A DNA stretch of 63,933 nt, filler included, from Chrysochromulina tobinii (lineage: Eukaryota): NCBI GenBank assembly GCA_001275005.1. It is 6 parts of 6 records of this genome, joined end to end, with 100 filler letters (N's around TTAATTAATTAA, not from the genome) between each part and the next. Parts side by side here need not be neighbours in the genome. Positions count along the whole stretch, not along the records: positions 1 to 25,610 come from JWZX01000999.1; positions 25,711 to 31,008 come from JWZX01001003.1; positions 31,109 to 44,032 come from JWZX01001004.1; positions 44,133 to 55,298 come from JWZX01001005.1; positions 55,399 to 59,009 come from JWZX01001006.1; positions 59,110 to 63,933 come from JWZX01001019.1. One strand, 5' to 3'. A model generated the notes under the pieces. That model did not search any database. It was given only the letters and a program-made list of their open reading frames with translations, and was not told where the DNA came from. The translations under genes and the position numbers were made by a program. This document shows, piece by piece, positions 1 to 63,933 of this stretch; the stretch's first letter is position 1; the number at the start of each line of letters is the position of its first letter.

Positions 1-196
1 CATACCAATACGGCACCATCTGAGCAATCCCCAAAAATCGTCAATACCGTTACAGACTACCCCGCGACGGTGCATCGGCACTATCGATTAGTCATCACAC
101 GTCTGGAGTTCACGCTCGTGTCCCTCTGCACGTCCTGGTCGCGAACCGACTGACTGAGGCAGGTTTGGCAAGAGACATAAGTACATAGTACTGTGG

Positions 197-1942
197 ATGG
201 CGTCGCCGCCGTCGCCGTCGACGCCGCGTCGTGAAAGCAGCCTCGATCCCTCGCTACTCACGCGTGCGTCCACAGGCGGGATGTCGTGGGTCCGGCACGA
301 TAGCATCGATCGTGCGCGTCATAGGACTGACTTTGAGATCTTGGCTGTGCTGGGCTCCGGTGCGTTTGGCACAACACACAGGGTGAGGAATCGTGTCGAC
401 TCACGCGAGTACGCATTGAAGAGTGTCAAGCTCAGCTCGACCGTCGACTCTGAGAAGCGGAACAAGGTGCTTCGCGAGGTGGAGCTCCTCTCACGGCTGA
501 ACAGCGACAACGTCGTGCGGTACTATTCTGCTTGGGTGGAGAAGGGCGACGCGTCCGCAAGGCTCACAGACGTCGAATCGTTGAGCACGTCAGAGCCGAG
601 CGCTTCGGTTTCGGTTTCGGCCGCCGCAGCATGCGAGGACCCCGTGTGCAACCTGTGCAGCTCGACTTACAAGGATTGGGAGGTGGGCTTCGAGCAGTGG
701 GGTCTGCTCGATGCTGTGCTACAGCCGCTCAGCCTTTGCAGCCAGTGCTACATGAGCAGCCTGCCGCCTGGAGAGGACCACTCGTCGATTACGGTGCGCG
801 AGAAGACGGTGCTGCACGATTATCTCTTCATCCTGATGGAGCTGTGCGATTCCACATTACGCGACGAGGTTCAGAAGCATGATGGTGAAGCAGCCCCCAT
901 CTGGTCGCTGTTCGCTCAGTGTGTGCAGGGCCTTGCGTACGCTACAACACTCGAACTTGCATCCCTCGAACCTCGAGCCTAGCGGCCCAGCGCACCTACC
1001 AGGATAGCACGTGCCTTGACCGACCGTTGTTCACATGCGCGCGTCGTGCACATACCGGTAGGCACATCCACTCGAAAGGGGTGATCCACCGCGATGTCAA
1101 GCCCACCAACATCTTCTGCCAGGCAGGCGTCGCTAAGATTGGGGACCTTGGCCTGGCCACGTACGTTCCGTCAGCCGTGCAGCCGGTGGCGCTCAGCGGT
1201 GGGGCGGCTGATGATCCACTCGCCCTGAGCGTCGGGGACACTCAGATGAAACTGACCGACGTCGGCACCTTCCTGTACACCAGCCCCGAGGTTGCGACAG
1301 AGGTGTACGATGAGAAGTGCGACGTCTTCTCGCTCGGAGTGGTGCGTTGGCTGCCCTCTGATGGCGCCTCTCATTGGCCTCTGATGGCGCCTCTCATTGG
1401 CTTCTGATAGCCTCGACCTCTCATTGCGTTGCTCATTAGGTGCTCGTCGAAATGTTCTTCAAGTTTGGGACGGCGATGGAGCGCGCCAAGGTGGGATCGC
1501 CTCACCGATTGCCTCCCTCATCAGGGGCGATGGAGCGCGCCAAGGATGCTCCCTGATGGCCTCTGATGGCCTCCCTCATCAGGTGCTCGGCCGGCTGCGC
1601 CTCGACGGCTCGTTGCCTGCAGCGTGGGTGGAGGCATATCCAGTCCAAGCACGCCTTGCTGCACGGATGGTGGCCCATGATCCCACCGCGCGCCCGTCGT
1701 GTGGGGAGATTTTGGGTGAGTTGCTTGAAGAGGGCTTATGGGTACGTCCGACACCAGCGGCGGTGGAGAGTATTGTCGGCCATCTGCAGAAAGAGGTTGC
1801 TGGGCTGAAGGTGAGGCTACAGACGAGAGATGCAGAGGTGGCGGCGCTACGCAGCCTCCTGGATGCGAGTGGCATCACGCACGACCACATTCCCACGGAC
1901 ACACACACAGTTGGCCGCGAGGACGGTAGCTCCGACGAGTGA
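197..1942 (+). CDS. eIF2-alpha kinase family (GCN2/PERK/HRI-like) Ser/Thr kinase; exons 197-936, 1062-1341, 1440-1490, 1583-1942
   Basis: LGSGAFG, YALKSV, VVRYYSAWVE, a long kinase insert, LFILMELC, IHRDVKPTNIF, KIGDLGLA, GTFLYTSPE and DVFSLGVV motifs; GT-AG introns join the three ORFs in frame. Confidence 0.9.
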
Positions 1943-2430
1943 CGAGTGAGGGGAGAGCGCGACTCAAGACCGTGAGAAGTGGTTGTGGCGCCCGGGCCCT
2001 CGTTGTCGGGGCGAGATTGTATCTCCAATCTCGGGTCGGCCGGGTTGGTGTAGCGTAGTCGCGTACAGGTCTCAGGTGCGAGGTGGCGCCAATTCAGCGA
2101 GTTTAGGGCAGATTTCATGTGATGATGATCATCCCTCAGATTCCTAGTACACGTAGGCGCCACGGCCACGCGCGGATCAATGGCGCGGGGAGGATCCGGG
2201 CGGTCCGCGCGGCGCACATGCCCCACCACGCGATCTCAATCCCGTTGCACGCGCATGGCCGAAGATCACGTCACACACGAGTGTCCGGCGCCGAACAACT
2301 AAACACATGCCTTGCTTGTAGGGAGGTGCAGACGGGGACTAGGTTTCATTGACGAACGTGGTTTGAAGATGGTTCATTGTTCGCCGGCGACATATATGAC
2401 TGGCGGTTCATTGGCGCCTAGGAAGTACGC

Positions 2431-3000
2431 CTACCGCAACGGTGCTGTGTACGACTTCGAGATGACCAGGAAGGGCTCCGACTTGGTGCCATTTGCCGCG
2501 GAGGCGGAGCTGGTGGTATTGCCCTTTTTGCAGGAGCCGCTAAAGGGCCAGCGGAAAAGGGGCAGCTTGGGGGCACGCAGGAGGCGCGCGCAGCAGCACG
2601 AGCACTTCTCAGGGATGATGGCCGCGCCCTCCGCGTCAAGGCTCAGGTCGACGACATAGGTGCCAACGACGAGGCGCGTCTCGCCGCCCTTGCGGATCTC
2701 GGTGTAGAAATTGAGGGTGGGTGTCTTCTTCCAGCCCTTTTGGGGCTTGATGAGGTAGTGGTCGAAGGTTTCGTTGACCTTGACGAACTGCTTGAAGATG
2801 GGAAAGTCGCACTCAAAGCCCTCCTTTTCCGAGGTGACGCCGAGTCCGACTGCGTCCGCCACCTCCTGCTTCGACCAGGCGACGGTCATATCGGTGCGCA
2901 GCGCGACAACCTTGCTCAAGATTACGAGGCGGGCGCCCGTGGTGACCGGCACGCCGTCCGCGCCACGCTCGGCCTCCGTGAGAGTGAATGTGGCCGACAT
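2431..3000 (-). CDS. hypothetical protein
   Basis: 189-aa ORF from the ATG at 3000 with coding-like GC3 bias; no recognised motif. Confidence 0.6.
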   Translation of the reverse strand: MSATFTLTEAERGADGVPVTTGARLVILSKVVALRTDMTVAWSKQEVADAVGLGVTSEKEGFECDFPIFKQFVKVNETFDHYLIKPQKGWKKTPTLNFYTEIRKGGETRLVVGTYVVDLSLDAEGAAIIPEKCSCCCARLLRAPKLPLFRWPFSGSCKKGNTTSSASAANGTKSEPFLVISKSYTAPLR

Positions 3001-3228
3001 GAACGAAGTTTCGTGTGAATTTGGAATAAAGAGGGGAGGATTATTTCGTCTCCTCCCCCCCCCCTTGATAAGGGATGTCATTGCACCCGGAGATCAGAAT
3101 CTCGTCTTCGGAGCTTTTTCATAATCCCGGGGTTTATCCATGGAGACGTCGGGGGTCTCGGGGGGTCGGTCGCCCTCTGCGCCCTCTGCGCTGCGCCTGC
3201 GCGCGCTGCGCGCGCCCGGTTCGCCTAG

Positions 3229-3975
3229 ATGCTAATTGACGACGTTCGGGTTGCCCTACGTGCTCGGTCCACGCTGCTGCCCGCGATGCATGCCGAGGGA
3301 ACAACTTGCTACCGCTTGTTCCATGGCAGCGTGGAGGGCGCTCCCGGCTGCACGCTCGATCGGTACGGCGACCTGCTGCTCTGGCAAACCTTCCGGGAAC
3401 CGCCCGACGACCAGCTCGCGCTCTTGGAGCGGCTCAGAGACGCTGTTGAGGACGAGACTGGCGTGGCCCTCAGTGCTCTTTATTGGAATGCGCGTGCTAA
3501 GCGCCAACAAGCCGCGAGCGTGAGCAGCACGATGGTACCGCCTCCCGCTCCGCTGCTTCGGGCAGACCACACGGCGAGCGAGCTCGGGCTGCACTATCTT
3601 GTGGATGTACCTGAGCAAGGCCGCGACCCAGGGCTGTACCTCGACTTTCGCGCTGCGCGCCGCTACCTGCGCGAGCACTCGCGTGGTAAGAGCGTCCTCA
3701 ACCTCTTTGCCTTCACGTGCGGTGCTGGGGTTGCTTCACTTGCCGGTGGCGCCAGTGCCGTAGTCAATGTGGACCACTCGGAAGCCTCGCTCCGGATCGG
3801 GCGCCGCAATTGCGTGCTCAACGGGCTCCACGAGGCGGCCTTCGAGTGCATCGGTAGTGATGCGCTCCCGGCGCTCCGTCAGTACGCCGGGATGCCCCTT
3901 AACGACTTCCGAAGGGGTCGGGGCAGCAGCGGCGGCGGGCGCGGGCAGCGCGGGCAGCGCGGGCGTGGGCCCATG

Positions 3976-4008
<33 letters not shown>

Positions 4009-4356
4009 AGCGGCGGCTTGCCTGCGTACCCAAAGCTGCCTCCACGCCAATTCGACCTTGTCGTCCTCGACCCGCCCACGTGGACCAAGAGCCGCTTCGG
4101 GGCGATCGATCTCGTCCGAGATTACCAATCGATGTTCAAGCCATGTGTGCTGGCCACGAAGCCTGGTGGCACAGTGCTCGCGGTCAACCATGCGTCCACA
4201 GTCTCGCTTGAGGAGTTCACGGACGTGCTCGAGCGATGTGCTCACAAGGCTGGCCGCCCACTTGCAGATCTGACAGTGCTCCCGCCGGAGATCGATTTCC
4301 CGTCGCCCGATGGCAAGCACACGACGAAAATGGTGCTCGCGAGACTGGCCGAGTGA
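3229..4356 (+). CDS. SAM-dependent RNA methyltransferase, RlmI/RlmK-like
   Basis: YRLFHG, LDRYGD, GLYLDFR, VLNLFAFTCG and FDLVVLDPP motifs; Gly/Arg-rich insertion. Confidence 0.9.
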
Positions 4357-4676
4357 AGAACTGCAACGGCTCTGTAACGGCTCTGTCGCGGCTCTGTCCT
4401 GTTACACGGTCCCCGAGTCCCGAGAAGAGAGTCGCGGGGACGGTGTCGGTGATAGCGGGCGCTGGCGTGGTGGATTATATTTTTATAACACGGATTCAGG
4501 ATCATTCATAATATAATAAATAAGTCGAGTGGATATACCAAAGTACTAAGCTACTAACTCACGACAGGCTACCGCGGACCTTATAGTTTCAAGATTCGTC
4601 TAGTACGGGGGAGTAGGTACCTACTACAGTCGTCTACGCGGTCCGTACCAATGAAACGGACCGACGGCTCTACGGA

Positions 4677-7600
4677 CTACGCATCAACATCCACGCGTTG
4701 GTCAAGTAGAATTCGGCGCATGCCCGCAAGCGACGCCAAGCGGCCGCCAAACTGGCCCTTGACGGCCTCATCGACCCCGCGCACGAAGGCACGCAGCATT
4801 GGCTTGCACTCGGGTCGCCATGCGCACCGGCGCTCGACGAGGCGCCCGAGGCATGCCACGTCATCCAACCGACACGCCTGCACGAGCGCGCGAGCATAGG
4901 CAAGCAGCTCGGTGGGGTCGGGTGGGTTGATGGGGGCGGGGCGGGCGGCGGTTTCCATCACCTCCACTGCCACCACCGCCTCATCCTCTTCGTCCACCGC
5001 CGCCTCCGCCGCCTGCGTCGCCTGCGCCGCTTGCGCCACCGCCGCCTTCGCCGCCTTCGCCGCCTTCGCCGCCTTCGCCGCCTTCGCCGCCTTCGGTATC
5101 GGCGTCCCCCGCGCGTCCCCAACGGACGAATGCGGGCCACAGCCATGCCGCTCCAGCCACGCCCCAATATGAACGCGCATCTCGTCCCAAGGCTCAAGCA
5201 GCTGAGGCGCGGCGCCCGCGACGGCGCTTGACCGCGCGTCGACAGCCGGGGGGCGCGCCCGCGACGGCGCTCCCACCGCTGCCCCCCCCTCGTGCGGGTC
5301 ATTGCCCACGACGGCGCCGTGGGCGTGATCACGCACGGGCCAGTCTGCGGCCGGTGCGTGAGGCGATGGCCCCTTTCTCGAGCCTCCCCGCGCGCCGCCC
5401 GACACAGCGCCGCCCGATACAGCGCCGCCCGACACAGCGCCGCCCGCTGCGGCGCCGACCGCGGCGGTGGGTGGGGCAAGCGACCAGTATCGCTGCTCAA
5501 ACGGCGAGCGGCGCGGCGGCTCCGCCAGATTGCGCGAGATTGGGCGGCCGCGCGAGGCGACGCCCATATTAGGAATAGCAGCTGCCGGACGCGCCATCGG
5601 CGAGCGCTGCGGTGAGCGCGGTGGCGCCGTGATGGGCGCGATCGCAAGGTTGCGCTCGGTTTCGCAGAGGCTGCACGTGAGGAAATCGCGTTGCGCTGGG
5701 TCTACGTGCTCGTAGGTGCACACCTGTGGGGAAGAGGGAGGTGGCGCCGTGGTGAGCGCTTGCATGCCCCGGGGTCTACGTGCTCGTAGGTGCACACCTC
5801 GCATTTCCAGCCACGTGGAGAGGACGCGCCGTGGTGAGCATGCGATGCGCCGCTGTGAGCACATGTGCCGTACGCGGCACCGGCCCCTGTCCCATCAATG
5901 AACGAGGTCGCCGCCGCCGCCGCGGCCACTGCCGCCGCGGTGGCTTGGCGCTTCTGCCGCTGCCTTGCCAACTCGAGACGAAGCGCCTCACCTGATGAAG
6001 GAGACCATCAGAGGTCATCAGAGGCAATCAGAGGCAATCAGAGGCAAATCAGAGGCAAATCATCGCTCGAGACGAAGCGCCCCACCAGGGGCGCCCTCAA
6101 TCTCATCGATGGTCGCCTCGTCCACTTGCGAGCACGAGGGGAGGTGCCAATCTCCGGGGAGGTTCCAATCTCCGGTGGTGCGGAGCTCGCGATCTCCGGG
6201 ACGGAGCTCGTGATCTCCGGTGCGGAGCTCGAAGTCGCCCTCGAAGTCGGAGCCGCGCCCAACGGATGGCCGCACCTCTGATGACCCACTAATTACCCCT
6301 GATGACCCACTAATTACCCCTGATGGGCGCACCTCCGTACTCGTACTGCCGCCGCCGCCGCCGGTAGTGCACTGCCGTGACGCCGCCTGCTCCGGTGGAG
6401 CGGTCATCAGCGGTAATTAGTGGGTCATCAGCGGTAATTAGTGGGTCATCAGGGGTAATTAGTGGGTCATCAGGGGGTAATTCGTGGGTCATCAGGGGGT
6501 AATTACCTGCGCCGGTGGAGCGGCCGGCGGCGGCGCGACGGCCTTTCGTTTGCCATGAGCGAAACTATTGTGGGCCCCTGGCTGCGCAGAAGCGGGTGGC
6601 CATGCTGTTTCCTCACATGCATGTGAGGCCACCCGCGGCAGAGCTTCGGGCCAGGGGCTACTCGCCGCCTTGATCAACGCCTCAGCTGTGGCCCGTCCGA
6701 ATCGAACGCTCAGTGCCGAAACTCCGAGGCTCATTAAGTCCCCACAAGTCCGGAGACCCTCGGAAGTCAGCTGCAGGCATTCCTCGATCCGCAGAGCCGG
6801 CAGCAGGGCCATCACTGGCCGGCCCATGAGAAGCGCCTCCATGTCCGCAGATGAGCGGATCCATCGCACGCTACCCGAGGCTCCCGTCCGCACCGCCACA
6901 CTCGCAGCCAGGATGGCCGTCGTCACATCGGCGGCCACGCCCACGCCGACGGCCGTCAGTAACGGCTCTGCCGCCTCCGCCGCCGCCACCGCCGGCGATG
7001 CCGCGGCATCCGCCGCCGGCGTATCCGCCGCAAACTCAAGGTGCGACGACGAAACCCTAGTTGTGGAACCACGGAGACTCCCTAATATGGAACCGTGGAA
7101 GTTGCCTAATATGGAGCCATGGAGGCTGCCCAGAGCCTCTTCGGACACGTCTGTCGGCCGCAGCGGCTGCAGCAGCACCACTTGGTCCGCGAGGAGGGGA
7201 TAGGCCGATCTCGATGCATGCGGCCACTGCGCGCCGAGCGCTCCGACGAGCTTCTTCTTCATGGCATCCTCCACCGCCACCGTCGCAGACGTAGAGAGGT
7301 CGCCGAGGTCGGGCAGGGCTCGCACGCTGACGAACCATGCTGCCCCATTCGGCACGCTGAACAACGGTACTTCCATATTAGGCACGCTGCCGAACAATGC
7401 CGCCGGCGCAGCGGCCGCGTTGACAGCAGCGAGAGCATGGGCAGCGGCCAGGTGATCAACGTCATCAGCCATCACTTCGTCCACGTCCGCAACATCCATC
7501 TCCCATGCCGCCTCTGCTGCCACCTGTGCTGCCACCTGCGCTGGCGCTGGCGCTGGCGCGGCTGCCGCCTCCTCTCCTACTGCCTCCGCTGGCGGCTCGG

Positions 7601-8156
7601 CTGCCTCGGGCGCCGCCGCCGCCGCCGCCGTTGGTCGCACCCCAAACGCTGCTGGTCGCACCAGGAATCCGGCGAGGGTGCGTTGCTCAGGGTCCTGCAA
7701 CTCGGCCAGGGCGTAGTCGCACTCTGGCAGCCGGCGGCCCTGAGCGGCACTCTCGACGAGCCAGCTCTCGCGTACAGCGAAGATCTGCCGCCCCCTGCGC
7801 TTCGACTCGGCAATGTGCGCAGTGAGCGCCGCGATCTTGGCCGCGGGAAGATTGTTGACCAGCAGGTGCGTCACGACGGAGCCGTGCAGGTACTGCGAAT
7901 ACTGGCCGCCGTGCTGGATGACGAGGTCGCTCAGATCGAGCTGCCTGCTGCTCGAAACGCCATCGAGGTGCAGCACCACGCCACGTAGGCAGTCACTCTG
8001 CTTGGGCACGCTCCGTGCGTACTGGACCTCGAGCTTGCTCTCCTTGTCCCGCATGTAGTCACCATGGCTGGTCCAGCCGCCGCCGCCGCTGAAGCGACGA
8101 TCCTCTTTGTCCTTGCTCGGCGAGAAGCCGGGCACGCCACCTCGGCCTCCACTCAT
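4677..8156 (-). CDS. REV1: REV1-like protein (BRCT, degenerate Y-family polymerase, UBM-like, zinc finger, REV1 C-terminal domain); exons 8156-6507, 6386-6333, 6275-6086, 5991-5798, 5723-4677
   Basis: N-terminal GDYMRDKESKLEVQY before a BRCT domain (VTHLLV, ESWLVES, LPECDY); HhH-like GLRTCGDL; SQVDEAT UBM-like; WKCEVCTY..CSLC; C-terminal helical domain ending QFGGRL; splicing keeps the frame. Confidence 0.8.
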
Positions 8157-8269
8157 TCCTGTGGCCGAAAGTCCGCAACACCAGACGTGGGAAAAAGAAG
8201 TTTGTCAGAAACAGTTACAGGTACTTCGCGGCCACACCCGCGCCCACCACACTCCGTCTCAAAGAACAC

Positions 8270-8968
8270 TTAGAATTTCTCGGTCCATGGACGCAAATCT
8301 ATCTCCTGCGTCCAGCAGGTTTTGGGCTGCTCATGTAGTGCCCAATAGGCCTGAGCAATCGCCGCCGGGTCGAGCAACCCGCCCTTGGCTCGGAGCGCCT
8401 CGAAGGCGGTGTCGCCCACGATCTGCCGGACGAATGGTGTGTCGATCGGCCCGTCGATGATGACATGCGCCACGTGCACGCCGCTCGGACCGAGTTCGCG
8501 CGCGAGGCTCTGAGCCAGGGCGCGTTTGGCGTGCATTGCACCCGCAAAGGCACTAAAGTTTGCCGCGCCGCGCGTGGAAGCCGTAGCACCAGTGAAGATC
8601 AGAGTACCCTCGCCACGTGTAGCCATCCGTGGGCCGAGGGCCTTGGCGAAGTGGAATGCGCTGAGTGCGGCAAGCTCCCAGGTCTTGCGGTACACGCGCT
8701 CCGACGTATCAGCCACGCTGAAGCGCACGTTCGCGCCGATGTTGTGCACAGCGAGCTTCACGGGCCCGCTGCGCGCCTCGACACTGGCCACAAACTTTTC
8801 CACCTCATCTGCCTCTCGAAAGTCGACGGCCGTCATGGTGATGCCCGTTTCGGGCGTGCCTTCGGGAGGGCGCCGCCGCGCGCCATGGACGACCAGCCCG
8901 CGGCGTGCAAAGAGCCGGGCCAGTGCTAAGCCCGTCGACTCGCCGCAGCCCGCGATTATCGCCGACAT
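8270..8968 (-). CDS. short-chain dehydrogenase/reductase
   Basis: GCGESTG Rossmann motif, HNIGAN, IFTGATASTRG, AQSLARELGPSGVHVAHVIIDG, WTQEIDLRP. Confidence 0.92.
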   Translation of the reverse strand: MSAIIAGCGESTGLALARLFARRGLVVHGARRRPPEGTPETGITMTAVDFREADEVEKFVASVEARSGPVKLAVHNIGANVRFSVADTSERVYRKTWELAALSAFHFAKALGPRMATRGEGTLIFTGATASTRGAANFSAFAGAMHAKRALAQSLARELGPSGVHVAHVIIDGPIDTPFVRQIVGDTAFEALRAKGGLLDPAAIAQAYWALHEQPKTCWTQEIDLRPWTEKF

Positions 8969-9329
8969 TTTGCTGCCAGAGAAGTCCACAGGTGTGAATC
9001 GGCTGTTGCCTCCTAAATTGTGAATTATTTTGGACGGGCCCGGTGTCCTCGGTGTCGAATTTTTGTAACCCTTGACTGGTGTACTCTTCCAGGATTGAAT
9101 ATTGTCGGTAAACTATTTTTCGGTAAAGCGCGCTCAAATTCACTTCTCTTTTCTGCCAGGTGTGCGCGACCTGATCTCAGCTTCACTCACAAGCAATGCA
9201 TCGAGCAGGGGGCTGAGGGATGTGTCGAGCTAGCAAGCTGGGGCTGCAAGCTGGGTTGAGCCCTGGGACCTGGGAGCCTTACAATGGTGGCCAACCGCCT
9301 TGTCGTGCTCCCTTGCCACCCCCGATGAC

Positions 9330-10184
9330 CTACTGATGACCTGAGAGGGCGCGGCGCCTGCGCCGGCCCTTGCCATCCCACGGCAATCGTACCAGCGGCT
9401 CGTCGACCAGCAGCAAGCCACCCGTATACGGCAGTCGCCGGAGCCTCGGCCCGAAAATCGCTCCCGCCGCCGCTCCTCCTAAGACCCCCCCCAGATGGCC
9501 CAAGTTGTCAATGTTCGAGCCAGGGAAGAGGCCGAAGGCGGCATTGAGCGCGCAGACCTGGAGCATGGAGGTGAGTGAGTGGGAAACTTGGATGCCCGCG
9601 CTCTCGAAAAAGTCCTTATTGATCTGGAGGAAGGCCATGTGAGCGCCGAGTAAGCCAAAAATGGCGCCGCTTGCGCCGACGGCGACCGGTGACCGGCGCA
9701 TTGCAAAGGAGAGGCAGTTGCCGGCGACACCGGCAACCACGTACGCCGAGATGAAGCGCTTAGAACCATACCAGCGCTCCACCGTCGGTCCGAGGTTGTT
9801 GAGTGACATCGAATTGATGATGAGGTGTGGCACATCAGCATGTAGGCAGCACGCGGTGGCAAGCCGATGGATCTGGCCGCGCTGGATCATCGCGTCGCTC
9901 TTTGCCATCGCCGAATATAGCCCACGCGAAGGAAAGATTCGGTGGAATGCAGGGGCCGTGAGCACGAAAATGCCCGCGTTGAGGTACAGAAGTGCACGTG
10001 TCACCGGCGTGCGCGTTTGCTTGGCATATGGCCTTGATCCGGGCCTCGTGATGAGCTGATGTCGGCGTGCGGCAACTGGCAAACAAGTGGGCGGCTGACA
10101 AGTGGCAAACAAGTCGTGCGGATAGTTGCAGCCACGACTATCAGTGCTTGCGAGGGCCAGGATGGCCAGCAGAGGCACGGCCAT
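9330..10184 (-). CDS. rhomboid family intramembrane serine protease with N-terminal signal peptide
   Basis: LHADVPHLIIN, catalytic GASGAIFG and GHLGG motifs; start MAVPLLAILALA. Confidence 0.9.
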   Translation of the reverse strand: MAVPLLAILALASTDSRGCNYPHDLFATCQPPTCLPVAARRHQLITRPGSRPYAKQTRTPVTRALLYLNAGIFVLTAPAFHRIFPSRGLYSAMAKSDAMIQRGQIHRLATACCLHADVPHLIINSMSLNNLGPTVERWYGSKRFISAYVVAGVAGNCLSFAMRRSPVAVGASGAIFGLLGAHMAFLQINKDFFESAGIQVSHSLTSMLQVCALNAAFGLFPGSNIDNLGHLGGVLGGAAAGAIFGPRLRRLPYTGGLLLVDEPLVRLPWDGKGRRRRRALSGHQ

Positions 10185-10369
10185 CACGCCGGTCGCCGCA
10201 CAAGGGGGAAGCCTAAGTGGCCGTGAATGTGTGCAGTGAATGTGGGTTTCGAAACCATTGGCTGTGAGCGCGTATTCAGCCGCCAGGGCCAAGCCAAGTT
10301 GTGGACCAGCGAAGAAGAGAGGGGAAACTATGATGTGTGAAAGTGAAGCGGCAGACACGGTCGCGGTCA

Positions 10370-11392
10370 TCAACGCTTCACACCGAGCGCTGCGTCCACA
10401 GCGTCCTTGACTCCCTCGAGCACGCTGAACTGGAGTGCGCCGCTCACGAGAGCGCGCGCCACCTTGGGCGCCAGGCCTGCATAGAGGCCCCGCAGGCCCT
10501 CCTCGTCCGCAACTGCCTTGAGCGTCGCGAGCACGCCCGGCGCGGGCTGGTCGGCCGGCAGCGTCATGATGCGCGTGCGCGCCACGTCGAGCGGCGTCGA
10601 GACGCCCTGTGCGGCCATCGTAGCGAGCGCGCCGCCCACCGCAGCCTCCAGCGGGGAGAGCTTCGCGCCACCCTTGCTCCGCCGCCACGCATCCTTGATC
10701 GCACTGTAGAGCACAAACTTGCTCGAGTCCACAGGAAAGGCGTAGGCCACATTGCTGGCGTACCCGCGGTAGAAGCCGCCTGGCCCGATCTCGCGCCAGA
10801 GCGCCGTGGCGGCGGCGGCCGAGTCGCTCTCGCCGCCCGACTGTCGTCGCACCTTGATCACCTCCGCTGGGTTGCGCACGAGCCAATAGACGAGGTTGGC
10901 GCAGCCCACAGCGGCGACGGTGCCACCCGTATCGCCGAGCTGCGGCTTGAGCTGCTGCAGCACGGAATCCTTGATGGCGAAGAAGACAGACGCGGCTGGC
11001 GCACCCGAGACCACCGCCGGTGCAAGCCCTGAGTAGACGTCCTTGTACAGAGCCGGGTCGAGCAGTCCGCGACGTGTGGACGTCAGCTGCAGCCGCGTCT
11101 TGACCGTATCGAGCGGGTGTAACGTCACCTCCTTGATCGTCTTTTGCGCGAAGCCGGCAATGAGCCCAGACAGGAATTCAGTCGATGTGCTCGCATCTGT
11201 GGCGGCGGCGATCGGAGTCATCGTGTAGGCGACCGGCGGTGTGGTGGCACCGGCACGAGCGCCTCCGATAGCGACGGCGGCCGGCGCAAGGAGCACGCCG
11301 CTCACGGCCGAGCGCCGGGATATCTGCGTGCTGCGTAGGGCGTGCGATGCGGGCACGAACAATAGGAGGACACTTAAACTGAGCATCGACAT
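10370..11392 (-). CDS. mitochondrial carrier family protein (SAM-carrier-like), probable plastid targeting
   Basis: three PxD/ExxK/R motifs (PLDTVKTRLQ, PAEVIKVRRQ, PLDVARTRIM); signal peptide plus transit-like N-terminus. Confidence 0.9.
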   Translation of the reverse strand: MSMLSLSVLLLFVPASHALRSTQISRRSAVSGVLLAPAAVAIGGARAGATTPPVAYTMTPIAAATDASTSTEFLSGLIAGFAQKTIKEVTLHPLDTVKTRLQLTSTRRGLLDPALYKDVYSGLAPAVVSGAPAASVFFAIKDSVLQQLKPQLGDTGGTVAAVGCANLVYWLVRNPAEVIKVRRQSGGESDSAAAATALWREIGPGGFYRGYASNVAYAFPVDSSKFVLYSAIKDAWRRSKGGAKLSPLEAAVGGALATMAAQGVSTPLDVARTRIMTLPADQPAPGVLATLKAVADEEGLRGLYAGLAPKVARALVSGALQFSVLEGVKDAVDAALGVKR

Positions 11393-11469
11393 ATGTGGCG
11401 CCACTCAGCAGGCACCTAAACGAAACACAAGTTCTAAATCACACCCCACCAAGTTCACAACATCTAACC

Positions 11470-12621
11470 ATGAAATCCCGATGTACATATTCGCCATATT
11501 CCAACACGGCGCGTCGGACGCGACGCGGCACGGCTCGACTACACGCGGCACAAAGAGCGCGTGGCGTCCGCAACCAGAACTGGATCAGTTCTCGTATGTC
11601 GCTCGACGCACAGTCGTCTTACGAGCTGTGCTTCGACCGCTCCGCCGCGTCGGTGGCTCATTACGTACACTCCGTGTATGGAGTGACGAGCCCGGCCGTC
11701 ATCGAAGGCTTCAATTTTAGTGCTCTCACAGTGCTCTATTCTCCATTCCTGAGGCCTACAAGCGCCACGTTGACCAGTGTGAACGTCACACAGTGCCTGC
11801 TCCAATCAGAGCGCGTGTACAAACGGATTTTCATGAACGTGTTCTGGGTGAACTATCGCAGCCACGCAAGCATGGGCCTCGTTCCCTATGATGCTTTTAT
11901 CAATGCCGGAGGGCCGACCTATCAACTCAACGGCGTAAATGTCGTGCAGAGGTTGCCGTGTCGCGTTGCCAATTTTGGATGGATTGAAGTGTTGCATATG
12001 CCGAGCTGGTCCAATTCGAGACCGTACCAGGTCTCCTGGGGTAATCAATTCTGGATGTACGTTGTCAATGGGAGTGGGCTCTGGTACAATGCAGGGAGGA
12101 CGCTCTTGTGCGGGGACACGATGGACCTCGTCGAATACTTGAAATATACGAAGTACAGGAGGCGCGTGGGCGACACGAAGCCGCCGCTTTTCGAGGAGGC
12201 CATTCGCCGGCTGAATCACACTTTTGACAGCATCTCTTTTGACATGCACGTTGATGGCGCGTGCTGCCATCGGATGACGATGCACGAGATCTTCTCGCTC
12301 CATCGCTCAACCATGAGCTGTCCTGTGAACGACAGGTTGCGTCGCGGTCTCCCTCCTCACCTGCGCGCGTGCGACTGTGCGGAGGATGGTCGCTACGCCA
12401 CGTTGCCCTCGCCCCCGCGGACGTGCCCATCCGACAAGAAGCCGAAGGATTGGTGCGATAAGTGGGTGTCGCGGCTGCAGTCGACATGGAGACTCGAAGA
12501 GACGTGCAACGGATACGACCCGTCCTTTCGTGAATCATGCGCCGGAACGTGCTGTAGGAGGAGTCGGTCGCCTTTCGGACAACGCGTCGAGAATGTGCGC
12601 AATCTGCAACCCGTGTGTTAG
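11470..12621 (+). CDS. hypothetical Cys/Trp-rich protein with ShK-like C-terminal cysteines
   Basis: long ORF; WMYVVNGSGLWYNAGRT; C-terminal WC..TC..SCAGTCC. Confidence 0.6.
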   Translation: MKSRCTYSPYSNTARRTRRGTARLHAAQRARGVRNQNWISSRMSLDAQSSYELCFDRSAASVAHYVHSVYGVTSPAVIEGFNFSALTVLYSPFLRPTSATLTSVNVTQCLLQSERVYKRIFMNVFWVNYRSHASMGLVPYDAFINAGGPTYQLNGVNVVQRLPCRVANFGWIEVLHMPSWSNSRPYQVSWGNQFWMYVVNGSGLWYNAGRTLLCGDTMDLVEYLKYTKYRRRVGDTKPPLFEEAIRRLNHTFDSISFDMHVDGACCHRMTMHEIFSLHRSTMSCPVNDRLRRGLPPHLRACDCAEDGRYATLPSPPRTCPSDKKPKDWCDKWVSRLQSTWRLEETCNGYDPSFRESCAGTCCRRSRSPFGQRVENVRNLQPVC

Positions 12622-12844
12622 ATAAGTGTTAGAAGCTTTGAAGGGCGGCGAGATTCCCGAACGACGCGCGGCGGGGTGGTACGTTTCAAACAACCGAGTT
12701 GTCGGTCCTCGAAGATGTGACGAGCGCAATCCCGTTCGGTACTGTACTGAACAAACTAGAAGCCTCGAAAGCCTGCCCGCGACGAGCGCCGTGCCGGTGT
12801 CCTTCTGGCCCCCACACGATCCCACACGAACCACTCCCGAGGAA

Positions 12845-14701
12845 ATGGCAGCCGCGCAGAGGGCCCGGACGACGACGCCTATTGAGCAGTTTGCGCTGCT
12901 CTTGCACGAGCCTGGGGAGCAGGCCAATGACGCGCTGAGCGCCTTCCTCACGCGCCAACTTGACGGCATCGATGAGTCGTGCCAAGCCCAGTTGATGCTG
13001 CTCTGCACATGGCTCATGCAACTCTATCTGGAGCGGGGCAGCCTCGGCGAGCGCGCCCATGAGCAGACCCGAGCCGCCGAGTTCGCCAAATTCCTTGCCG
13101 ACCATGGGGAACGTCTGCACCACGCCACAACGTGCCGGCAGCTCGCGGCGCACGGGACCCTGAGCGAGCTGCTGCGTTACGCGGCGCTCCGAAAGGACTG
13201 GCAACGGCTCATTGCTCTTCATTTGCAGCAGCTGGACGTCAAGGCCGCCCTCCAGGTCGTCACCGAGCTCGTTGCTGCCACGGCCAAACAGCCCACACCC
13301 GACTGGTCCCTAGTACGTCTTCTCGAGACACACAGCGCCGAGTTCGCGCGCTGCGACCAGGCGGCGACGATTGGCCTTTGGCATCGCGTGGTGGGCCTCG
13401 ACCCGATGCAGCTGGTGCCCGCCATCCTGAGCTGTGGAAACGACGAGGCCGGCCGCGAGGCGAAGCGCAACGGCATCCGCTACTTCTCCTCGCTCAGTGG
13501 CAAGGATGGCGATTCCCCCGCACTGCATAACGCCCTGGCGTTGCTCCATGCGCAGAGCTCGAGCGACGCGGAGCTGCGCGAGTTCCTGGCGAACGATCGG
13601 CTCTACGAGCGCGACTACGCGCTCGCCGTCTGCCGCGAGAGCGCCCGTCACGACGCGTGCATCCTGCTGCTGCAGCGCGCGGGCAGCCTCGCCGAGGCCT
13701 CCCACTACGCGGCGCAGCACGGGCTGCCCGACACGGCGCGGCGGATCATCGAGCAGGGGCCGTTGGACGATGTGCTGCGCCGGCGTCTCACACTGCAACT
13801 CCTCGGCCCTCCCGTAAGACTGCGGCTCGGCGCGATCTCCGCCGACGAGATCGCGGTGCACACCGCCCTCGACGTCGACGCGGAGCCGGCGCCCACGACG
13901 GCGCCGCCCCCCACCCTGTCGGTGCACGATTGCATGCGGATGCTAGCCGAGGACTCGGGCATCGCGCAGAGTGACGGGAGTGCTCTGCTGCGACTCGAAG
14001 ATGTCTTGCCGCTGCTCGACGAGTATATAGTGGTGAGGAGCGCCCCCACTGATTGCCACTGATTGCCACTGATTGCCTCTGATTGCCTCTGATTGCCGCT
14101 GCTCGACGAGTATATAGTGGCCAGGAGCGCCCCCACCGATTGCGTCTCATATTGACGGAGCTCTTGTGCGAGTCCCCACTGATTGCGTCTCTCATTGCGT
14201 CTCTCATTGCGTCCCTCATCAGGTGAGCGACTTGAAGGAGCTAGTGTGCGAGTCTCTCGCGGTGCATGCGGCCTCGTGTGCCGAGCTGCGCAAGGTGGGA
14301 TGGCCTCCGATGACCCCTTCTGATGGCCTCTGATGACCTCTGATGACCTCTGATCGCCCCTTCTGATGGCCTCTGATGATATCTGGTCGCTACTGAGTAC
14401 CTCTGATGGCCTCTGATGACCTCTGAATTGCTTCCTTCATCAGGTGCTCGACGCGTGTATTGGGCGCGCGAGCCTACTGAGCTCCGAGCTAGCGACGCTG
14501 CAGGAAGCTCCCCCGCCTGAGGCGAGCTCCACGGGCACCTTCTGCGCCCGGTCCGGCGCGCCTGCCGACTACATCTTTCCTTGTGGGCATGCGTTCCACG
14601 AGCGCTTCCTCTCAAGCTGGGCTGCATGCCCTCTTTGTGGGCTAGAGGTGGTGGAGAGCGTCACGAAGCCCTTCATTGAGGACGACTTTGACAGCTTCTG
14701 A
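12845..14701 (+). CDS. VPS18: VPS18/PEP3-like protein, apparently lacking the N-terminal propeller; exons 12845-14032, 14223-14294, 14444-14701
   Basis: LCTWLMQLYL, clathrin-repeat-like helices (YERDYALAVC), LRLEDVLPLL and RING-like FPCGHAFH..CPLCG..SVTKPFI. Confidence 0.8.
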
Positions 14702-15883
14702 ACGCCGTCGCCCGTCGGGGACGTGGGGTTGGGGGTGATACCCGGGAGTCGGGTAGAGGCGAGGGGGGTGACTCCACGGTGGGCCCGGGCCCGCCGACGT
14801 CTATGCGCGTCACTGTGCAGCTTTCCACGACGTGTCTATGCGCGTCACTGTACAGCTTTCCCCGACGTGAGCGAGAAGTGGCAGCTAGAGCTACAGAGAG
14901 TGCTGACGGATTCCTCTTCTCGCCATTTCTCGCTGAGTGACGAGATTGACGGATCCCTACCGCAGACTCGGGCCGCGTGCCGTGTCGGTCGGCCGCGGTA
15001 CGTTCGCGCGATCGCGCTCGCGCTTCGCGGTTTGCGCGCCGTGCTGGTATCGTCAGCCGGGCTAGAAAGAGACGAAACTCGGCGCCTGACCGCCTGTGCA
15101 CTTAATGACGGTGTAGAGTGGACCGCGATTTCCCGGACCTACTGAGGGCTACTGGGTCTGCTCTTTAAGTCTGCTCTCTCGAGACTCATCCAGAATCGTC
15201 CGCGATCCGAGCATCGACGATCCCGCCGCGACGTGATCGCCGCTTGCGAATTTGCGGATCGCGCCCAATTGATCGCGCCGTGAATTGTTCAACCTCAGGC
15301 ACCGCAAGCCGTCAGTGTCAGCAGCCCCCCGAACAAAATCAATATCGCAAAGGTCTTCTCGTGTGTTCACATGAACGACCCCATGAACGACCCTCATAAC
15401 ATGATCACCAGCGAAGAACTCGCGCCCTCTATCTCGCGCCCTCTATCGCGCTCCGTGTTCCGTCGCTCTTCGGGCTCAACGTGCGTCGGTGCGATCGCTG
15501 CTCGCGCACACCGTGCCGCCTTTGCACACGGAATCGATCGAGACTGTTGGTTTTTCCGCAGTCGCGCGCCGCCAACCAGTCCGCCTCCTTCCTCTTTCCA
15601 CTCCCGGGCGCGCTTTACTGCCACGTGACTGCCCAATCCTGAGACCTTGAGCTGGGCTGCTTCTCTCGAGGGCATGCGACTCTCCGTTTGCGATGAGAGC
15701 TTCGGAGCCACACGCCGCACGCGAGTCCCCTCATCCTTGCGGCACGCTGTAGGCTGTGCATGTCTACGCCGAGACACGCCAAACGCCCTTCAAGCTTGCA
15801 GCCGCCTTGTGGCCCCATATCTCCGTGCTGCCGAATGCACGCATGCAGCCTATAAGCCTCTCTTCTTCTCTCTTGTTCGCAGG

Positions 15884-17340
15884 ATGATTGCGACGCTCAT
15901 CAACTGTGTAGCGGAGAAGGCCAGCGCCCACAGCAAAGAAGTCTTATCGGTCACATTTTCCCCGGACGGGACCAAGATTGTCTCTGGATCGTACGACGCG
16001 ACGATCAAAGTCTGGGATTCAGGTGCGCCGCGAGCTCTCAAAATCGCCCCTCCTCGGCCAAAACTAACGCCTGTTGGCTTGTCTGGCAGACAACCTGGAG
16101 ATGCTGCGCGAGAAGACGAACGCCCACCACCTACCAATCGCGTCGGTGGCGTTTTCCCCGGACGGGACCAAGATCGTGTCTGGATCAGTTGACGCGACGA
16201 TCAAAGTCTGGGATTCGAGTGTGCCGAAGCCCTCAAAATCGCCCCTCCTTGGCCAAAACTGACGCCTGCTGGCTTGTCTGACAGGCAAACTGGAGATGCT
16301 GAGCAAGAAGAAGTTTGCCCACAGCAGGGACATCAATTCGGTCGCGTTTTCCCCGGACGGGACCAAGATTGTGTCCGGATCGGACGACAAGACGATCAAA
16401 GTCTGGGATTCGGGTGCGCCGCGAGCTCAAAATCGCCCCTCCTCGGCCAAAACTAACGCTTGCTCGCTTGCCTGGCAGACAAGCTGGAGATGTTGAGCGA
16501 GAAGACCAACGCCCACAGCAAATTGGTCATGTCGGTGGCGTTTTCCCCGGACGGGACCAAGATTGTCTCTGGATCGTACGACGCGACGATCAAAGTCTGG
16601 GATTCGGGTGCGCCGCGAGCTCAAAATCGCCCCTCCTCGGCCAAAACTGACGCCTGCTGGCTTGTCTGGCAGACGCGCTGGGGCTGCTGAGCGAGAAGAC
16701 CAACGCCCACAGCAAATTGGTCATGTCGGTGGCGTTTTCCCCAGACGGGACCAAGATTGTCTCTGGATCGAACGACGCGACGATCAAAGTCTGGGATTCG
16801 GGTGCGCCGGAGCCCTCAACAATCGTCCCTCCTCGGCCAAAACTGACGCCTGCTGGCTTGCCTTGCAGACAAACTGGAGCAGTTGAGCAAGAAAACGAAC
16901 GCCCACAGCGACGCCATCACATCGGTCGCGTTTTCCCCGGACGGGACCAAGATTGTGTCCGGATCGGGCGACGCGACGATCAAAGTTTGGGATTCGGGTG
17001 CGCCGCGAGCTCAAAATCGCCCCTCCTCGGCCAAAACTGACGCCTGCTGGCTTCTCTGGCAGGCAACCTGGAGCTGCTGAGCGAGAAGATCAACGCGCAC
17101 AGCGACTGGATCAACTCGGTGGCGTTTTCGCCTGATGGGACCAAGATCGTCTCGGGATCAAAAGACAAGACGATCAAAGTCTGGGATATCGTCAACTGGT
17201 CTCGCAAAGATCACTTAATGTTCAACGTTACTACCCAGCAATTTGTCTTGTTGGTGCTGTGGCTGAACAAATACAGCATGAAGTTTCCTGATGATGTGCT
17301 TGATCTGCTTATCGAGGCTTGCCTGCGCAAAGCCGGGTGA
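15884..17340 (+). CDS. seven-repeat WD40 protein, one repeat per exon; exons 15884-16022, 16090-16218, 16285-16413, 16479-16607, 16673-16801, 16869-16997, 17063-17340
   Basis: [31 protein letters not shown] seven times; 129-nt phase-1 internal exons separated by near-identical 65-67 nt GT-AG introns; an acceptor at 15881-15882 suggests an upstream exon. Confidence 0.9.
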
Positions 17341-17743
17341 GGCGGGGGTGACGGCGGCATGCGGCAACCGCGGGTGTCGCCATCTACCACGCACACTCCA
17401 GTGCCCCCAAACCCGGCCGCCGAGCCCCTCGCGGTATCGTGTTTCCGCGCAATTCCTTCTTGTGGTATGAATATATATTTTTACATGATGAAAAACGTCC
17501 AGTGCGGGCCGTTTCCACGTTCGCCCGATGTCACAGTTTCGCGACAGGGACACGCCACCTAGACCTACACCGTACACGGCACTTTACAACGTCTCGACCG
17601 CTCGCACGTAGCGCACGGCACTCGCAAGTGCCAAAGGTCGCGCACGGAACGGACAGGCAATACTCAGAGCCACACTGGCCCATGTGTCGCACTTTCTTCT
17701 GACCTTCGAGGTACTCGTTGTCGCGATGGGCCTCGCCTCCCTG

Positions 17744-19327
17744 CTACCCGAAGAGCATCGTCCATCCAAACGCGAAGCGCTTGGGCTGCCCGTAGTGTGG
17801 CGTGCCGCTATACGCCTCCGTCCACTCGAAGACGGGCTGCTGGTCGTGTGTGGGCCCGCTCACGCCCTCGAAGCGAACGGCCTTCACATCCTCGAACCCC
17901 ACCATCTTGGCGTCGATGTTGCCGTCGGCGCAACACGGGAGACCACCTTCCTGCAGGTCGGAGCGCGATGCGATCGAGGTGCCGGGGTCGTTGAGCGCGT
18001 ACGGGTCGTGTTGCCAGTCGTTGTAGCGCATGATCGCCTTCATCGCCCCGCGATCGTGCACCGCGCCCGCATCGCGCCGGAAGATCTTGGCACGCGAGTA
18101 CAGTTGGTACGTGTACTGGTCGCCAAACTTGTCGGCCATCATCGCCTGGCCCGAGCGCGCATACACCTCGGGGAAAAAGGGGCAGTTGTAGCTCGGCCAG
18201 TGGCCGTTGACCAAGTGGGCGGTTACGTCGGCGGCCTGCGTGTAGAGTGGCAGCTGCTCCACGACCCACAGCACGTTGGCAGGCAGCACCTTACCCGGCG
18301 AGAAGAGGTTGTAGTCGACCACCATCCACTGGTTGTTGATCGTGCCGCTGTTCATGTACACAAAGTTCTTGACCCACGTCTCGCCGCCGGTCGCCAGCCG
18401 GTTCGCCACGAGGCTCCGCGCCCACGTGAGGACCGCCTGAGGCACGATGGCGAGCGCGAGGGTGTCGTTGTACAGCGCGTTCGTCGTCTCCTGCACGACG
18501 AGGCCCGACGAAAGCACGCTGAAGTCGTCGGTCGAGCTCAGCGTCCCAAAGTAGCCCGAGGTCACAAACGAGGCGGCGAGAGCCTTTTTGTACGGCAGGG
18601 TGTACCTTTTGGCGACGCGAAGCATCATGTAGTAGGCGGTCCACGTGTTGTGCGATGTGAGCAGATCGGAGAAGTCCGGCAGGATCTTGACGAGCGCGGA
18701 GCAGTGGGTGGAGCGGCGCGTGTACGCCGCTGCGCGCTCCGGCGTCCACTCGTGCTCGAGGAAGGGTTTATGGATGACAGACGAGAGGTCCACCACCGCG
18801 TTGAGCAGCAAGAAATCGAGACGCGTGAGCGCCGTGATGTCTGCACCCTGCACGTACGCGGCGTGGCCGGCGATGAGGCCATCGAGCTGCGCCCAGATCA
18901 GCGAAAGCTGATTCCACCACTCAGACTGCTCATCTCCTCCCGGCGGCGCTTTGAGTTGCTCGAGCACCCACTCATCGTTGGCCAGCACGAACTGCGTCGC
19001 GGCATCATAGGACTTGCTGTCGTTTGCAAAGGTCGCTTCCATGAACGTGTGGTGGTGTTGGGACGTCCTCTCCCACGTGAGGGCACTCTCCGCGAAACCA
19101 GCCGCAAACGCTTGATCATCGTCATTCTCGTCCGCATTCGTGGTGACGTCGAGCGTGCCCCAGCCAATTGCCTCGACGGTCTCATTGTAGGAAGCTTTTG
19201 CTGTCCAGTCGGCGCCCGGATCTGTGACCGTCGTGCACGTCTTCCGAAACGCGGAACAGTGTACCACAATCGAGGATGCCGCAGCAAAGGGCAGAGCGAG
19301 GTGGAGCTGGAGGACTTTTGCCAGCAT
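17744..19327 (-). CDS. phospholipase B-like (PLBD/laminin A-like Ntn hydrolase)
   Basis: signal peptide; HCSALVK autocatalytic site, SHNTW, NSGTINNQW, HWPSYN, MRYNDW, GPTHD. Confidence 0.93.
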   Translation of the reverse strand: MLAKVLQLHLALPFAAASSIVVHCSAFRKTCTTVTDPGADWTAKASYNETVEAIGWGTLDVTTNADENDDDQAFAAGFAESALTWERTSQHHHTFMEATFANDSKSYDAATQFVLANDEWVLEQLKAPPGGDEQSEWWNQLSLIWAQLDGLIAGHAAYVQGADITALTRLDFLLLNAVVDLSSVIHKPFLEHEWTPERAAAYTRRSTHCSALVKILPDFSDLLTSHNTWTAYYMMLRVAKRYTLPYKKALAASFVTSGYFGTLSSTDDFSVLSSGLVVQETTNALYNDTLALAIVPQAVLTWARSLVANRLATGGETWVKNFVYMNSGTINNQWMVVDYNLFSPGKVLPANVLWVVEQLPLYTQAADVTAHLVNGHWPSYNCPFFPEVYARSGQAMMADKFGDQYTYQLYSRAKIFRRDAGAVHDRGAMKAIMRYNDWQHDPYALNDPGTSIASRSDLQEGGLPCCADGNIDAKMVGFEDVKAVRFEGVSGPTHDQQPVFEWTEAYSGTPHYGQPKRFAFGWTMLFG

Positions 19328-19616
19328 GGAAGTCTGAATGCTTGTGAATGCAACTGTGAGGTCTAGGTCTAGCTATGCATTTCAAACATCGGTACAAAAA
19401 AGCACCCTTCACTGACAATGTCGTTGTATGTTGTTCTCTGCTCTGCCAATTGTTGTGTAGATGTCTGTGCGCCATGTGTAACCAGGGGTCGAAGGTGACG
19501 TCGCCGCCAGATCCTCACCGCCGCTGCCGGCCTGCCGCTGCAAGGTGCAAGGCGCCTGCTCGGCCCACGCTTCGGAGAGCGGACCCAAGGGGCTCGTCAA
19601 TCGTGGGTTCGTCAGC

Positions 19617-21563
19617 TCACGCTTCGGAGAGCGGACCCATGGTGGGCGGGGGTAGCTCCGCGAGGAGTGGAGCGGTATCGGGTGCCTCGGGCGCCGCCTC
19701 TCTCTCCTCCTCGTCCCCGTCCCCCTTGTCACTCCAGTCGCCATCGTAGGGGTTGTGTACCGACAGCCGGCGAGCTGCGAAGTCCGCAGTTGTCGGCGTG
19801 CCGGCTGGATCGCCCTCCTGCCCCTCATCACCTGTGCCGCCTTCGATCAGACCCTGCTTGCCCGCGTTGACGAGCACGTGACCTGACGAACCTGCCATTG
19901 ACGAGCCCACGTTGATGAGCACGTGGGCTGACTGGGCATCCCCCTCCTCTGTCTCAGCGGTCTTCTCGGGCTCAATTGGCTCCTCATCATCCGTCAATCC
20001 CTGCTCGAGGAACGGCAAGAACGTGATAATGGCGGTAATGTCGTCGCGGTAGGTGCCCTCGAAGCGCTTCCATCGCGCCGCTGCCTCATGAACGAGCTGT
20101 GAGCAGCCGACCGGAGGTCATCATGAGATCATCATGAGGTCATCATGAGGTCATTATGCGATCATTATGAGGTCATCATGAGGTCATTATGAAGTCATAT
20201 CATCACCTGCGAACACGCCTCCGTCGCACTCGTGTACTTCTCGACGATGCGGCATGCCTCATCCGACTCCGTGAATTCCCACACGCCGTCGGAGGCGACG
20301 ATGATGAACAGATCGCCATCTCCCCCCTTCACCTCCGGCGGCCTACGTACCGCATGCATCACGTCATCAGCGCTCATGAGGCCATCACGGAGAGAATCGG
20401 CGGTCATCAGCGCGAATCTCAGCACCGCATGCGTCATCAGCGGTCATCAGCGGTCATCAGCGGTCATCAGCGGTCATCAGCGGTCATCAGCGGTCATCAG
20501 CGGTCATCAGGGGTCCTCGGCGCGCACCTGAGCACCACATGCGTCACGTCCGGGTCAGCGATCACGCCCACGTTCTTGACCTCCCCGTCGCCGATCGATC
20601 GTGACATCGCGAGCCCGATGCGGCCGTGCGCCCAAACTCGGGCCGGCCGCCCGCCGCTGCGCTCAGAGACGGTACCGCCACGCGCCTCAATGCGAGCCCG
20701 CTCCTCCGGTAAGTCGGGCTTGTGGTCGTGGCAGAGGTCCTGCGCCACGAGCAGCATCGTCGGCCATCAGAGGGGCCCTCGGAGAGGTCATCAGTGGTCA
20801 TCAGTGGTCATCAGATGACGGAGGCCATCAGCGAGCGGCGCACCATCGCGATGATCTGTCCGCCCACGCGCCGCCCGAGGACGGCACGCGAGTCGCCCGC
20901 ACACGCCGTCCAGCAGTCGGCGCCGTTCAGGTACAGCACCGTAGAGGTCGTGCCGCACGTCATCGCCGTCTTTCCTAATTCGGACGCGAAGAGCGACTCG
21001 TCAGCCTTGACGCAAGCGCGGCGCAGCGCCTCGATCGGATCCGAGCGGAGCGACAGGCGCCCCTCGTCGTTCTCGAGGAACGCAGGGATGTGATGCATAC
21101 AGAACTCGGACGCCTTCTCACCCTTGGAGCCGTGCCCGTCGAAGACGCACAGCAAAGCCTGGTTGAAGCTTCCGTTGAAGGGCCAGCACACGACGCCTCG
21201 GTCCTGATTGATCTTGGCGGTGGTGAAGCCGCGCTGCCCGGGCATCAGGCCGTGGCGCGTATGCGTGCCGATGCGATGGCCGTGGTGAGATGGCCGTGAT
21301 GAGGATCGCCCCGACGAAGTGCGAAGCAGGCTCGAACCCGACATCTCTTTGGACTGGTATTTGACCGAGAGCCGCGAGTTGCGTGGCGGGGTTGTTGGGC
21401 CGGCTCGAAGGTCGGCAGCAATGTTGCTGCCCGGAAGCAGCCGCCCTAGGCTATCCGTCGAGCCCTCCGTATCAGAAGCCCTGCCGGCTGCCGACCTGGT
21501 GGACGAGCTGGCCGTCATCCCGCTCGGGCTAGCAACCAGCTCGTCCGCTTTCTTCGACTGCAT
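19617..21563 (-). CDS. PP2C/PPM protein phosphatase; introns 20740-20843, 20343-20527, 20097-20206
   Basis: KINQDR, VFDGHG, CGTTST, AGDSRAV, DHKPD, GLAMSRSIGD, ASDGVWE and DDITAII motifs are in frame after splicing. Confidence 0.92.
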
Positions 21564-22049
21564 GCATCCCACTGCGACAAGGAGCGAGGGCGGGGGGTGA
21601 GGGGTGCGTCCGTGCACGCGTGCCTTGGGCCCACGCGTGGTTCGACGCGTGGCGGGCTGCGCACTGGTGGCAAATGTGTGGCGACCGACCGCAAGAACTC
21701 GTCGCAGTGAAGAACGAGAGATGATGATGGATGGCAGGCAGACGAGAAGACGCCGCGACGGACAATTCAGTGGACGATATCGAAAGCAGGTTGAGAATCC
21801 GAGCGTCCCGACCAAACGTGTGCTGAGCCTTAGCTCCAAGAGTGTATGGACACCAACGACAGGAGCGCGCCGCTACGGGCGCACACGGCGGGGAGCCGCC
21901 AAAAAATTTATCGGAGACTCCGCGTAGGAAGAATGAGTACAGAACGTGATGAGTTACGGTTGAAGGTTGAGGAAACGGTTGAGGCGGTTGCAACAAGAAG
22001 ATGCAAAAGTTGATGCAAGAGCATTTTGCATCTATTCCCCTCGCTTCGC

Positions 22050-23033
22050 ATGCTCCCCTTCGTCATCTCGCTCCTGCCCGCTGTGAACCCAGGCCACGCG
22101 CGCAACATCACCGTATACCACGTCAACGAGCACAAGTTCGGCGCCATCCCATTGAATATGAACACAGCCGACGTCATCGGGGATCTCTTCTTTGATCTTC
22201 TCGAGGTGTTCATCGCGCCGCTCGCGTGCGCCAACCAGACGGGCCCGCCGAAACCAGGTCCCAACCCGTGTGCGAATCCGGAAGCCGTCGGCGCGGACCT
22301 GATGGTCAACAAGCTCACGCTTGAGATCGACGAGCGATACTCTGGCTATGCCGCGTGCAACGTGGGCATCAACGGCTCGGATCCCTTTGGCCATCCGTGC
22401 AAGTCGGACACATACTGCTGCTTTTGCCACGTGAACGGCTCGATGAAGGAGGATGCGCCGTGCAACGCGACGCTCGGCTACGAGAATGTGTACGAGCAGT
22501 TCGGCCAGTGGATCACGCCCGGAGGTTGCAAGCCAAGCCCGTTTCAGCCGCATCCGAGACCGTCCGATTGCTACGCGGCCGCTGCGTTCACCAAGCTCAA
22601 CGAGGTAAATCACGGCTCGTGGTACTCATCGCTCGACCTGGGCTACTGCGGCTCGCCTGGCTCGGCATGCACGTGGCGCGTCGTCTCCGTCGACAAGATT
22701 GTCCAGCGCTCATGCCACGCCACCGTCTTTGGCGCCGCCGTTCAGAAGAATGGCGACCCTGGGTGCCTCTTGGGCTGTGGAAGCCAAGCGACGAACGTCT
22801 CGTCGCCGTGCTACGTCGACTGCTTCTACAAGGCGGCGCTGGGGCCCGAGTCGGGCACTGTCGGCGGCGCCATCGCTGGCATGAGCCTCGATGAACTCCA
22901 AGCGGCGTGGCGACTCCCCTTCTCGCCGGAGAGTGAGGGCGGCTGCCCTGCCCAGCCCGAGTGGTCGCCCTGGTTTGAGCGGCGGCCGGCGGCGCCTGTC
23001 GGGGCGACCAACGAACCCGTTGCTCATGATTGA
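22050..23033 (+). CDS. secreted cysteine-rich hypothetical protein
   Basis: signal peptide MLPFVISLLPAV; many Cys; GSWYS motif. Confidence 0.75.
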   Translation: MLPFVISLLPAVNPGHARNITVYHVNEHKFGAIPLNMNTADVIGDLFFDLLEVFIAPLACANQTGPPKPGPNPCANPEAVGADLMVNKLTLEIDERYSGYAACNVGINGSDPFGHPCKSDTYCCFCHVNGSMKEDAPCNATLGYENVYEQFGQWITPGGCKPSPFQPHPRPSDCYAAAAFTKLNEVNHGSWYSSLDLGYCGSPGSACTWRVVSVDKIVQRSCHATVFGAAVQKNGDPGCLLGCGSQATNVSSPCYVDCFYKAALGPESGTVGGAIAGMSLDELQAAWRLPFSPESEGGCPAQPEWSPWFERRPAAPVGATNEPVAHD

Positions 23034-23846
23034 TGTCCTCGTATTACGTCTACGTCGGCTGACGCGAGGTGTGCCTGCGTGCGTCCAATGACTCGTTATA
23101 CAGCTGAGCGGCCGTAGAAGCGTAGTGGTAGTCCCGGTACGGCTTTCGTTATTATCGTTTATATATTTCTAACCCTAACCCTAACAATCTAGCCTCAAAT
23201 AACTTAACCGGCAGGGGCTTCGGCTTCGTAAACGGTATCCAGCTGAATCCTGAAAGTCCAACCGTGTGCTCCCTGCTCCGCCGTCGTCCGCTGTGCGCTG
23301 AACGCCTAGAGGCTACAGTCTGTAAGAGGCTAATACGCTGAACCGGAACCGCTCGGCCCGGGTCGCGGGTCGGGTGTACGCGCCTCCGTTAACGCCCGTC
23401 GACGGTGAAGCTCGCGCTCAAGTGCCGGGGGCCAATGGGTCCCGTGGAGTTAGTAAACACCTCTCCTCTCCTTCACGCCAAACAGCGTGCTGTGGGGAAG
23501 AAAAGGTGTTGACTCGACACACGACAGCCATGAATCTTGGTGCAAATCTTGGTACCGCCAATGTGTGGGTAGCTTGGTCAGCTACAATATACTTATATTC
23601 GATACTTATATGTGCTATGCCACTATACAAATCTCTCTCTGGTCCCATTCCAATCAAATTGCTCCCAATAAAAGGCGTTCACAGCCAATGGTTATAATCT
23701 CGACACCCAAGACACAGGACCGGCGTACAATGCAGATGCAGATCCACTAGCTCGGACTTGACTTGACTTGACTGACCCTGGACCCTCTTTCGCCTCTCGT
23801 TCACACCTCCAGGCTGCCAGGCTCCAGCGAGGGCGGTGTAGAGTGC

Positions 23847-25391
23847 ATGGACGTCTTCGGCGACGAGGAGGACGAGGAGGATGCACCCGTGCCGCTTTTG
23901 CCGCGTGCGAGCGACCATCCCCACTTTGCCTCGTGCCGGACGCTCTGGCCTGTAGATGAGGGACCAGCCGACGACGCCTCCTGTGAGCTCGACCACGCCC
24001 TCCGATCGTACGCCGATCGCCATGCTGACAGGGTCGCCAAGGGCCTGCATAAGAGCCGCAGCGAGTATGGCCGCGCGTGTGCGAAATCACTGCTCGCGGC
24101 AAACGAGGCATTCATATCGGGCGGCGCAGCCGCCGAGGCCCTCGGCCGCCACGCGCGCGCGGCTGCCGACTTTTGTGCGACGGCGATTGAGGAGCGCAAC
24201 TGGGACACTCCGGCGTGGCAGGAGGCCAACTTGCTCGCGCTGTGCTACCAGCTGGCTGCGCTGCTTGCGGAGGTGGCGTGTGATGCACAGGCTGTGACGC
24301 AGCCGTCGGCGCCGGCGGAAGCGCAGTCGCAGGCGGAGGCGGACCGTGGCGCAGAGGCCGGGCCTACAGCGTCTGTACGGATCGGCGCTGCGGCCATCGG
24401 TATCTTCAATCTCGCAGTCGCCGCCGCGTGCAACGAGCGGTCGGCGCCGGCGTGGCTGGCGAGCGTGAGCAGCCTGCTCCGGCGCGCGGAGGCGGTTGTC
24501 ACGCGACTGCGACCGCGCCAGCTGCATCTGGGCGCCGAGACGCAAGAGCTCGCGCCATGGCATGCGTGGCGCATCCCTTCGGCGCTGCCGACGATCAACT
24601 TGCCCGAATTCTCGGAGCGGCGGCGGGTGCTCGAGGTGGACGCCTGCTCGCTGTCGTGCGCCTCCTTCTTCTGCGAGCATTTGCAGCGCGGCCGGCCGGT
24701 GCTCATCCGCGGCCACTTGCAAGCGCAGCAGTGGGGAGCTCTGGACTATTTCAGCGACCTTCGCTCGCTCTACGTGGACGCTGGTGGCCGGCTGGTGCCG
24801 GTGAGCTTGGGCTCGCCTCTGGTGGGCTACTCGGGCGTCGAGCACTGGCCGCTCTCCCGCCTCATTGAGGAGCATCTGCTTCCTTCGAATGCGACTCACG
24901 ATGCACCGAGGCCTGAGGGGCTTCAGCCTGATGAAGAGACTAACTGCCGGGTGGTCTACATGAGCCAGCACCATCTGCTACACCAGCACCCGGCGCTGCA
25001 GGCGCTGCTCGCCGTGCCTCCGTACACTCTCGGACGCGAGATGAGCCCGGCTAATCTGTGGATAGGCACGCGCGGCACCGTCACGTCCCTTCACTCGGAC
25101 CCGTCCGATAATCTCCTCTGCCAGGTAGCCGGCTTCAAGTACTTTCGGCTGTACGCGCTCGATCAGACGCCGCTCTTGCACGCGACCACGCTACGCGCCA
25201 AGAACACGAACTCGTTTGGCACGTCGCCTGTGCGGCTCGAGGCGCCTCTCCCACCCGAGCACGCGTCCGTGGCTCAGGCCGAGTACATAGAAGGCCTCCT
25301 CGCGCCAGGCGACATGCTCTTCCTTCCCAAGAGTATGTGGCACTATGTGCGTAGCCTCACCACCTCAGTCTCGGTCAACTTTTGGTTCTGA
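23847..25391 (+). CDS. JmjC/cupin-8 2-oxoglutarate oxygenase (JMJD5/KDM8-like)
   Basis: RPVLIRG, YMSQH, NLWIG..TSLHSD, NLLCQVAGFK, PGDMLFLP..WHYVRSL..SVNFW. Confidence 0.92.
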   Translation: MDVFGDEEDEEDAPVPLLPRASDHPHFASCRTLWPVDEGPADDASCELDHALRSYADRHADRVAKGLHKSRSEYGRACAKSLLAANEAFISGGAAAEALGRHARAAADFCATAIEERNWDTPAWQEANLLALCYQLAALLAEVACDAQAVTQPSAPAEAQSQAEADRGAEAGPTASVRIGAAAIGIFNLAVAAACNERSAPAWLASVSSLLRRAEAVVTRLRPRQLHLGAETQELAPWHAWRIPSALPTINLPEFSERRRVLEVDACSLSCASFFCEHLQRGRPVLIRGHLQAQQWGALDYFSDLRSLYVDAGGRLVPVSLGSPLVGYSGVEHWPLSRLIEEHLLPSNATHDAPRPEGLQPDEETNCRVVYMSQHHLLHQHPALQALLAVPPYTLGREMSPANLWIGTRGTVTSLHSDPSDNLLCQVAGFKYFRLYALDQTPLLHATTLRAKNTNSFGTSPVRLEAPLPPEHASVAQAEYIEGLLAPGDMLFLPKSMWHYVRSLTTSVSVNFWF

Positions 25392-25610
25392 CTTCATACG
25401 AAAGTGACCCAATGCGACATACGATACCGCGGCCCACCGGAGATCTCGGAACGCCCCCCGCGGCGAGGCGCGACTCTGCGGCAACCGCGGTCCGCGCCCC
25501 GGGCGGGCGCGGCCGCGGGCGGGATCGTCGAACGGCCGCGGCCGCCCGCGGGCGGCGGGACGTGCGAGCGGGAGAGAGGGGATGACGTCATGCTGACGTC
25601 ATCGGTGAGG

Positions 25611-25710
25611 NNNNNNNNNNNNNNNNNNNNNNNNNNNNNNNNNNNNNNNNNNNNTTAATTAATTAANNNNNNNNNNNNNNNNNNNNNNNNNNNNNNNNNN
25701 NNNNNNNNNN
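25611..25710. other. artificial contig linker
   Basis: 100 nt of N with a central TTAATTAATTAA (stops in six frames). Confidence 0.95.
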
Positions 25711-28700
25711 AGGGCGGCGGCGGCAGGCGCGGCGGCGAGGGCGGCGGCGGGGGCGGCGAGTGCAGGTCCAGAAGCACCACCGTCAGCCTGTCGGCACGAG
25801 ACGCCGCCACGTAAGCGTAGGAGCCGCTCACGGCGACGGCATGAGCCTGTGTGTGCACAGCACGTGAGGGCGAGCGAGTGAGAGCGCGGAGGACATCAGC
25901 GGCGGCCGCGCCGCGGGTGCAAGCATGATGGACAAAGCTAAGGGCCACACGTACCCCATCCAGAAAGGACGAGGAGACCACGCTGCCACGGATGACTGGA
26001 GACGCAGGGTTGCTAATGTCGACTACCACCAGCGAGTTGGAATTCCACGCCGCCACGTAAGCGTAGGAGCCGCTCACGGCGACGGCTATAGCCTGTGTGC
26101 ACAGCACGTGAGAGCGAGCGAGTGAGAGCGCGAGAGGGCATCGGCAGCGGACGCACCGCGGGTGCGAGCATGATGGACGGGTGCGGACGCAAGCGCGACG
26201 AGCCTGCGCCCGAGTTCAATCACGGTCGCAGCTCCGCGTCGCACGCACCTGTTCAAGAAGAGACGATGAGACCACGCTGCCCCGGATGACTGGTGACGCA
26301 GGGTTGCTAATGTCGATCACCACCAGCGAGTTGGGATACTGCCCCGTCACGTAAGCGTACGAGCCGCTCACGGCGACGAAAGTCGCCTGTGCACACAGCA
26401 CGTGACAGCGCGCGCGCGAAAGCACGAGAGGGCATCAGCGGGCGTGGCGCCGCGGGCGCGAGCACGATGGGCGGGGCGGACGCATGGCGCGGCGCCTGAG
26501 GCCATCCGCGGTCGCAGAATTGGGTCGCGCGCACCCCATAAAGAAGAGACGACGAAACCACGCTGCCCCGAATGACCGGAGACGCAGGGTTGCTAATGTC
26601 GACCACCACCAGCGAGTAGGAAGTATGCCCCGCCACGTAAGCGTACGAGCCGCTCACGGCGACGTGCATAGCCTGTGCGCACAGCACGTGACAGCGCGCG
26701 CGTGGAAGCACGAGAGGGCATCAGCAGGCGGTGGCGCCGCGGGTGTGAGCACGATGGGCGGTGCCGACAAAAGTGCGGCGCCCGACGCCATCCGCGCCGC
26801 AGCTCCGCGCTTCACGTACATCCAGAAGAGACGATGAGACCACGCTGCCACGGATGACTGGAGACGCAGGGTTGCTTATGTCGACCACCACCAGCGAGTC
26901 GGAATTGAGCGCCGCCACGTAAGCGTAGGAGCCGCTCACGGCAACGCCAGCAGCCTGTGTGCACAGCACGTAACAGAGAGCGAGTGAGAGCGCGTGAGGG
27001 CATCAGCAGGCGGTGGCGCCGCGGGTGTGAGCACAACGGGCGGGGCGGACGCATGCAGCGGCGCCCGACGCCATCCGCGCGTGCAAAGCACCAGGCCGCA
27101 CACGCACCCCATCCAAAAGAGACAACGAGACCACGCTGCCGCGGATGACTGGAGACGCAGGGTTGCTAATGTCGACCACCACCAGCGAGTCGGATAGAAA
27201 CGCCGCCACGTAGGCGTACGAGCCGCTCACGGCGACGCCATAAGCCTGCGTGCACAGCACGTGCGCGGGAGCGAGAGAGAGTGCGGCAGGGCGAGAGGGC
27301 GGGAGGGCGGGAGGGCATCAGCGGCGGAGGCGCCGCGGGGGCGAGCATGATGCACGGGGCGGACGCAAGCGCGACGAGGCGCAGCGCGGTGCCCAAGTCA
27401 GCCGCGGTCGCAGAATAGGGTCGTGCGCACCCCATTAAGAAGAGACGACGACACCACACTGCCCCGGATAAATGGAGATGCAGGGTTGCTAATTTCAACC
27501 ACCGTCAGCGAGTAGGAATAACGCCCCGCCACGTAAGCGTACGAGCCGCTCACGGCGACGGCTATAGGCTGCGTGCACAGCACGTGACTCGCGAGCGCGA
27601 GAGGGCATGAGGGGCCGTGCAGGTGGGCGAGCAAGCTCGAGGGGCGTGGGAGCGCGGCGCGGCGTCCGAGGTCAATGCTCAGGGTCGAGTCGCACGCACG
27701 TAATCCAAAACGGACGCCGAGGTGACGTTGCCCACGATCGACCCGGAGCCCACGATGAGATCCAGAAGCACCACCGCCAGCGAGTCGGACCCAAGCGCCG
27801 CCACGTAAGCGTACGAGCCGCTCACAGCGACGCCATAAGCCTGTGAGCACAGCACGTGAGGGCGAGCGAGTGCGCGCGAGAGGGCTTCAGCTGGCGGTGG
27901 CGCCGCGGACGCGAGCGAGATGGACGCAGCTCCAGGCTACACGCACCCTATCCAAAAGAGAAGACGAGACCACGCTGCCCCGGATGACTGGAGACGCAGG
28001 GTTGCTAATGTCGACCACCACCAGCGAGTTGGAATACTGCCCCGTCACGCAGGCGTACGAGCCGCTCATGGCGACGCCAGCCGCCTGTGAGTAAGGGCGA
28101 GCGAGGGAGCGCGAGAGGGAATCAGCAGGCGGTGGCGCCGCGGACGTGCGAGCACGATGGGCGGCGCGGACGCATGCCCCGGCGCGTGCAAAGCTCCAGG
28201 CCGCACGCACATAGTTCATAAGAGACGACGATGCCACACTGCCACGGATGACTGGAGACGCAGGGTTGCTCACGTCGACCACCACCAGCGAGTTGGATAG
28301 AGCTGCTGCCACGTAAGCGTACGAGCCGCTCACGGCAACGCCAGCCGCCTGTGCGCACAAAACGTGCGAGCGAGCAAGTGAGCGCTCAAAGGGGGCATCA
28401 ACGGCGGTGGCGCCGCGGGTGCGAGCACGATGGGCGGAGCGGACGCAAGCGCGGCGCCCGAGGCCATCCGCGCGTGCACCAGGCGGCACACGCACCCCAT
28501 CCATAAGAGAAGACGAGACCACGCTGCCCCGGATGACTGGAGACGCAGGGTTGCTAACGTCGACCACCACCAGCGAGTCGGAATATATCGCCGGCACGTA
28601 AGCGTACGAGCCGCTCACGGCGACGGCTAGAGCCTGTGTGCACAGCACATGAGAGCGAGTGAGAGTGCGAGAGCTTCAGCGGCGGTGGCGCCGCGGGTGC

Positions 28701-29913
28701 GAGCGTGATGGACGGGGCGGACGCAAGCGCGGCGCGCCCGACGCCATCCTCGCGCGCAAAGCTCCAGGCCGCACACGCACCCCATTCAGAAGAGACGACG
28801 AGACCACGCTGCCCCGAATGACTGGAGACGCAGGGTTGCTAATGTCGACCACCACCAGCGAGGCGGAAGCATGCGCCGCCACGTAAGCGTAGGAGCCGCT
28901 CAGGGCGACGCCAGCAGCCTGTGTGCACAGCACGTAACAGAGAGCGAGTGAGAGCGCGAGAGAGCATCAGCAGGCGGTGGCGCCGCGGCGGGCGCGAGCA
29001 CGATGGGCGGGGCGGACGCATGCCACGGCGCCCGAGGTCATCCGCGCGCGCGAAGCACCAGGCCGCACACGCACCCAATCCAGAAGAGACGATGAGACCA
29101 CGCTGCCACGGATGACTGGAGACGCAGGGTTGCTAATGTCGATCACCACCAGCGAGTCGGAGTATTCACCCACCACGTAAGCGTAGGAGCCGCTCACGGC
29201 AACGGAACGAGCCTGTAGCACATGAGAGCGCGAGAGGGCTTGAGCAGGTGGTGGCGCTGCGAGGTCCTAACGAGCATGATGGGCGATCATGATGACGAGC
29301 ATGATGGGCGATGCGGACGCAAGCGCGGCGCGCCCGACGCCATCCGCGCGCGCAAAGCTCCAGGCCGCACACGCACATGGTCCAGAAGAGATGACGACAC
29401 CACGCTGCCACGGATGACTGGAGACGCAGGGTTGCTAATATCGACCACCACCAGCGAGTCGGACCCCTGCGCCGTCACGTAAGCGTACGGGCCGCTCACG
29501 GCGACGCCATGCGCCTGTTTGCACAGCACGTGAGAGCAAGCGCGCGAGCGAGTTTGGGAGGGCATGAGGGGCCAGGCAGGTGGGCGAGCATGCTGAAGGG
29601 GTGGGAGCCCGACGAGACGAAAGCGCGCGGGCTCGAGGTCTGCACGCACGTAATCCATTAGGGACGAATTGAAAACGCTGCCCACGATCGACCCGGAGCC
29701 CACGATGGTTGTGGAGTGCGCGAGCTGCCGCCCATCATGCTGGCTGCTCGGGAGGGCTCGTCCGAGCTCCGTCGAAGGCGGTCGCGGGCTGAATCCGCCG
29801 TCATCGGGCGCAGGCGGGAGCGGCGGAGGCGGCACTACGGTCAAGAGCGGCGGCACAGGCGAATGTGCCGAGGCCGTCACGGCGACGATCCCGTGCAGTA
29901 GTCCTCGAGCCAT
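25711..29913 (-). CDS. secreted/surface LVIVD-repeat protein, 14 repeat exons (2x7) plus proline-rich stalk; 3' end lost in gap
   Basis: AxxVAVSGSYAYVxxxxSxSLVVVDISNPASPVIRGSVVSSSLLD in ~138-nt phase-0 exons (e.g. 26092-25955) with related introns; hydrophobic N-terminus; SPPPPPP tail. Confidence 0.88.
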
Positions 29914-30546
29914 CGATCGCAGACCACAAGCACCTTCGGCTGGCAGATAAGTTCACAACCAAAACAGAGGCCCCACACTCCGCTCCGCAGTAGTTGGTCC
30001 TGTCCGGGTGCAGAGAGAGTCGACCTCCGAGCGTGAGATGGGGCAGCACTTGGGGCGGGGCGTGCGGCATGCGCGGCACTCTCCCGCCCGCCCGCCCTGC
30101 CCGCGTGACCACGCGCCCCGCCGCGCGCGTTGCCCCGCAGTGCCCCCGCCGCGCGCGCGCATTGCCAGTAACAAAGCTTTGTGGGGAAATGTGAATGCTT
30201 CAAAAATGTGAATGTCCAGTTCGCAACACGGAAACAGGACAACTGTGAAAGCCATAATCGAAATGAGACACAAGCAGGCGGAGAGCTGAGTAGCAGCCAT
30301 AGAAGAGAAAATCCGGCGAGACCCATGTATGAACTCGGACGTGGGCGGTGAACCCCCAGATGGGCGAGCCAAGGGGCAACGAGTAGATGTTTGCACGCCG
30401 CCCCCTGAAGAAACGCTAGATCCGTCCGTCCTCGCGCATGCCAACGACCCGGCATAAAGCCGGATTCGAGGCAGGGACCCTCTCAAGTTCACAGCCAATG
30501 TTTATGCCGCCATGTACCGGGAAGCTGAGCGCGCCCTCGGCTTGAC

Positions 30547-31008
30547 ATGAAGGTGCTGATCGACGCATTCACAAACGACCTGATCCGCGACCCGGTGCTC
30601 GCGACCGATGGCCACGTCTACGATCGCTCCTCGCTCCTCAAGTACTTTGCCGCCCGCAAGTCCGAAGGACGGCTGATCGTCTCGCCTCAGGACCCGGAGC
30701 AGCCCATGCGAGAGGAGTTGGGCGAGGCGCCGGCCGACGTGGCTGCGGCGCTGGCGCAGCTGCGCGCGGACGGCGAGCTGATGAGAAAGGCGCGCCAGGC
30801 ACGATCCGTCACCTTCAAGAGCCTCGAGGCCCTCAAGGTGGTGTTCGATGTGCTGGACCCCCTGTCGGAGCTGCTGGCTGCAACGCTGGAGGGTTGGAGG
30901 ACGCCGGTGGTGATCGTGTTCGGCCAGGAGACGAGCGGCAAGTCGTCGCTGCTCGAGCGGCTCGCGATGATGCCGCTGCTGCCGCGCGGCGAGGACACGT
31001 GCACGCGG
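30547..31008 (+). CDS. U-box domain plus dynamin-family GTPase N-terminus (partial)
   Basis: DLIRDPVLATDGHVYDRSSL..SP (U-box); PVVIVFGQETSGKSSLLERL..LPRGEDTCTR (dynamin G1/G2). Confidence 0.85.
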
Positions 31009-31108
31009 NNNNNNNNNNNNNNNNNNNNNNNNNNNNNNNNNNNNNNNNNNNNTTAATTAATTAANNNNNNNNNNNNNNNNNNNNNNNNNNNNNNNNNNNN
31101 NNNNNNNN
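31009..31108. other. artificial contig linker
   Basis: 100 nt N spacer with TTAATTAATTAA. Confidence 0.95.
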
Positions 31109-32624
31109 TGGTGCTTGTTCGAGCTCGTCAAGGCGCTCGCCAAGGGCGCGACGCTGCACGTGGTGCTCGCGCCCGCGGACGTGGACGGCTTCGCGGAGCT
31201 GCTGACGTATGAATTTGACGAGATTGCGGGCATCGTGGCGGGCATGCCATCGACGCGGCCGACGCGCAGATCACAATAGTCGAGGACCGCGACTACATCC
31301 TGGCCGAGGTGGCGCAGCTCGAGGGCGGCATCGGCGCGGTGACGGCGACGGTGTGCGCGTCGCTGCGCGAGTGGCTCGCGGCCGAGGGCCGCGCGGCGCT
31401 GGCGCGCATGCCGCGCGAGGAGCGGGCGACGTCGGCGCTGCAGAACCAGCTGGGGAGGCTGCTGCAGGCTCAGGGCAAGCTCGACGAGGCGGGCGTGCTG
31501 CTCCGCGAGGCGCTCGAGGCGAGGCGTGCGACGCTCGGCGATCGTCATCCGAGCACCCTTGTCTCGATGAATAATCTGGGGACACTGCTGCACGCCCAGG
31601 GCAAGCTCGACGAGGCGGGCGTGCTGTACCGCGAGGCGCTCGAGGCGAGGCGTGTGACGCTCGGCGATCGGCATCCTAGCACCCTTAGCTCGATTAGTAA
31701 TCTGGGGGGGCTGCTGTATGACCAGGGCAAGCTCGACGAGGCGGGCGGGCTGTACCGCGAGGCGCTCGAGGCGAGGCGTGTGACGCTCGGGCGATCGGGC
31801 ATCCGGGGCACCCTCACCTCAATTAATAATCTGGGGGAGCTGCTGCAGGACCAGGGCAAGCTCGACGAGGCGGGCGTGCTGCTCCGCGAGGCGCTCGAGG
31901 CGAGGCGTGCGACGATCGGCGATCGGCATCCGGGCACCCTCCGCTCGATAAATAATCTGGGGTTGCTGCTGCAGGACCAGGGCAAGCTCGACGAGGCGGG
32001 CGTGCTGCTCCGCGAGGCGCTCGAGGCGAGGCGTGCGACGCTCGGCGATCGGCATCCGGGCACCCTCCGCTCGATAAATAATCTGGGGACGCTGCTGCAG
32101 GACCAGGGCAAGCTCGACGAGGCGGGCGTGCTGTACCGCGAGGCGCTCGAGGCGAGGCGTGCGACGCTCGGCGATCGGCATCCGGACACCCTCGGCTCGA
32201 TTCATAACCTCGGGCGGCTCCTGCACGACCAGGGCCGGCTGGGCGAGGCCGAGACCTTGCTCCTCGAAGCACACGACGGCTGCGCCGCGACGCTCGCAGA
32301 GGGCCAGCGCACCCGGCTGCGCTCGCAAGCCGGGCTCGCAGACGTGCGACGCGCGCAAGGCCGCATCGAGAGCGCCCGCGCGCTCGTGGATGCACGCGTG
32401 CTCATCACGGCGCGTGCGGCGCTGGGCCCGACGGTGGACACGACGCTGCTGCTCGAGGCCGTCCACGCCCGGCTCGAGTGCGCGGCAGGCGGAGGGCTCA
32501 GCCCGCTGAAAGCGGCCCTCGAACGCATGTGAGGACCGTCCTCGGGCCGGAGCACCCTGAGACGCACCGCTGCGCAGAGGCGCTCTCGCAGGAGGAAGAG
32601 GCCGCCAGGTCCCACAGCGTATAG
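31109..32624 (+). CDS. kinesin-light-chain-type TPR repeat protein with N-terminal WCLFE (TIR/HET-like) segment; partial, with apparent frameshifts
   Basis: about seven 42-aa repeats (QGKLDEAGVLxREALEARRATLGDRHPxTLxSINNLG); WCLFEL at the contig start; frame breaks near 31245 and 32530. Confidence 0.8.
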
Positions 32625-33087
32625 GCACTTCCTGACGAGATGGACCCGGCGTGACATGCGGCGTTGAGCACGGGCTGATCGGGATGATGAGGGTCTCTCA
32701 GTCACTGGCGGAGGGTACAGTTTCACCGTACCATGCGATGGGCCCCGGCGCTCGGCGGGCTAAGGCGGACCGCCGTGCCGCGTGCGCCGGTACGGTAACC
32801 AAACAGCCGAACCGCTGGCGTGCGCGTAACCTATACCGCATTTCTAAGCTCGCGCTACACATTTTCACATTTACTCGTACGCGGTCCTAGTGAAGTTGTA
32901 CTACACCACCGTTCAGTAACGCAAGAACCTATAAAGTCGCTCCACCGCCGCAGTCTTCAGATCTCCCCGTGAGATCTCCCGCCCGAGCGTACCGAGAAGA
33001 GCCACCTTTGACTAACCTCCTGTGATCGAACCATCATCGTCCGGCGGCCCGCTCGAGGCTGCCACCTGCACCTCTCTCATCGTCGAG

Positions 33088-36000
33088 CTACGTACTTGAC
33101 GCCTGGCCGGCGTAATTGGGCACGACGTAGAGCCGCTCCCGAGCCAGCTGACGCTCCTCTGGTGAGAGGACGCGCTGTGGCCGCTCCTGCACCCAGCGGC
33201 GCGCCGATGTGGCCCAGGTACGCCGGCGCGCCGACTGCACCTGCCGACGTGCCGACTCGCTCAAGTAGCCAGGGCCAGAGGCTTGGGCGCGGTCGACGAG
33301 CGTCGTGCCGATCGCTCGGGTCGTCGGTGCATCTGGAGACACGAAACGGCCGCTTACCGGCCGGACCGATCGGCCCGAGACGAAACCGCCGTAGCCCACG
33401 TACATCTCGCCACCGCCCGAGACGGCGCCGCCCGGGACGGCGCCCAGAGCATAGTCGGGCTCGTCCGCGTAACTGCCGATCGCGTACCTGAGGAGAGAGG
33501 CAATCAGTGTCAGCAGTGGTAATCGGAGGTCATCAAGAGGCCATCAGGGCTCATCGCGTACCGTGAGCGCGCATCGAGAGGCCAGCCGTCCTTATCCAAA
33601 GCGGCCGACGGGCCGTGAGCGCTCGAGACGGCGCCCCGACCGCGCGCCGGGTCGGTTACGGGTCCCCCCACCGAGGACCTACCGGCCGACGACCAGCCCG
33701 ATACGGCGCTATCGACCGATACGGCGCTGCACCCGCCGCCGGAGTGGCCTCCACCGCTCGAGACGGCGCCTCCACCGCTGCGGCCGTACCGACGACGACG
33801 CATCCCCTCCACCTGATGAGGGAGGCAATCACCTGATGAGTGACTCACTTGATGAGGGATGTCATTCGAAGCGACGCATCTCCTCCACCTAATGAGGGAT
33901 GTCATTCGAAGCGACGCATCTCCTCCACCACCTCCTGCTCATCCGTCATCATCCGTCATCATCCGTCATCAGAGGTCATCAGAGGTCATCAGAGGTCATC
34001 AGAGGTCATCAGAGGCCATCAATCCACCTCCTCCTGCTCATCCGTCATCAGAGTTAATCAGAGGTCATCAGAGGTCATCAAAGGTCATCAATCCACCTCC
34101 TCCTGCTCATCCGTCATCGGCTGCGCCTCGTCCGCAGGCCTCTGCTTGCCGCCCGGCACGGCGCCCGGGCTGCTGCTGCTGCTGCCGCCGCCACCGCCCT
34201 CGCCGACGCCCGACACGGCGCTCGAGATAGCGCCCGAAACGGCGCCGCTGCTGCCGAATCCAAACCAGCTGCCGCCGCCGCCCGGCACGGCGCTTGACGA
34301 ATCTCGAGGGGGGCGGGTTGAGGCGGGAGAGGGCGAGAGCGCGCGAGATGTGATCTCGGCGAACGCCTGCCGAGAGAGGAGATGACCATGAGAGGAGATG
34401 TAATCAGAGGCACTCGGAGGCACTCAGAGGGCACTCGGAGGCACTCTAAGAGGCAATCAAGAGGCAATTAACGAGACTCGCCTGCCGAGAGGAGAAGACG
34501 GCCGAGTAGGCGCTGCCGAGTAACCGCCCGCGCCGCGAGGCCGCGTCACGTGCGTCGGCGCGGCGCTGCTCTTCGGCGGAGGGCGGGTAGGCGGGCTTGG
34601 GCGGCGGCGGGGAGGGGGGGCGAGCGGAGGGGCGCGCCGAAGGGCGCGGGATCGACCCGGCGTACCTGTGGGGAACGAGGTGGGGTGAGGCGGCGCCGTG
34701 GTGAGCGCTTGCATGCGCGGGCGGCCAGCCGGGCGGCGCAGGATCGGTCCTGTGCGTGCCTGTTGGTCGTCGACAGAGGCGGTCGGCCACTCGCCGCGTC
34801 GCCCGTCGTCGCGGCGGCCGTGCGCCCTACAAGGTATTTGGCTTGGTCGAGCGATCCGAATCTCGCCGTCCATCCTGTCGACGGCTGGTACGGTGGGATC
34901 TGGCCTGGCGACGCCGCGTGCTGCGGGTGGCGCGCCGAACCGCGCCGTGCCGAGCGCGCCGAAACGCGCCGTGCTGAGCGCGCCGTACCGCGCCGTGCCG
35001 AGCGCGCGCCGGGCGCCTCGTCGCCGCTGCTGCTGCTGGCCGCCGGCGGGCTCGCGTCGTGTTGGGCGCTTCCCGCGGGCTGCCGTTTGGAGAAGAAGCC
35101 CCAGCCGTTACCTTTTCGGACGTGCGGCTCGGCCGCGCCCGGGACGGCGCCTGTACCGCCGAGCGTGCGGAATTCCGCCTGAAGCTGCGCAAGGGTCTGA
35201 GCCGGATGGTCCACAGTCGGCTTGCGCACACCCTCCTTCACACCCTCCTTCACACCCTCCTTCACACCCTCCTTCACACCCTCATTCACACCCTCATTCA
35301 CACCCTCCTTGGCTCTTGGAGCCTCGGCTCGCTCGGCCGTGCCCGCCGCAGCGCGCTCGGTTTTGGCCGCGCGCTGCTTCATCGCGGTCCGTGCACGCAC
35401 CTGATGAGGGAGGCAATCAGACGTCCTTCGATAGATGAGGGAGGCAATCAGACGCCATCAGGGGCGCTGATGCTCGCACCTTGGGAATCAGACGCAATCA
35501 GACGCACTCAGACGCAATCGGATGCAATCAGACGCAATCAGACGCAATCAGACGCACCTCAGCGGCTGCGAGTGCAGCGCGTGCCTCGGCCACGGCCCGC
35601 AAGGCAGCGTCGGCGTCGGCGTCGACGTCCTCAGGGGCGGCAGGGGATCCTGACTCGGCGTCCGTCGGCGCGGCCAAAGTTGCCTTACCCGCACGCTGCT
35701 GTGCGGGCCGCTGCTTCCCTGCTGCTGCTGCTGCTGCTGCTGCGGCTGCTGCGGCTGCTGCTTCCAGTACGTCGGTGACGCTCGCGTGCCCGCGCCGGCT
35801 GGCCCACGCCGCTGCGTCGAGCCCCCACTCATCGGCCAAGTCCGTACGAGCGCCACTGCTGAGCAGCAGCTGGGCGATCTCCGCATGACCTCCCATGGCC
35901 GCGAGGATCAGCGGTGTGCGGCCGTCGGCGTTGGCGGCGTCGACGGAGGCGCCGCGGCGGAGGAGCGTCTCGACCGCACGCACCTCGCCCTGGAGGACGG

Positions 36001-36220
36001 CATAGTGCAGCACCGTCGCGCCCATCAGATTGACCATGAGCTCGAGCTCCATGTTGGGCGCCATGCTGGACTGGCAGCAGCGGTACGACAAGCGGCACCA
36101 CGCGAGCATCCACGCCGACGGAAAGGAGATCATGCCCTCGCGATACACGAGCTCGTCGATGCGTGCCGGGTAGATGCTCGACACTCGCTCGAGCTTGATC
36201 AAGCCGCGCAGGCCCGCCAT
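33088..36220 (-). CDS. ankyrin-repeat protein with long low-complexity tail; introns 35401-35557, 34666-34759, 34367-34481, 33813-34096, 33488-33561
   Basis: GATVLHYAV, GRTPLILAA and GLDAAAWA ankyrin repeats; predicted introns (two with GC donors) join the ORFs in frame. Confidence 0.75.
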
Positions 36221-36616
36221 TTGCTGCCGCGTGCGCGTCGGCGATGGACTGGTGTTGGAGCGGACCAAAAAAGGCGTTTCGTGTGTAGGACAAGTTCCAA
36301 GTTCCACATAAGTTTGCTCTCAAACTTTCGCGCGATTTGACTCGAGAGGTCGTTTCTCTCGGGAGGTTCACGGTGGGACAAAACGACAGCACACGCGGTC
36401 ATGACACTCGGTGTGCGCGCGCCGGGGGCGGGTCCGCGGTTGGCGGTACCGCGGACGGCGGAGCCGCGCTGTGCTCTCCGCTCGTCTGTGTGTGTCTCGG
36501 GGTTTCTGTCTCTTCACCTGGGTGTGCTTTTCCGCAGTCTCCAACGTTCGCGCACAAGAATATATACATCTCGCGTGCAGGTCTGATCTCGAGGCGCATC
36601 TCGCGTGCAGATCCGA

Positions 36617-37600
36617 TCACAGCCCAAAGGCGCGCTGGATCTTGAGCCGGAACACTGTGGGGATCTCGGCGGGCAGAGCATTCGACTGGGCCAGCAGGAA
36701 GACGTCGTCGACGCACCTGATGAGCGAGGCAATCAAACGTCTTCCGATAGATGAGGGAGGCAATCAGACGCCATCAGACGCCAGCAGGAAGACGTCGTCG
36801 ACGCACCGGCATCCATACGCGAGGACCTGCAGCGACGCAATCAGACGCAAGCAGACGCAAGCAGACGCAATCAGACGTACCGGCATCCATCCGACGAGAG
36901 GAACTGCAGCGCGGCGTACGCGTCGGTGGCGGAGAGCCCGGCGGCTTGCTGCAGCCACCCAGCGACCGCGTCGAGCTCCGGTCCAGCCTGGGCGGGTGCG
37001 GGGGGCGCCGAGTCGCGCGTACGCCCCAAGGCGCGCTGTGCCGGGCCCCTCTGCACCGCCTTTGGAGGGAAGGTGAAGCACGAGATCTGAGGCTGGTACG
37101 AGGACTTGGAGTCGCGAAAGGTCTGCGAGAGGGCGGGATTGGGGCTGCTGAGGGAGGGGCAGGGGCTCGGAGGACGGACGCCGCGCCAGTCACGGGGGAA
37201 TGCGCACCTCCACATCGTGGTCATAGTAGACGGGCTTCGTCGCCGCAGCTTGGTAGGCGATCGGCGGCACCCACTCGACGGGTGGAGGCGGCACCGGCTG
37301 CTGCTGCTGCTTATACAGCGGCGGCTGCCGTTTGATTGCCTGTGGGCCCGACCACACATTGAGCTCCGTCTGATGCGTCGACTTGCGGTCCCGGAAGCTC
37401 TATGGCGCGAAAGCGAGTCGACCGCGAGCCGTGAGCCTTTCGGTGGGTGGCGCGAGGCGTTCGTGTGCTGTGCGCCTTGTGCGCGCACACCTCGTGGTCG
37501 TGGTCGTAGTACACCGGCACGGGTGCTGCCGCGCGCATGCCGGGCACCTGCGGCATCGGCCTGGCAAGCGCCGGAGCGACAGCCACAATGAAGGCAAGCA
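36617..37600 (-). CDS. hypothetical protein with SAM-like C-terminus; intron 36717-36880; 5' structure uncertain
   Basis: VAGWLQQAAGL..GCR|CVDDVFLL..IPTVFRLKIQRAF after splicing. Confidence 0.4.
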
Positions 37601-37922
37601 TTTTTCGAAGATTCCCGATTGGAAGTCCGCAACGCGTCGTTATGAGTTTTGAGGCTGCAGGCTCCGAAATTAACGCTCGGCTGACTCTGTCGAAGGCAAG
37701 TGTGTGGAGCATCCTCTTCGCCAAAATGACTGCTGACACCACGCACCCGCGCCTCGGAACGGAAAGATCTTTCTTACTGCACAACTGCAGGTGCCCACGC
37801 AAATGAAACAAATGAAAAGCCTCAACGGAACGGAAAGATCTTTCTTACTGCAGGTGCCCACGCAAGGCCAACTGAGCAGTAAAGTGGGGGAATCTAGCAA
37901 ATGAAACAAATGAAAATGCTTT

Positions 37923-39800
37923 TCATGAACGGTTCGCCTGCTTGAGCCGCACACGGCTCAGAAGGCTGCCCAGGCACGCTTGCATCGCCTCACACAAGGC
38001 CGCCAGCGGAGCCTCGCCATGAGTCACGCCGCTGCTCTGCGGCTGCTTGGCTGCGCTCAAGAGGGAAGGAGCATACTCGCCCGTACCTGTGGGGAGCGAG
38101 GCGCCGTGGTGAGCGCTTGCTTGCACTCAAGAGGGAAGGAGCATACTCGCCCGTACCGGTCGCATACTGCCACGCGTTGAAGGCCGAGTTGGCCGCCCGG
38201 TACTTGAGCTTCTGGAGCGCCTCGGAGAGCAGCCGTACCATCTTTTGACGCTGCCACGTGTACTCCTCCCATGAGTGGAAGCCTCCGGCGAGCTTGCGAT
38301 GCAGCATGTGGCCCATGCTAGCCTGCAGCAGTTGCATGTGCCTGGCGCGGCTCTCGGCGAACAAGAGCCACGAGTTCCACCCCTTGGCCAGTTGCTGCTG
38401 GGGCAGTCGCTTCAGCGCCTGGCGGCCGATTTCGTCGATTCGCTCCGCACGCTCCTTGCGTGCGCGGCTGCTGTCGCTCATCTCGCCCTCGGGGCTGCTC
38501 GGGGGAGATTCAATCTCGGTTTGGGCGAGATCGCACGGCGTGCCGGGCTCGGCGGTGCCTTCGAGCGCGGCGTACTGCTGGCGCACGACCCTCGCCTTCG
38601 TGGCAGCCTTTGCGCGGCATCGCTTCATGCTCGTAATCAGGGCATCGCGCTCGTGCCGTAGCTCATCGCCCTTCTTCTGCATCGCTTTGAGAGCTACACT
38701 GCATTCCTTGGCGTCGAGCCTGCCGCTGCCGTCCGCGTCGATCACGTGAAAGAGCTCAGCGGCCTGCATGTGCGCGGAGGAGTCGAGTAACAGCCCACTG
38801 ACCATATTTAGAAAGTCGCCCTCGGTGAGCCCTTCCGAGCTGCTCGCAAACTGGCCCACAAAGTCCGCCGCCTTGATGCGCCGGCGCGTGCAAGCGATGC
38901 CGAGCTGCACCTCCAGATCCGCCTCCATCTCGCGCTTCTGTTTCGTGAGCTCCGCCTCCCGCCGATCGGCCTCCTCTTCAAACCTGATGAGCGAGGCAAT
39001 CAGACGCCTTTCGATAGATGAGCGAGGCAATCAGACGCAATCAGACGCGATCGGCCTCCTCTTCAAACCTCTCTCCTTCGGCCGCGTGGATGGCGAGCTC
39101 GCGTAGCTTGGTGGCTTTGACGGCGAGCCTCGCGCGCACCTGTGGGGAGAGGGGAGGGCGCCGTGGTGAGCACTTGCATGCATAGCTTGGTGGCTTTGAC
39201 GGCGAGCCTCGCGCGCACCTCAGCCTTGGACAGGTTGATCGCGCAGCCGACTGCCTTCAAGTCGACTAGGATCGTCTTGAGCTCGATCGAGCTCAGCATG
39301 CCCGACTTGCCCTTGTCGTACGTGTCGAAGAACGCGTCAATCTCCTTGGTCTCGAGATCGAACGGCTCCTGCGGCCGATACTTGGCGAAGAGCGCTTTGA
39401 TCCGCATCCGAAACTCGGTCTTCAGCACGCTGCCGCTGTTTGTTGGGTCCCACGCCCGGAGCTGTGCCGGCACATCGACATTCGCTTCAGCCAGAAGCTC
39501 CCGCAGCCTCTCCGCCGCCCCCTGCTTGTGAGGCTTCTTGTCGCCCTCCAGCGCTTCGGCCTCGGCTATGAGCTGGCTCGAAGTCAGCCTCGTGAACTCC
39601 GTGAGTGCAGGCGCAGCCTTGCACACGTTCTGGAGCCCGGCGAACGTGCCTCGGATGGCAACCGCAGCTGGTGGAGAGTAGAGGCCCAAGGGGGCTTCAC
39701 CTTGCGGCCAGAAAGAGCGCAGCCTGGAAGATTTGATAAAGAAGCGCGAGGTCTGGCGCGGCGTCCAGATGTGGGGGGCGGCTGCAGTCGGCGACGGCAT
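37923..39800 (-). CDS. EF-hand/coiled-coil protein; introns 39140-39218, 38984-39068, 38087-38156
   Basis: EF-hand loops DPTNSGSVLKTE, DKGKSGMLSSIE and DADGSGRLDAKE; intron removal restores one frame. Confidence 0.82.
38984..39068 (-). mobile_element. candidate intron-generating insertion, family A (type example)
   Basis: perfect 23-nt direct repeats (38963-38985, 39048-39070) flank CTGAT-repeat filler ending CTGATTGCCTCGCTCATCAG; related ends occur in more than 10 introns. Confidence 0.65.
39140..39218 (-). mobile_element. candidate intron-generating insertion, family B (type example)
   Basis: perfect 38-nt direct repeats (39104-39141, 39183-39220) flank a 41-nt GCATGCAAGTGCTCACCACGGCGCC..CCCCAC module that recurs at 5724, 34666 and 38087. 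Confidence 0.65.
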
Positions 39801-39915
39801 TCGCGGATGCGCCGAAGAAAGCAGTGCAGAGCAGAGCGGGGAGCGGTGACCGAAGGAACTTGTTGTTCCCCGTCGTGAGTACGGACAGGGAGCAGCTCGC
39901 GCACGGCCGTCACAG

Positions 39916-40701
39916 GAAATTGGAAAGTTCAACCTTTTCCGATATGTTTCCTTCTAGTCCAAAAATAGAAATGTTCGTTGGCATCGCAAGCGACGCTTCT
40001 TCAGCCATCCCCGCTCCAACTAAAGGAGACGACATGGGGCTAGACGTGCAGCCATGCACCAAGGAGCACGGCCATGCGCATGGTGCGCCCAAGTTTCGAA
40101 ACTTGCCAGGCGCCGTGTCGGCCGGTACGAATACGGCCGAACGAGAGCAGCAGCGTGGGTAAGGGCGGAAGGTGCCCTTGGGAGCGCTGTGGGCGCCGAC
40201 ACGGCAAGTCTGCCGAAAGCAGCAAGTTCGGGGAAACTTGCGGAGCGCGTATATCGCCCGCGAGGGCGAGGGGGGGGCGCGAACGGCGCGGCCTGTACAG
40301 GTGTGGGTGGGTGGGGAAGCAAGCGGCGCGTACGAGCCGACGGCTCGCCAGCGCACTTGCTCTGATCCCGTGCGCGATGCGTAGACGCCGTACGGCGCCG
40401 TTGCTCGCTCCCCTGCGCGCGCGCCATGGGTTTGAGCGGGGCCGCGGCTCCGCGATCACAGCGTACAATCGCACCCACCATGGGTGCGATTGTACAAATG
40501 CCTGAGGGGAGAGTGTGTGAATGAGCTTCAGAGGGAGGCCCGTCAGAAGTAGTTTAGCTACGCGGTAGCTGCACTGTCGAAATTGGAAAGTTCAACCTTT
40601 TCCGATATGTTTCCTTCTAGTCCAAAAATAGAAATGTTCGTTGGCATCGCAAGCGACGCTTCTTCAGCCATCCCCGCTCCAACTAAAGGAGACGACATGG
40701 G
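39916..40701. repeat. 123-bp direct repeat (39916-40038 and 40579-40701)
   Basis: two identical, comparatively AT-rich copies 540 bp apart. Confidence 0.9.
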
Positions 40702-43276
40702 CAAGCGCCGCCGCCGCCCCGCGCCGCCCACGACCAGAGGCTCCATGACCAGCTCCACGACCAGCTCCACGACCACCTCCTTCATGTGCGTCCACAGCTT
40801 CATGTGCTCCTTCCGCCTCCGCAGCAGCCTCCGCAGCAGGCCCTTCGCAAGCCGCAACAGCTGGCTGCTCGTAGTACACGTCCACGTAATAGGCAGGGCA
40901 ATCCGCGCCTGCCTCCACGTGGCACCGTACCTGATGAGGGAGGCCATCGGGGGCCATCGGAGGCAATCCATGCCTGCCTCCACGTGGCACCGCACCACCT
41001 CGAGCGTCGAGGGGTAATCAGAGGTGATCATAGGTAATCATAGGTCATCAGAGGCACCGTACCTCGAGCGTCGAGCCGCCCGCCAGCCAGAGCGCTGTCT
41101 CGAGCAGGCGCACGTACCTAATATGGCAAGAGCAGTGGCACTCAAGAGAGAGGCGCGAGAGCGCCGTCTTGAGCGGCCCCACGTACGAGCACTCCCAGGC
41201 TGTGCAATCAGTTGCAATCAGTTGCAATCAGGTTTATTTACGAGCACTCCCAGGTTGTGTCCTGCGCACGCGCATGCATCGAACGGGGCCCAACCGTTGA
41301 GGGAGATCGGTGGGAGATCGGAGGCAATCAGAGGAGATCGGAGGGAGATCGGTGGGAGATCGGAGGCCGAACCAGTGGCAATCAGAGGCAACCTCACCTG
41401 CGCGTAGGCATCGAGCGTGCACGAGGCGTCGAGGTCGATACATAAGTGCAGGTGCAGACCATCAAAATAGCTCCCCTCGGCACCAACTGCCATCAGACGC
41501 AACAACCAGCAGACGCAATCAGAGGCAATCAGACGCACTCGAACGCACTCGAGCGCGACCATCTGACGCAATCAGAGGCCACTCAGGGCCAATCAGACGC
41601 AATCGGAGGTCATTAAGAGGCCATCCTGAGGCCAATCCGAGACAATTACCCACGAAGCGGCACGTGCGCTGCTGCTGGCTCGGCAATCCGATCGCAATCT
41701 CCGGCGCGTCGAACGTATACGTCTCGAACGGTTGGGGCGGCGCGATCATGTACGACGCGGGCAGCCGCTTGAGATGGTACATGCATCCGGCGGCCGCGGG
41801 GCACTCCATCGCCCTGATGAGGGAGGCAATCAGACGCCATGAGAGCATGCACTCAAAACCAGCCAGCCATTCGACCGCGTGCGTCCGTTTCCACACCGGA
41901 CTGTGCCGACGGCGTCCGGGGGTAATCAGAGGTAATCAGAGGTAATCAGAGGTAATCACACCGGACTGTGCCGACGGCGTCCGGGGGTAATCAGAGGTAA
42001 TCAGAGGTAATCAGAGGTAATCACACCGGACTGTGCCGACGGCGTCCGGGGGTAATCAGAGGTAATCAGAGGTAATCAGAGGTAATCAGAGGTAATCACA
42101 CCGGACTGTGCCGACGGCGTCCGGGGGTAAAGGACGGGTAGGTGCTGTGAGCGATGAGGGACGATGAGGGGCGGTGAGGGGTGATGAGGGACGATGAGGG
42201 ATGATGAGGGACGATGAGGGATGATGAGGGACGATGAGGGACGATGAGGGACGGTGAGGGACCCTCATACGAAGCAACTCAATCGCTCTCACCGACCATC
42301 GTCCGCGCCGCGCGAGGCACAAATTGGCAATTGGGGACCAGCAGACCGGCGCGTGTACGCAGCTCGCGGAGAGCTTTGACGACGCCTTCGGCTGAGGCGA
42401 GGTGCCCGAGGATTTCGTGCACTACAAGCTGCCAAATTAGGAAGGTGTCACGATTAGGACGAGGCGATGTGCTCGAGGATCTCGGGCTGTGGGGACTCAA
42501 GCTGTGGGATCCCCAAGTAATCCGTCCCAATCAGCGCTCGTCACGCACCTCAATCTGACCGGGCAGCGCCGTTGTCGAAGAGAGGCCCTGGTATAGGGCG
42601 ATCGTGCGGCCATCGCGGGCGCCAGTCGCAAGGGCGACGCAGCCTGCGGACACGCCCGGCTGCCCAACCGGCGCCGGGCACGCGAGCTCAAAGTCGTCGA
42701 GCTGCGCGCCCAGAAAGGCGAGCTGCCCGAGGAACTGAGAGCACTCCTCATCGAGGGCACCGTCGACGACAGTCCAACCATATTTGGAACGTCTTGAGGG
42801 CGCTTCGGAGCGCGCCTCGCGCTTGAGGATCTCAAGGGCGAGCGTGACCGAACGGCTCGAGTGCTCGACGCAAGCAACGAAGCTCGCGCCGCAGCGTTGC
42901 GCGATGCGCGCGAGCACCATGAACGGACCGGTGCCCACGTCCAGAACACGCCGGCCAGGCGCGGCGCGCTCCAGGGCCTCGGTGAAGGCTGCCAGCCGAG
43001 GCACGTCGGAAATGAGGCTGTGGTGTGCGCCGGCCGTGTACTGCTGATTCTTGGCCGAGACGGAGCAGCCCCAGCGAGGCACCTCGCGCAGGTCCAATCG
43101 CATGTTTTTTTGTCTTTGGGTTGCCCCGACAGGCGGTCCGGCGGCCCCCCCTCGTGTCCTTTTCCTGGATTATCTCCGGTGATGGGATGGCTTCTCCGTA
43201 CCTGCAGTGCCCGAGTGTAATTTGGGTCCATTTTTGCAACGACACACACACGGAACACCGCCCTCTTGGAAGCCAT
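40558..43276 (-). CDS. protein arginine methyltransferase-like SAM-dependent methyltransferase, multi-intron; boundaries uncertain
   Basis: HHSLISDVPRLAAF, VLDVGTG, ACVE, VVHEILGHLASAEG, FDGLHLH. Confidence 0.65.
41892..42130. repeat. compound tandem repeat in an intron: 31-nt exon-junction copy alternating with (TAATCAGAGG)n, 4 copies
   Basis: cacaccggactgtgccgacggcgtccggggg occurs four times. Confidence 0.9.
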
Positions 43277-43341
43277 TTATGTTGCAATGATAATACACCA
43301 AGCGTTCAAGTAGCAACGAAACACCTTTCGAGCACTATAAC

Positions 43342-43427
43342 CCCCCGATAGCTCAGTTGGCAGAGCGGAGGACTGTAGATGGTTTCAGCATATCCTTAGG
43401 TCTCGTGTTCGACTCACGGTTGGGGGA
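43342..43427 (+). tRNA. tRNA-Tyr(GTA) with a 13-nt intron (43379-43391)
   Basis: cloverleaf: CCCCCGA/TTGGGGG acceptor stem, GCTC/GAGC D-arm, GAGGA-CT-GTA, TTCGACT T-loop; T6 Pol III terminator at 43432-43437. Confidence 0.95.
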
Positions 43428-43471
43428 TTACTTTTTTCAAGCTCTCTCGGCTTCTTCCACGGCTCTAATCC

Positions 43472-44032
43472 TCAGATCCATTTCCTGTAAAGTTGGCACT
43501 CGCGAGTTCGCCTCTCGAGCCTTTCGAGCGCGAACTCCGTCGGAAACACCAGGCCCATCGCCAGCTCTCGCTCAACGGGTGGCTGCAGCGTTCCATGCAG
43601 AGGAAGCCGAGGCGCAGGCTGCATCGCCACACTCTCCTCTTCTTCCGCCCTGAAAGCAGCGAGTTGAGCTTCCATCATTGCATCATCTTCCTCTGGGTGC
43701 AGTGCAACCGATGCAGCGCCTCCAGCACGTGGCAGCGCACCGCCGTCTGCAGGAGCGCGGCGGCCCATGAGTCGAAGCCCTTGCTGCCGCAGCCACCGAA
43801 ACCGCGCTTGGAAAGGTACGTGATGAAGCGTCGGACGTCCTCGTTCACGTTCACCAGCACTGAGAGCAAGAGCTTGGCGGAGCTCCTCCTCTGCTGCTGC
43901 GGCCTCGAGCGAAAAGGCAATTTTTGCTCGGAGGTCGTCATCCATGTCATCTCCGAGAACGTCAGCAACTCGGGCGGCAGCGGCCGGCGGCGGCGGCGGC
44001 GGTGGCGGCGCCGGCGCCGGCGCCGGCGGCGG
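43472..44032 (-). CDS. partial hypothetical protein with UIM-like helices after a proline-rich stretch
   Basis: DDDLRAKIAFSLE, EEELRQALALSAGE; ORF runs into the gap. Confidence 0.45.
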   Translation of the reverse strand, partial: PPPAPAPAPPPPPPPPAAAARVADVLGDDMDDDLRAKIAFSLEAAAAEEELRQALALSAGERERGRPTLHHVPFQARFRWLRQQGLRLMGRRAPADGGALPRAGGAASVALHPEEDDAMMEAQLAAFRAEEEESVAMQPAPRLPLHGTLQPPVERELAMGLVFPTEFALERLERRTRECQLYRKWI

Positions 44033-44132
44033 NNNNNNNNNNNNNNNNNNNNNNNNNNNNNNNNNNNNNNNNNNNNTTAATTAATTAANNNNNNNNNNNN
44101 NNNNNNNNNNNNNNNNNNNNNNNNNNNNNNNN
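44033..44132. other. artificial contig linker
   Basis: 100 nt N spacer with TTAATTAATTAA. Confidence 0.95.
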
Positions 44133-45378
44133 CTATTCTCTCGTTTCGCTCTGCTTTACGGCCTTCTTTTGTCTCGTGGAGCTGATGGAGCTGCGGGCGG
44201 GAATCTTGACCTACTTCAGCGACATGTGGAACCTGATGGATTGGGCCAACTATGGCATCATCTTTATCGCGTGGTTCGATATTGGCGATTACATTGATCT
44301 TGCGAGATCCTCCGCGACCGCATGCAGCTCGACGCTCTGCAAGCGCGTGGGCTATCAAGACCACTGGGAGGTGATGGCGGTCAACAGCGATGCCAAGTCG
44401 TACCTGTCGCTCTGCGTGTGCATCCAGCTGCTCAAGGTGATCAAGTTCAGTGCGATGGCCGTCCCCAAGATGGATCTGGCGCCCAAGGTGCTCAAGAAGG
44501 CGCTACCCGACCTCATCTTCTTTGGGATCGTCTTTGGGATCTCGCTGCTCGCCTTCTCGATGATGTTCTACGTGACGCTCGGCCCCGTGATGAGCGAGTA
44601 CTCGAGCCAGGTGGCCTCGATAGTCGCGCTGTGTCGGGCGCTCTTCGGCGACTTCGACATCGACGAGATCATCAACAACAGCTCCGGCTACATGAACGCC
44701 ATCCTCTTCATCGGCTACCTCTTCTTCGCCGTCTTCATCCTGCTCTCGATGTTCTTTGCCATCCTTGGCGAGGCGCAGGCCACCGTTCGCGACGAGCAGC
44801 GCGAGGCCAAGCGCGAGGCCACCTCCGCGCCCGAGTACGGCGTCTTCGATGCGGCGTACAAGTCCGCAAGCAAGCTCGCGCGGCGCCTGCCGTTGATTGG
44901 TGCGCAGCTGAAACAGCAGCAGTCCAAAGATGCGGAGATGAAGAGCAACGAGCATGCGGATGCTGCGCCCTCAGCGATGGATCGCGTCGAGGCACGCCAG
45001 CTCGAGCTGGCGGACCAGCTCGCTGCGTTGCGGGATAGCTTCAAGGACGTGGACGACATCAAGCACAGCATCCGGGACGTCCGTGAGATCGCGAAGAGGT
45101 TGCTCAAGCCGCCTGCTTTGAGCAAGGGAAAGGACCGGCCAGAATCGGCGTCGGAATCCTTGAAAATGTACAGGCAAAAATCTCGGAGACACCATCGGAG
45201 ACAGCTCGGAGACACGGACCTTCAGCATCTCGATGGTGACCGCAGCAACACGTGCACACCTCCCAACACGTGCACACCTCCCGGCACCGGCTCAGGCACA
45301 TGCTCAGGCACCGGTTCTCGCGACCCTTACGACCCTGACGGCAAGGGAAGCAAGAAGTCGCAGATGTACTCGTGCTAA
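44133..45378 (+). CDS. polycystin-2/TRPP-like cation channel, C-terminal part
   Basis: YFSDMWNLMD, LLKVIKF, LCRALFGDFD pore region, FILLSMFFAIL and a coiled coil. Confidence 0.88.
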
Positions 45379-45827
45379 GTCGTACAATTTGGTCGCCGCG
45401 GACCCGGATACCCACGGATAGCAACTCACAGCACTGTACTCAGCAGCTGAGTCACTGAGTTGCCGACCTGACATGACGTCGTCGCGTCTGGGTACGTATA
45501 CGCGGGTAGGTGCGTAGACGCACCCCACGCGCCCGCGTTTGCGCACACCAGGGTATGTATACGCAGGTAGGTGCATTTACGCTACATATACGCACCCATA
45601 TACGCGAGCATGGGTGCGTACATATGCGGGTAGTAGATGCGTATTACTATACGCAACAGGTGCTATTCGACACTCGACCTCCCGAAGCCCTAAGGCAAAT
45701 CGCCGTGTACACCAAGGATCCTTCGCACTCGCTCCTGCTGTGAGTGTTTTGGGTGACGAATTTAACCATTGGCTGTGAAATGCTGGTGTGTAATCATACT
45801 GAAGTGACACCAAGGCGACCACACGGC

Positions 45828-47150
45828 ATGGCTCATTCGGCCCTTCTCGAGCTTGCCCAATCGACGGCAGGCACATCCGAGTGGTGCTTCAAAGATGCCA
45901 AGGTTAAGGACGTCTCCACGCTCATCGCACAGCTGCCGGTTGGCATGAGCACGAGGGATGCAGTTGCACTCGTCCAAGCTTCCGCGCCGCACGCTTCGGC
46001 TCGTGAGATTGTTGCTGCGATGCTGGCCAACACAAAGGCTTCGCACGAATCAGCGGAAGCCGCGGCAGCCGCCGCTTGCCCAGTCCAACTTCGAGATGTT
46101 CCAGGCTGTGGTGTGGGTGCCTTCGCCACGCGTGCCTTGAAACGCGGCGAGTGCATACTTGCCGAACTCCCATTGCTCGAATGGCGGCTGGAAGCTGGGC
46201 AGCCGGTGACGAAGGCGAGCCTCGAGGCACGCGTCAGTACGCTCTCTCCCATGGCCGCCGAGCATTTCTTTGCGCTCTGCCAGAACGCCGAGCACGGCGA
46301 CGTCAAGACGGCCTATGGGATCTGGCTGTCGAACGCCTTCCCCACTGACGGTACAAATGCTGGCACGTCTCCAACGCGCGCCGCGGATGCAGGGCGACGA
46401 AGCAGCGCCGTCTACACCACGTACTGCCGCCTCAACCATTCCTGCGTGCCCAACGTGCACGGCGCATGGAATCCGACTCGCCGGCGCCAGACGATGTTTG
46501 CCCTCCGGGACATCGAGCGCGGCGAGCAGTTGCTGGTCTCATATCTCGCGGTGCTCGACCAGCCGCGGGACGCACGCCGAGCTGAGCTCGCCTCGAGCTT
46601 TGGCTTCGAGTGCCGCTGCACCCGGTGCCAGCTGAGCGGCGCATCTCTCGCCCAGTCGGATGCGCGCCAGCGCCGGCTGCTGCAGCTCCGTCACGAGATT
46701 GCGAGCGCCATCAGCGTCGATGGCTTCAGGGCAGAGGTAGCAAGCCTTGTGTGCGAACGGGCTGGCGGTGACAGTGCTAGTGTCGATGGCGGTGGTGGCG
46801 GCGCCGGCGCCGGCGCCGGCGCCGGAGCGAGCAGCGATGAGATCAGCGATCTCGAGAGGTTGCTGGTCCAGGCGTCCGTGTTCCCCTCAGGGCGGCGCGC
46901 GCTGCTCGAGGTGAGCAGGCGCCGTCTTGAGCGAGGCGTCGACCTTCTTGAGGAGCGGCTAGGACTCCTCGAGGCTGAGGGTGACGCCGCCCTAGCATGG
47001 GATACGCTAGACTGCGCGAGCCGACACTGCAAGGGCATGGGCGACGCGGTCCGCGCCAAGCTCTATGGCGCACGCGCGGCACAGTGCGCACGCCTTGCGC
47101 TTGGGACCGATTCGGATGAGTATCGGCGCTTCTCGGCAAGTGCGCGCTGA
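45828..47150 (+). CDS. SET-domain lysine methyltransferase
   Basis: GVGAFATRALKRGE, RLNHSCVPN, DIERGEQLLVSY, post-SET FECRCTRC. Confidence 0.9.
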   Translation: MAHSALLELAQSTAGTSEWCFKDAKVKDVSTLIAQLPVGMSTRDAVALVQASAPHASAREIVAAMLANTKASHESAEAAAAAACPVQLRDVPGCGVGAFATRALKRGECILAELPLLEWRLEAGQPVTKASLEARVSTLSPMAAEHFFALCQNAEHGDVKTAYGIWLSNAFPTDGTNAGTSPTRAADAGRRSSAVYTTYCRLNHSCVPNVHGAWNPTRRRQTMFALRDIERGEQLLVSYLAVLDQPRDARRAELASSFGFECRCTRCQLSGASLAQSDARQRRLLQLRHEIASAISVDGFRAEVASLVCERAGGDSASVDGGGGGAGAGAGAGASSDEISDLERLLVQASVFPSGRRALLEVSRRRLERGVDLLEERLGLLEAEGDAALAWDTLDCASRHCKGMGDAVRAKLYGARAAQCARLALGTDSDEYRRFSASAR

Positions 47151-47685
47151 AGCGTCCGAGAGCGAGAGCGGCGAGTCGCGAGACTGGGAGAGCGAAGACC
47201 GAAGCCCCGACGCCCGAGAGCCGCGTGTACTAGCTACGACGTACTGTTCAGCCGAGCGCCGGGTGGCCGTGTGCACGTCCCAGGCACAAACCCTGGCGTG
47301 GATCATGGCGACGCACGCGAGCGAGCGACGCGAAAGGCGTTCCCGCGCGGCTCTGGATCTACCTGTACCTGCCTCCACCTGTTAGTTCCTACCTGTTCCG
47401 GTGTGTTTTCAAGCTACCAAGCTTCGCGCGCCCGGCGTCGCGGAAACTCGACCTCGGCATATTCCAATATAAAGAATAAACACGACACCCGACATTACTC
47501 AGACCATAGAGTCGAACCACGACCTCAAAAAAACAGTTAAACCCGGGGCCGGGTTGCGCGCGGTGAGTAGAGAATACTTAGTGTACGTGACTCGTGTGGG
47601 CTGCGAGGGTATCAGGGAGGCCGGGCGGGCAGCCGAGCGGGCGCAGACAAGCGCTGCGAGGAGCCCGTGGGTAATGGGGTAGGTC

Positions 47686-50600
47686 CTACCCCCTTACCGT
47701 GGGGCTGCGCGCGCGTGCGCGCGCCTTGGCAGCACTGGCGGCGGCGGCGGTGGAGCGCTGCGCGGGCACCATCATCATGGCGCCGCGGCCTGGCGAAGTG
47801 GCTCGGGGGCGCGCGAAGGGCGGCGGCGGCAGGAAGCATTGGATGCACCGTTTGAGGAATGCTTGTAGCTCTCTCTCTGCGTCCGCGCTGGGGCGGGTGG
47901 CGGTGCGCGAGCGCGAGGTGCCGAACGAACCCGAGCGCGAGCCGGCTGACCTGGTGGGAGATCGCGAGCCGCCCAGGGAGCCGTTGAGGGAGCCGTTGAA
48001 GGGGCCACTGAGGGAGCCGTTGAGGGAGCCGTTGAGGGAGCCGTTGAGGGAGCCTGCCGACAGCGGGCCAGGCTCAACACGGCGCGTCGTGGGCGAGCGC
48101 GATCGCTCGCGAGCCCCTCGATCTCGATCTCGATCTCGATCTCGATCTCGATCTCGAGTCTCGAACGCCGTCTCGAGCGGCCTGCGCGCCGTCTCGAGCG
48201 GCATGAGCGGGGACCTCTGCCGCTGCGCCACCTCGGCCAGCCGCTGCTCGGCCTCCGCGTCGGACCCCTCACGTGTGGCGAGCAGGTGCTCCGCGAGCAT
48301 CGCAAAGGCCTCGTCGATGCCGCTGCCCTCGAGCGCGGACGCGGCGGCGAAGAGCATCTTGTGGCTCGAGGCGAGACGCGACGCCTCGCGCGCATCGACT
48401 CGCTCGGGCGTCGCTCTCGACGGGGCAGGCGCACCCCTCGCGCCGCGCGCCGAGCGGTGCGCGGCCGCGGCCGCGTCGTCGGAAGCGGGCTTCGAGTCGT
48501 ACTTGTCGTACTTGGTACCGAGCAGCAAGCGGCTCGCATTGTGCGGCGCCAGAGCCTCGGCGCGCTCGATCCATTTGGGCACGGAGAGGAAAGAGGAGCG
48601 GTTCTGTGCGTCGTACATGACGACGACGCCGTGCACGCCGACGCACATTGAGTCGAGCGACGAGGGTCCGCCCAACTCGGCGCCCGATCCGCCCAACTCG
48701 GCGCCCGAGGCATCCCAGAGCTGCAGGCGTACCACCGTGTGCTTCGCGCGCACAAGGAGGGAGCGCATGCGCATCTCGACGCCGATGGTCGGCCCCTCGT
48801 CCTGCCACTCGTCCTCGGCGAAGCGCTTGAGGGCACATGACTTGCCGCAGCCCGCGTCGCCTAGCAGAACCACCATGAACAGATGATCATACGCGGTGGG
48901 CTGCGAGGGGGGCGAGGGCATTGGCGGCAGGAAGGAGGGGTGCGGGCCGTATGGGTCACTAGCGGCGGCGCCGGTGGCGGCGACGAGGCGCGGCGGCTGC
49001 TCGGGCAGCTTGATGAGCCTTGACATCACGCCAGTGGGGTTCACTTCGGGCGGCCGGAGCCGCGTGGCGCACTCGAGCATACCGGCCGTGCTCAGCCGCG
49101 GCAGATAGTCGAGGTTGAGAGAGCGCAGGCCTGGTGGCAGGCTGCGGGCCAGCATGTGTGCGCCCGCATCGGTCAGCCCCGTGGCGGACACATCGAGCGC
49201 CTCCAAGCCGAATGGCAGTGCGGGCAGTAACACTCTGAAGCCCTCATCCGTGATGGGATTGCCTGCCAATTGGAGTTGACGAAGCCGTGGGCAGAGGGGC
49301 AAGATCTCCGCGAGCAGAGCAGCCTCGTGGTCGCCCCAGCCGAGCAGTGGCGACCAGAGGACCTCGACTGAGCCGACGAGCACTTCGAAGGCACGCACGT
49401 ACCCGTCGAGCGCCGCCTTGCGCTCCGCGCCGTCTGTGAACAGCGCACGCGCCGTCTCGAGCTCGCGTTCGAGGCGCAGCGGGAGCATTGGTGGGCGCAG
49501 GCGCAGCTGGAACGCATGCGCGGGCGGCGAGCTGAGCGAGCACACCCCGACAACCTCCCGCTCAAAGTCGCGCAGCGTGCGCAGCTCGAGACTCCATGGC
49601 AGCCGCCCAAGGTCGAGCACCATGCTGGGCGGCGTGTACAGGCTTGCGAGGGCGAGCTGCACTCGGCACGCGCCAGAGCGTAGGTACGTGGCCGTATCGT
49701 GCTCATAGACGCCCTCGTGATGACCCTCGTGCGTGCCGGGCAGGGCGCCGTGCTGGGCGCCCGGGCCGCGGGGGGAGAGGCACGTCTGCAACCAAACGGT
49801 CGTCTGCGCGTGCGCAAAGAGCGCCGGGCAAGCGGCGAGGCCCTGGGCGTGCAGCTTGGCCACGGCGCGGCTGGGCATCACTCCTGGCGCGTCGTGGTAG
49901 ATGCACACATAGTCCCAGAAGACGGCCACCGGTAGAGGCTCGATGCCGGTCGAGGCGCCGTGTTGGGCGTCGAGCATGGCCTTCAGTAGCGGGGCGACCG
50001 TAGCGAGATGGAGAGCGCCGGGATGGCCTTCCTCGAGCCACGGGCAACTAAGGACGATGATGCGGCAGTGGTCGGGCGGCCGATCGATGAATGCATGCTC
50101 GGGCGCCTGCTGGCGTGATGGTAACGGCTGCCCATTCTGCCACAGCTCGATGAGGAACTGCGCACTCACGAGGCGTACCGGCGCCTCACGCCAGCCGCCC
50201 GAGGAAGCCACCAACGAGCCCGGCCCGGCGCCAATCACCGCCGAGAGCGCCGCGAGCTCGGTGTACGTGCGTGCGGCGGAGGAGGCCCAGTCCTCAGCGC
50301 CGGTGATGCCCGGAGAGAGGATCGTCGACGGGCGCAGCTTGCGTCGGCCGTCGCCGAGCATCACGAGTTTGCGTAGCCGCATCTCATTGCGGCTGTCGCG
50401 CCCGCTCATGGCTGCCTCGCTGGCCGCGCCCAGCGTTCCCGCCGAGCCGCCGCTCAGGTCGATCCCGAGCTCATCCCGCCATGGGCGCGGCACGTCGGCG
50501 TTGAGGTACGCCGCGTGCGGCTGCAGCGGCAGCGCGTGCGGCGGCCCGAGATCGCGCTCGAGATCGCGGCGCAGCGGCGAGCGAAGGGGCGAGCCTAACG

Positions 50601-52548
50601 GCGCCCGATACGGCGCCCGATCCGCCTCCCCCTGCTTGGCCAGCAATCCCCCTCCGCGCGGGAGCATCCTCGTACCTGATTACGGAGGCAATCAGTTGTC
50701 CGTCAGTTGTCCATCAGTTGTCCATCAGTTGTCCATCAGTTGTCCATCAGTTGTCCATCAGTTGTCCATCAGTTGTCCATCAGTTGTCCATCAGTTGTCC
50801 ATCAGTTGTCCATCAGTTGTCCATCAGTTGTCCATCAGTTGTCCATCAGTTGTCCATCAGTTGTCCATCAGTTGTCCATCAGTTGTCCATCAGTTGTCCA
50901 TCAGTTGTCAATCTCACTCCCGCGAGAGCATCTTCGTACCGGGGGCCTTCTCGTCGCCGTCACCCGTAGGCCTGAGGCCGAGGCCGAGCTTGAGGGCGCC
51001 GTTCTGGGCGCTGCCGCCCGGGCTGAGGGCGCCGTTCTGGGCGCCGTCTGAGCCGAAGCTGACGCGCGGCGCCGTCCCGGCGCGGCGGCTGCCAACGCTG
51101 CTGTGGGCGCCGCCGCTGCCGCCGCTCATGTTGGTGAACGGTCGTGAACGGCCGCCGGTCGCAAGCACCTCCTCATCAGCGCTCGGCGGCACCGACGAGG
51201 AGACAGTGCCATCGGACGCGAAGCGCACGCTGCCAGCGCTTCCGGAGCTGTGAGTGTGAACGGAGCTGCTCATCGCGGCGGGCGCGGCAGGGATTGCATG
51301 CGTGGTGGTCGACACACCACGTGCCGACACTGGCGGTGTGAAGGGCAGGCTCAATGGCGGTGGCGGTGCGAAACCCAACGGCAGCGTCGTGGCGAGCGCC
51401 GCGCGCACTCGCCCCTGCCTCGCCGCCTCCGCCGACGCCTCCGTCGACGAAACCGTCGACGAAACCGTTGACGAAACCGTCGACGACGCGGCGTGTTGGG
51501 CGCCGTTGGCTGTTTCACGTCGCACGCCCTCGGCGCTGAAGCGCACGAGACCAGCCGTCAATTCCAAGGTACGCGAGGGCGGCGGTGGCGGCGGATGGCC
51601 GGCTGCGCCAAGCCGAGGCGGCGTGCCGAGGACCTCGTACTCCGACGCGGGAGGGTGTGCACGTGAGTGTGAACGCGAGCGCGTGGCGGCTGGCGAGGAG
51701 GGGGCTGGGATCAGCAGCGACGAGGCGCCGTCGCCCAGATCGCTAGCCAGATCGAGATCGCTAGCCAGATCGCTCATTGGGCGCAGCCCTCCCGCGTTAC
51801 TGGCGGCCGCGGGCCAGTGGCGCACGGGCCCCGCCAGAGGTTCACGTGTCGGAGAGAGGCTATGTCCCTGGTCCGTGTCCACTGGCTGCCAGCGGCGCAC
51901 GGGTGAGGGTGCTCGCTTGGTCGCCGCGCCGGCGAGCACCGCCTGCTTGTTCGCATGCTCACCGAAGAGGCGCTCGAGCTTAGCGGCGGAGCTGCGCGTG
52001 TCTGTGAACTGCTGCGCGAGCACGACGACCGCCTCAGGCACATTCGACGCACCGTCGGGCGGCACGACGGCGTCGGGCGGAGCTGGCCAATCCCACCGCC
52101 TCTCGTTCAGCTCCGTGTTGTAATAGTAGGTGCGGCCCGCCTCCGTCTGGGCCTCCTTCCACCCGTTGGGCAGCGGCCTCCACTCCGGAGCTGGATTGGT
52201 AGCGGCAGCATCGGCGGTGGAGGCTGAAGGACGCGGCCGCTCTGGGCTCGCGTTTGCGTGCTTCCGTACTCTCTGGGCAGCAGCAACTTCGTAGACCCAC
52301 TTTCCATTTCGTAATATGGGCGCCTTTTTCGGCTTGCCTTCCTCGTCGACAAGGTTACCCTCCTTGTCGCGCAACTCCCCCTTTGCAATCAGGTCGGCCA
52401 CAGACTCCTCAGTCTTGGTCATGCCGCCGAGGTCGCGGCCACGGATGACCAGGCCCGAAGTGGCCAGTGGCGCGATCGCAGCGCACGCGTCGGCCACCGC
52501 GGCTATCGCCTTTTTGGTGGAAGGTTGTTGGTAGACCTGTCGCACCAT
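47686..52548 (-). CDS. multidomain protein: WW, low complexity, HET/TIR-like, RNI-like LRR, Rab-like GTPase; intron 50676-50939
   Basis: LPNGWKEAQTEAGRTYYYN..WDWP; IIVLSCPWL..HP..FWDY; LQLAGNPITDEG; YDHLFMVVLLGDAGCGKS, PTIGVE, LQLWD; splice CCC G|GT ACG joins both ORFs in frame. Confidence 0.78.
50691..50909. repeat. 11-nt tandem repeat (CATCAGTTGTC)n, about 20 copies, intronic
   Basis: direct reading. Confidence 0.95.
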
Positions 52549-52733
52549 TTGGACCGCGGACACGCTGAAATTTGGACGTCCGCGCGCGCACCACCTGTCG
52601 CGCGACGGAGGCTGTCGGCGCCTTTGGCGTCCTCGTGCGGAAAATTTGGAAATCGACGGCAGGTAACGCGCTGATGCGATGCAACCGTTGCGGTCCGCGA
52701 GTGGACCGTCCTTCGGAATGCTCGACCACGGAG

Positions 52734-54128
52734 ATGAAGAGAAGTGACACGAAAAAAAGCGCCTTGGTGAGCACGATGGAGGTTGGACTCTTCACGATCG
52801 CCGGAAGCCAACCGAGGAGGCAAAGATCTCCGGGGCGCCAGAACGATGCGAGTGAGGTCGAGTTCTTGCGGCGCGAGGTGTTTGACCTGGAGCGCGTCAT
52901 CAAGACGCTGCACGCCTCGCGCACGAGCGACAGCCAGGACCGAGCGCAGCTTGAACGGCGCACCCATGCGGCGCTCGAGGAGAGCGCGAAGAAGCACGCG
53001 GCAGCGCTGCGCGAGCTCGACGGCGCACGGGCGGAGCTGTTCAGGATGCGCGAGGAGCACTCGTACGCCATCAGCTCGGCCTCTGCAGGCGAGGCGGAGA
53101 CCCGCGTGCTCGCATGCGAGCTTCGCTTGCTCGCGCTCGAGCTGCTCGACGCCGAAGCGGAGCGTGAGGCAGCGCGCGAGGCTGAGGCGTCGGCGCTGAG
53201 CATCGCGCGCACCTACCGGCGTTTCGCCGCCCAGGGCGCGAGCCGCCTCGACGAGATGCGTGTGGGGATCGAGGAGGTCCAAGTGCGCTTGCAACGGCGA
53301 GTCGAGGAGCTGCAGATGGCGAGCCGCGAGGTGCTCCGGCTGCGCGCGCTGCGCGCCGTGCACGGCTGGAGCGTCGCGCGCGGGCTCAATCGCGCCTTCA
53401 TGTCATGGCGCTTCATCGTCTTCAGCGCCGAGCAGCGCGAGGCGGTCGCTCTCCGACTCGAGGCAGCGTACCGGCAGAGAGACATTGAAGCGGCCGCGAC
53501 GCGGGTGCAGGCGGCGAGCGAGCGGCGGCAGGCGCGCGAGCTGACGTGCGCGGCCAAGACGCGACTCGAAAGCGAGCAGCGCGAGGCCGCCCTCATCAAG
53601 GAGCGCGCCGTCGCATCCGCCGCGGCGGACGCCGAGAGGCGTGCTCTCGCGGAGAAGCGAGCGGCGACCTTGGCGTCGCAACTAGAGGACTCCCGTCAGA
53701 CGGTGGCGCGGGTGAAGCAGGCGGGCGCGGCGGACCTGGCGGCGTGCCGTGAGGAGCTGTCTGCCGCGCGGCACGACACGGCGCGCGCGCGGGAGGCCGA
53801 GCGCGCGGCGGCGGCGCAGGCGGCGCAGGCACAAGCGCAGCTGGAGTCGTTTCGGATGCAGCTGGCACAGGCGCGTTCTGAGGCCAAGGAGGCCACGGAG
53901 GCGAGGCTCGAGGAGAGCAAGACGCGCGCGTTCCTCGAGCGCGTGCTGCGCGAGGAGCGTGCCCACGCCTCGCACCGTGCGACCGAGGCGACGTTGCTCG
54001 TCGAGGCCCTCGAGGAGCTCGGCGTCACTCATGAGGATCTCGATGAGATCTCGGCGCGCCTTGGCGGGGCGATCTTCGAGCTCAACTCGTCGCTGCTGGG
54101 TCGGGCGCTGCGGGGCGGCAGAGAGTGA
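52734..54128 (+). CDS. long coiled-coil hypothetical protein
   Basis: Ala/Glu/Arg-rich heptad ORF of about 460 aa. Confidence 0.7.
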   Translation: MKRSDTKKSALVSTMEVGLFTIAGSQPRRQRSPGRQNDASEVEFLRREVFDLERVIKTLHASRTSDSQDRAQLERRTHAALEESAKKHAAALRELDGARAELFRMREEHSYAISSASAGEAETRVLACELRLLALELLDAEAEREAAREAEASALSIARTYRRFAAQGASRLDEMRVGIEEVQVRLQRRVEELQMASREVLRLRALRAVHGWSVARGLNRAFMSWRFIVFSAEQREAVALRLEAAYRQRDIEAAATRVQAASERRQARELTCAAKTRLESEQREAALIKERAVASAAADAERRALAEKRAATLASQLEDSRQTVARVKQAGAADLAACREELSAARHDTARAREAERAAAAQAAQAQAQLESFRMQLAQARSEAKEATEARLEESKTRAFLERVLREERAHASHRATEATLLVEALEELGVTHEDLDEISARLGGAIFELNSSLLGRALRGGRE

Positions 54129-55298
54129 GCAACTTGGCTCTCAAGGGTCTGCTGGAGCGTATGAGCGCACAGGAGGCTCCCATTGCTTGCAAGTTGCATC
54201 GAACCGTTTCCGCTTGGTCGGATGGTCGCGGCCGGAAGCGGGGTGCGTCCGACACGTCGACGTTTTAAGCCAGTGGCCCCGGAGTCCTGAGACGGCCGCG
54301 ATTCCCCATAATTTCGAAGACGTTTTTCTTTGAACACATTCTTACTAACTTCGCTGTATATCTAGTATGTTACGGTTACGTAGGAGCGGTTCTGAGGTCA
54401 GGTCGGACCGCTGAGGACATGACGCTTTTTTTTGCTCAGGAGGTGTCCAGAGGGTGTTTTGAGACACCCTGGCGTTAGTACGGGGCCCCCGGAGGCGCGG
54501 GGGGGGCGGGGTCACAACGTGTTCAAAACGACGCGATCGTGGAACGAAGGTGATTTCATGTCGGCGCATCGTGGAACGAAGGTGATGCCCGAGCTCGTCA
54601 CCCCTGAGCTCACGCTCGTTCGCGTTGCTGATAAGGGCGCTGGACAAGTACGCCTCGGCTCGCACAGCTGCCGAGGCTCGCGTCAACTACCAACTTAAGG
54701 GGAATCTGTCGCAGCTGACATGTGTTTTGTCCAGGTTGGAAGTGATCGCTGTCGGCAGCACGGGTGTCGCGGGACCAATGCTCACCAGCAGCGAATGCGG
54801 CAGAAGACGAGATGAATGGCGACGATGAGGCGTGGAGCGCCGACGCTGCGATAGCGCGCATTGACGCGGGCGTCAAGCGCAGCTGGTTGGCGACGTGTGA
54901 GGAGGGCAGCGACGATGGCGACAGTGAGGGTGAGAGCTCGTGAGGGCGATCGATGAGGATCATAGAGCGATGGCGAGGACGCTGACGAGGCAGAGAAGGA
55001 GGCTGATGGTTGCCGCAGCCGATCGAAGCGCAGGCGGTTGGTGGCGAGATTGCTCAGCGCACAGTCACTCAGTCTCGCTATGAGTCGAGAAAATTTCATC
55101 CGTCGGTCTCACACAAATCTTACTCTCTTATCATGTGTCTTATGATATTCAGAACTAACATACATGATCTTCTCTGATTTGATCATAATGCCCACGAGAA
55201 GTTTCTTTAGGTCACAACATTCGAGAAATTGTGACGCATGATCTTGAGGTGCGATGAGTCCCCAAGGATGCGATCGTGCATGCCATCACGGTCAAACT

Positions 55299-55398
55299 NN
55301 NNNNNNNNNNNNNNNNNNNNNNNNNNNNNNNNNNNNNNNNNNTTAATTAATTAANNNNNNNNNNNNNNNNNNNNNNNNNNNNNNNNNNNNNNNNNNNN
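55299..55398. other. artificial contig linker
   Basis: 100 nt N spacer with TTAATTAATTAA. Confidence 0.95.
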
Positions 55399-58300
55399 GG
55401 CGGGCTCGGCGGAGGTGGTGAGGGCGGTGGCGAGGGCGGTGGCGAGGGCGGTGGCGGCGAGGGGGGCGGTGGTGACGGCGGCGGTGACTGGGGTGGGGAC
55501 GGTGGTGGAGGCGATGGTGGCGGCGGCGAGGGAGCTGGCGATGGAAGAGGTGGAGAGGGCGGCGGAGGCGACGGTGGCGGGCTTGGAGGTGGCGGCGATG
55601 GGGGTGGGGATGGCGGCGGCGGTCTCGGCGGTGGCGACGGTGGCCGCGGCGGCGGCGAGGGCGGTGGCGATGGTGGTTTTCGTGGTGGTGGTGGGCTTGG
55701 CGGCGGAGGCGAGGGCGGCGGTGAGGGCGGCGGAGGTTTCGGCGATGGGCTTGGAGGAGGTGGTGAAGGTGTAGGCGACGGTGGCGGCAGCGAGGGCGGT
55801 GGTGAGGGTGGAGAAGGGGACGATGGCGGTGGCGGCGTTGGGAGTGGGGATGGAAGCGGCGGTCTCGGCGGTGGCGACGGCGGCGGCGGATAGGGCGGCG
55901 GCGGGGAGGGGCAGGGCGGCGGCAAGGGCAAGGTCAGCGATGGTGAGGTCGAGTGTGGTGGCGGAGAGGGCAGCGAAGATCCTTCGCCAAAAGGGTCCAA
56001 GACAAAATCCCCAAAAGAAAAAAAGAATTCAGTGAAGGCGAGAGAAAGCAGCGAAGGGTACGAAAGAGCGGCCCTTACCGTCAGATTTTGTAACAAGTCG
56101 ATATCAGTAGGGGTGAACGTGGATGCTAGTGCCAGCGCCGAAGAGGAAGAAACGATCCAAAAATTCAAATCAACGGACGACGAGCCGTACGCAATCGTGC
56201 CCTGTGTGAGTGACACCGCGTATGGATCGTCCCCATACTCCGCTTGTACGTGCACGCCGAGCGTCTCCATCCAGTCGATGGCACTCGGGACGACTGTGCC
56301 GTGCACCGCCATCGACGATCCGCTCACATCCACGCGGCCTGTCGCATCGACCGACGACGAGCCGTACGCAATTGTGCCCTGTGTGAGTGACACCGCGTAT
56401 GGATCGTCCCCATACTCCGCTTGTACGTGCACGCCGAGCGTCTCCATCCAGTCGATGGCACTCGGGACGACTGTGCCGTGCACCGCCATCGACGAGCCGC
56501 TCACATCCACGCGGCCTGTCGCATTCACCGACGACGAGCCGTACGCAATCGTGCCCTGTGTGAGTGACACCGCGAATGGATCGTCCCCATACTCCGCTTG
56601 TACGTGCACGCCGAGCGTCTCCATCCAGTCGATGGCACTCGGGACGACTGTGCCGTGCACCGCCATCGACGAGCCGCTCACATCCACACTGCCCGTAGCA
56701 TTCACTGATGACGATCCGTACGCTATCTTTCCTTGTTTGAGGGAGAAGAGCCCACCTTGGTTCTGCTTCCGGCACACGCCGCCTATGCTGTTCATGAAGG
56801 CTCCGCATGTATCATCTGCCCATTCGCTGTTGTTAAGTCCACTCCAGAGAAGGGCACAATCCTCGTTTCCGCCGCTGTTATTGGGTTCGCCAGGGTACCA
56901 GTTGGAGAAGTCAAACGGAGTACCGTCGATCCACACCCAGGTGCCCTCGCTGGCCGCGTCGGTCGCACCGAGCCATAGGGCGGTGGATCGAGGGACGACG
57001 GCCCACACAGCGGCGTTCTCCTCGGCACTGTGTATGCTTGCAAGATCACCGCCGTGTGACTGGCACGCAGCGCGCCCAGCCGCCCACGAGCCGACGTTAG
57101 GGACGTAAAAGAACAAGGGGAGAGGCTCACCGTACTCCGCTTGTACGTGCACACCGAGCGTCTCCATCCAGTCGATGGCAGTCGGGATCACTGTGCCGTG
57201 CAGCGCCATCGACGAGCCACTTGTATTCAAGCTGCCCGTCGCATTGACCAAGGACGAGCCGTATGTGAAGACGCCTTCTTGGAGTTGAATATGAAACGGC
57301 TCTGCGTATTGTCCTGAAGCACGCAGGCTCATGGGCGTGAGCCAATGGTGATGCATGCTTGATACGTTCACCACTGCGACTGTAGTAGATTCTGTGCTGT
57401 CAAGATAGCCGGTCACATTAGCGACTCTCGAACTCCCATCGTCGACATTCACGAGAACCTCGAGCCTCAGCGGAAAGGGGTCCCCATAGCTTGCGGTGCC
57501 GTTGATGGTGACGACAGGGATGAAACGGTTGGTTCCCCATCGATACGCAAATGTAATAGGTGGAAACGCTATGGAAGAGAGGTCTTCGACACTAGTCAGC
57601 CGCCGGCCCGATCCATCAGATGGATCTGAATATCCTCGGCCAACGAAGAAGTCCATGTCCACATTGCCACTTTCTTCCATCAGATCGACGTGGTCGAAAG
57701 AGGGATTCACACTCAGCAACTCGGGCTGCTCAACCTCTGCGGCCCCTCTTACCTGAACTCGAAGCCCAAGGCTGAGCACGTCACGGTCGATGACAGCGGA
57801 CTGAAAAGAGGGGATGACGTCCCTTACAAGCTGGCGAATCGAAGGATGTACCGTGAATCTCGCCCGCCCTCGTAGAATCGGGGTAGCGAAGGGCTGCGAT
57901 GAAATGTGGATCTCGGTAAGGGGAGCTGCCGCCAACGGAAAAGAAGGACCGAAGGGCAGACAAGTACCATAGTACACTTCTCGGCCATCGAATCTGAGCT
58001 TGGACTCTTCATGTGCGCATTCATATGCACCCTCGTTCTGAGAGTCCACAGAGGAGATGTTGTCGAGGTTCAGACGCCGAAAGTTAGCAAGCCCAGGGAT
58101 TCGGATGCCGAAGACGTCTGCTACCCAGACCGGCACTGCGCCCTTAAGCGCCACGTGTTCTTCAAAGACCCATGTGTCGAAGATGCCAATTGCGAGAAGA
58201 TGACCTTCCTCTTCATAATCCTGATCGCTCACCGTCGCATCATAGCCTTTGCGATTCACGTTTTTGATCGTGACTGTCACGGGGAAAGCAAAAGAAAGTC

Positions 58301-59009
58301 CGAGGACAGACACCCAGAGGCGCAGCCCACATTCAATTGTGTAGCCAGCCTGCCAGTCAGCGACCGCGACGCTTACGAGGTTGGATGATGCAACCCATAC
58401 CATCATCGCGACATTCAAGGTTCCATCGGTGCTGGAGATCGGTCCGTCAAGTGCACTCTGCACGATGTGGTGCCCATCGCCACTTGTCAACTTGCACGTC
58501 GCCGCATGAAGCCCTAAAGCATGGGCGCGCCCACGGTATTCGAGCAGCCCAGAGGCATGCACGCGAACGGAATCCGGAAGCTCATCGTTGAGGTGAGTAG
58601 CAACTCGAGTCAGTGCGATCCTCGGGTGGGCATTGAGGACGTCAAGCACCAAAAGGACGATTACGGTTGCCAGTGCCGCGGCCAACGTCGCACCGACGAT
58701 GGGCCAAAATCGCTTCCGGTGCGTCGCCTGCACCTTCGAGAGATGAGGCTCGATCTCGACCGCAACATCGAGCCGCGCGACGCCATCGCTGCCGGCGGAG
58801 CGGCGGTGCTGAAATGCTCGAGCACGCTTGGCAGTGGGAGCGGCGGGTCCTGCAGCTTGCTTGGGGGTGGATGCACCCAGCGCGGCATTTGGAGCGACAG
58901 CAGCGGGCTCGGGCTCTGGGCAGGGTGGCTTCCGGGGCGGGCGATCAGGAACGGGAAGGCCACAGCGCGGAGGGTCGTCCACCAGGATCGCATTGATCCG
59001 CTCTTCCAT
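55399..59009 (-). CDS. membrane-anchored C-type lectin protein with 60-aa tandem repeats and Ser-Pro stalk (partial)
   Basis: TM segment FWPIVGATLAAALATVIVLLVL; CTLD (ACQSHGGDLASIHS, LWLGATD, WYPGEPNN, EDC, WADDTC); 180-nt repeats; SPPP tail. Confidence 0.85.
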
Positions 59010-59109
59010 NNNNNNNNNNNNNNNNNNNNNNNNNNNNNNNNNNNNNNNNNNNNTTAATTAATTAANNNNNNNNNNNNNNNNNNNNNNNNNNNNNNNNNNN
59101 NNNNNNNNN
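59010..59109. other. artificial contig linker
   Basis: 100 nt N spacer with TTAATTAATTAA. Confidence 0.95.
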
Positions 59110-59276
59110 AGGCGGCTCCCACAGAGGCAGTTCCCACAGAGGCGGTTCCCACAGAGGCGGTTCCCACAGAGGCAGTTCCCACAGAGGCGGTTCCCGACAG
59201 AGGCGGTTCCCGACAGAGGCGGTTCCCACAGAGGCGGTTCCCACAGAGGCGGTTCCCACAGAGGCGGTTCCCACAG
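59110..59276. repeat. 15-nt minisatellite (GAGGCRGTTCCCACA)n
   Basis: about 11 copies with occasional 16-nt variants. Confidence 0.95.
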
Positions 59277-59707
59277 TTGAAGACGGAGGCATCGACCGGC
59301 AGAGCGCCGAGATGATCGTCGAGGCGTCGCTCCTCCTGGTGTGTGCTGGGACGTCAGGTGTCGGCCGGCACGCGCGTGTGCGAACATGAAAATAATGCGA
59401 CGTGAACGCGAGAAATGCCCAACACGACGCTATGAACTCTGCGCGGGAGTGAACGGGAGTGAGAGCTCCCGAGAAATGCCCGACACGACGCGGTTTGCGG
59501 CTTTTGCGAGCGTCCGGGGCGTGTCATCCGTGACTCACAGTCAGAAGGGACCTTTCAAAATGGAAAGTGACGGACCTTTCCACCGCGAAGTTGTCGCCGG
59601 CCGATGGCGTTCACATGCGTTCACTACCGGTAATTCCCTATTAGCTGGCCCCTTTTTGCGTCATCGTGGGCTCTTCCGTTGCTATTAACTTGTAGGGGTG
59701 CTTGCTG

Positions 59708-61898
59708 ATGGCATCGCTCATGGCATGGCACCGTCGTTTCGCCAAGTCTCCTTGCTCTCGGCCACATCGGCCTCGAGAGGAGCAGGGCGTGCGCGGAGCC
59801 CTCACTCTCCTTGCATGGTGCACCATGCTGCCCTGCACCGAGACCAGCGAGACAACGGTGTTCACCAGCTCTGGCCTGACCAGCGCACTCGACAACTATG
59901 CTGTCAGCCGCATCGTCCTTTCCTCCGGCACCTACAACCTCATCGCCGAGCTCAGCATCTACAGGAGCGTCATCCTTGAGGCGGCGGTGGCAGGTTCGGT
60001 CACCCTGAAGGCACAAGCGAGCTCCTCAAGTCCGCGCCGTGTGCTGATGATCGACCTGGGCTCACCATCGGGCTTCGTGCAGCTGATCGGGCTCAACATC
60101 ACAGGAGGCTACGTCAACCCTGTGCGTGCTCATGTTCAAAAGATACCATCGCCCCGATGGAAAAATTGCTGACGTGCTTGCCTCTTGCCTCGACTCTCGC
60201 CTTGCAGACCAGCGCTTGGAGACCCTCAGACCAGCGCGATGAGGCTCGTCGTGGATATGTGTGTGCCGAGACCTGTAATTTCCCATCGCTTGGAGACTCA
60301 CGTTGATCTGCTTGTTGTTTGCAGGGTGGCGGTGTCTTTGTCGGGCAAGGCACAGTGACCATCTCATCGTGCAACATCAGCGGGAACTCAGGTGGTTATG
60401 TACGTGCTCATGCTCAAAAGTGCCCATCGCCCCGATAGGAGACTGACGTTTTGCTCGTTGTTTGCAGGGTGGTGGTATCGCAGTCTTCGGACCGGGCACA
60501 CTTTCAATCGAAAAATCCAAAGTGTATTCCAACCAAGCTACCAATGTGAGCACTCGTCTTCAAAAGCTCCCATGGCCCCAATGGGATGATTGCTGATGTG
60601 CTCGCCTCGACTCACACTTGCACAATTGCGAACGCTTCGGTCAACAGACGTACGTGCCACGGAGACCTTGAAAAGTTCCCATCGCCCTCGTGGGATGCCT
60701 TGCTTTTGTGACCTCCACTGTGAGCTTCGCTCCCCTCTCCTCGCCCAGGGGGCCCAATGTCTACGTTAGCAGCGGAGGAACGGTCTGCTCCTGGGCAACG
60801 ACCCTAACAGAAGTCTTCACAGAAGTCGATGGCTCAGTCGATGACTTCTCGACTTGCGGGCCCGTCGCAGGCGTCGTCGTCGGCGTCGTCGTCGGCGTGA
60901 TCATCGCCCTCGCCATGGTCATCCAGCACCTTCGTCGCCGCGATATGTGCTCCAACCCTAACCCGAACCCTAACCAGGCGGCGGAGATTCGCTTGACGGA
61001 GATTCGCTTCGCCGAGGCGGCGGCGGCGGCCGAGGCGGCGGCGGCGGCGGCCGAGGCGGCGCGGCTGGCGGACGAGGAAGCGAAGGCCGCGGCCGACAAG
61101 GCCGCGAAGGCCAAGGCCGCGAAGGCCGCGAAGGCCGCGAAGGCCGCGGCCGACAAGGCCGAGGCCAAGAAGGAGGCAGCCGCGGAGCTAGAGAGCGCGG
61201 CCAAGCAGGCACGCATCACCGACATCGCCGACGAGCCGTTAGAGCTCATGGGGCCGATCATGGGGGTGATGAAGAGCGTGCGCTTGTCGCTGATGGACGC
61301 GGCGGCAGCGAGCGGCGTCGAAGACATCGACGGGCACGCCTTTATGGCGAGTGAGGCGGGGGCGCAGCTTGCCGCGGCCGATCCGCACGGCCTGGACGCG
61401 GACGAGGTGGGCGCGCTGTGGCTGTACACAGCAGAGAGCGACTTCTACCCGACGCTCAACCGGCTGCTGCGCACACGTGACCGCTCCGCCCTCAAGCCCT
61501 TCTTCCCGTACCTGCAGCTGATGCTGACGGCGCGCAGCAAGCTGCCCAAGTACAACGGCTCCGTCTGGCGCGGTGTCAAGGGCATCGACCTGCGCGCCAA
61601 GTACCCCAAGGACAAGGATGTCTGGTGGTGGGCCTTCTCCTCGACCACCAAGCAGCTGGAGACGCTGACGAACCCGCAGTTCCTGGGCACCAGCGGCGTG
61701 CGCACGGTCTTCATGATCGAGATCTTGCACGGCGTCGACCTTCAGCGCTACTCAGCGTTCCAGGGCGTAGCGAGCGAGGCGGAGGTCCTGCTCTACCCAG
61801 GCACGAAGCTCAAGGTGGTCGGCTCAATGGAGATGGGTGGCGGCCTCTTCCAGGTGCATCTGAGGGAGGTGCCACTCACCGTCGCCGTCTTCAAGTGA
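59708..61898 (+). CDS. transmembrane receptor-like mono-ADP-ribosyltransferase (beta-helix-like ectodomain, TM, coiled coil, R-S-E ART); exons 59708-60121, 60208-60258, 60325-60399, 60468-60545, 60648-60649, 60749-61898
   Basis: GLNITGG, GGGVFV..ISGN and GGGIAV..YSNQA repeats; TM VAGVVVGVVVGVIIALAMVI; LYT, VWRG, WWAFSSTT, SEAEVLL. Confidence 0.85.
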
Positions 61899-62024
61899 GC
61901 GACGCTCAAGCACCTGCCCGTCGCCGTCCCAAGTGAGCGACGCTCAAGCACCTGCCGGCGCCTGTGCTGACGGCGGGGGCCCCATCCATGGCGCATGCCG
62001 AGGGGCGGCCGCGTGTGGGGTTGT

Positions 62025-62737
62025 TATGGCCACACTAGTAATCAGCCGCCATCAACCGCCATCAGTCGCCATCAGTCGTAATCAACGCCCATCGAACTTA
62101 CCCGTCGCGACCACGTGCGGCGTGGGCAGTCGGCACCCACACGACTTCTTATGCGCGCAGGGCTCCTTCCAGGATTCCACCTGGCACGCGCGGCTGCAGT
62201 AGCGCGTCTCGCCACACTTGGCACAGCATTTGAATGCGTCCCCTTCCTTCGGCTCGGCGCCACAGAGCGAGCAGCATCGGTGCAGCCGGGGAAAGCTCGT
62301 CTGGTCCGCCGCTTGCGCCTCGAGCGCTGCCTCATGCTCTTCATCACGCGCCTCGGCGCGGATCTTGACCTTGTTCACCTGATGAGGCATGCAATCAGTG
62401 GCTGATGAGGCATGCGATCAGGCGCGGATCTTGACCTTGTTCACCTGATGAGAGAGGCGATCAGAGGTCATCAGAGGTCGTCAGAGGCACTCAGAGGTAC
62501 TCGGATGTAATCGGAAGTCATCATGGGTCATCAGGGACCATCAAGAGTCCATCAGAGGCCATCAGTACTCATCAGAGGCCATGAGTGGTAATTAGTGTAC
62601 CTTAATGCCCCGTTTGATTCCGGTCGGGCGCTTCGTGTCCGGCGCCGTCGCCTGGCTCGCCTCTGCTCGCTTCTGATTCTCAGCGATGGCCGCCTCCAGC
62701 AGCGCATCCTCATTGAGCTGTGCCGCCGCGCGCCGCT

Positions 62738-62772
<35 letters not shown>

Positions 62773-63345
62773 GTCCTTCTTCTTCCCTTTTTTAGGAGTC
62801 GCGTCCTCCGCCTCCTCCTCTGCCCTCGCCGCGGCAAGCGGAGCAGGCGGAGGTGTGTCGCCACCTTCCGTATTAGGATGGGTGGGTTCGTCACCACCAG
62901 CCTCGTCGGCGTCCTCAGTGGGCTTCTTCTTCTTCTTCTTCTTCTTCTTCGAAAAGTCGACCATGGGCTCCTCCACAGTCGCTGTGGTCGCCGTCTCGAC
63001 CGCCGAGCTCGACCTCTCAACCTCGGCGACGACGGGGGTTTCGGGCGCGGCTGTGCTCTGCTCCTCCGAGATGACACCAGCCCCAGTGGAAGGCTCCGCC
63101 TTGACAGCCACCGCTGGGGCTGGGGCTAGGACTGGTGCTTCCACAGCCGGTGCAGCCGCGGGCGCACTGGCAAACGACTCCGGGCGCGCCTCGGTCGGTT
63201 GCTCCTCTGCCTTCTTTGGGAGCGGCATACTGAGTGCCTGTGCGACGCTGTCGAATGCCTTGCCGATCTCGTCGCCACTCTGCTTGAAGAACTGCTCTGA
63301 GCCCTTCAAGAAGGCCTGAAATGGGTCGAGTTCGGCGGGTGGCAT
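62025..63345 (-). CDS. MYND zinc-finger protein with low-complexity N-terminus; intron 62379-62600; apparent frameshift near 62730; 3' end uncertain
   Basis: CSLC..CAKC..YCSRACQVESW..HKKSC; GIK|VNK splice is in frame. Confidence 0.7.
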
Positions 63346-63732
63346 GTTGCAAGGCCTCCCAAGAATTATGAGGGGACCTCCGCGGTTGTCAGTCCATAGA
63401 TGAGCAGAGGGTCCACGTCGACGGCGACAGAAAGCTCCGGACCTGTGAACCGCGCTGTGACATGTTTTTCAGGCCGTGTAAATCTGCTGACACTTATGAA
63501 GCAAATCCCGTGTGTTGGGCTCTGCTGCCCTCCTATGAGCGAAAAGAGCTCACTGTCGCCATCTCATCGACCCACGACCCGGCGTCCTCTTTTAGCCAGT
63601 GACACGGTAGTAAAAGTGCGGAGCGCCGGCGTGAGCGCGGAGGCGGCTTCCCTCGCTCCGCGCTAATCGCCCCATTTGCTTCGTCAATCGCTCGTGCGGA
63701 CGGTCGCGCAACATCCGCGCCCTCACACTGTC

Positions 63733-63933
63733 GAGGCGGTTCCCACAGAGGCGGTTCCCACAGAGGCAGTTCCCACAGAGGCAGTTCCCGACAGAGGCAG
63801 TTCCCACAGAGGCGGTTCCCACAGAGGCAGTTCCCACAGAGGCAGTTCCCACAGAGGCGGTTCCCACAGAGGCAGTTCCCACAGAGGCGGTTCCCACAGA
63901 GGCAGTTCCCACAGAGGCGGTTCCCACAGAGGC
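63733..63933. repeat. 15-nt minisatellite (GAGGCRGTTCCCACA)n
   Basis: about 13 copies; same unit and orientation as 59110-59276. Confidence 0.95.

Follow-up and report, generated by a model that had tools for sequence, protein, structure and literature searches.

Satellite-filled introns with copied exon ends in a Chrysochromulina tobinii-like haptophyte are likely copied from existing introns

Introduction

Where the DNA of a new spliceosomal intron comes from when no transposon supplies it, and how such introns originate at all, is a long-standing question. It is raised anew by the 63,933-nt stretch analysed here (the window), which consists of six joined contigs of a Chrysochromulina tobinii-like freshwater haptophyte. 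A first-pass annotation had listed 13 introns in this window that end in close variants of one 20-mer, are filled with 10-11 nt tandem units containing CTGAT and mostly carry a copy of adjacent exon; it proposed that they are written de novo, by slippage-prone templated synthesis, at exonic AG|GT sites. In Daphnia pulex, intron gain has been explained by the repair of staggered double-strand breaks (PMC4202315; review PMC3443670), and that work found the footprint of the break but almost never the source of the insert. Introners have been described in Micromonas, Aureococcus, Symbiodinium, Polarella and marine Chrysochromulina MAGs (PMC9860276; bioRxiv 10.1101/2020.10.14.339549), and the screens for them omit one-ended, low-complexity families by design: according to the available part of PMC9860276, that survey demanded matching at both ends and dropped low-complexity families, and in the available part of its supplement C. 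tobinii appears in the genome list only. Our analysis covers the window together with 140 metagenome loci.

Intron inventory and splicing

All 13 listed stretches are real GT-AG introns on the strand of their own gene, and they are spread over nine genes and four of the six joined contigs, in agreement with the earlier count of at least nine genes on several contigs; gene names were read from predicted proteins and protein comparisons. The coordinates are right for all but one intron, which was given as 41814-42100 and ends at 42101. The list was incomplete: the window holds about 11 further satellite introns and four of a second family (B), and a by-eye, non-exhaustive count gives about 28 introns with the footprint described below against roughly 18 plain introns.

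The 13, called family A, are spliceosomal (U2-type) introns by their GT-AG ends, by skips in RNA contigs and by frame restoration. In 12 of the 13 cases the open frame becomes longer once the intron is taken out, the intron at 36717..36880 (minus strand) being uninformative in this test; among the matches listed, that same intron is skipped in contigs of at least three RNA runs, with no such skip in the DNA run. This comparison of RNA and DNA contigs covered eight of the 13 introns, with figures taken from the matches listed, and the intron at 40931..41062 (minus strand) is skipped in at least one RNA contig. A C. tobinii protein record agrees with the spliced kinase over the site of the intron at 1491..1582 (plus strand), a transcript-derived relative confirms both junctions of a Vps18-like gene (introns at 14033..14222 and 14295..14443, plus strand), and three introns of metagenome locus L032 are skipped in RNA contigs.

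The satellite introns outside family A include one at 1342..1439 (plus strand) in a GCN2-like kinase gene, which has a degenerate A-type end, and three on the minus strand of a PP2C gene, at 20097..20206, 20343..20527 (with upstream-exon copies) and 20740..20843. Also on the minus strand are two predicted ones, at 41118..41241 in a methyltransferase-like gene, where the low end (41118-41232) is kept in at least one RNA contig, and at 41262..41397, where the open-frame test is uninformative; one at 41487..41649; and a probable one near a gene end at 62035..62101. In a further minus-strand intron, at 42145..42292, the final 10-mer of the A end is repeated to fill the body.

The shared 3' end and its CTGAT units

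The 20-mer is matched with at most three mismatches at 12 of the 13 family A ends; the end of the intron at 14295..14443 has five because of a 1-nt shift. At this threshold the window contains 19 occurrences, against a mean of 0 in 20 second-order Markov simulations. The ten plain introns examined differ from the 20-mer at 11-14 of 20 positions and contain no CTGAT, which rules out that it is the general 3' splice consensus, a reading that the first-pass annotation had named as fatal to its proposal. GT directly follows 12 of the 13 family A introns in the window, and the one at 41814..42101 (minus strand) is followed by GG. A total of 191 distinct terminal A ends were found in 106 regions, with GT or GC next in 168; CAG follows 262 of 331 core matches, at loci that had been picked by that motif. 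An estimated 2700 stretches with the motif are present in the metagenome collection. DNA runs X17-X20 contained next to no occurrences of the searched words, viral contigs and prokaryote genomes gave no motif match, a weak negative, and when the window and three loci were scanned against Rfam, the only hit was one tRNA gene and no family matched the elements.

The spacing of the units is mostly 10 nt, as had been noted, with 843 gaps of 10, 187 of 11 and 88 of 12; the intron at 50676..50939 (minus strand) is an array of an 11-nt unit. The introns of Emiliania huxleyi, described by Read et al. in 2013, are reportedly enriched in 10-11 bp tandem repeats like the haptophyte introns studied here, and those repeats are said not to have been tied to intron birth, exon duplication or donor introns, unlike here. 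The CTGAT decamers are branch-like, and their adenosine, at position -17, is a putative branch point; seven of ten plain introns have CTRAC at -22/-23. With regard to pairing between CTGAT and the terminal ATCAG, no compensatory change was seen among 190 ends, in which variants are few, and the G variant of the 20-mer folds into a weak, imperfect 20-nt hairpin at -6.1 kcal/mol. A telomerase-type origin of the filler was rejected on the grounds that the units differ from the telomere-like CCCTAA repeat, of which the window has two short arrays and the scanned loci none.

Copies of flanking exon

An exact string of at least 10 nt is shared with adjacent exon by nine of the 13 introns, against two of 156 swapped pairs, so that most of them do carry such a copy, as previously claimed; none of ten plain introns does, their longest shared string being 5-8 nt. 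The copies come from either side. Upstream-exon copies are found inside the intron at 1491..1582 (19 nt) and, as a 29-nt stretch present three times, in that at 41814..42101. Downstream-exon copies are found, all on the minus strand, at 5992..6085 (20 nt), 33488..33561 (9 nt), 36717..36880 (27 nt), 38984..39068 (21 nt, perfect) and 62379..62600 (24 nt, with a second A end inside). The intron at 33813..34096 (minus strand) has both kinds in a patchwork, that at 50676..50939 has a 19-nt imperfect copy, and that at 14295..14443 is without a long one.

Over the window and the 140 metagenome loci, a copy of the downstream exon lies upstream at 88 of 192 A ends and is anchored at the base directly behind the AG, compared with 0.4% in the swapped and 1% in the shifted control. 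This is a direct repeat of adjacent exon of the Daphnia type, above background, and the absence of enrichment that would have counted against the earlier proposal is not what is seen. Copy lengths run continuously from 11 to 60 nt (median 24 nt), and 38 of 87 copies are perfect; of 88 copies, 54 are preceded by AG and 76 by G, and a long exon copy is absent at 104 of the 192 A ends. A MITE or other cut-and-paste transposon was rejected in view of these continuous 11-60 nt duplications and the lack of a conserved 5' end, where a fixed short duplication and terminal inverted repeats would be expected.

Family B and a mirror type (type II) have the same footprint as family A. The same anchored copy is present at 14 of 20 B ends and in none of the controls; in the window, on the minus strand, B introns lie at 5724..5797 (perfect 26-nt copy of the downstream exon start), 34666..34729 (donor position uncertain), 38087..38156 (long downstream copy; open-frame test uninformative) and 39140..39218 (perfect 36-nt downstream copy). 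In the mirror type it is a copy of the upstream exon that lies at the acceptor, as in 28 of 140 arrays without an A end and 0 of 292 controls; examples are the minus-strand introns at 6387..6506, where GT and satellite are followed by an AG from the upstream-exon copy, and 34367..34481, a GC-AG intron. Several unrelated ends have one footprint: A, B, a CATGCAG end and the type II starts.

A 57-nt insert at 6276..6332 (minus strand) combines an 11-nt exon duplication with an inverted copy of the unit of a neighbouring intron. It is in frame and free of stops and may stay unspliced, and protein P0212 points to a 36-nt version in another strain. Among five neighbouring opposite-strand arrays, it is the only clear inverted local copy; that of locus L001 was set aside, since its contig begins there and a misjoin may be involved.

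Donor introns and strain differences

A 79-nt insert in locus L032 is precisely absent from the 98%-identical locus L060. It carries a perfect 28-nt duplication; RNA runs X11, X12 and X16 have contigs that skip it, and a DNA contig of X7 contains it. Its body matches an intron 360 nt upstream, with two extra bases at the join, and both the insert and its match carry a T that is present in L032, where L006 and L060 have C. Introns with this footprint are likely still being made, because one of them is spliced in RNA yet absent from a close strain.

Comparison across sources covered about ten intron positions, of which about nine are common and only one gave a presence/absence case. Deletion between direct repeats could also yield a precise absence. 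In a search of protein clusters for more such cases, four of ten ORFs were found, with no read-through allele among the members inspected. Conservation of positions across haptophytes, which had been named as evidence against recent gain, was checked in part: both Vps18-like introns appear to be absent from a 43%-identical relative, judging from read-through proteins (contigs up to 8302 nt), and the L032 insert is polymorphic. The position of the intron at 14033..14222 is common to 95%-identical strains whose fillers are unlike, and 98.7%-identical loci have arrays whose lengths are 80 nt apart; because of these two differences, some exon copies and arrays are secondary. Some introns also contain repeated blocks of exon copy plus end.

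The best match lies in the intron's own region for 16 of 117 introns, compared with 1.9 expected (permutation p 0.001), and elsewhere for the other 101. Locus L036 has an intron that reproduces in full another one 2.9 kb off, with the donor's own exon copy included. Five of six hand-picked private strings are confined to one region and the sixth occurs in two, and look-alikes span gene boundaries, as in the minus-strand introns at 35401..35557, 36717..36880 and 38984..39068, which share a private 11-mer. Given that best matches are preferentially local and that the polymorphic intron matches one 360 nt away down to a single-nucleotide variant, the introns were likely copied from existing introns, often nearby ones, rather than written de novo. 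The first-pass annotation is supported in its recent gain at (A)G|GT with exon copying, templated patchwork and slippage, and finds no support for its "de novo", since the 3' module and filler are traceably common to other introns, with nearby ones preferred. In seven look-alike pairs chosen by eye, 4.1 nt of the downstream exon start are in common against a background of 2.0 (p 0.0008, or 0.006 given the same GT/GC); these extra shared bases suggest that the template includes the donor's exon. Each of the window's 20 arrays lies within a gene (p 0.012 if placement were uniform, with analyst-set gene bounds), and orientation is sense for 97 arrays and antisense for five, with 38 unclear and 141 left unscored.

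Discussion

For the observed anatomy, the one precise presence/absence case, its splicing and the traceable local look-alikes, the best explanation is in our view microhomology-primed repair synthesis at staggered breaks near (A)G|GT, followed by a selection filter and slippage expansion, a reading to which we give about an even chance. A staggered DNA break would create the variable 11-60 nt duplication, and a free end would pair by a few bases with the AG|GT junction of a donor intron. Copying, from DNA or unspliced RNA, would then take in the branch-like CTGAT decamers, together with the acceptor in type I and with the donor site in type II; rejoining would be imprecise, in the manner of polymerase-theta-type end joining. 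In mouse cells, templated insertions that depend on POLQ have their source 2-5 kb away (PMC4183433, in the part available). Within exons, an insert would persist only if splicing removes it or the frame stays intact, and the inverted local copy, which persists as a stop-free 3n insert, is consistent with this. As every new intron would become a further donor, a few ends (A, B and variants) would spread as families and accumulate in the same genes, and slippage and unequal exchange between the duplicated flanks would lengthen the arrays afterwards. Several observations count against this model. Blind repair should also litter neutral intergenic DNA, yet the arrays are genic and mostly sense, so insertion may be coupled to transcription or splicing. 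The constant 3' junction is what an enzyme-cut end would give. On the same side stand the single presence/absence case, the hand-picked set of seven pairs behind the exon-sharing result, the 101 introns with their best match elsewhere and the 104 A ends that lack a long exon copy.

As in Daphnia pulex (PMC4202315 and PMC3443670, in the parts available), a repeat of the exon end flanks the new introns, with internal direct repeats, presence/absence variation and repeated events in young introns. There, however, the repeats are 4-12 bp long, the inserted DNA is rich in AT and only a handful of inserts could be given a suggested source, whereas here duplications measure 11-60 nt and the inserts can be traced to other introns, in genome-wide families. 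In the tandem genomic duplication model (Rogers; PMC3443670, available part), duplicated AGGT likewise gives the splice sites and leaves the protein unchanged, but here the duplicates enclose a foreign filler that has branch-like motifs and, in many cases, the acceptor. Introners also place related introns in unrelated genes (here 191 ends in 106 regions), with one splice site carried and the other recruited; their duplications, according to the available part of PMC9860276, are short (3-9 bp, with classes of 4 or 8 nt) and both their ends are similar, unlike the single common end, widely varying duplication, satellite bodies and local copying seen here. Presence/absence between close relatives is shared with introners in the one case of about ten positions, but similarity does not reach both ends, the 5' parts being site-specific exon copies or variable satellite, with the whole-length L036 pair as the sole exception. 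We found no description of this intron family in the literature, including the available parts of PMC4580454, PMC12130899, PMC12480563 and PMC8379373; the E. huxleyi genome paper and the full introner supplement may bear on this.

An unlikely alternative is partial reverse splicing, in which an intron-holding spliceosome joins the intron's 3' end to AG|GT in the DNA strand displaced by an R-loop; extension of the nicked exon end gives the duplication, the RNA tail is copied into DNA with stutter near the branch point, and end joining seals the far end. It would account for the exact AG end, sense orientation, gene confinement, local donors and the whole-intron copy in L036; the R-loop model is published (PMC4540971), and half reverse splicing with polymerase-theta joining has been shown for linear group II introns (PMC3280974), both seen in their available parts. 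Copied introns, sense orientation and clustered insertions also recall intron transposition in Oikopleura and Mycosphaerella, whose models, as far as the available part of PMC4540971 sets them out, give clean whole introns with no long duplication, whereas here there are mostly partial copies, duplications, mirror types and an inverted copy. Partial reverse splicing yields neither the mirror type (28 of 140) nor the inverted copy, look-alikes lie in separate genes, and extra exon-2 bases are common to look-alike pairs although exon 2 is missing from an excised lariat. All copied elements, the shortest 28 nt, pass the putative branch point. A reverse-transcriptase stall exactly at that point was rejected for the same reason.

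We regard as equally improbable that the introns are non-autonomous transposons moved by an enzyme, either a Replitron/Helitron-type HUH nuclease acting at the 20-nt hairpin or LINE-type target-primed reverse transcription. LINE insertions leave a variable duplication and one truncated end, a signature that speaks for the second form. For the first speak the -6.1 kcal/mol fold, one Replitron-like fragment listed for C. tobinii and the layout of Replitron-1 insertions in Chlamydomonas reinhardtii, which, read on the opposite strand, have a fixed end at a dinucleotide target, a variable duplication in which that target is included and a fuzzy far end with flanking sequence of the parent (PMC10288648); correspondingly, GT/GC follows 168 of 191 ends here and the L036 copy bears its donor's flank. 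Replitrons, however, measure 0.9-3.6 kb, encode a transposase, have terminal direct repeats and are without report as introns, whereas the elements here are known without such a partner, and no match of the family motifs in the Replitron supplements (PMC10288648) led to the C. tobinii entry. Unrelated ends leave the same footprint, the hairpin lacks compensatory change among its few variants, and an enzyme should produce intergenic landings too, against 20 genic arrays out of 20.

Remodelling of old introns at ancient positions, with slippage arrays, locally duplicated exon copies, ends homogenised by conversion and loss in L060, would fit the secondary changes at 14033 and in array length, the repeated copy-plus-end blocks and the nine or so common positions, but is very improbable in view of the perfect 28-nt duplication and donor base found only in L032, the 43%-identical relative whose read-through proteins lack both Vps18-like introns, and the absence of the footprint from plain introns.

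In the most far-reaching reading, these introns would form a self-propagating factory without an enzyme of its own, in which host repair or the spliceosome templates on existing introns; this factory, which we think has an equal chance of being real or not, would have built a large share, perhaps more than half, of the alga's introns and would still be running, with parent-daughter pairs readable. The source can be read here: daughter and parent introns can be paired to the exact base, the two splice-site geometries are both represented, and splicing already acts on a polymorphic intron. Since the alga can be cultured and its lake populations have been sampled, the choice between repair copying, reverse splicing and a transposase becomes directly testable.

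Anatomy of the introns

The 13 stretches reported in the first-pass annotation as family A introns have GT-AG ends on the gene strand in every case (13/13). The 20-mer said to close them all was recovered with at most 3 mismatches in 12 of them, the remaining one lying beyond this limit, and GT follows directly after 12 of the 13. At the same threshold, the window, in which spacers link six contigs with 63% GC, contains 19 matches to the 20-mer, against 0 in simulations. An ORF comparison found a shorter reading frame in 12 of the 13 when the intron was left in. In RNA contigs, three runs show skipping of 36717-36880 and a single run shows it for 40931-41062; the 36717 skip joint was not seen in the DNA run. 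Runs containing this DNA bear the labels mixed culture and freshwater metagenome. In protein clustering at 90%, the kinase ORF falls together with a Chrysochromulina tobinii protein; compared by eye, this protein matches the spliced kinase product across introns. The haptophyte Chrysotila is the sole named match for any carrier gene. On these grounds the DNA comes from C. tobinii itself or from an alga very closely related to it.

The proposed copying of adjacent exon is borne out by exact copies of at least 10 nt in 9 of the 13 introns versus 2 of 156 swapped pairs. The 20-mer is not merely the general acceptor, a reading left open by the first-pass annotation, because the ten plain introns in our comparison set (two of them RNA-confirmed) all lack CTGAT, the motif kept in the satellite units, carry no exon copy longer than 8 nt, and stand 11-14 mismatches from the 20-mer. 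The list of introns was sound for the 13 named and left out about 11 more introns of the satellite kind as well as four belonging to a second family, B (5724-5797, 34666-34729, 38087-38156 and 39140-39218, all on the minus strand). Family B introns have a conserved core about 28 nt upstream of their CCCCACAG end and a long exon duplication, as in family A; the core has 81 matches in the window and the metagenome loci, 9 of them with an A-type unit just upstream. A third recurring 3' end, closing CATTGCATGCAG and then GT or GC, occurs in loci L005, L016, L039 and others. The Emiliania huxleyi genome paper is said to describe 10-11 bp repeats in introns.

Other repeats were observed in the window. 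Short telomere-like CCCTAA repeats lie at 60945-60977 (plus strand) and 23168-23184; the former finishes in CCAG and resembles an intron 3' end, with CTAAC coming from the repeat. A WD40-repeat gene at 15880-17340 (plus strand) consists of tandem blocks of exon plus 65-nt intron, its plain introns multiplied through internal duplication. About 14 tandem blocks of some 300 nt each occupy 25711-29900; their conserved part of about 125 nt, followed by a variable spacer, reads as a minus-strand coding repeat, so that they are probably exon-intron repeats. An 18-nt satellite containing CCCACAG lies at the two ends of the last contig (59110-59280 and 63735-63933), and a duplicate pair of about 120 nt (39920-40040 and 40582-40702) lies 660 nt apart between two genes. 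A tRNA gene at 43342-43427 (plus strand; 86 nt against a 71-position model) probably has a short intron inside. At 62700-62770 (minus strand), the frame of the last gene shifts within a low-complexity stretch, owing either to an intron that escaped recognition or to an error of assembly.

A plan common to all forms

Scanning 3 of the 64 parts of the metagenome collection with the 20-mer yielded 140 loci, in which end conservation is biased because the 20-mer was used to pick them; about 2700 stretches with the 20-mer are estimated for the whole collection. Among 360 ends with enough flank, 212 are terminal (192 A and 20 B). Upstream of 88 of the 192 A ends (controls: 0.4% swapped, 1% shifted) and of 14 of the 20 B ends (controls 0) lies a stretch copied from the downstream exon and anchored at the first base of that exon. 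These copies span 11-60 nt (median 24) and are perfect in 38 of 87; they are preceded by AG in 54 of 88 and by G in 76 of 88, some of the AGs being part of an earlier A end. Copy-plus-element lengths are evenly spread modulo 3 (34, 28 and 26). There is also a mirror form, seen in 28 of the 140 arrays that lack an A end and in 0 of 292 controls, whose AG comes from a copied piece of the upstream exon. All forms share one plan: the sequence around AG|GT is duplicated, and filler separates the two copies.

There is one clear strand exception: at 6276-6332 (minus strand), the unit of the adjoining intron has been copied in inverted orientation. This 57-nt insert is stop-free, and the frame is open both with and without it; since it is in frame here and apparently 36 nt long in the protein of another strain, it may have turned into coding sequence.

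A probable gain and later change

The proposed check for presence/absence polymorphism returned one case among about 10 positions compared between sources. Across some 4 kb, loci L032 and L060 share 98% identity, and a 79-nt insert in L032, made of a perfect 28-nt exon copy and an A-type element, is precisely absent from L060. Exactly 79 nt are skipped at this site in RNA contigs of runs X11, X12 and X16, and a DNA contig of run X7 reads through the insert; splicing rests on X11 and X12, because the X16 sequence is slightly different and may simply be intron-less. Two factors favour a gain in the L032 lineage, as judged from sequence. First, the element's match is to an intron of the same gene, 360 nt upstream, through a string unique within our data. 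Second, it carries the T of this donor in L032, where L006 and L060 have C. Deletion between repeats could also have produced the difference, as the two alleles are compatible with it. Both introns of the Vps18-like gene appear to be absent from a 43%-identical relative, judging by read-through proteins in contigs of up to 8302 nt.

Slippage and unequal exchange act after an intron's birth, as follows from three observations: the position of intron 14033 is kept in strains about 95% identical while its filler differs, between two loci of 98.7% identity one array changes in length by 80 nt, and blocks of exon copy plus end are often tandemly repeated. An exon copy, then, does not always date its intron's birth.

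Local donors and orientation

From 190 distinct ends, 117 were scoreable; 16 of these have their best match within the same region (1.9 expected, p 0.001), in pairs whose flanking exons are unrelated, and the majority match best elsewhere. Donors lie both upstream and downstream. One intron of L036 reproduces in full an intron lying 2.9 kb downstream of it, the donor's own exon copy included; the AAA-ATPase-like gene at L036:1300-4900, which contains this whole-intron copy, packs about 18 introns into 3.6 kb, almost all of them of type A or B. A private 11-mer is common to introns 35401, 36717 and 38984 of the window, although they belong to three different genes. In seven look-alike pairs picked by eye, the shared downstream exon start averages 4.1 nt versus a background of 2.0 (p 0.0008, or 0.006 when conditioned on an identical GT or GC).

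With gene bounds drawn by us, the 20 arrays in the window fall in 8 of 30 genes (13.5 expected, p 0.0009) and none is intergenic (p 0.012). A classifier correct in 141 of 149 training windows called 97 arrays sense, 5 antisense and 38 unclear, with 141 not scored; arrays next to each other are on the same strand 301 times out of 306.

Possible origins

Anatomy, splicing, one polymorphism and local look-alikes are established here. As to their source, we give an even chance to repair of staggered breaks templated by the splice junction of a donor intron. Repair synthesis would prime on the few bases common to the break and that junction, copy part of the donor and rejoin imprecisely, and selection would retain inserts that splice out or preserve frame. 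Both geometries would follow from such repair, as would the microhomology in exon 2, the inverted copy and the copying from one gene to another. The scheme resembles the POLQ-dependent insertions templated from 2-5 kb away that are described in PMC4183433. It does less well with the lack of copies between genes or in antisense orientation. That genic and sense bias is explained by partial reverse splicing into R-loop DNA (PMC4540971 and PMC3280974), which leaves the mirror and inverted forms unexplained and seems unlikely. Equally doubtful is movement by a dedicated enzyme: Replitron-1 insertions have a matching layout and a Replitron-like fragment is listed in C. tobinii (both in PMC10288648), yet the same behaviour is seen at several unrelated ends, and the partner element is still hypothetical. 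Pure remodelling of old introns is the least probable reading, and we consider it very unlikely.

Our literature searches found no description of this intron family. Break repair with short repeats has been described for intron gain in Daphnia, the source being mostly missing (PMC4202315), and intron transposition and tandem duplication are treated in a review (PMC3443670) and, as regards Oikopleura, in PMC4122922. Introners with short fixed duplications have been described, in marine Chrysochromulina as well (PMC9860276 and bioRxiv 2020.10.14.339549); the introns studied here fall outside that class under the both-ends criterion of PMC9860276, a survey that discarded low-complexity families. 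The observation is real and a variant on known routes of intron gain, one that is unusually testable here.

What the first reader, a model, noticed from the sequence alone, without database searches (positions are those of the whole stretch)
5724..39218. Family B introns: a shared ~40-nt module flanked by long, variable exon duplications that donate the 5' splice site
Seen: four minus-strand introns in three unrelated genes (5724-5797, 34666-34759, 38087-38156, 39140-39218) start with a copy of the first bases of the downstream exon. The copies are perfect at 28, 32 and 38 nt and decayed with a GC donor at 34759. Each intron ends in GCA(T/A)GCAAG(C/T)GCTCACCACGGCGCC..CCCCACAG, and removing it restores the frame exactly. 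Known: described algal introners are TIR DNA elements with short fixed TSDs that supply one splice site. Inference: long variable duplications at G|GT sites with no TIRs point to a different, recent intron-gain mechanism (target-primed/retro-like insertion or staggered-break repair) in which the module supplies the 3' splice site.
Basis: partly seen in the sequence, partly recalled or inferred. Interest (0 to 1): 0.9.

Follow-up and report, generated by a model that had tools for sequence, protein, structure and literature searches.

The report
Introns that copy themselves into duplications
In a freshwater haptophyte alga, many recently gained introns consist of an 18-46-base duplication of the gene's own exon plus a short piece copied from another intron, often a nearby one; this likely reflects repair of staggered DNA breaks templated on existing introns, a route to mass intron gain that I did not find described and that standard intron-transposon screens would miss.

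Summary
Three introns carry perfect 28, 32 and 38 nt exon duplications and the fourth a decayed one. The 24-nt core occurs in 139 metagenome loci from a truncated scan. Of 115 acceptor-bearing copies, 77 have a junction-anchored duplication, against 4 of 1500 controls. Removal restores frame in 35 of 37 testable cases. One homologous intron elsewhere in the genome is spliced in 4 of 4 RNA runs; the window's own four gave no RNA joint. Precise empty alleles exist, also for the introns at 38087 and 39140. The host is Chrysochromulina parva-like. The module is not a bounded transposon: it has no inverted repeats or hairpin, both ends vary, unrelated decamer-repeat introns have the same footprint, mirror forms exist, and copies often derive from a same-strand neighbour within about 2 kb. 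Best reading, inferred: a staggered break primes on an existing intron, copies part of it and duplicates the target; selection keeps units of about 65 nt or more that splice cleanly. Enzyme and RNA-versus-DNA template are unresolved.

The parts
5724..5797 (-). Family B intron, 74 nt; 28-nt perfect duplication (copies 5772-5799 and 5698-5725); module about 5724-5771
   Evidence: removal joins a four-Cys zinc-finger-like motif
34666..34759 (-). Family B intron, 94 nt, GC donor, decayed duplication of about 34 nt
38087..38156 (-). Family B intron, 70 nt; 32-nt perfect duplication (38126-38157 and 38056-38087); present in some relatives, absent in others
   Evidence: proteins P0167, P0172, P0189 read into the module, P0176, P0180, P0182 lack it
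39140..39218 (-). Family B intron, 79 nt; 38-nt perfect duplication (39183-39220 and 39104-39141); empty alleles exist
   Evidence: P0177-P0179, P0181 read through this site and then into the neighbouring family A intron
38984..39068 (-). Family A (decamer-repeat) intron, 85 nt, with a 23-nt perfect exon duplication: same footprint, different insert
   Evidence: present in P0177-P0182, absent in P0167, P0176, P0183, P0186
36717..36806 (-). Family A intron, 90 nt, with a 28-nt perfect duplication; its insert is closest to the ones at 38984 and near 35400 (local chain)
5972..6081 (-). Family A intron with 16-nt exact (21-nt near-exact) duplication in the zinc-finger gene
37923..39953 (-). 3' part of the EF-hand host gene holding three duplication-flanked introns
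5825..5865 (-). Two degenerate core-like copies lying in frame in the exon upstream of the 5724 intron; possibly a dead or exonised insertion
   Evidence: not tested further

Best explanation
These are spliced, recently gained introns made of a duplicated stretch of exon plus a fragment copied from an existing intron, and they likely arise when a staggered DNA break is repaired by priming on another intron. Inferred steps: nicks about 20-45 nt apart leave 3' overhangs; one end anneals through a few bases of microhomology to an existing intron, often a same-strand neighbour within about 2 kb; it copies about 25-70 nt including the branch region; the ends rejoin and fill-in duplicates the target. 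Insertions in coding exons would survive only if duplication plus insert reach the minimum intron size (about 65 nt) and place GT/GC and AG in register. Each survivor can then serve as template, so the shared 'module' would be the part that every viable copy must keep, not a transposon with defined ends. Whether the template is unspliced pre-mRNA (reverse transcription) or DNA is not resolved; I lean slightly to RNA.
For: Shown: junction-anchored duplications in 77 of 115 acceptor-bearing copies versus 4 of 1500 swapped controls; donors GT 67, GC 6, other 4. Near-perfect duplications in the 61 class I cases are 18-46 nt, median 28, with 18 the detection floor; duplication plus insert is never under 65 nt in the 75 spliceable cases but goes down to 40 nt in the 41 without a splice frame. 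Empty and filled alleles: L012/L046 versus L091 (34-nt duplication, 47-nt insert) and L053 versus L123 (about 33-nt duplication, 9-nt insert). The L091 insert matches its neighbour 524 nt downstream including 5' flank and tail, with short microhomology at both junctions. Same-locus pairs share 8 or more nt of 5' flank in 12 of 248 versus 70 of 24,476 between loci. In 12 of 85 inserts the best match among all fetched sequence is local, always on the same strand. Unrelated inserts share the footprint. No TIR or stable hairpin. Weak hint for RNA: in the 5 pairs I could polarise by eye (L091, L017, L016, L048, L069) the daughter lies upstream of the parent.
Against: No enzyme was identified and no whole genome was held, so an autonomous element cannot be excluded. 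73 of 85 inserts had no better local than distant match, so local copying is a minority on this sample. The core starts rather sharply at one hexamer and is highly conserved, as a recognition site would be, although my query selected for it. 11 of 90 copies lie opposite to nearby family A introns, which a same-gene RNA template does not explain. L075 and L033 may have the parent upstream. L017 is a whole-intron copy with no long duplication. Empty alleles inferred from database proteins could partly be assembler collapse of repeat-flanked loops or precise loss.
Confidence: 0.55

Rival explanations
1. The modules are extremely short non-autonomous retroelements copied by target-primed reverse transcription using a LINE or Penelope-like enzyme whose second nick falls 20-45 nt downstream.
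For: Variable long TSDs and variable 5' ends; an insert reduced to the last 9 nt (L123); mostly sense orientation, 79 of 90. Chlamydomonas Dualen LINEs give very long TSDs and Chlamys PLEs give short 5'-truncated insertions (PMC9977147, passages). A Pavlovales introner family has a weak Chlamys hit (PMC12130899 supplement).
Against: No poly(A) or fixed 3' end: class II copies end in or just after the core. No tRNA-like head. Several unrelated inserts share the footprint, and copying from neighbours including their private flanks fits any-intron templates better than one element RNA. This rival merges with the best explanation if an RT merely acts in trans on pre-mRNA.
Confidence: 0.24
2. A Replitron-like HUH transposase copies the core by rolling-circle-type transfer, with fuzzy ends taken from the parent flank and variable TSDs.
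For: Replitron-1 has variable TSDs and fuzzy ends derived from the parent's flank, and one putative Replitron locus is reported in C. tobinii (PMC10288648, section 9 and passages). Fuzzy parent-derived flanks are seen here, as are tandem copies.
Against: The module has no terminal direct repeats and no stable hairpin; it is about 45 nt against 910 nt for Replitron-N1; both ends vary; unrelated families share the footprint.
Confidence: 0.09
3. Plain tandem duplications of exon create the introns, and the shared core is a splicing signal later brought in or homogenised by gene conversion.
For: 8 cases take both splice sites from the duplication; whole introns also duplicate in tandem (L028 versus L057, L043); tandem duplication is an accepted route (PMC3443670, passages).
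Against: Youngest cases have perfect duplication and complete module together, and empty alleles lack both at once. The pyrimidine tail does not resemble the upstream exon in the window's three perfect cases.
Confidence: 0.08
4. The segments are assembly artefacts or retained coding insertions.
For: No RNA joint was obtained for the window's own four introns; no long reads were seen.
Against: Identical filled loci recur in independent assemblies; many duplications are diverged; lengths show no 3n excess (20 of 77); 27 of 29 non-3n cases favour splicing and 1 retention; an 88-nt copy is skipped in 4 of 4 RNA runs.
Confidence: 0.02

Closest known systems
Introners of Symbiodinium and Polarella glacialis classes 4/5/6/8/10 (10.1101/2020.10.14.339549; 10.1101/2022.06.06.494994)
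   Same: Multi-copy introns at unrelated sites; element gives the 3' site, TSD gives the 5' site
   Different: TSD fixed at 4 or 8 nt, defined ends, TIRs in Symbiodinium. Here 18-46 nt variable duplications forming a third to a half of the intron, no TIRs, no fixed ends, local templating.
Daphnia pulex neo-introns from staggered double-strand-break repair (PMC4202315)
   Same: Direct repeat of adjacent exon at the far end of the intron; polymorphic gains; repeated internal duplications
   Different: Repeats 4-12 bp and inserts AT-rich and mostly of unknown source. Here repeats are several-fold longer and inserts are GC-rich copies of other introns forming families.
Intron gain by tandem genomic duplication of AGGT-containing exon (reviewed in PMC3443670)
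   Same: Donor, and in 8 cases both sites, come from duplicated exon
   Different: A foreign intron-derived insert supplies the branch region and usually the acceptor.
Replitron-1/N1 of Chlamydomonas reinhardtii (PMC10288648)
   Same: Copy-and-paste, variable TSD, fuzzy end carried from the parent's flank
   Different: Replitrons are 0.9-3.6 kb with terminal direct repeats and a Rep transposase, and are under-represented in coding sequence and introns.
Emiliania huxleyi introner fam24 (PMC12130899, Dataset sd07)
   Same: Haptophyte, about 70 nt, 'co-opt 5', carry 3'', annotated with 10-bp terminal direct repeats
   Different: 5 copies, unclassified; sequence not seen, so relationship untested. 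The same survey lists 0 families for C. tobinii.

Membership tests
TIR/MITE-type introner | Many sequence-similar introns at unrelated genes | tested here: met
TIR/MITE-type introner | One splice site carried, the other co-opted from the TSD | tested here: met
TIR/MITE-type introner | Terminal inverted repeats | tested here: not met
   2-5 of 12 terminal bases pair in the four window introns
TIR/MITE-type introner | Short fixed-length TSD and fixed element ends | tested here: not met
   18-46 nt duplications, variable ends
TIR/MITE-type introner | Autonomous transposase partner | not testable with these tools
   no genome held
Non-LTR/PLE non-autonomous retroelement | Variable-length TSD | tested here: met
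Non-LTR/PLE non-autonomous retroelement | Fixed 3' end with poly(A) or simple-repeat tail and 5' truncation | tested here: inconclusive
   class I share the acceptor end and vary 5'; class II and no-tail copies vary 3'; no poly(A)
Non-LTR/PLE non-autonomous retroelement | tRNA/7SL/5S-derived head or ribozyme | tested here: not met
   only Rfam hit in the window is an unrelated tRNA at 43342-43427
Non-LTR/PLE non-autonomous retroelement | RT-encoding partner with the same end | not testable with these tools
   no genome held
Replitron | Fuzzy end from parent flank plus variable TSD (Replitron-1 type) | tested here: met
Replitron | Terminal direct repeats and subterminal hairpin | tested here: not met
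   folding z-scores -0.4 to 0.8; no repeat seen at module ends
Replitron | Rep HUH transposase acting on these ends | not testable with these tools
   no genome held
Daphnia-type staggered-break intron gain | Direct repeat of adjacent exon flanking a filler, with precise empty alleles | tested here: met
Daphnia-type staggered-break intron gain | 4-12 bp repeats and unique AT-rich filler | tested here: not met
AGGT tandem-duplication intron gain | Both splice sites from the duplicated exon, no foreign insert | tested here: not met
   8 of 75 spliceable cases use both sites from the duplication, and all carry an insert

The most novel reading that the evidence does not exclude
A transposase-free intron epidemic: unspliced pre-mRNA at the site of transcription templates repair of staggered breaks, so any intron can seed new introns upstream in its own gene or in neighbours, and the same process seeds the 10-11-nt tandem repeats that fill haptophyte introns.
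Probability: 0.3. Interest if true: 0.93.

Novelty: new variant of a known kind. Interest (0 to 1): 0.82.

Why it matters
How new spliceosomal introns arise at scale is a long-standing question, now attributed mostly to transposons. Here large numbers of introns appear to be made by a hybrid of target duplication and copying from existing introns, still polymorphic within one culturable alga with public genomes, so the mechanism can be tested directly. Because the 5' third to half of each intron is unique exon copy, screens that need end-to-end intron similarity would miss them; the largest survey lists zero introner families for C. tobinii. The process may therefore be overlooked in other lineages. 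It also misleads gene models: the C. parva model reads into a module.

Tried and rejected
No genome was held for the window and the metagenome records could not be opened by handle, so genome-wide counts and a search for an autonomous partner were not done. Laying three RNA runs and one DNA run on 33800-41900 gave no joint for the family B introns; tables were swamped by repeats and cover was 2-3 fold, so this is neither support nor refutation. The viral collection gave one host-like hit. A representative-protein search with the exon after the 5724 intron gave one weak 21-residue hit. I looked for 10-nt periodicity in duplication lengths and saw none by eye. The idea that the pyrimidine tail is decayed upstream exon failed for the window's perfect cases. 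Many 'no-tail' copies turned out to be tandem duplicates of flank plus core inside one intron, not separate insertions. No hairpin, TIR or Rfam family. Nine literature searches found no description of this footprint; the library lacks most subscription papers, two supplementary files of PMC12130899 were not searched, and the PMC9860276 supplement is cut and was seen only in part.
Full report
Observation. The four minus-strand segments are as described. Exact repeats between intron start and downstream exon are 28, 32 and 38 nt for 5724-5797, 38087-38156 and 39140-39218. The 34666-34759 intron has a GC donor and a decayed copy that is significant only when anchored at the junctions (score 28; 0 of 400 random positions; below the 99% null unanchored). 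The core is far above chance in the window. Two of the introns lie in one EF-hand gene; the others lie in a zinc-finger-like gene and a third gene.

Host. Window GC is 63.0%; C. tobin is reported at 63.4% (PMC4580454, passages). A module-bearing locus, L078, matches a protein labelled Chrysochromulina parva (Chrpa1) at 97-100% in cleanly aligned exons. RNA runs X14 and X18 cover both L078 and window exons with no or few differences. The host is therefore C. parva-like; this is inferred, not read from the window's own record.

Family. Of 151 occurrences with enough flank (of 160, window included), 105 have a flanking repeat above the 99% null; this count includes tandem duplicates. Of 156 de-duplicated occurrences, 115 have a pyrimidine tail and YAG; 96 of these are followed by GT and 9 by GC. 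77 of 115 have a junction-anchored duplication against 4 of 1500 swapped controls. Intron lengths are mostly 67-95 nt, with 20 of 77 a multiple of three.

Splicing. With a codon model from window genes, frames on both sides agree after removal in 35 of 37 cases where both frames could be called; among non-3n introns 27 of 29 fit splicing and 1 retention. Junctions fall inside conserved bromodomain, ABC and DnaJ domains. On L078, an EttA-type ABC gene, an 88-nt family B intron with a 17-nt duplication is skipped at GT-AG in 4 of 4 RNA runs with 99 or more bases on each side; two more module-bearing introns are skipped in 3 of 4 and 2 of 4 runs. Intron-less bacterial and other haptophyte homologues are collinear with the spliced product. 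The window's own four introns gave no RNA joint.

Empty sites. L012/L046 have one copy of a 34-nt target where L091 has two copies around a 47-nt module; L053 lacks a duplication of about 33 nt plus 9-nt insert found in L123. For the window's EF-hand gene, database proteins called as single ORFs show different combinations: P0177-P0179 and P0181 read through the 39140 site and then into the family A intron; P0180 and P0182 start in the family A intron and lack the 38087 insert; P0167 and P0172 have only the 38087 insert; P0176, on contigs up to 12.4 kb and starting in an upstream unspliced intron, lacks all three; all 15 listed members of a 26-member cluster at about 78% identity lack the inserts at the sites they cover. 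I saw proteins, not their DNA, so assembler collapse, precise loss or mRNA origin cannot be excluded for each; the mixed combinations argue for real polymorphism.

Not a bounded element. There are no TIRs, no stable hairpin and no Rfam match. An unbiased catalogue of long repeats in 315 kb (loci plus window) gave 283 entries, with family A decamer inserts and other inserts showing the same footprint. After dropping tandem, diverged and long entries, 116 remained: 61 with the junction at the start of the duplication, 6 at its end (insert gives the donor), 8 inside it, and 41 with no splice frame, some mis-bounded by decay. All 75 spliceable units are 65 nt or longer.

Local templates. Same-locus pairs are more alike than between-locus pairs and share 8 or more nt of 5' flank in 12 of 248 versus 70 of 24,476. 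In 12 of 85 inserts the best match is local and on the same strand, including a chain of three family A introns in the window 1.2 and 2.2 kb apart. In FtsH locus L017 a whole intron, still bearing its parent's exon copy, sits 1.2 kb upstream of the parent without a long duplication. In five pairs polarised by eye the daughter is upstream; L075 and L033 may go the other way. 79 of 90 copies match the orientation of nearby family A introns, 11 do not.

Mechanism. Shown: insertion with long variable target duplication, splicing, polymorphism, variable ends, several insert families, partial local templating. Inferred: a 3'-staggered break, microhomology priming on an existing intron, fill-in duplication, and selection for length and register. 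I put this at 0.55, a dedicated retroelement at 0.24, a Replitron-like element at 0.09, duplication plus later conversion at 0.08 and artefact at 0.02. The template may be RNA or DNA.

Literature. Gozashti 2022 (preprint passages; supplement rows) requires intron similarity to reach both ends and shows 4-bp TSD families in marine Chrysochromulina MAGs. Gozashti 2025 (parts 1-2 of 7; supplement rows) lists 0 families for C. tobinii and a 5-copy E. huxleyi family with 10-bp terminal direct repeats. Dinoflagellate classes have 3-8 nt TSDs (passages). Daphnia exon-intron repeats are 4-12 bp (passages). Replitron-1 has variable TSDs and fuzzy ends (section 9 part 1 and passages). Chlamydomonas LINE and PLE signatures were seen as passages, the mechanisms review as passages. 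That E. huxleyi introns are rich in 10-11-bp repeats is recalled and was not found in the library; the RanBP2-type reading of the zinc finger is also recalled. An earlier AI note on another piece of this genome reached a similar view; it is not independent support.

Verdict. Real, recent and genome-wide; it works like an introner but fails membership of every defined class tested. New variant of a known kind, interest 0.82.

Noticed in passing
window 5825-5865 (-): Two degenerate copies of the core sit in frame in the exon upstream of the 5724 intron; the second is followed by a pyrimidine tract lacking the acceptor A, perhaps an exonised dead intron.
   Followed up: no
window 25776-29603 (-): About 13 tandem units of about 290 nt, each a repeated exon plus a related intron with a faint resemblance to the core; probably paralogous repeat-domain introns.
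   Followed up: no
window 15926-17206 and 31219-32529: Tandem exon-intron units of about 195 nt, and 126-nt TPR repeats.
   Followed up: partly
window 59088-59310 and 63697-63933: 15-nt tandem repeat arrays, one running to the window end.
   Followed up: no
window 60672-61895 (+): ORF with an NAD:arginine ADP-ribosyltransferase domain.
   Followed up: no
window 43342-43427 (+): tRNA gene.
   Followed up: no
L078 1-3118 (-): EttA-type gene with at least nine introns in 3 kb, from both families, several with nested duplications; RNA confirms most joints.
   Followed up: yes
L043 2098-2450, L028 1501-1618, L024 48-141: Whole introns duplicated in tandem two to five times, presumably by unequal exchange between the flanking duplications.
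   Followed up: partly
L053 1178-1573 and L123: Core inserted opposite to a gene that looks like a PolA-family polymerase C-terminus (recalled motif), with a second 9-nt insert polymorphic between strains.
   Followed up: partly
window 38173, 38686-38722, 38823-38872: A DNA run shows clustered alternative alleles in the EF-hand gene, consistent with divergent haplotypes or paralogues.
   Followed up: partly

What the first reader, a model, noticed from the sequence alone, without database searches (positions are those of the whole stretch)
36690..36890. Introns that contain a copy of their own spliced exon-exon junction
Seen: intron 36717-36880 holds ATGGATGCCG|GTGCGTCGACGACGTCTTCCTGCTGGC (36780-36816), i.e. 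the upstream exon end fused to the downstream exon start. Similar internal junction copies occur in 40931-41062 and 33813-34096. Inference: either two insertions bracket the original uninterrupted site, or repair was templated from mRNA or an intron-less allele. Either way it is a mechanistic fingerprint, and it creates cryptic donors.
Basis: partly seen in the sequence, partly recalled or inferred. Interest (0 to 1): 0.75.

Follow-up and report, generated by a model that had tools for sequence, protein, structure and literature searches.

The report
Introns seeded from neighbouring introns
This algal intron carries a copy of the very exon join it interrupts, likely the scar of two successive local copy-and-insert events, the first of which likely created the intron with a splice signal copied from a nearby intron, a route to new introns that I could not find described.

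Summary
Intron 36717-36880 (minus strand) contains a 53-nt copy of its own exon junction. RNA contigs of four runs splice it at the outer donor, and a DNA run tiles it without differences.

It is one case of a genome-wide pattern in a haptophyte. Of 157 acceptors, 81 have the start of the downstream exon copied upstream, and about a dozen hold a full junction copy (swap control 1 of 470).

In 8 of 15 junction cases the intron start and the internal copy share changes that the exon lacks. This favours two steps over an mRNA template: an acceptor module inserted with a 13-55-nt duplication, then a duplication across the donor.

Modules resemble those of neighbouring introns: 18.8 of 70 best matches lie on the same contig, against 1.15 expected. 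The focal module has sisters in the two adjacent genes only.

The likely mechanism is microhomology-guided local template switching; half reverse splicing is the main rival. No enzyme is identified. The scan had already noted the simple duplication footprint elsewhere in this genome (e1-2577349); junction copies, ordering and local seeding were not in that note's listing.

The parts
36717..36880 (-). Focal intron, 164 nt, GT..AG
   Evidence: RNA joints in X15, X16, X17, X18; DNA tiling in X9
36881..36909 (-). Upstream exon end (A), the part that is copied
36833..36880 (-). Outer donor (first 7 nt match the downstream exon start at 6 of 7) followed by 10-nt repeats
36807..36832 (-). Internal copy of upstream exon end (A'), 2 substitutions and a 3-nt deletion
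36780..36806 (-). Internal copy of downstream exon start (B'), 27 of 27 identical; starts with the inferred former donor GT at 36806
36717..36779 (-). Acceptor module (CTGAT-type repeats, local sub-motif CTCATCTATCG, terminal CTCATCAG)
36690..36716 (-). Downstream exon start (B)
35401..35463 (-). Sister acceptor module in the adjacent ankyrin-repeat gene; its downstream exon shares 6 nt with B
38984..39068 (-). Simple-type predicted intron (21-nt exon copy plus sister module) in the adjacent EF-hand gene; no RNA joint seen
39140..39218 (-). Simple-type predicted intron, 36-nt exon copy plus second module class (CACCACGGCGCC..CCCACAG)
38087..38156 (-). Simple-type predicted intron, 31-nt exon copy, second module class
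40931..41062 (-). Second junction-copy intron, 132 nt
   Evidence: RNA joints X15, X16
33813..34096 (-). Third junction-copy intron (predicted), with repeated internal duplications
   Evidence: splicing not shown
34367..34481 (-). Predicted mirror-type intron: GC donor, repeats, acceptor AG supplied by a copy of the upstream exon end
   Evidence: by eye
5724..5797 (-). Simple-type predicted intron on another contig of the window, 26-nt exon copy
50676..50939 (-). Simple-type predicted intron with a long 10-nt repeat expansion

Best explanation
The intron holds a copy of its own exon junction, likely because two local duplicate-and-insert events hit the same site: the first likely created the intron and the second likely re-copied the stretch across its donor. 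Step 1 (inferred): synthesis runs 13-55 nt past an exonic G|GT, switches by a few bases of microhomology to the 3' end of a nearby intron, copies it to its AG, and rejoins at the G|GT. The result is exon A, copy of B, acceptor module, exon B; the copied GT serves as donor and the protein is unchanged. Step 2 (inferred): a stretch spanning the new donor is duplicated with 10-nt repeats between the copies. The outer copy keeps the donor and the inner copy reads A'|B'. I take the engine to be DNA break repair or replication slippage with local templates, filtered by selection for spliceable products. Shown: the anatomy, splicing at the outer donor, the class frequency, local similarity of modules and the microhomology excess. 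Inferred: order, direction of copying, the enzyme, and that most such sites are gains.
For: 50 of 107 distinct acceptors carry a downstream-exon copy; controls 1.25% of 11,342 swapped pairs and 0 of 106 for a more distal exon stretch. In 52 simple cases the copy starts with GT in 44 and follows G in 42 (a few of the 52 are poor alignments). Order: shared outer/inner changes in 8 of 15, no AG at the upstream exon end in 9 of 15. In L056 the shared change comes with a frame-breaking insertion in the inner copy while the exon reads in frame in a family-A DNA polymerase. Local source: best module partner on the same contig for 18.8 of 70 sites against 1.15 expected, permutation p 0.001; private 12-mers in 6 of 78 same-contig pairs against 66 of 9,652; CTCATCTATCG at 35439, 36755, 39022 and nowhere in 127 kb of loci. 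Microhomology 2.6 against 1.5 nt, 30 cases, p 0.002. Gain: in repeat protein L096, 2 of 8 units have an intron, at different unit positions, sharing a module core found nowhere else. DNA-level signs: inverted local inserts in L118 and L114, mirror-type introns, and a duplication anchored at a GT in 63 of 171 repeat cores against 1.4% in swaps.
Against: 123 of 137 acceptors face coding-like sequence in sense, and all 23 repeat arrays of the window lie in genes in sense by my reading. An orientation-blind DNA process should leave more intergenic and inverted inserts. The focal inner A' is more diverged than B', the opposite of the simple two-step expectation. No simple-type intron of the window has an RNA joint, so use of the copied GT as donor is inferred. 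No clean presence/absence allele was found. The second module class shows no clear local effect (3.0 of 10 against 1.7), and there is no distance trend within contigs (rho -0.04). Shared outer/inner changes lie in the donor region and were compared without gaps, so some positions are inflated.
Confidence: 0.55

Rival explanations
1. Step 1 is half reverse splicing. A spliceosome still holding a neighbour's excised intron joins the RNA 3' end to the non-template DNA strand at a G|GT; the free DNA end is extended, making the duplication; the RNA is partly reverse-transcribed and joined by microhomology. Step 2 is as in the best explanation.
For: Exact AG ends, sense and genic placement and local sources. 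One intron (L003) begins with 19 of 19 nt of another intron's start in the same gene and shares its 3' end. Precedents: R-loop model (PMC4540971, passages); linear group II introns ligate only the 3' end and finish by end joining with Pol theta (PMC3280974, abstract).
Against: It does not explain mirror-type introns, duplications across donors or inverted inserts. [quoted passage not shown] The L003 start also resembles its own downstream exon loosely.
Confidence: 0.22
2. An old intron was patched from spliced mRNA (cDNA) or an intron-less allele, an aborted intron loss that left the junction inside it.
For: In the focal intron the inner 27 nt equal the exon and the outer start differs at one base. 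A relative's RNA at 41204/41397 matches the register of an internal copy.
Against: Shared outer/inner changes in 8 of 15 cases. No intron-less DNA joint in X9. It does not explain module sharing between neighbours or the L096 positions.
Confidence: 0.1
3. A dispersed mobile family (MITE-type introner, or a short RNA mobilised by a non-LTR retrotransposon) inserts with a long target-site duplication; local similarity reflects local hopping.
For: A shared terminal motif in an estimated 2,400 stored stretches. Introners that carry the 3' site and co-opt the 5' site from the duplication are known. Variable duplication plus 5' microhomology is typical of non-LTR insertion (recalled). CTGATGA and TCATCAG are complementary (by eye).
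Against: Duplications of 13-55 nt vary in length, against 3-8 nt fixed per class in the passages read. Only the last 15-45 nt are shared. Two unrelated module classes behave alike. No partner enzyme was sought or found.
Confidence: 0.11
4. Assembly artefact from repeats.
For: No single contig or long read spans the whole intron.
Against: Copies are diverged, a DNA run tiles the intron without differences, RNA joints match its ends, and the pattern recurs in many assemblies.
Confidence: 0.02

Closest known systems
Introners that carry the 3' splice site and recruit the 5' site from the target-site duplication (Symbiodinium; Polarella classes 4/5/6/8/10; bioRxiv 10.1101/2020.10.14.339549 and 10.1101/2022.06.06.494994, passages)
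   Same: Acceptor imported, donor GT taken from duplicated exon sequence, protein unchanged.
   Different: Duplication here is 13-55 nt and variable, not 3-8 nt and fixed; only the 3' end is shared; modules track neighbours; later duplications create junction copies. The Chrysochromulina sp. introner in that paper has a 4-bp duplication and carries the 5' site.
Intron gain by double-strand-break repair (NHEJ model, PMC3020277, passages) and tandem duplications with in-cis templated inserts from Pol theta end joining (PMC5730883, passages)
   Same: Direct repeats at the borders, microhomology, locally templated filler, repeated rounds at one site.
   Different: There the events are sporadic with arbitrary filler; here about half of the module-bearing acceptors show the footprint and the filler is another intron's 3' end.
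Reverse-splicing models: Micromonas introner R-loop model (PMC4540971, passages) and linear group II intron retrohoming (PMC3280974, abstract)
   Same: Sense-strand genic insertion, precise 3' end; in the linear group II case an imprecise 5' junction made by end joining.
   Different: The R-loop model inserts whole introns cleanly; here there is a long duplication, a partial copy, and mirror and inverted products.

Membership tests
DNA-transposon introner (MITE-like) | Interspersed introns similar over their whole length | tested here: not met
   Only the terminal module is shared; 5' parts are local exon copies
DNA-transposon introner (MITE-like) | Short duplication of fixed length | tested here: not met
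   17-55 nt in 35 clean cases; 13-50 in 52
DNA-transposon introner (MITE-like) | Terminal inverted repeats | not tested
   A 7-nt complementarity between a repeat word and the terminal motif was seen by eye only
DNA-transposon introner (MITE-like) | One splice site carried, the other co-opted from the duplication | tested here: met
   Copy starts with GT in 44 of 52; donor use itself not shown by RNA
Any introner | Presence/absence at orthologous sites | tested here: inconclusive
   1 of 8 same-site pairs lacks an 81-nt intron (L105/L116) but L116 may be an RNA assembly; paralogous repeat units in L096 differ
Reverse-splicing (RNA-based) introner | Sense orientation inside genes | tested here: met
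   123 of 137 sense; 23 of 23 window arrays by my reading
Reverse-splicing (RNA-based) introner | Whole intron copied, no duplication | tested here: not met
   81 of 157 have an exon copy; one candidate whole copy, L003
Break-repair (NHEJ/TMEJ) intron gain | Direct repeats and junction microhomology | tested here: met
Break-repair (NHEJ/TMEJ) intron gain | Locally templated inserts in either orientation | tested here: inconclusive
   Local source met; only 2 inverted cases among 135 loci
Break-repair (NHEJ/TMEJ) intron gain | Dependence on Pol theta or ligase 4 | not testable with these tools
   needs genetics
Non-LTR (SINE-like) insertion | Partner reverse transcriptase/endonuclease and a shared 3' tail | not testable with these tools
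   No whole genome held

The most novel reading that the evidence does not exclude
This haptophyte makes new introns on a genomic scale without any transposon: the spliceosome half reverse-splices a neighbouring intron's 3' end into DNA, host repair duplicates 13-55 nt of exon to supply the donor, and introns spread from gene to adjacent gene like a local contagion.
Probability: 0.22. Interest if true: 0.92.

Novelty: new variant of a known kind. Interest (0 to 1): 0.7.

Why it matters
How new spliceosomal introns arise is a long-standing question, and about 72% of introner families have no assigned mechanism (PMC12130899, passage). Here each event leaves a datable duplication, a traceable source next door and, in junction-copy introns, a record of order. 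A full genome would allow source-to-copy genealogies and a direct choice between DNA repair and reverse splicing. In practice, the internal copies and repeats can mislead gene prediction and short-read assembly in these algae.

Tried and rejected
No whole genome was held, and the records behind the loci could not be searched, so the survey rests on 135 loci from 4 of 64 parts of the metagenome collection plus the window. The scan pattern imposed GT after the AG; among 39 non-anchor acceptors GT follows in 26 and GC in 6.

Viral contigs: one hit for the second module class (L136); the first-class scan did not complete. Rfam over 33000-44000 gave only a tRNA.

A homolog search with an L062 exon found nothing, so polarity there rests on the reading frame only. 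A short L056 exon gave no useful PDB match. Homologs of the host protein were not obtained, so it is open whether the inner A' copy preserves an older coding state.

Source and target exons do not clearly share longer starts (3.4 against 2.3 nt, p 0.10). The search for whole-intron copies gave 20 same-contig hits, 19 of them trivial. Divergence of A' against B' does not order the events (by eye). Lack of RNA cover at 38087, 38984 and 39140 is not evidence either way. A hammerhead-like reading of CTGATGAG was considered and dropped: no Rfam match.

Full report
Setting. The window is six contigs joined by N-linkers; the finding lies on 31109-44032. GC is 0.56-0.70. A gene on another contig of the window has Prymnesium parvum as its nearest named relative at 50% identity, so the host is a haptophyte. 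Runs that hold the stretch are mixed-culture and freshwater samples. A Chrysochromulina-like identity is my guess and was not tested.

Observation. Write A for the upstream exon end and B for the downstream exon start. Intron 36717-36880 reads: donor and 10-nt repeats (48 nt), A' (26 nt), B' (27 nt), acceptor module (63 nt). RNA contigs join the outer donor to the acceptor in X15, X16, X17 and X18; this splice gives an open frame, while the inner donor or retention gives an early stop. No inner-donor joint is listed in the complete table, though contigs lose rare forms. DNA run X9 tiles the intron in three overlapping pieces with no differences and no intron-less joint; it may be the same strain as the window. 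40931-41062 is spliced likewise in two runs; 33813-34096 has the anatomy but no joint was shown.

The class. A scan for the acceptor motif returned 135 loci from 4 of 64 parts of the metagenome collection. From 166 raw matches I kept 113 terminal acceptors with flanks, 107 distinct. Of these, 50 have B copied upstream, against 1.25% of swapped pairs and 0 of 106 for a more distal exon stretch. With broader motifs and the window, 81 of 157 do; the 157 include at least one false acceptor, at 51179. In 35 clean simple cases (A, B', module, B) the copy is 17-55 nt, 32 introns are 65-94 nt long, and copy and module lengths are anticorrelated (rho -0.45, p 0.007). A second, unrelated module class behaves the same way: 13 of 15 have a B copy. 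Mirror introns, whose acceptor comes from a copy of A, also exist (L062; L029 and window 34367-34481). Full junction copies were flagged at 14 of 157 sites against 1 of 470 swaps; two look false and the script missed others found.

Order. I compared the outer intron start, the inner copy and the exon in 15 hand-picked junction cases, 12 from loci and 3 from the window. In 8 the two intron copies share a base the exon lacks. In 2, including the focal one, the inner copy sides with the exon against the outer start. In 9 of 15 A does not end in AG. In L056, a family-A DNA polymerase gene, the inner copy is out of frame while the exon is open, so the shared state is derived. The acceptor-side event therefore came first and the stretch across the donor was duplicated later. 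An mRNA template would have refreshed the inner copy. The focal intron alone cannot decide this, and its A' is the more diverged half.

Source of the module. Among 140 first-class modules, the best match lies on the same contig for 18.8 of 70 sites that have a neighbour, against 1.15 expected; the exons beside those pairs are unrelated. High similarity occurs in 15 of 64 pairs within 4 kb, 1 of 14 beyond, and 4.7% across contigs. The focal module's sub-motif occurs three times in 3.6 kb, in three adjacent genes (ankyrin and EF-hand neighbours), and nowhere else in the window or loci. In L096, a protein of eight repeat units (MORN-like, label recalled), two units have introns at different positions that share a private module, which argues for gain by local copying. 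Junctions between B' and the module show excess microhomology.

Mechanism. Microhomology, local templates, inverted inserts in L118 and L114, mirror introns and duplications across donors point to DNA-level template switching filtered by selection (0.55). Strict sense and genic placement (the codon model was trained on window ORFs), exact AG ends and one apparent whole-intron copy about 2.4 kb from its source keep half reverse splicing alive (0.22). A dispersed mobile family (0.11), an mRNA or allele template (0.10) and artefact (0.02) trail. No enzyme was identified.

Against and open. No simple-type intron has RNA support here. Eight same-site pairs from different assemblies show repeat-number changes but only one ambiguous intron absence. 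The second module class shows no clear local effect.

Literature. Ten searches found no description of junction copies, long variable duplications or neighbour-derived acceptors in haptophytes; the library lacks most subscription papers. I read passages of Gozashti 2022, Gozashti 2025, Roy 2020, Hovde 2015, Farlow 2011, Simmons 2015, Ares 2024 and Schimmel 2017; part 1 of 5 and passages of Mikina 2024; and the abstract of White and Lambowitz 2012. I opened no supplements; the introner family tables could list this motif.

Verdict. Real, spliced as predicted, and part of a genome-wide intron-building process that works like an introner but fails the tests for membership in the known classes. 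New variant of a known kind; interest 0.7.

Noticed in passing
window 25611-25710, 31009-31108, 44033-44132, 55299-55398, 59010-59109: Artificial N-linkers: the window is six unrelated contigs joined end to end.
   Followed up: yes
window 41200-41397 (-): Intron with a degenerate junction copy; a relative's RNA (X15) joins 41204 to 41397 with one extra base, in register with the inner copy, whereas splicing at the window's own AG would drop 7 nt. Unexplained.
   Followed up: partly
window 41814-42100 (-): RNA-supported 288-nt intron holding three extra copies of the upstream exon end separated by 10-nt repeats.
   Followed up: partly
window 14032-14222 (+) and 62379-62600 (-): Further remodelled introns: a duplication across the donor with the inner GT changed to GC, and an exon copy plus module added behind an existing acceptor.
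   Followed up: partly
L118:250-445 and L114:86-165: Acceptor modules inserted in inverted orientation; the L118 insert copies a nearby exon site, now uninterrupted, in an intron-bearing form.
   Followed up: partly
L055-L057: A family-A DNA polymerase gene (best PDB match polymerase nu) packed with module-type introns.
   Followed up: partly
window 39915-40045 and 40575-40702: A duplicated intergenic stretch of about 130 nt.
   Followed up: no
window 37770-37960: Short repeated intergenic element; DNA depth in X9 jumps to about 770 at 37860-37963.
   Followed up: no
window 15880-17340 (+) and 25710-29700 (-): Repeat-protein genes with near-identical introns at the same position of each unit, of a different, module-free type.
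   Followed up: no
window 60120-60750 (+): Several mutually similar introns of another family within one gene.
   Followed up: no
window 60690-61898 (+): ORF with an NAD:arginine ADP-ribosyltransferase domain (PF01129).
   Followed up: partly
window 43342-43427 (+): tRNA gene.
   Followed up: no
window 59111-59280 and 63745-63933: The same 15-nt tandem array at both ends of the last contig.
   Followed up: no
L136: A contig filed as viral carries the second acceptor module, probably host DNA.
   Followed up: no
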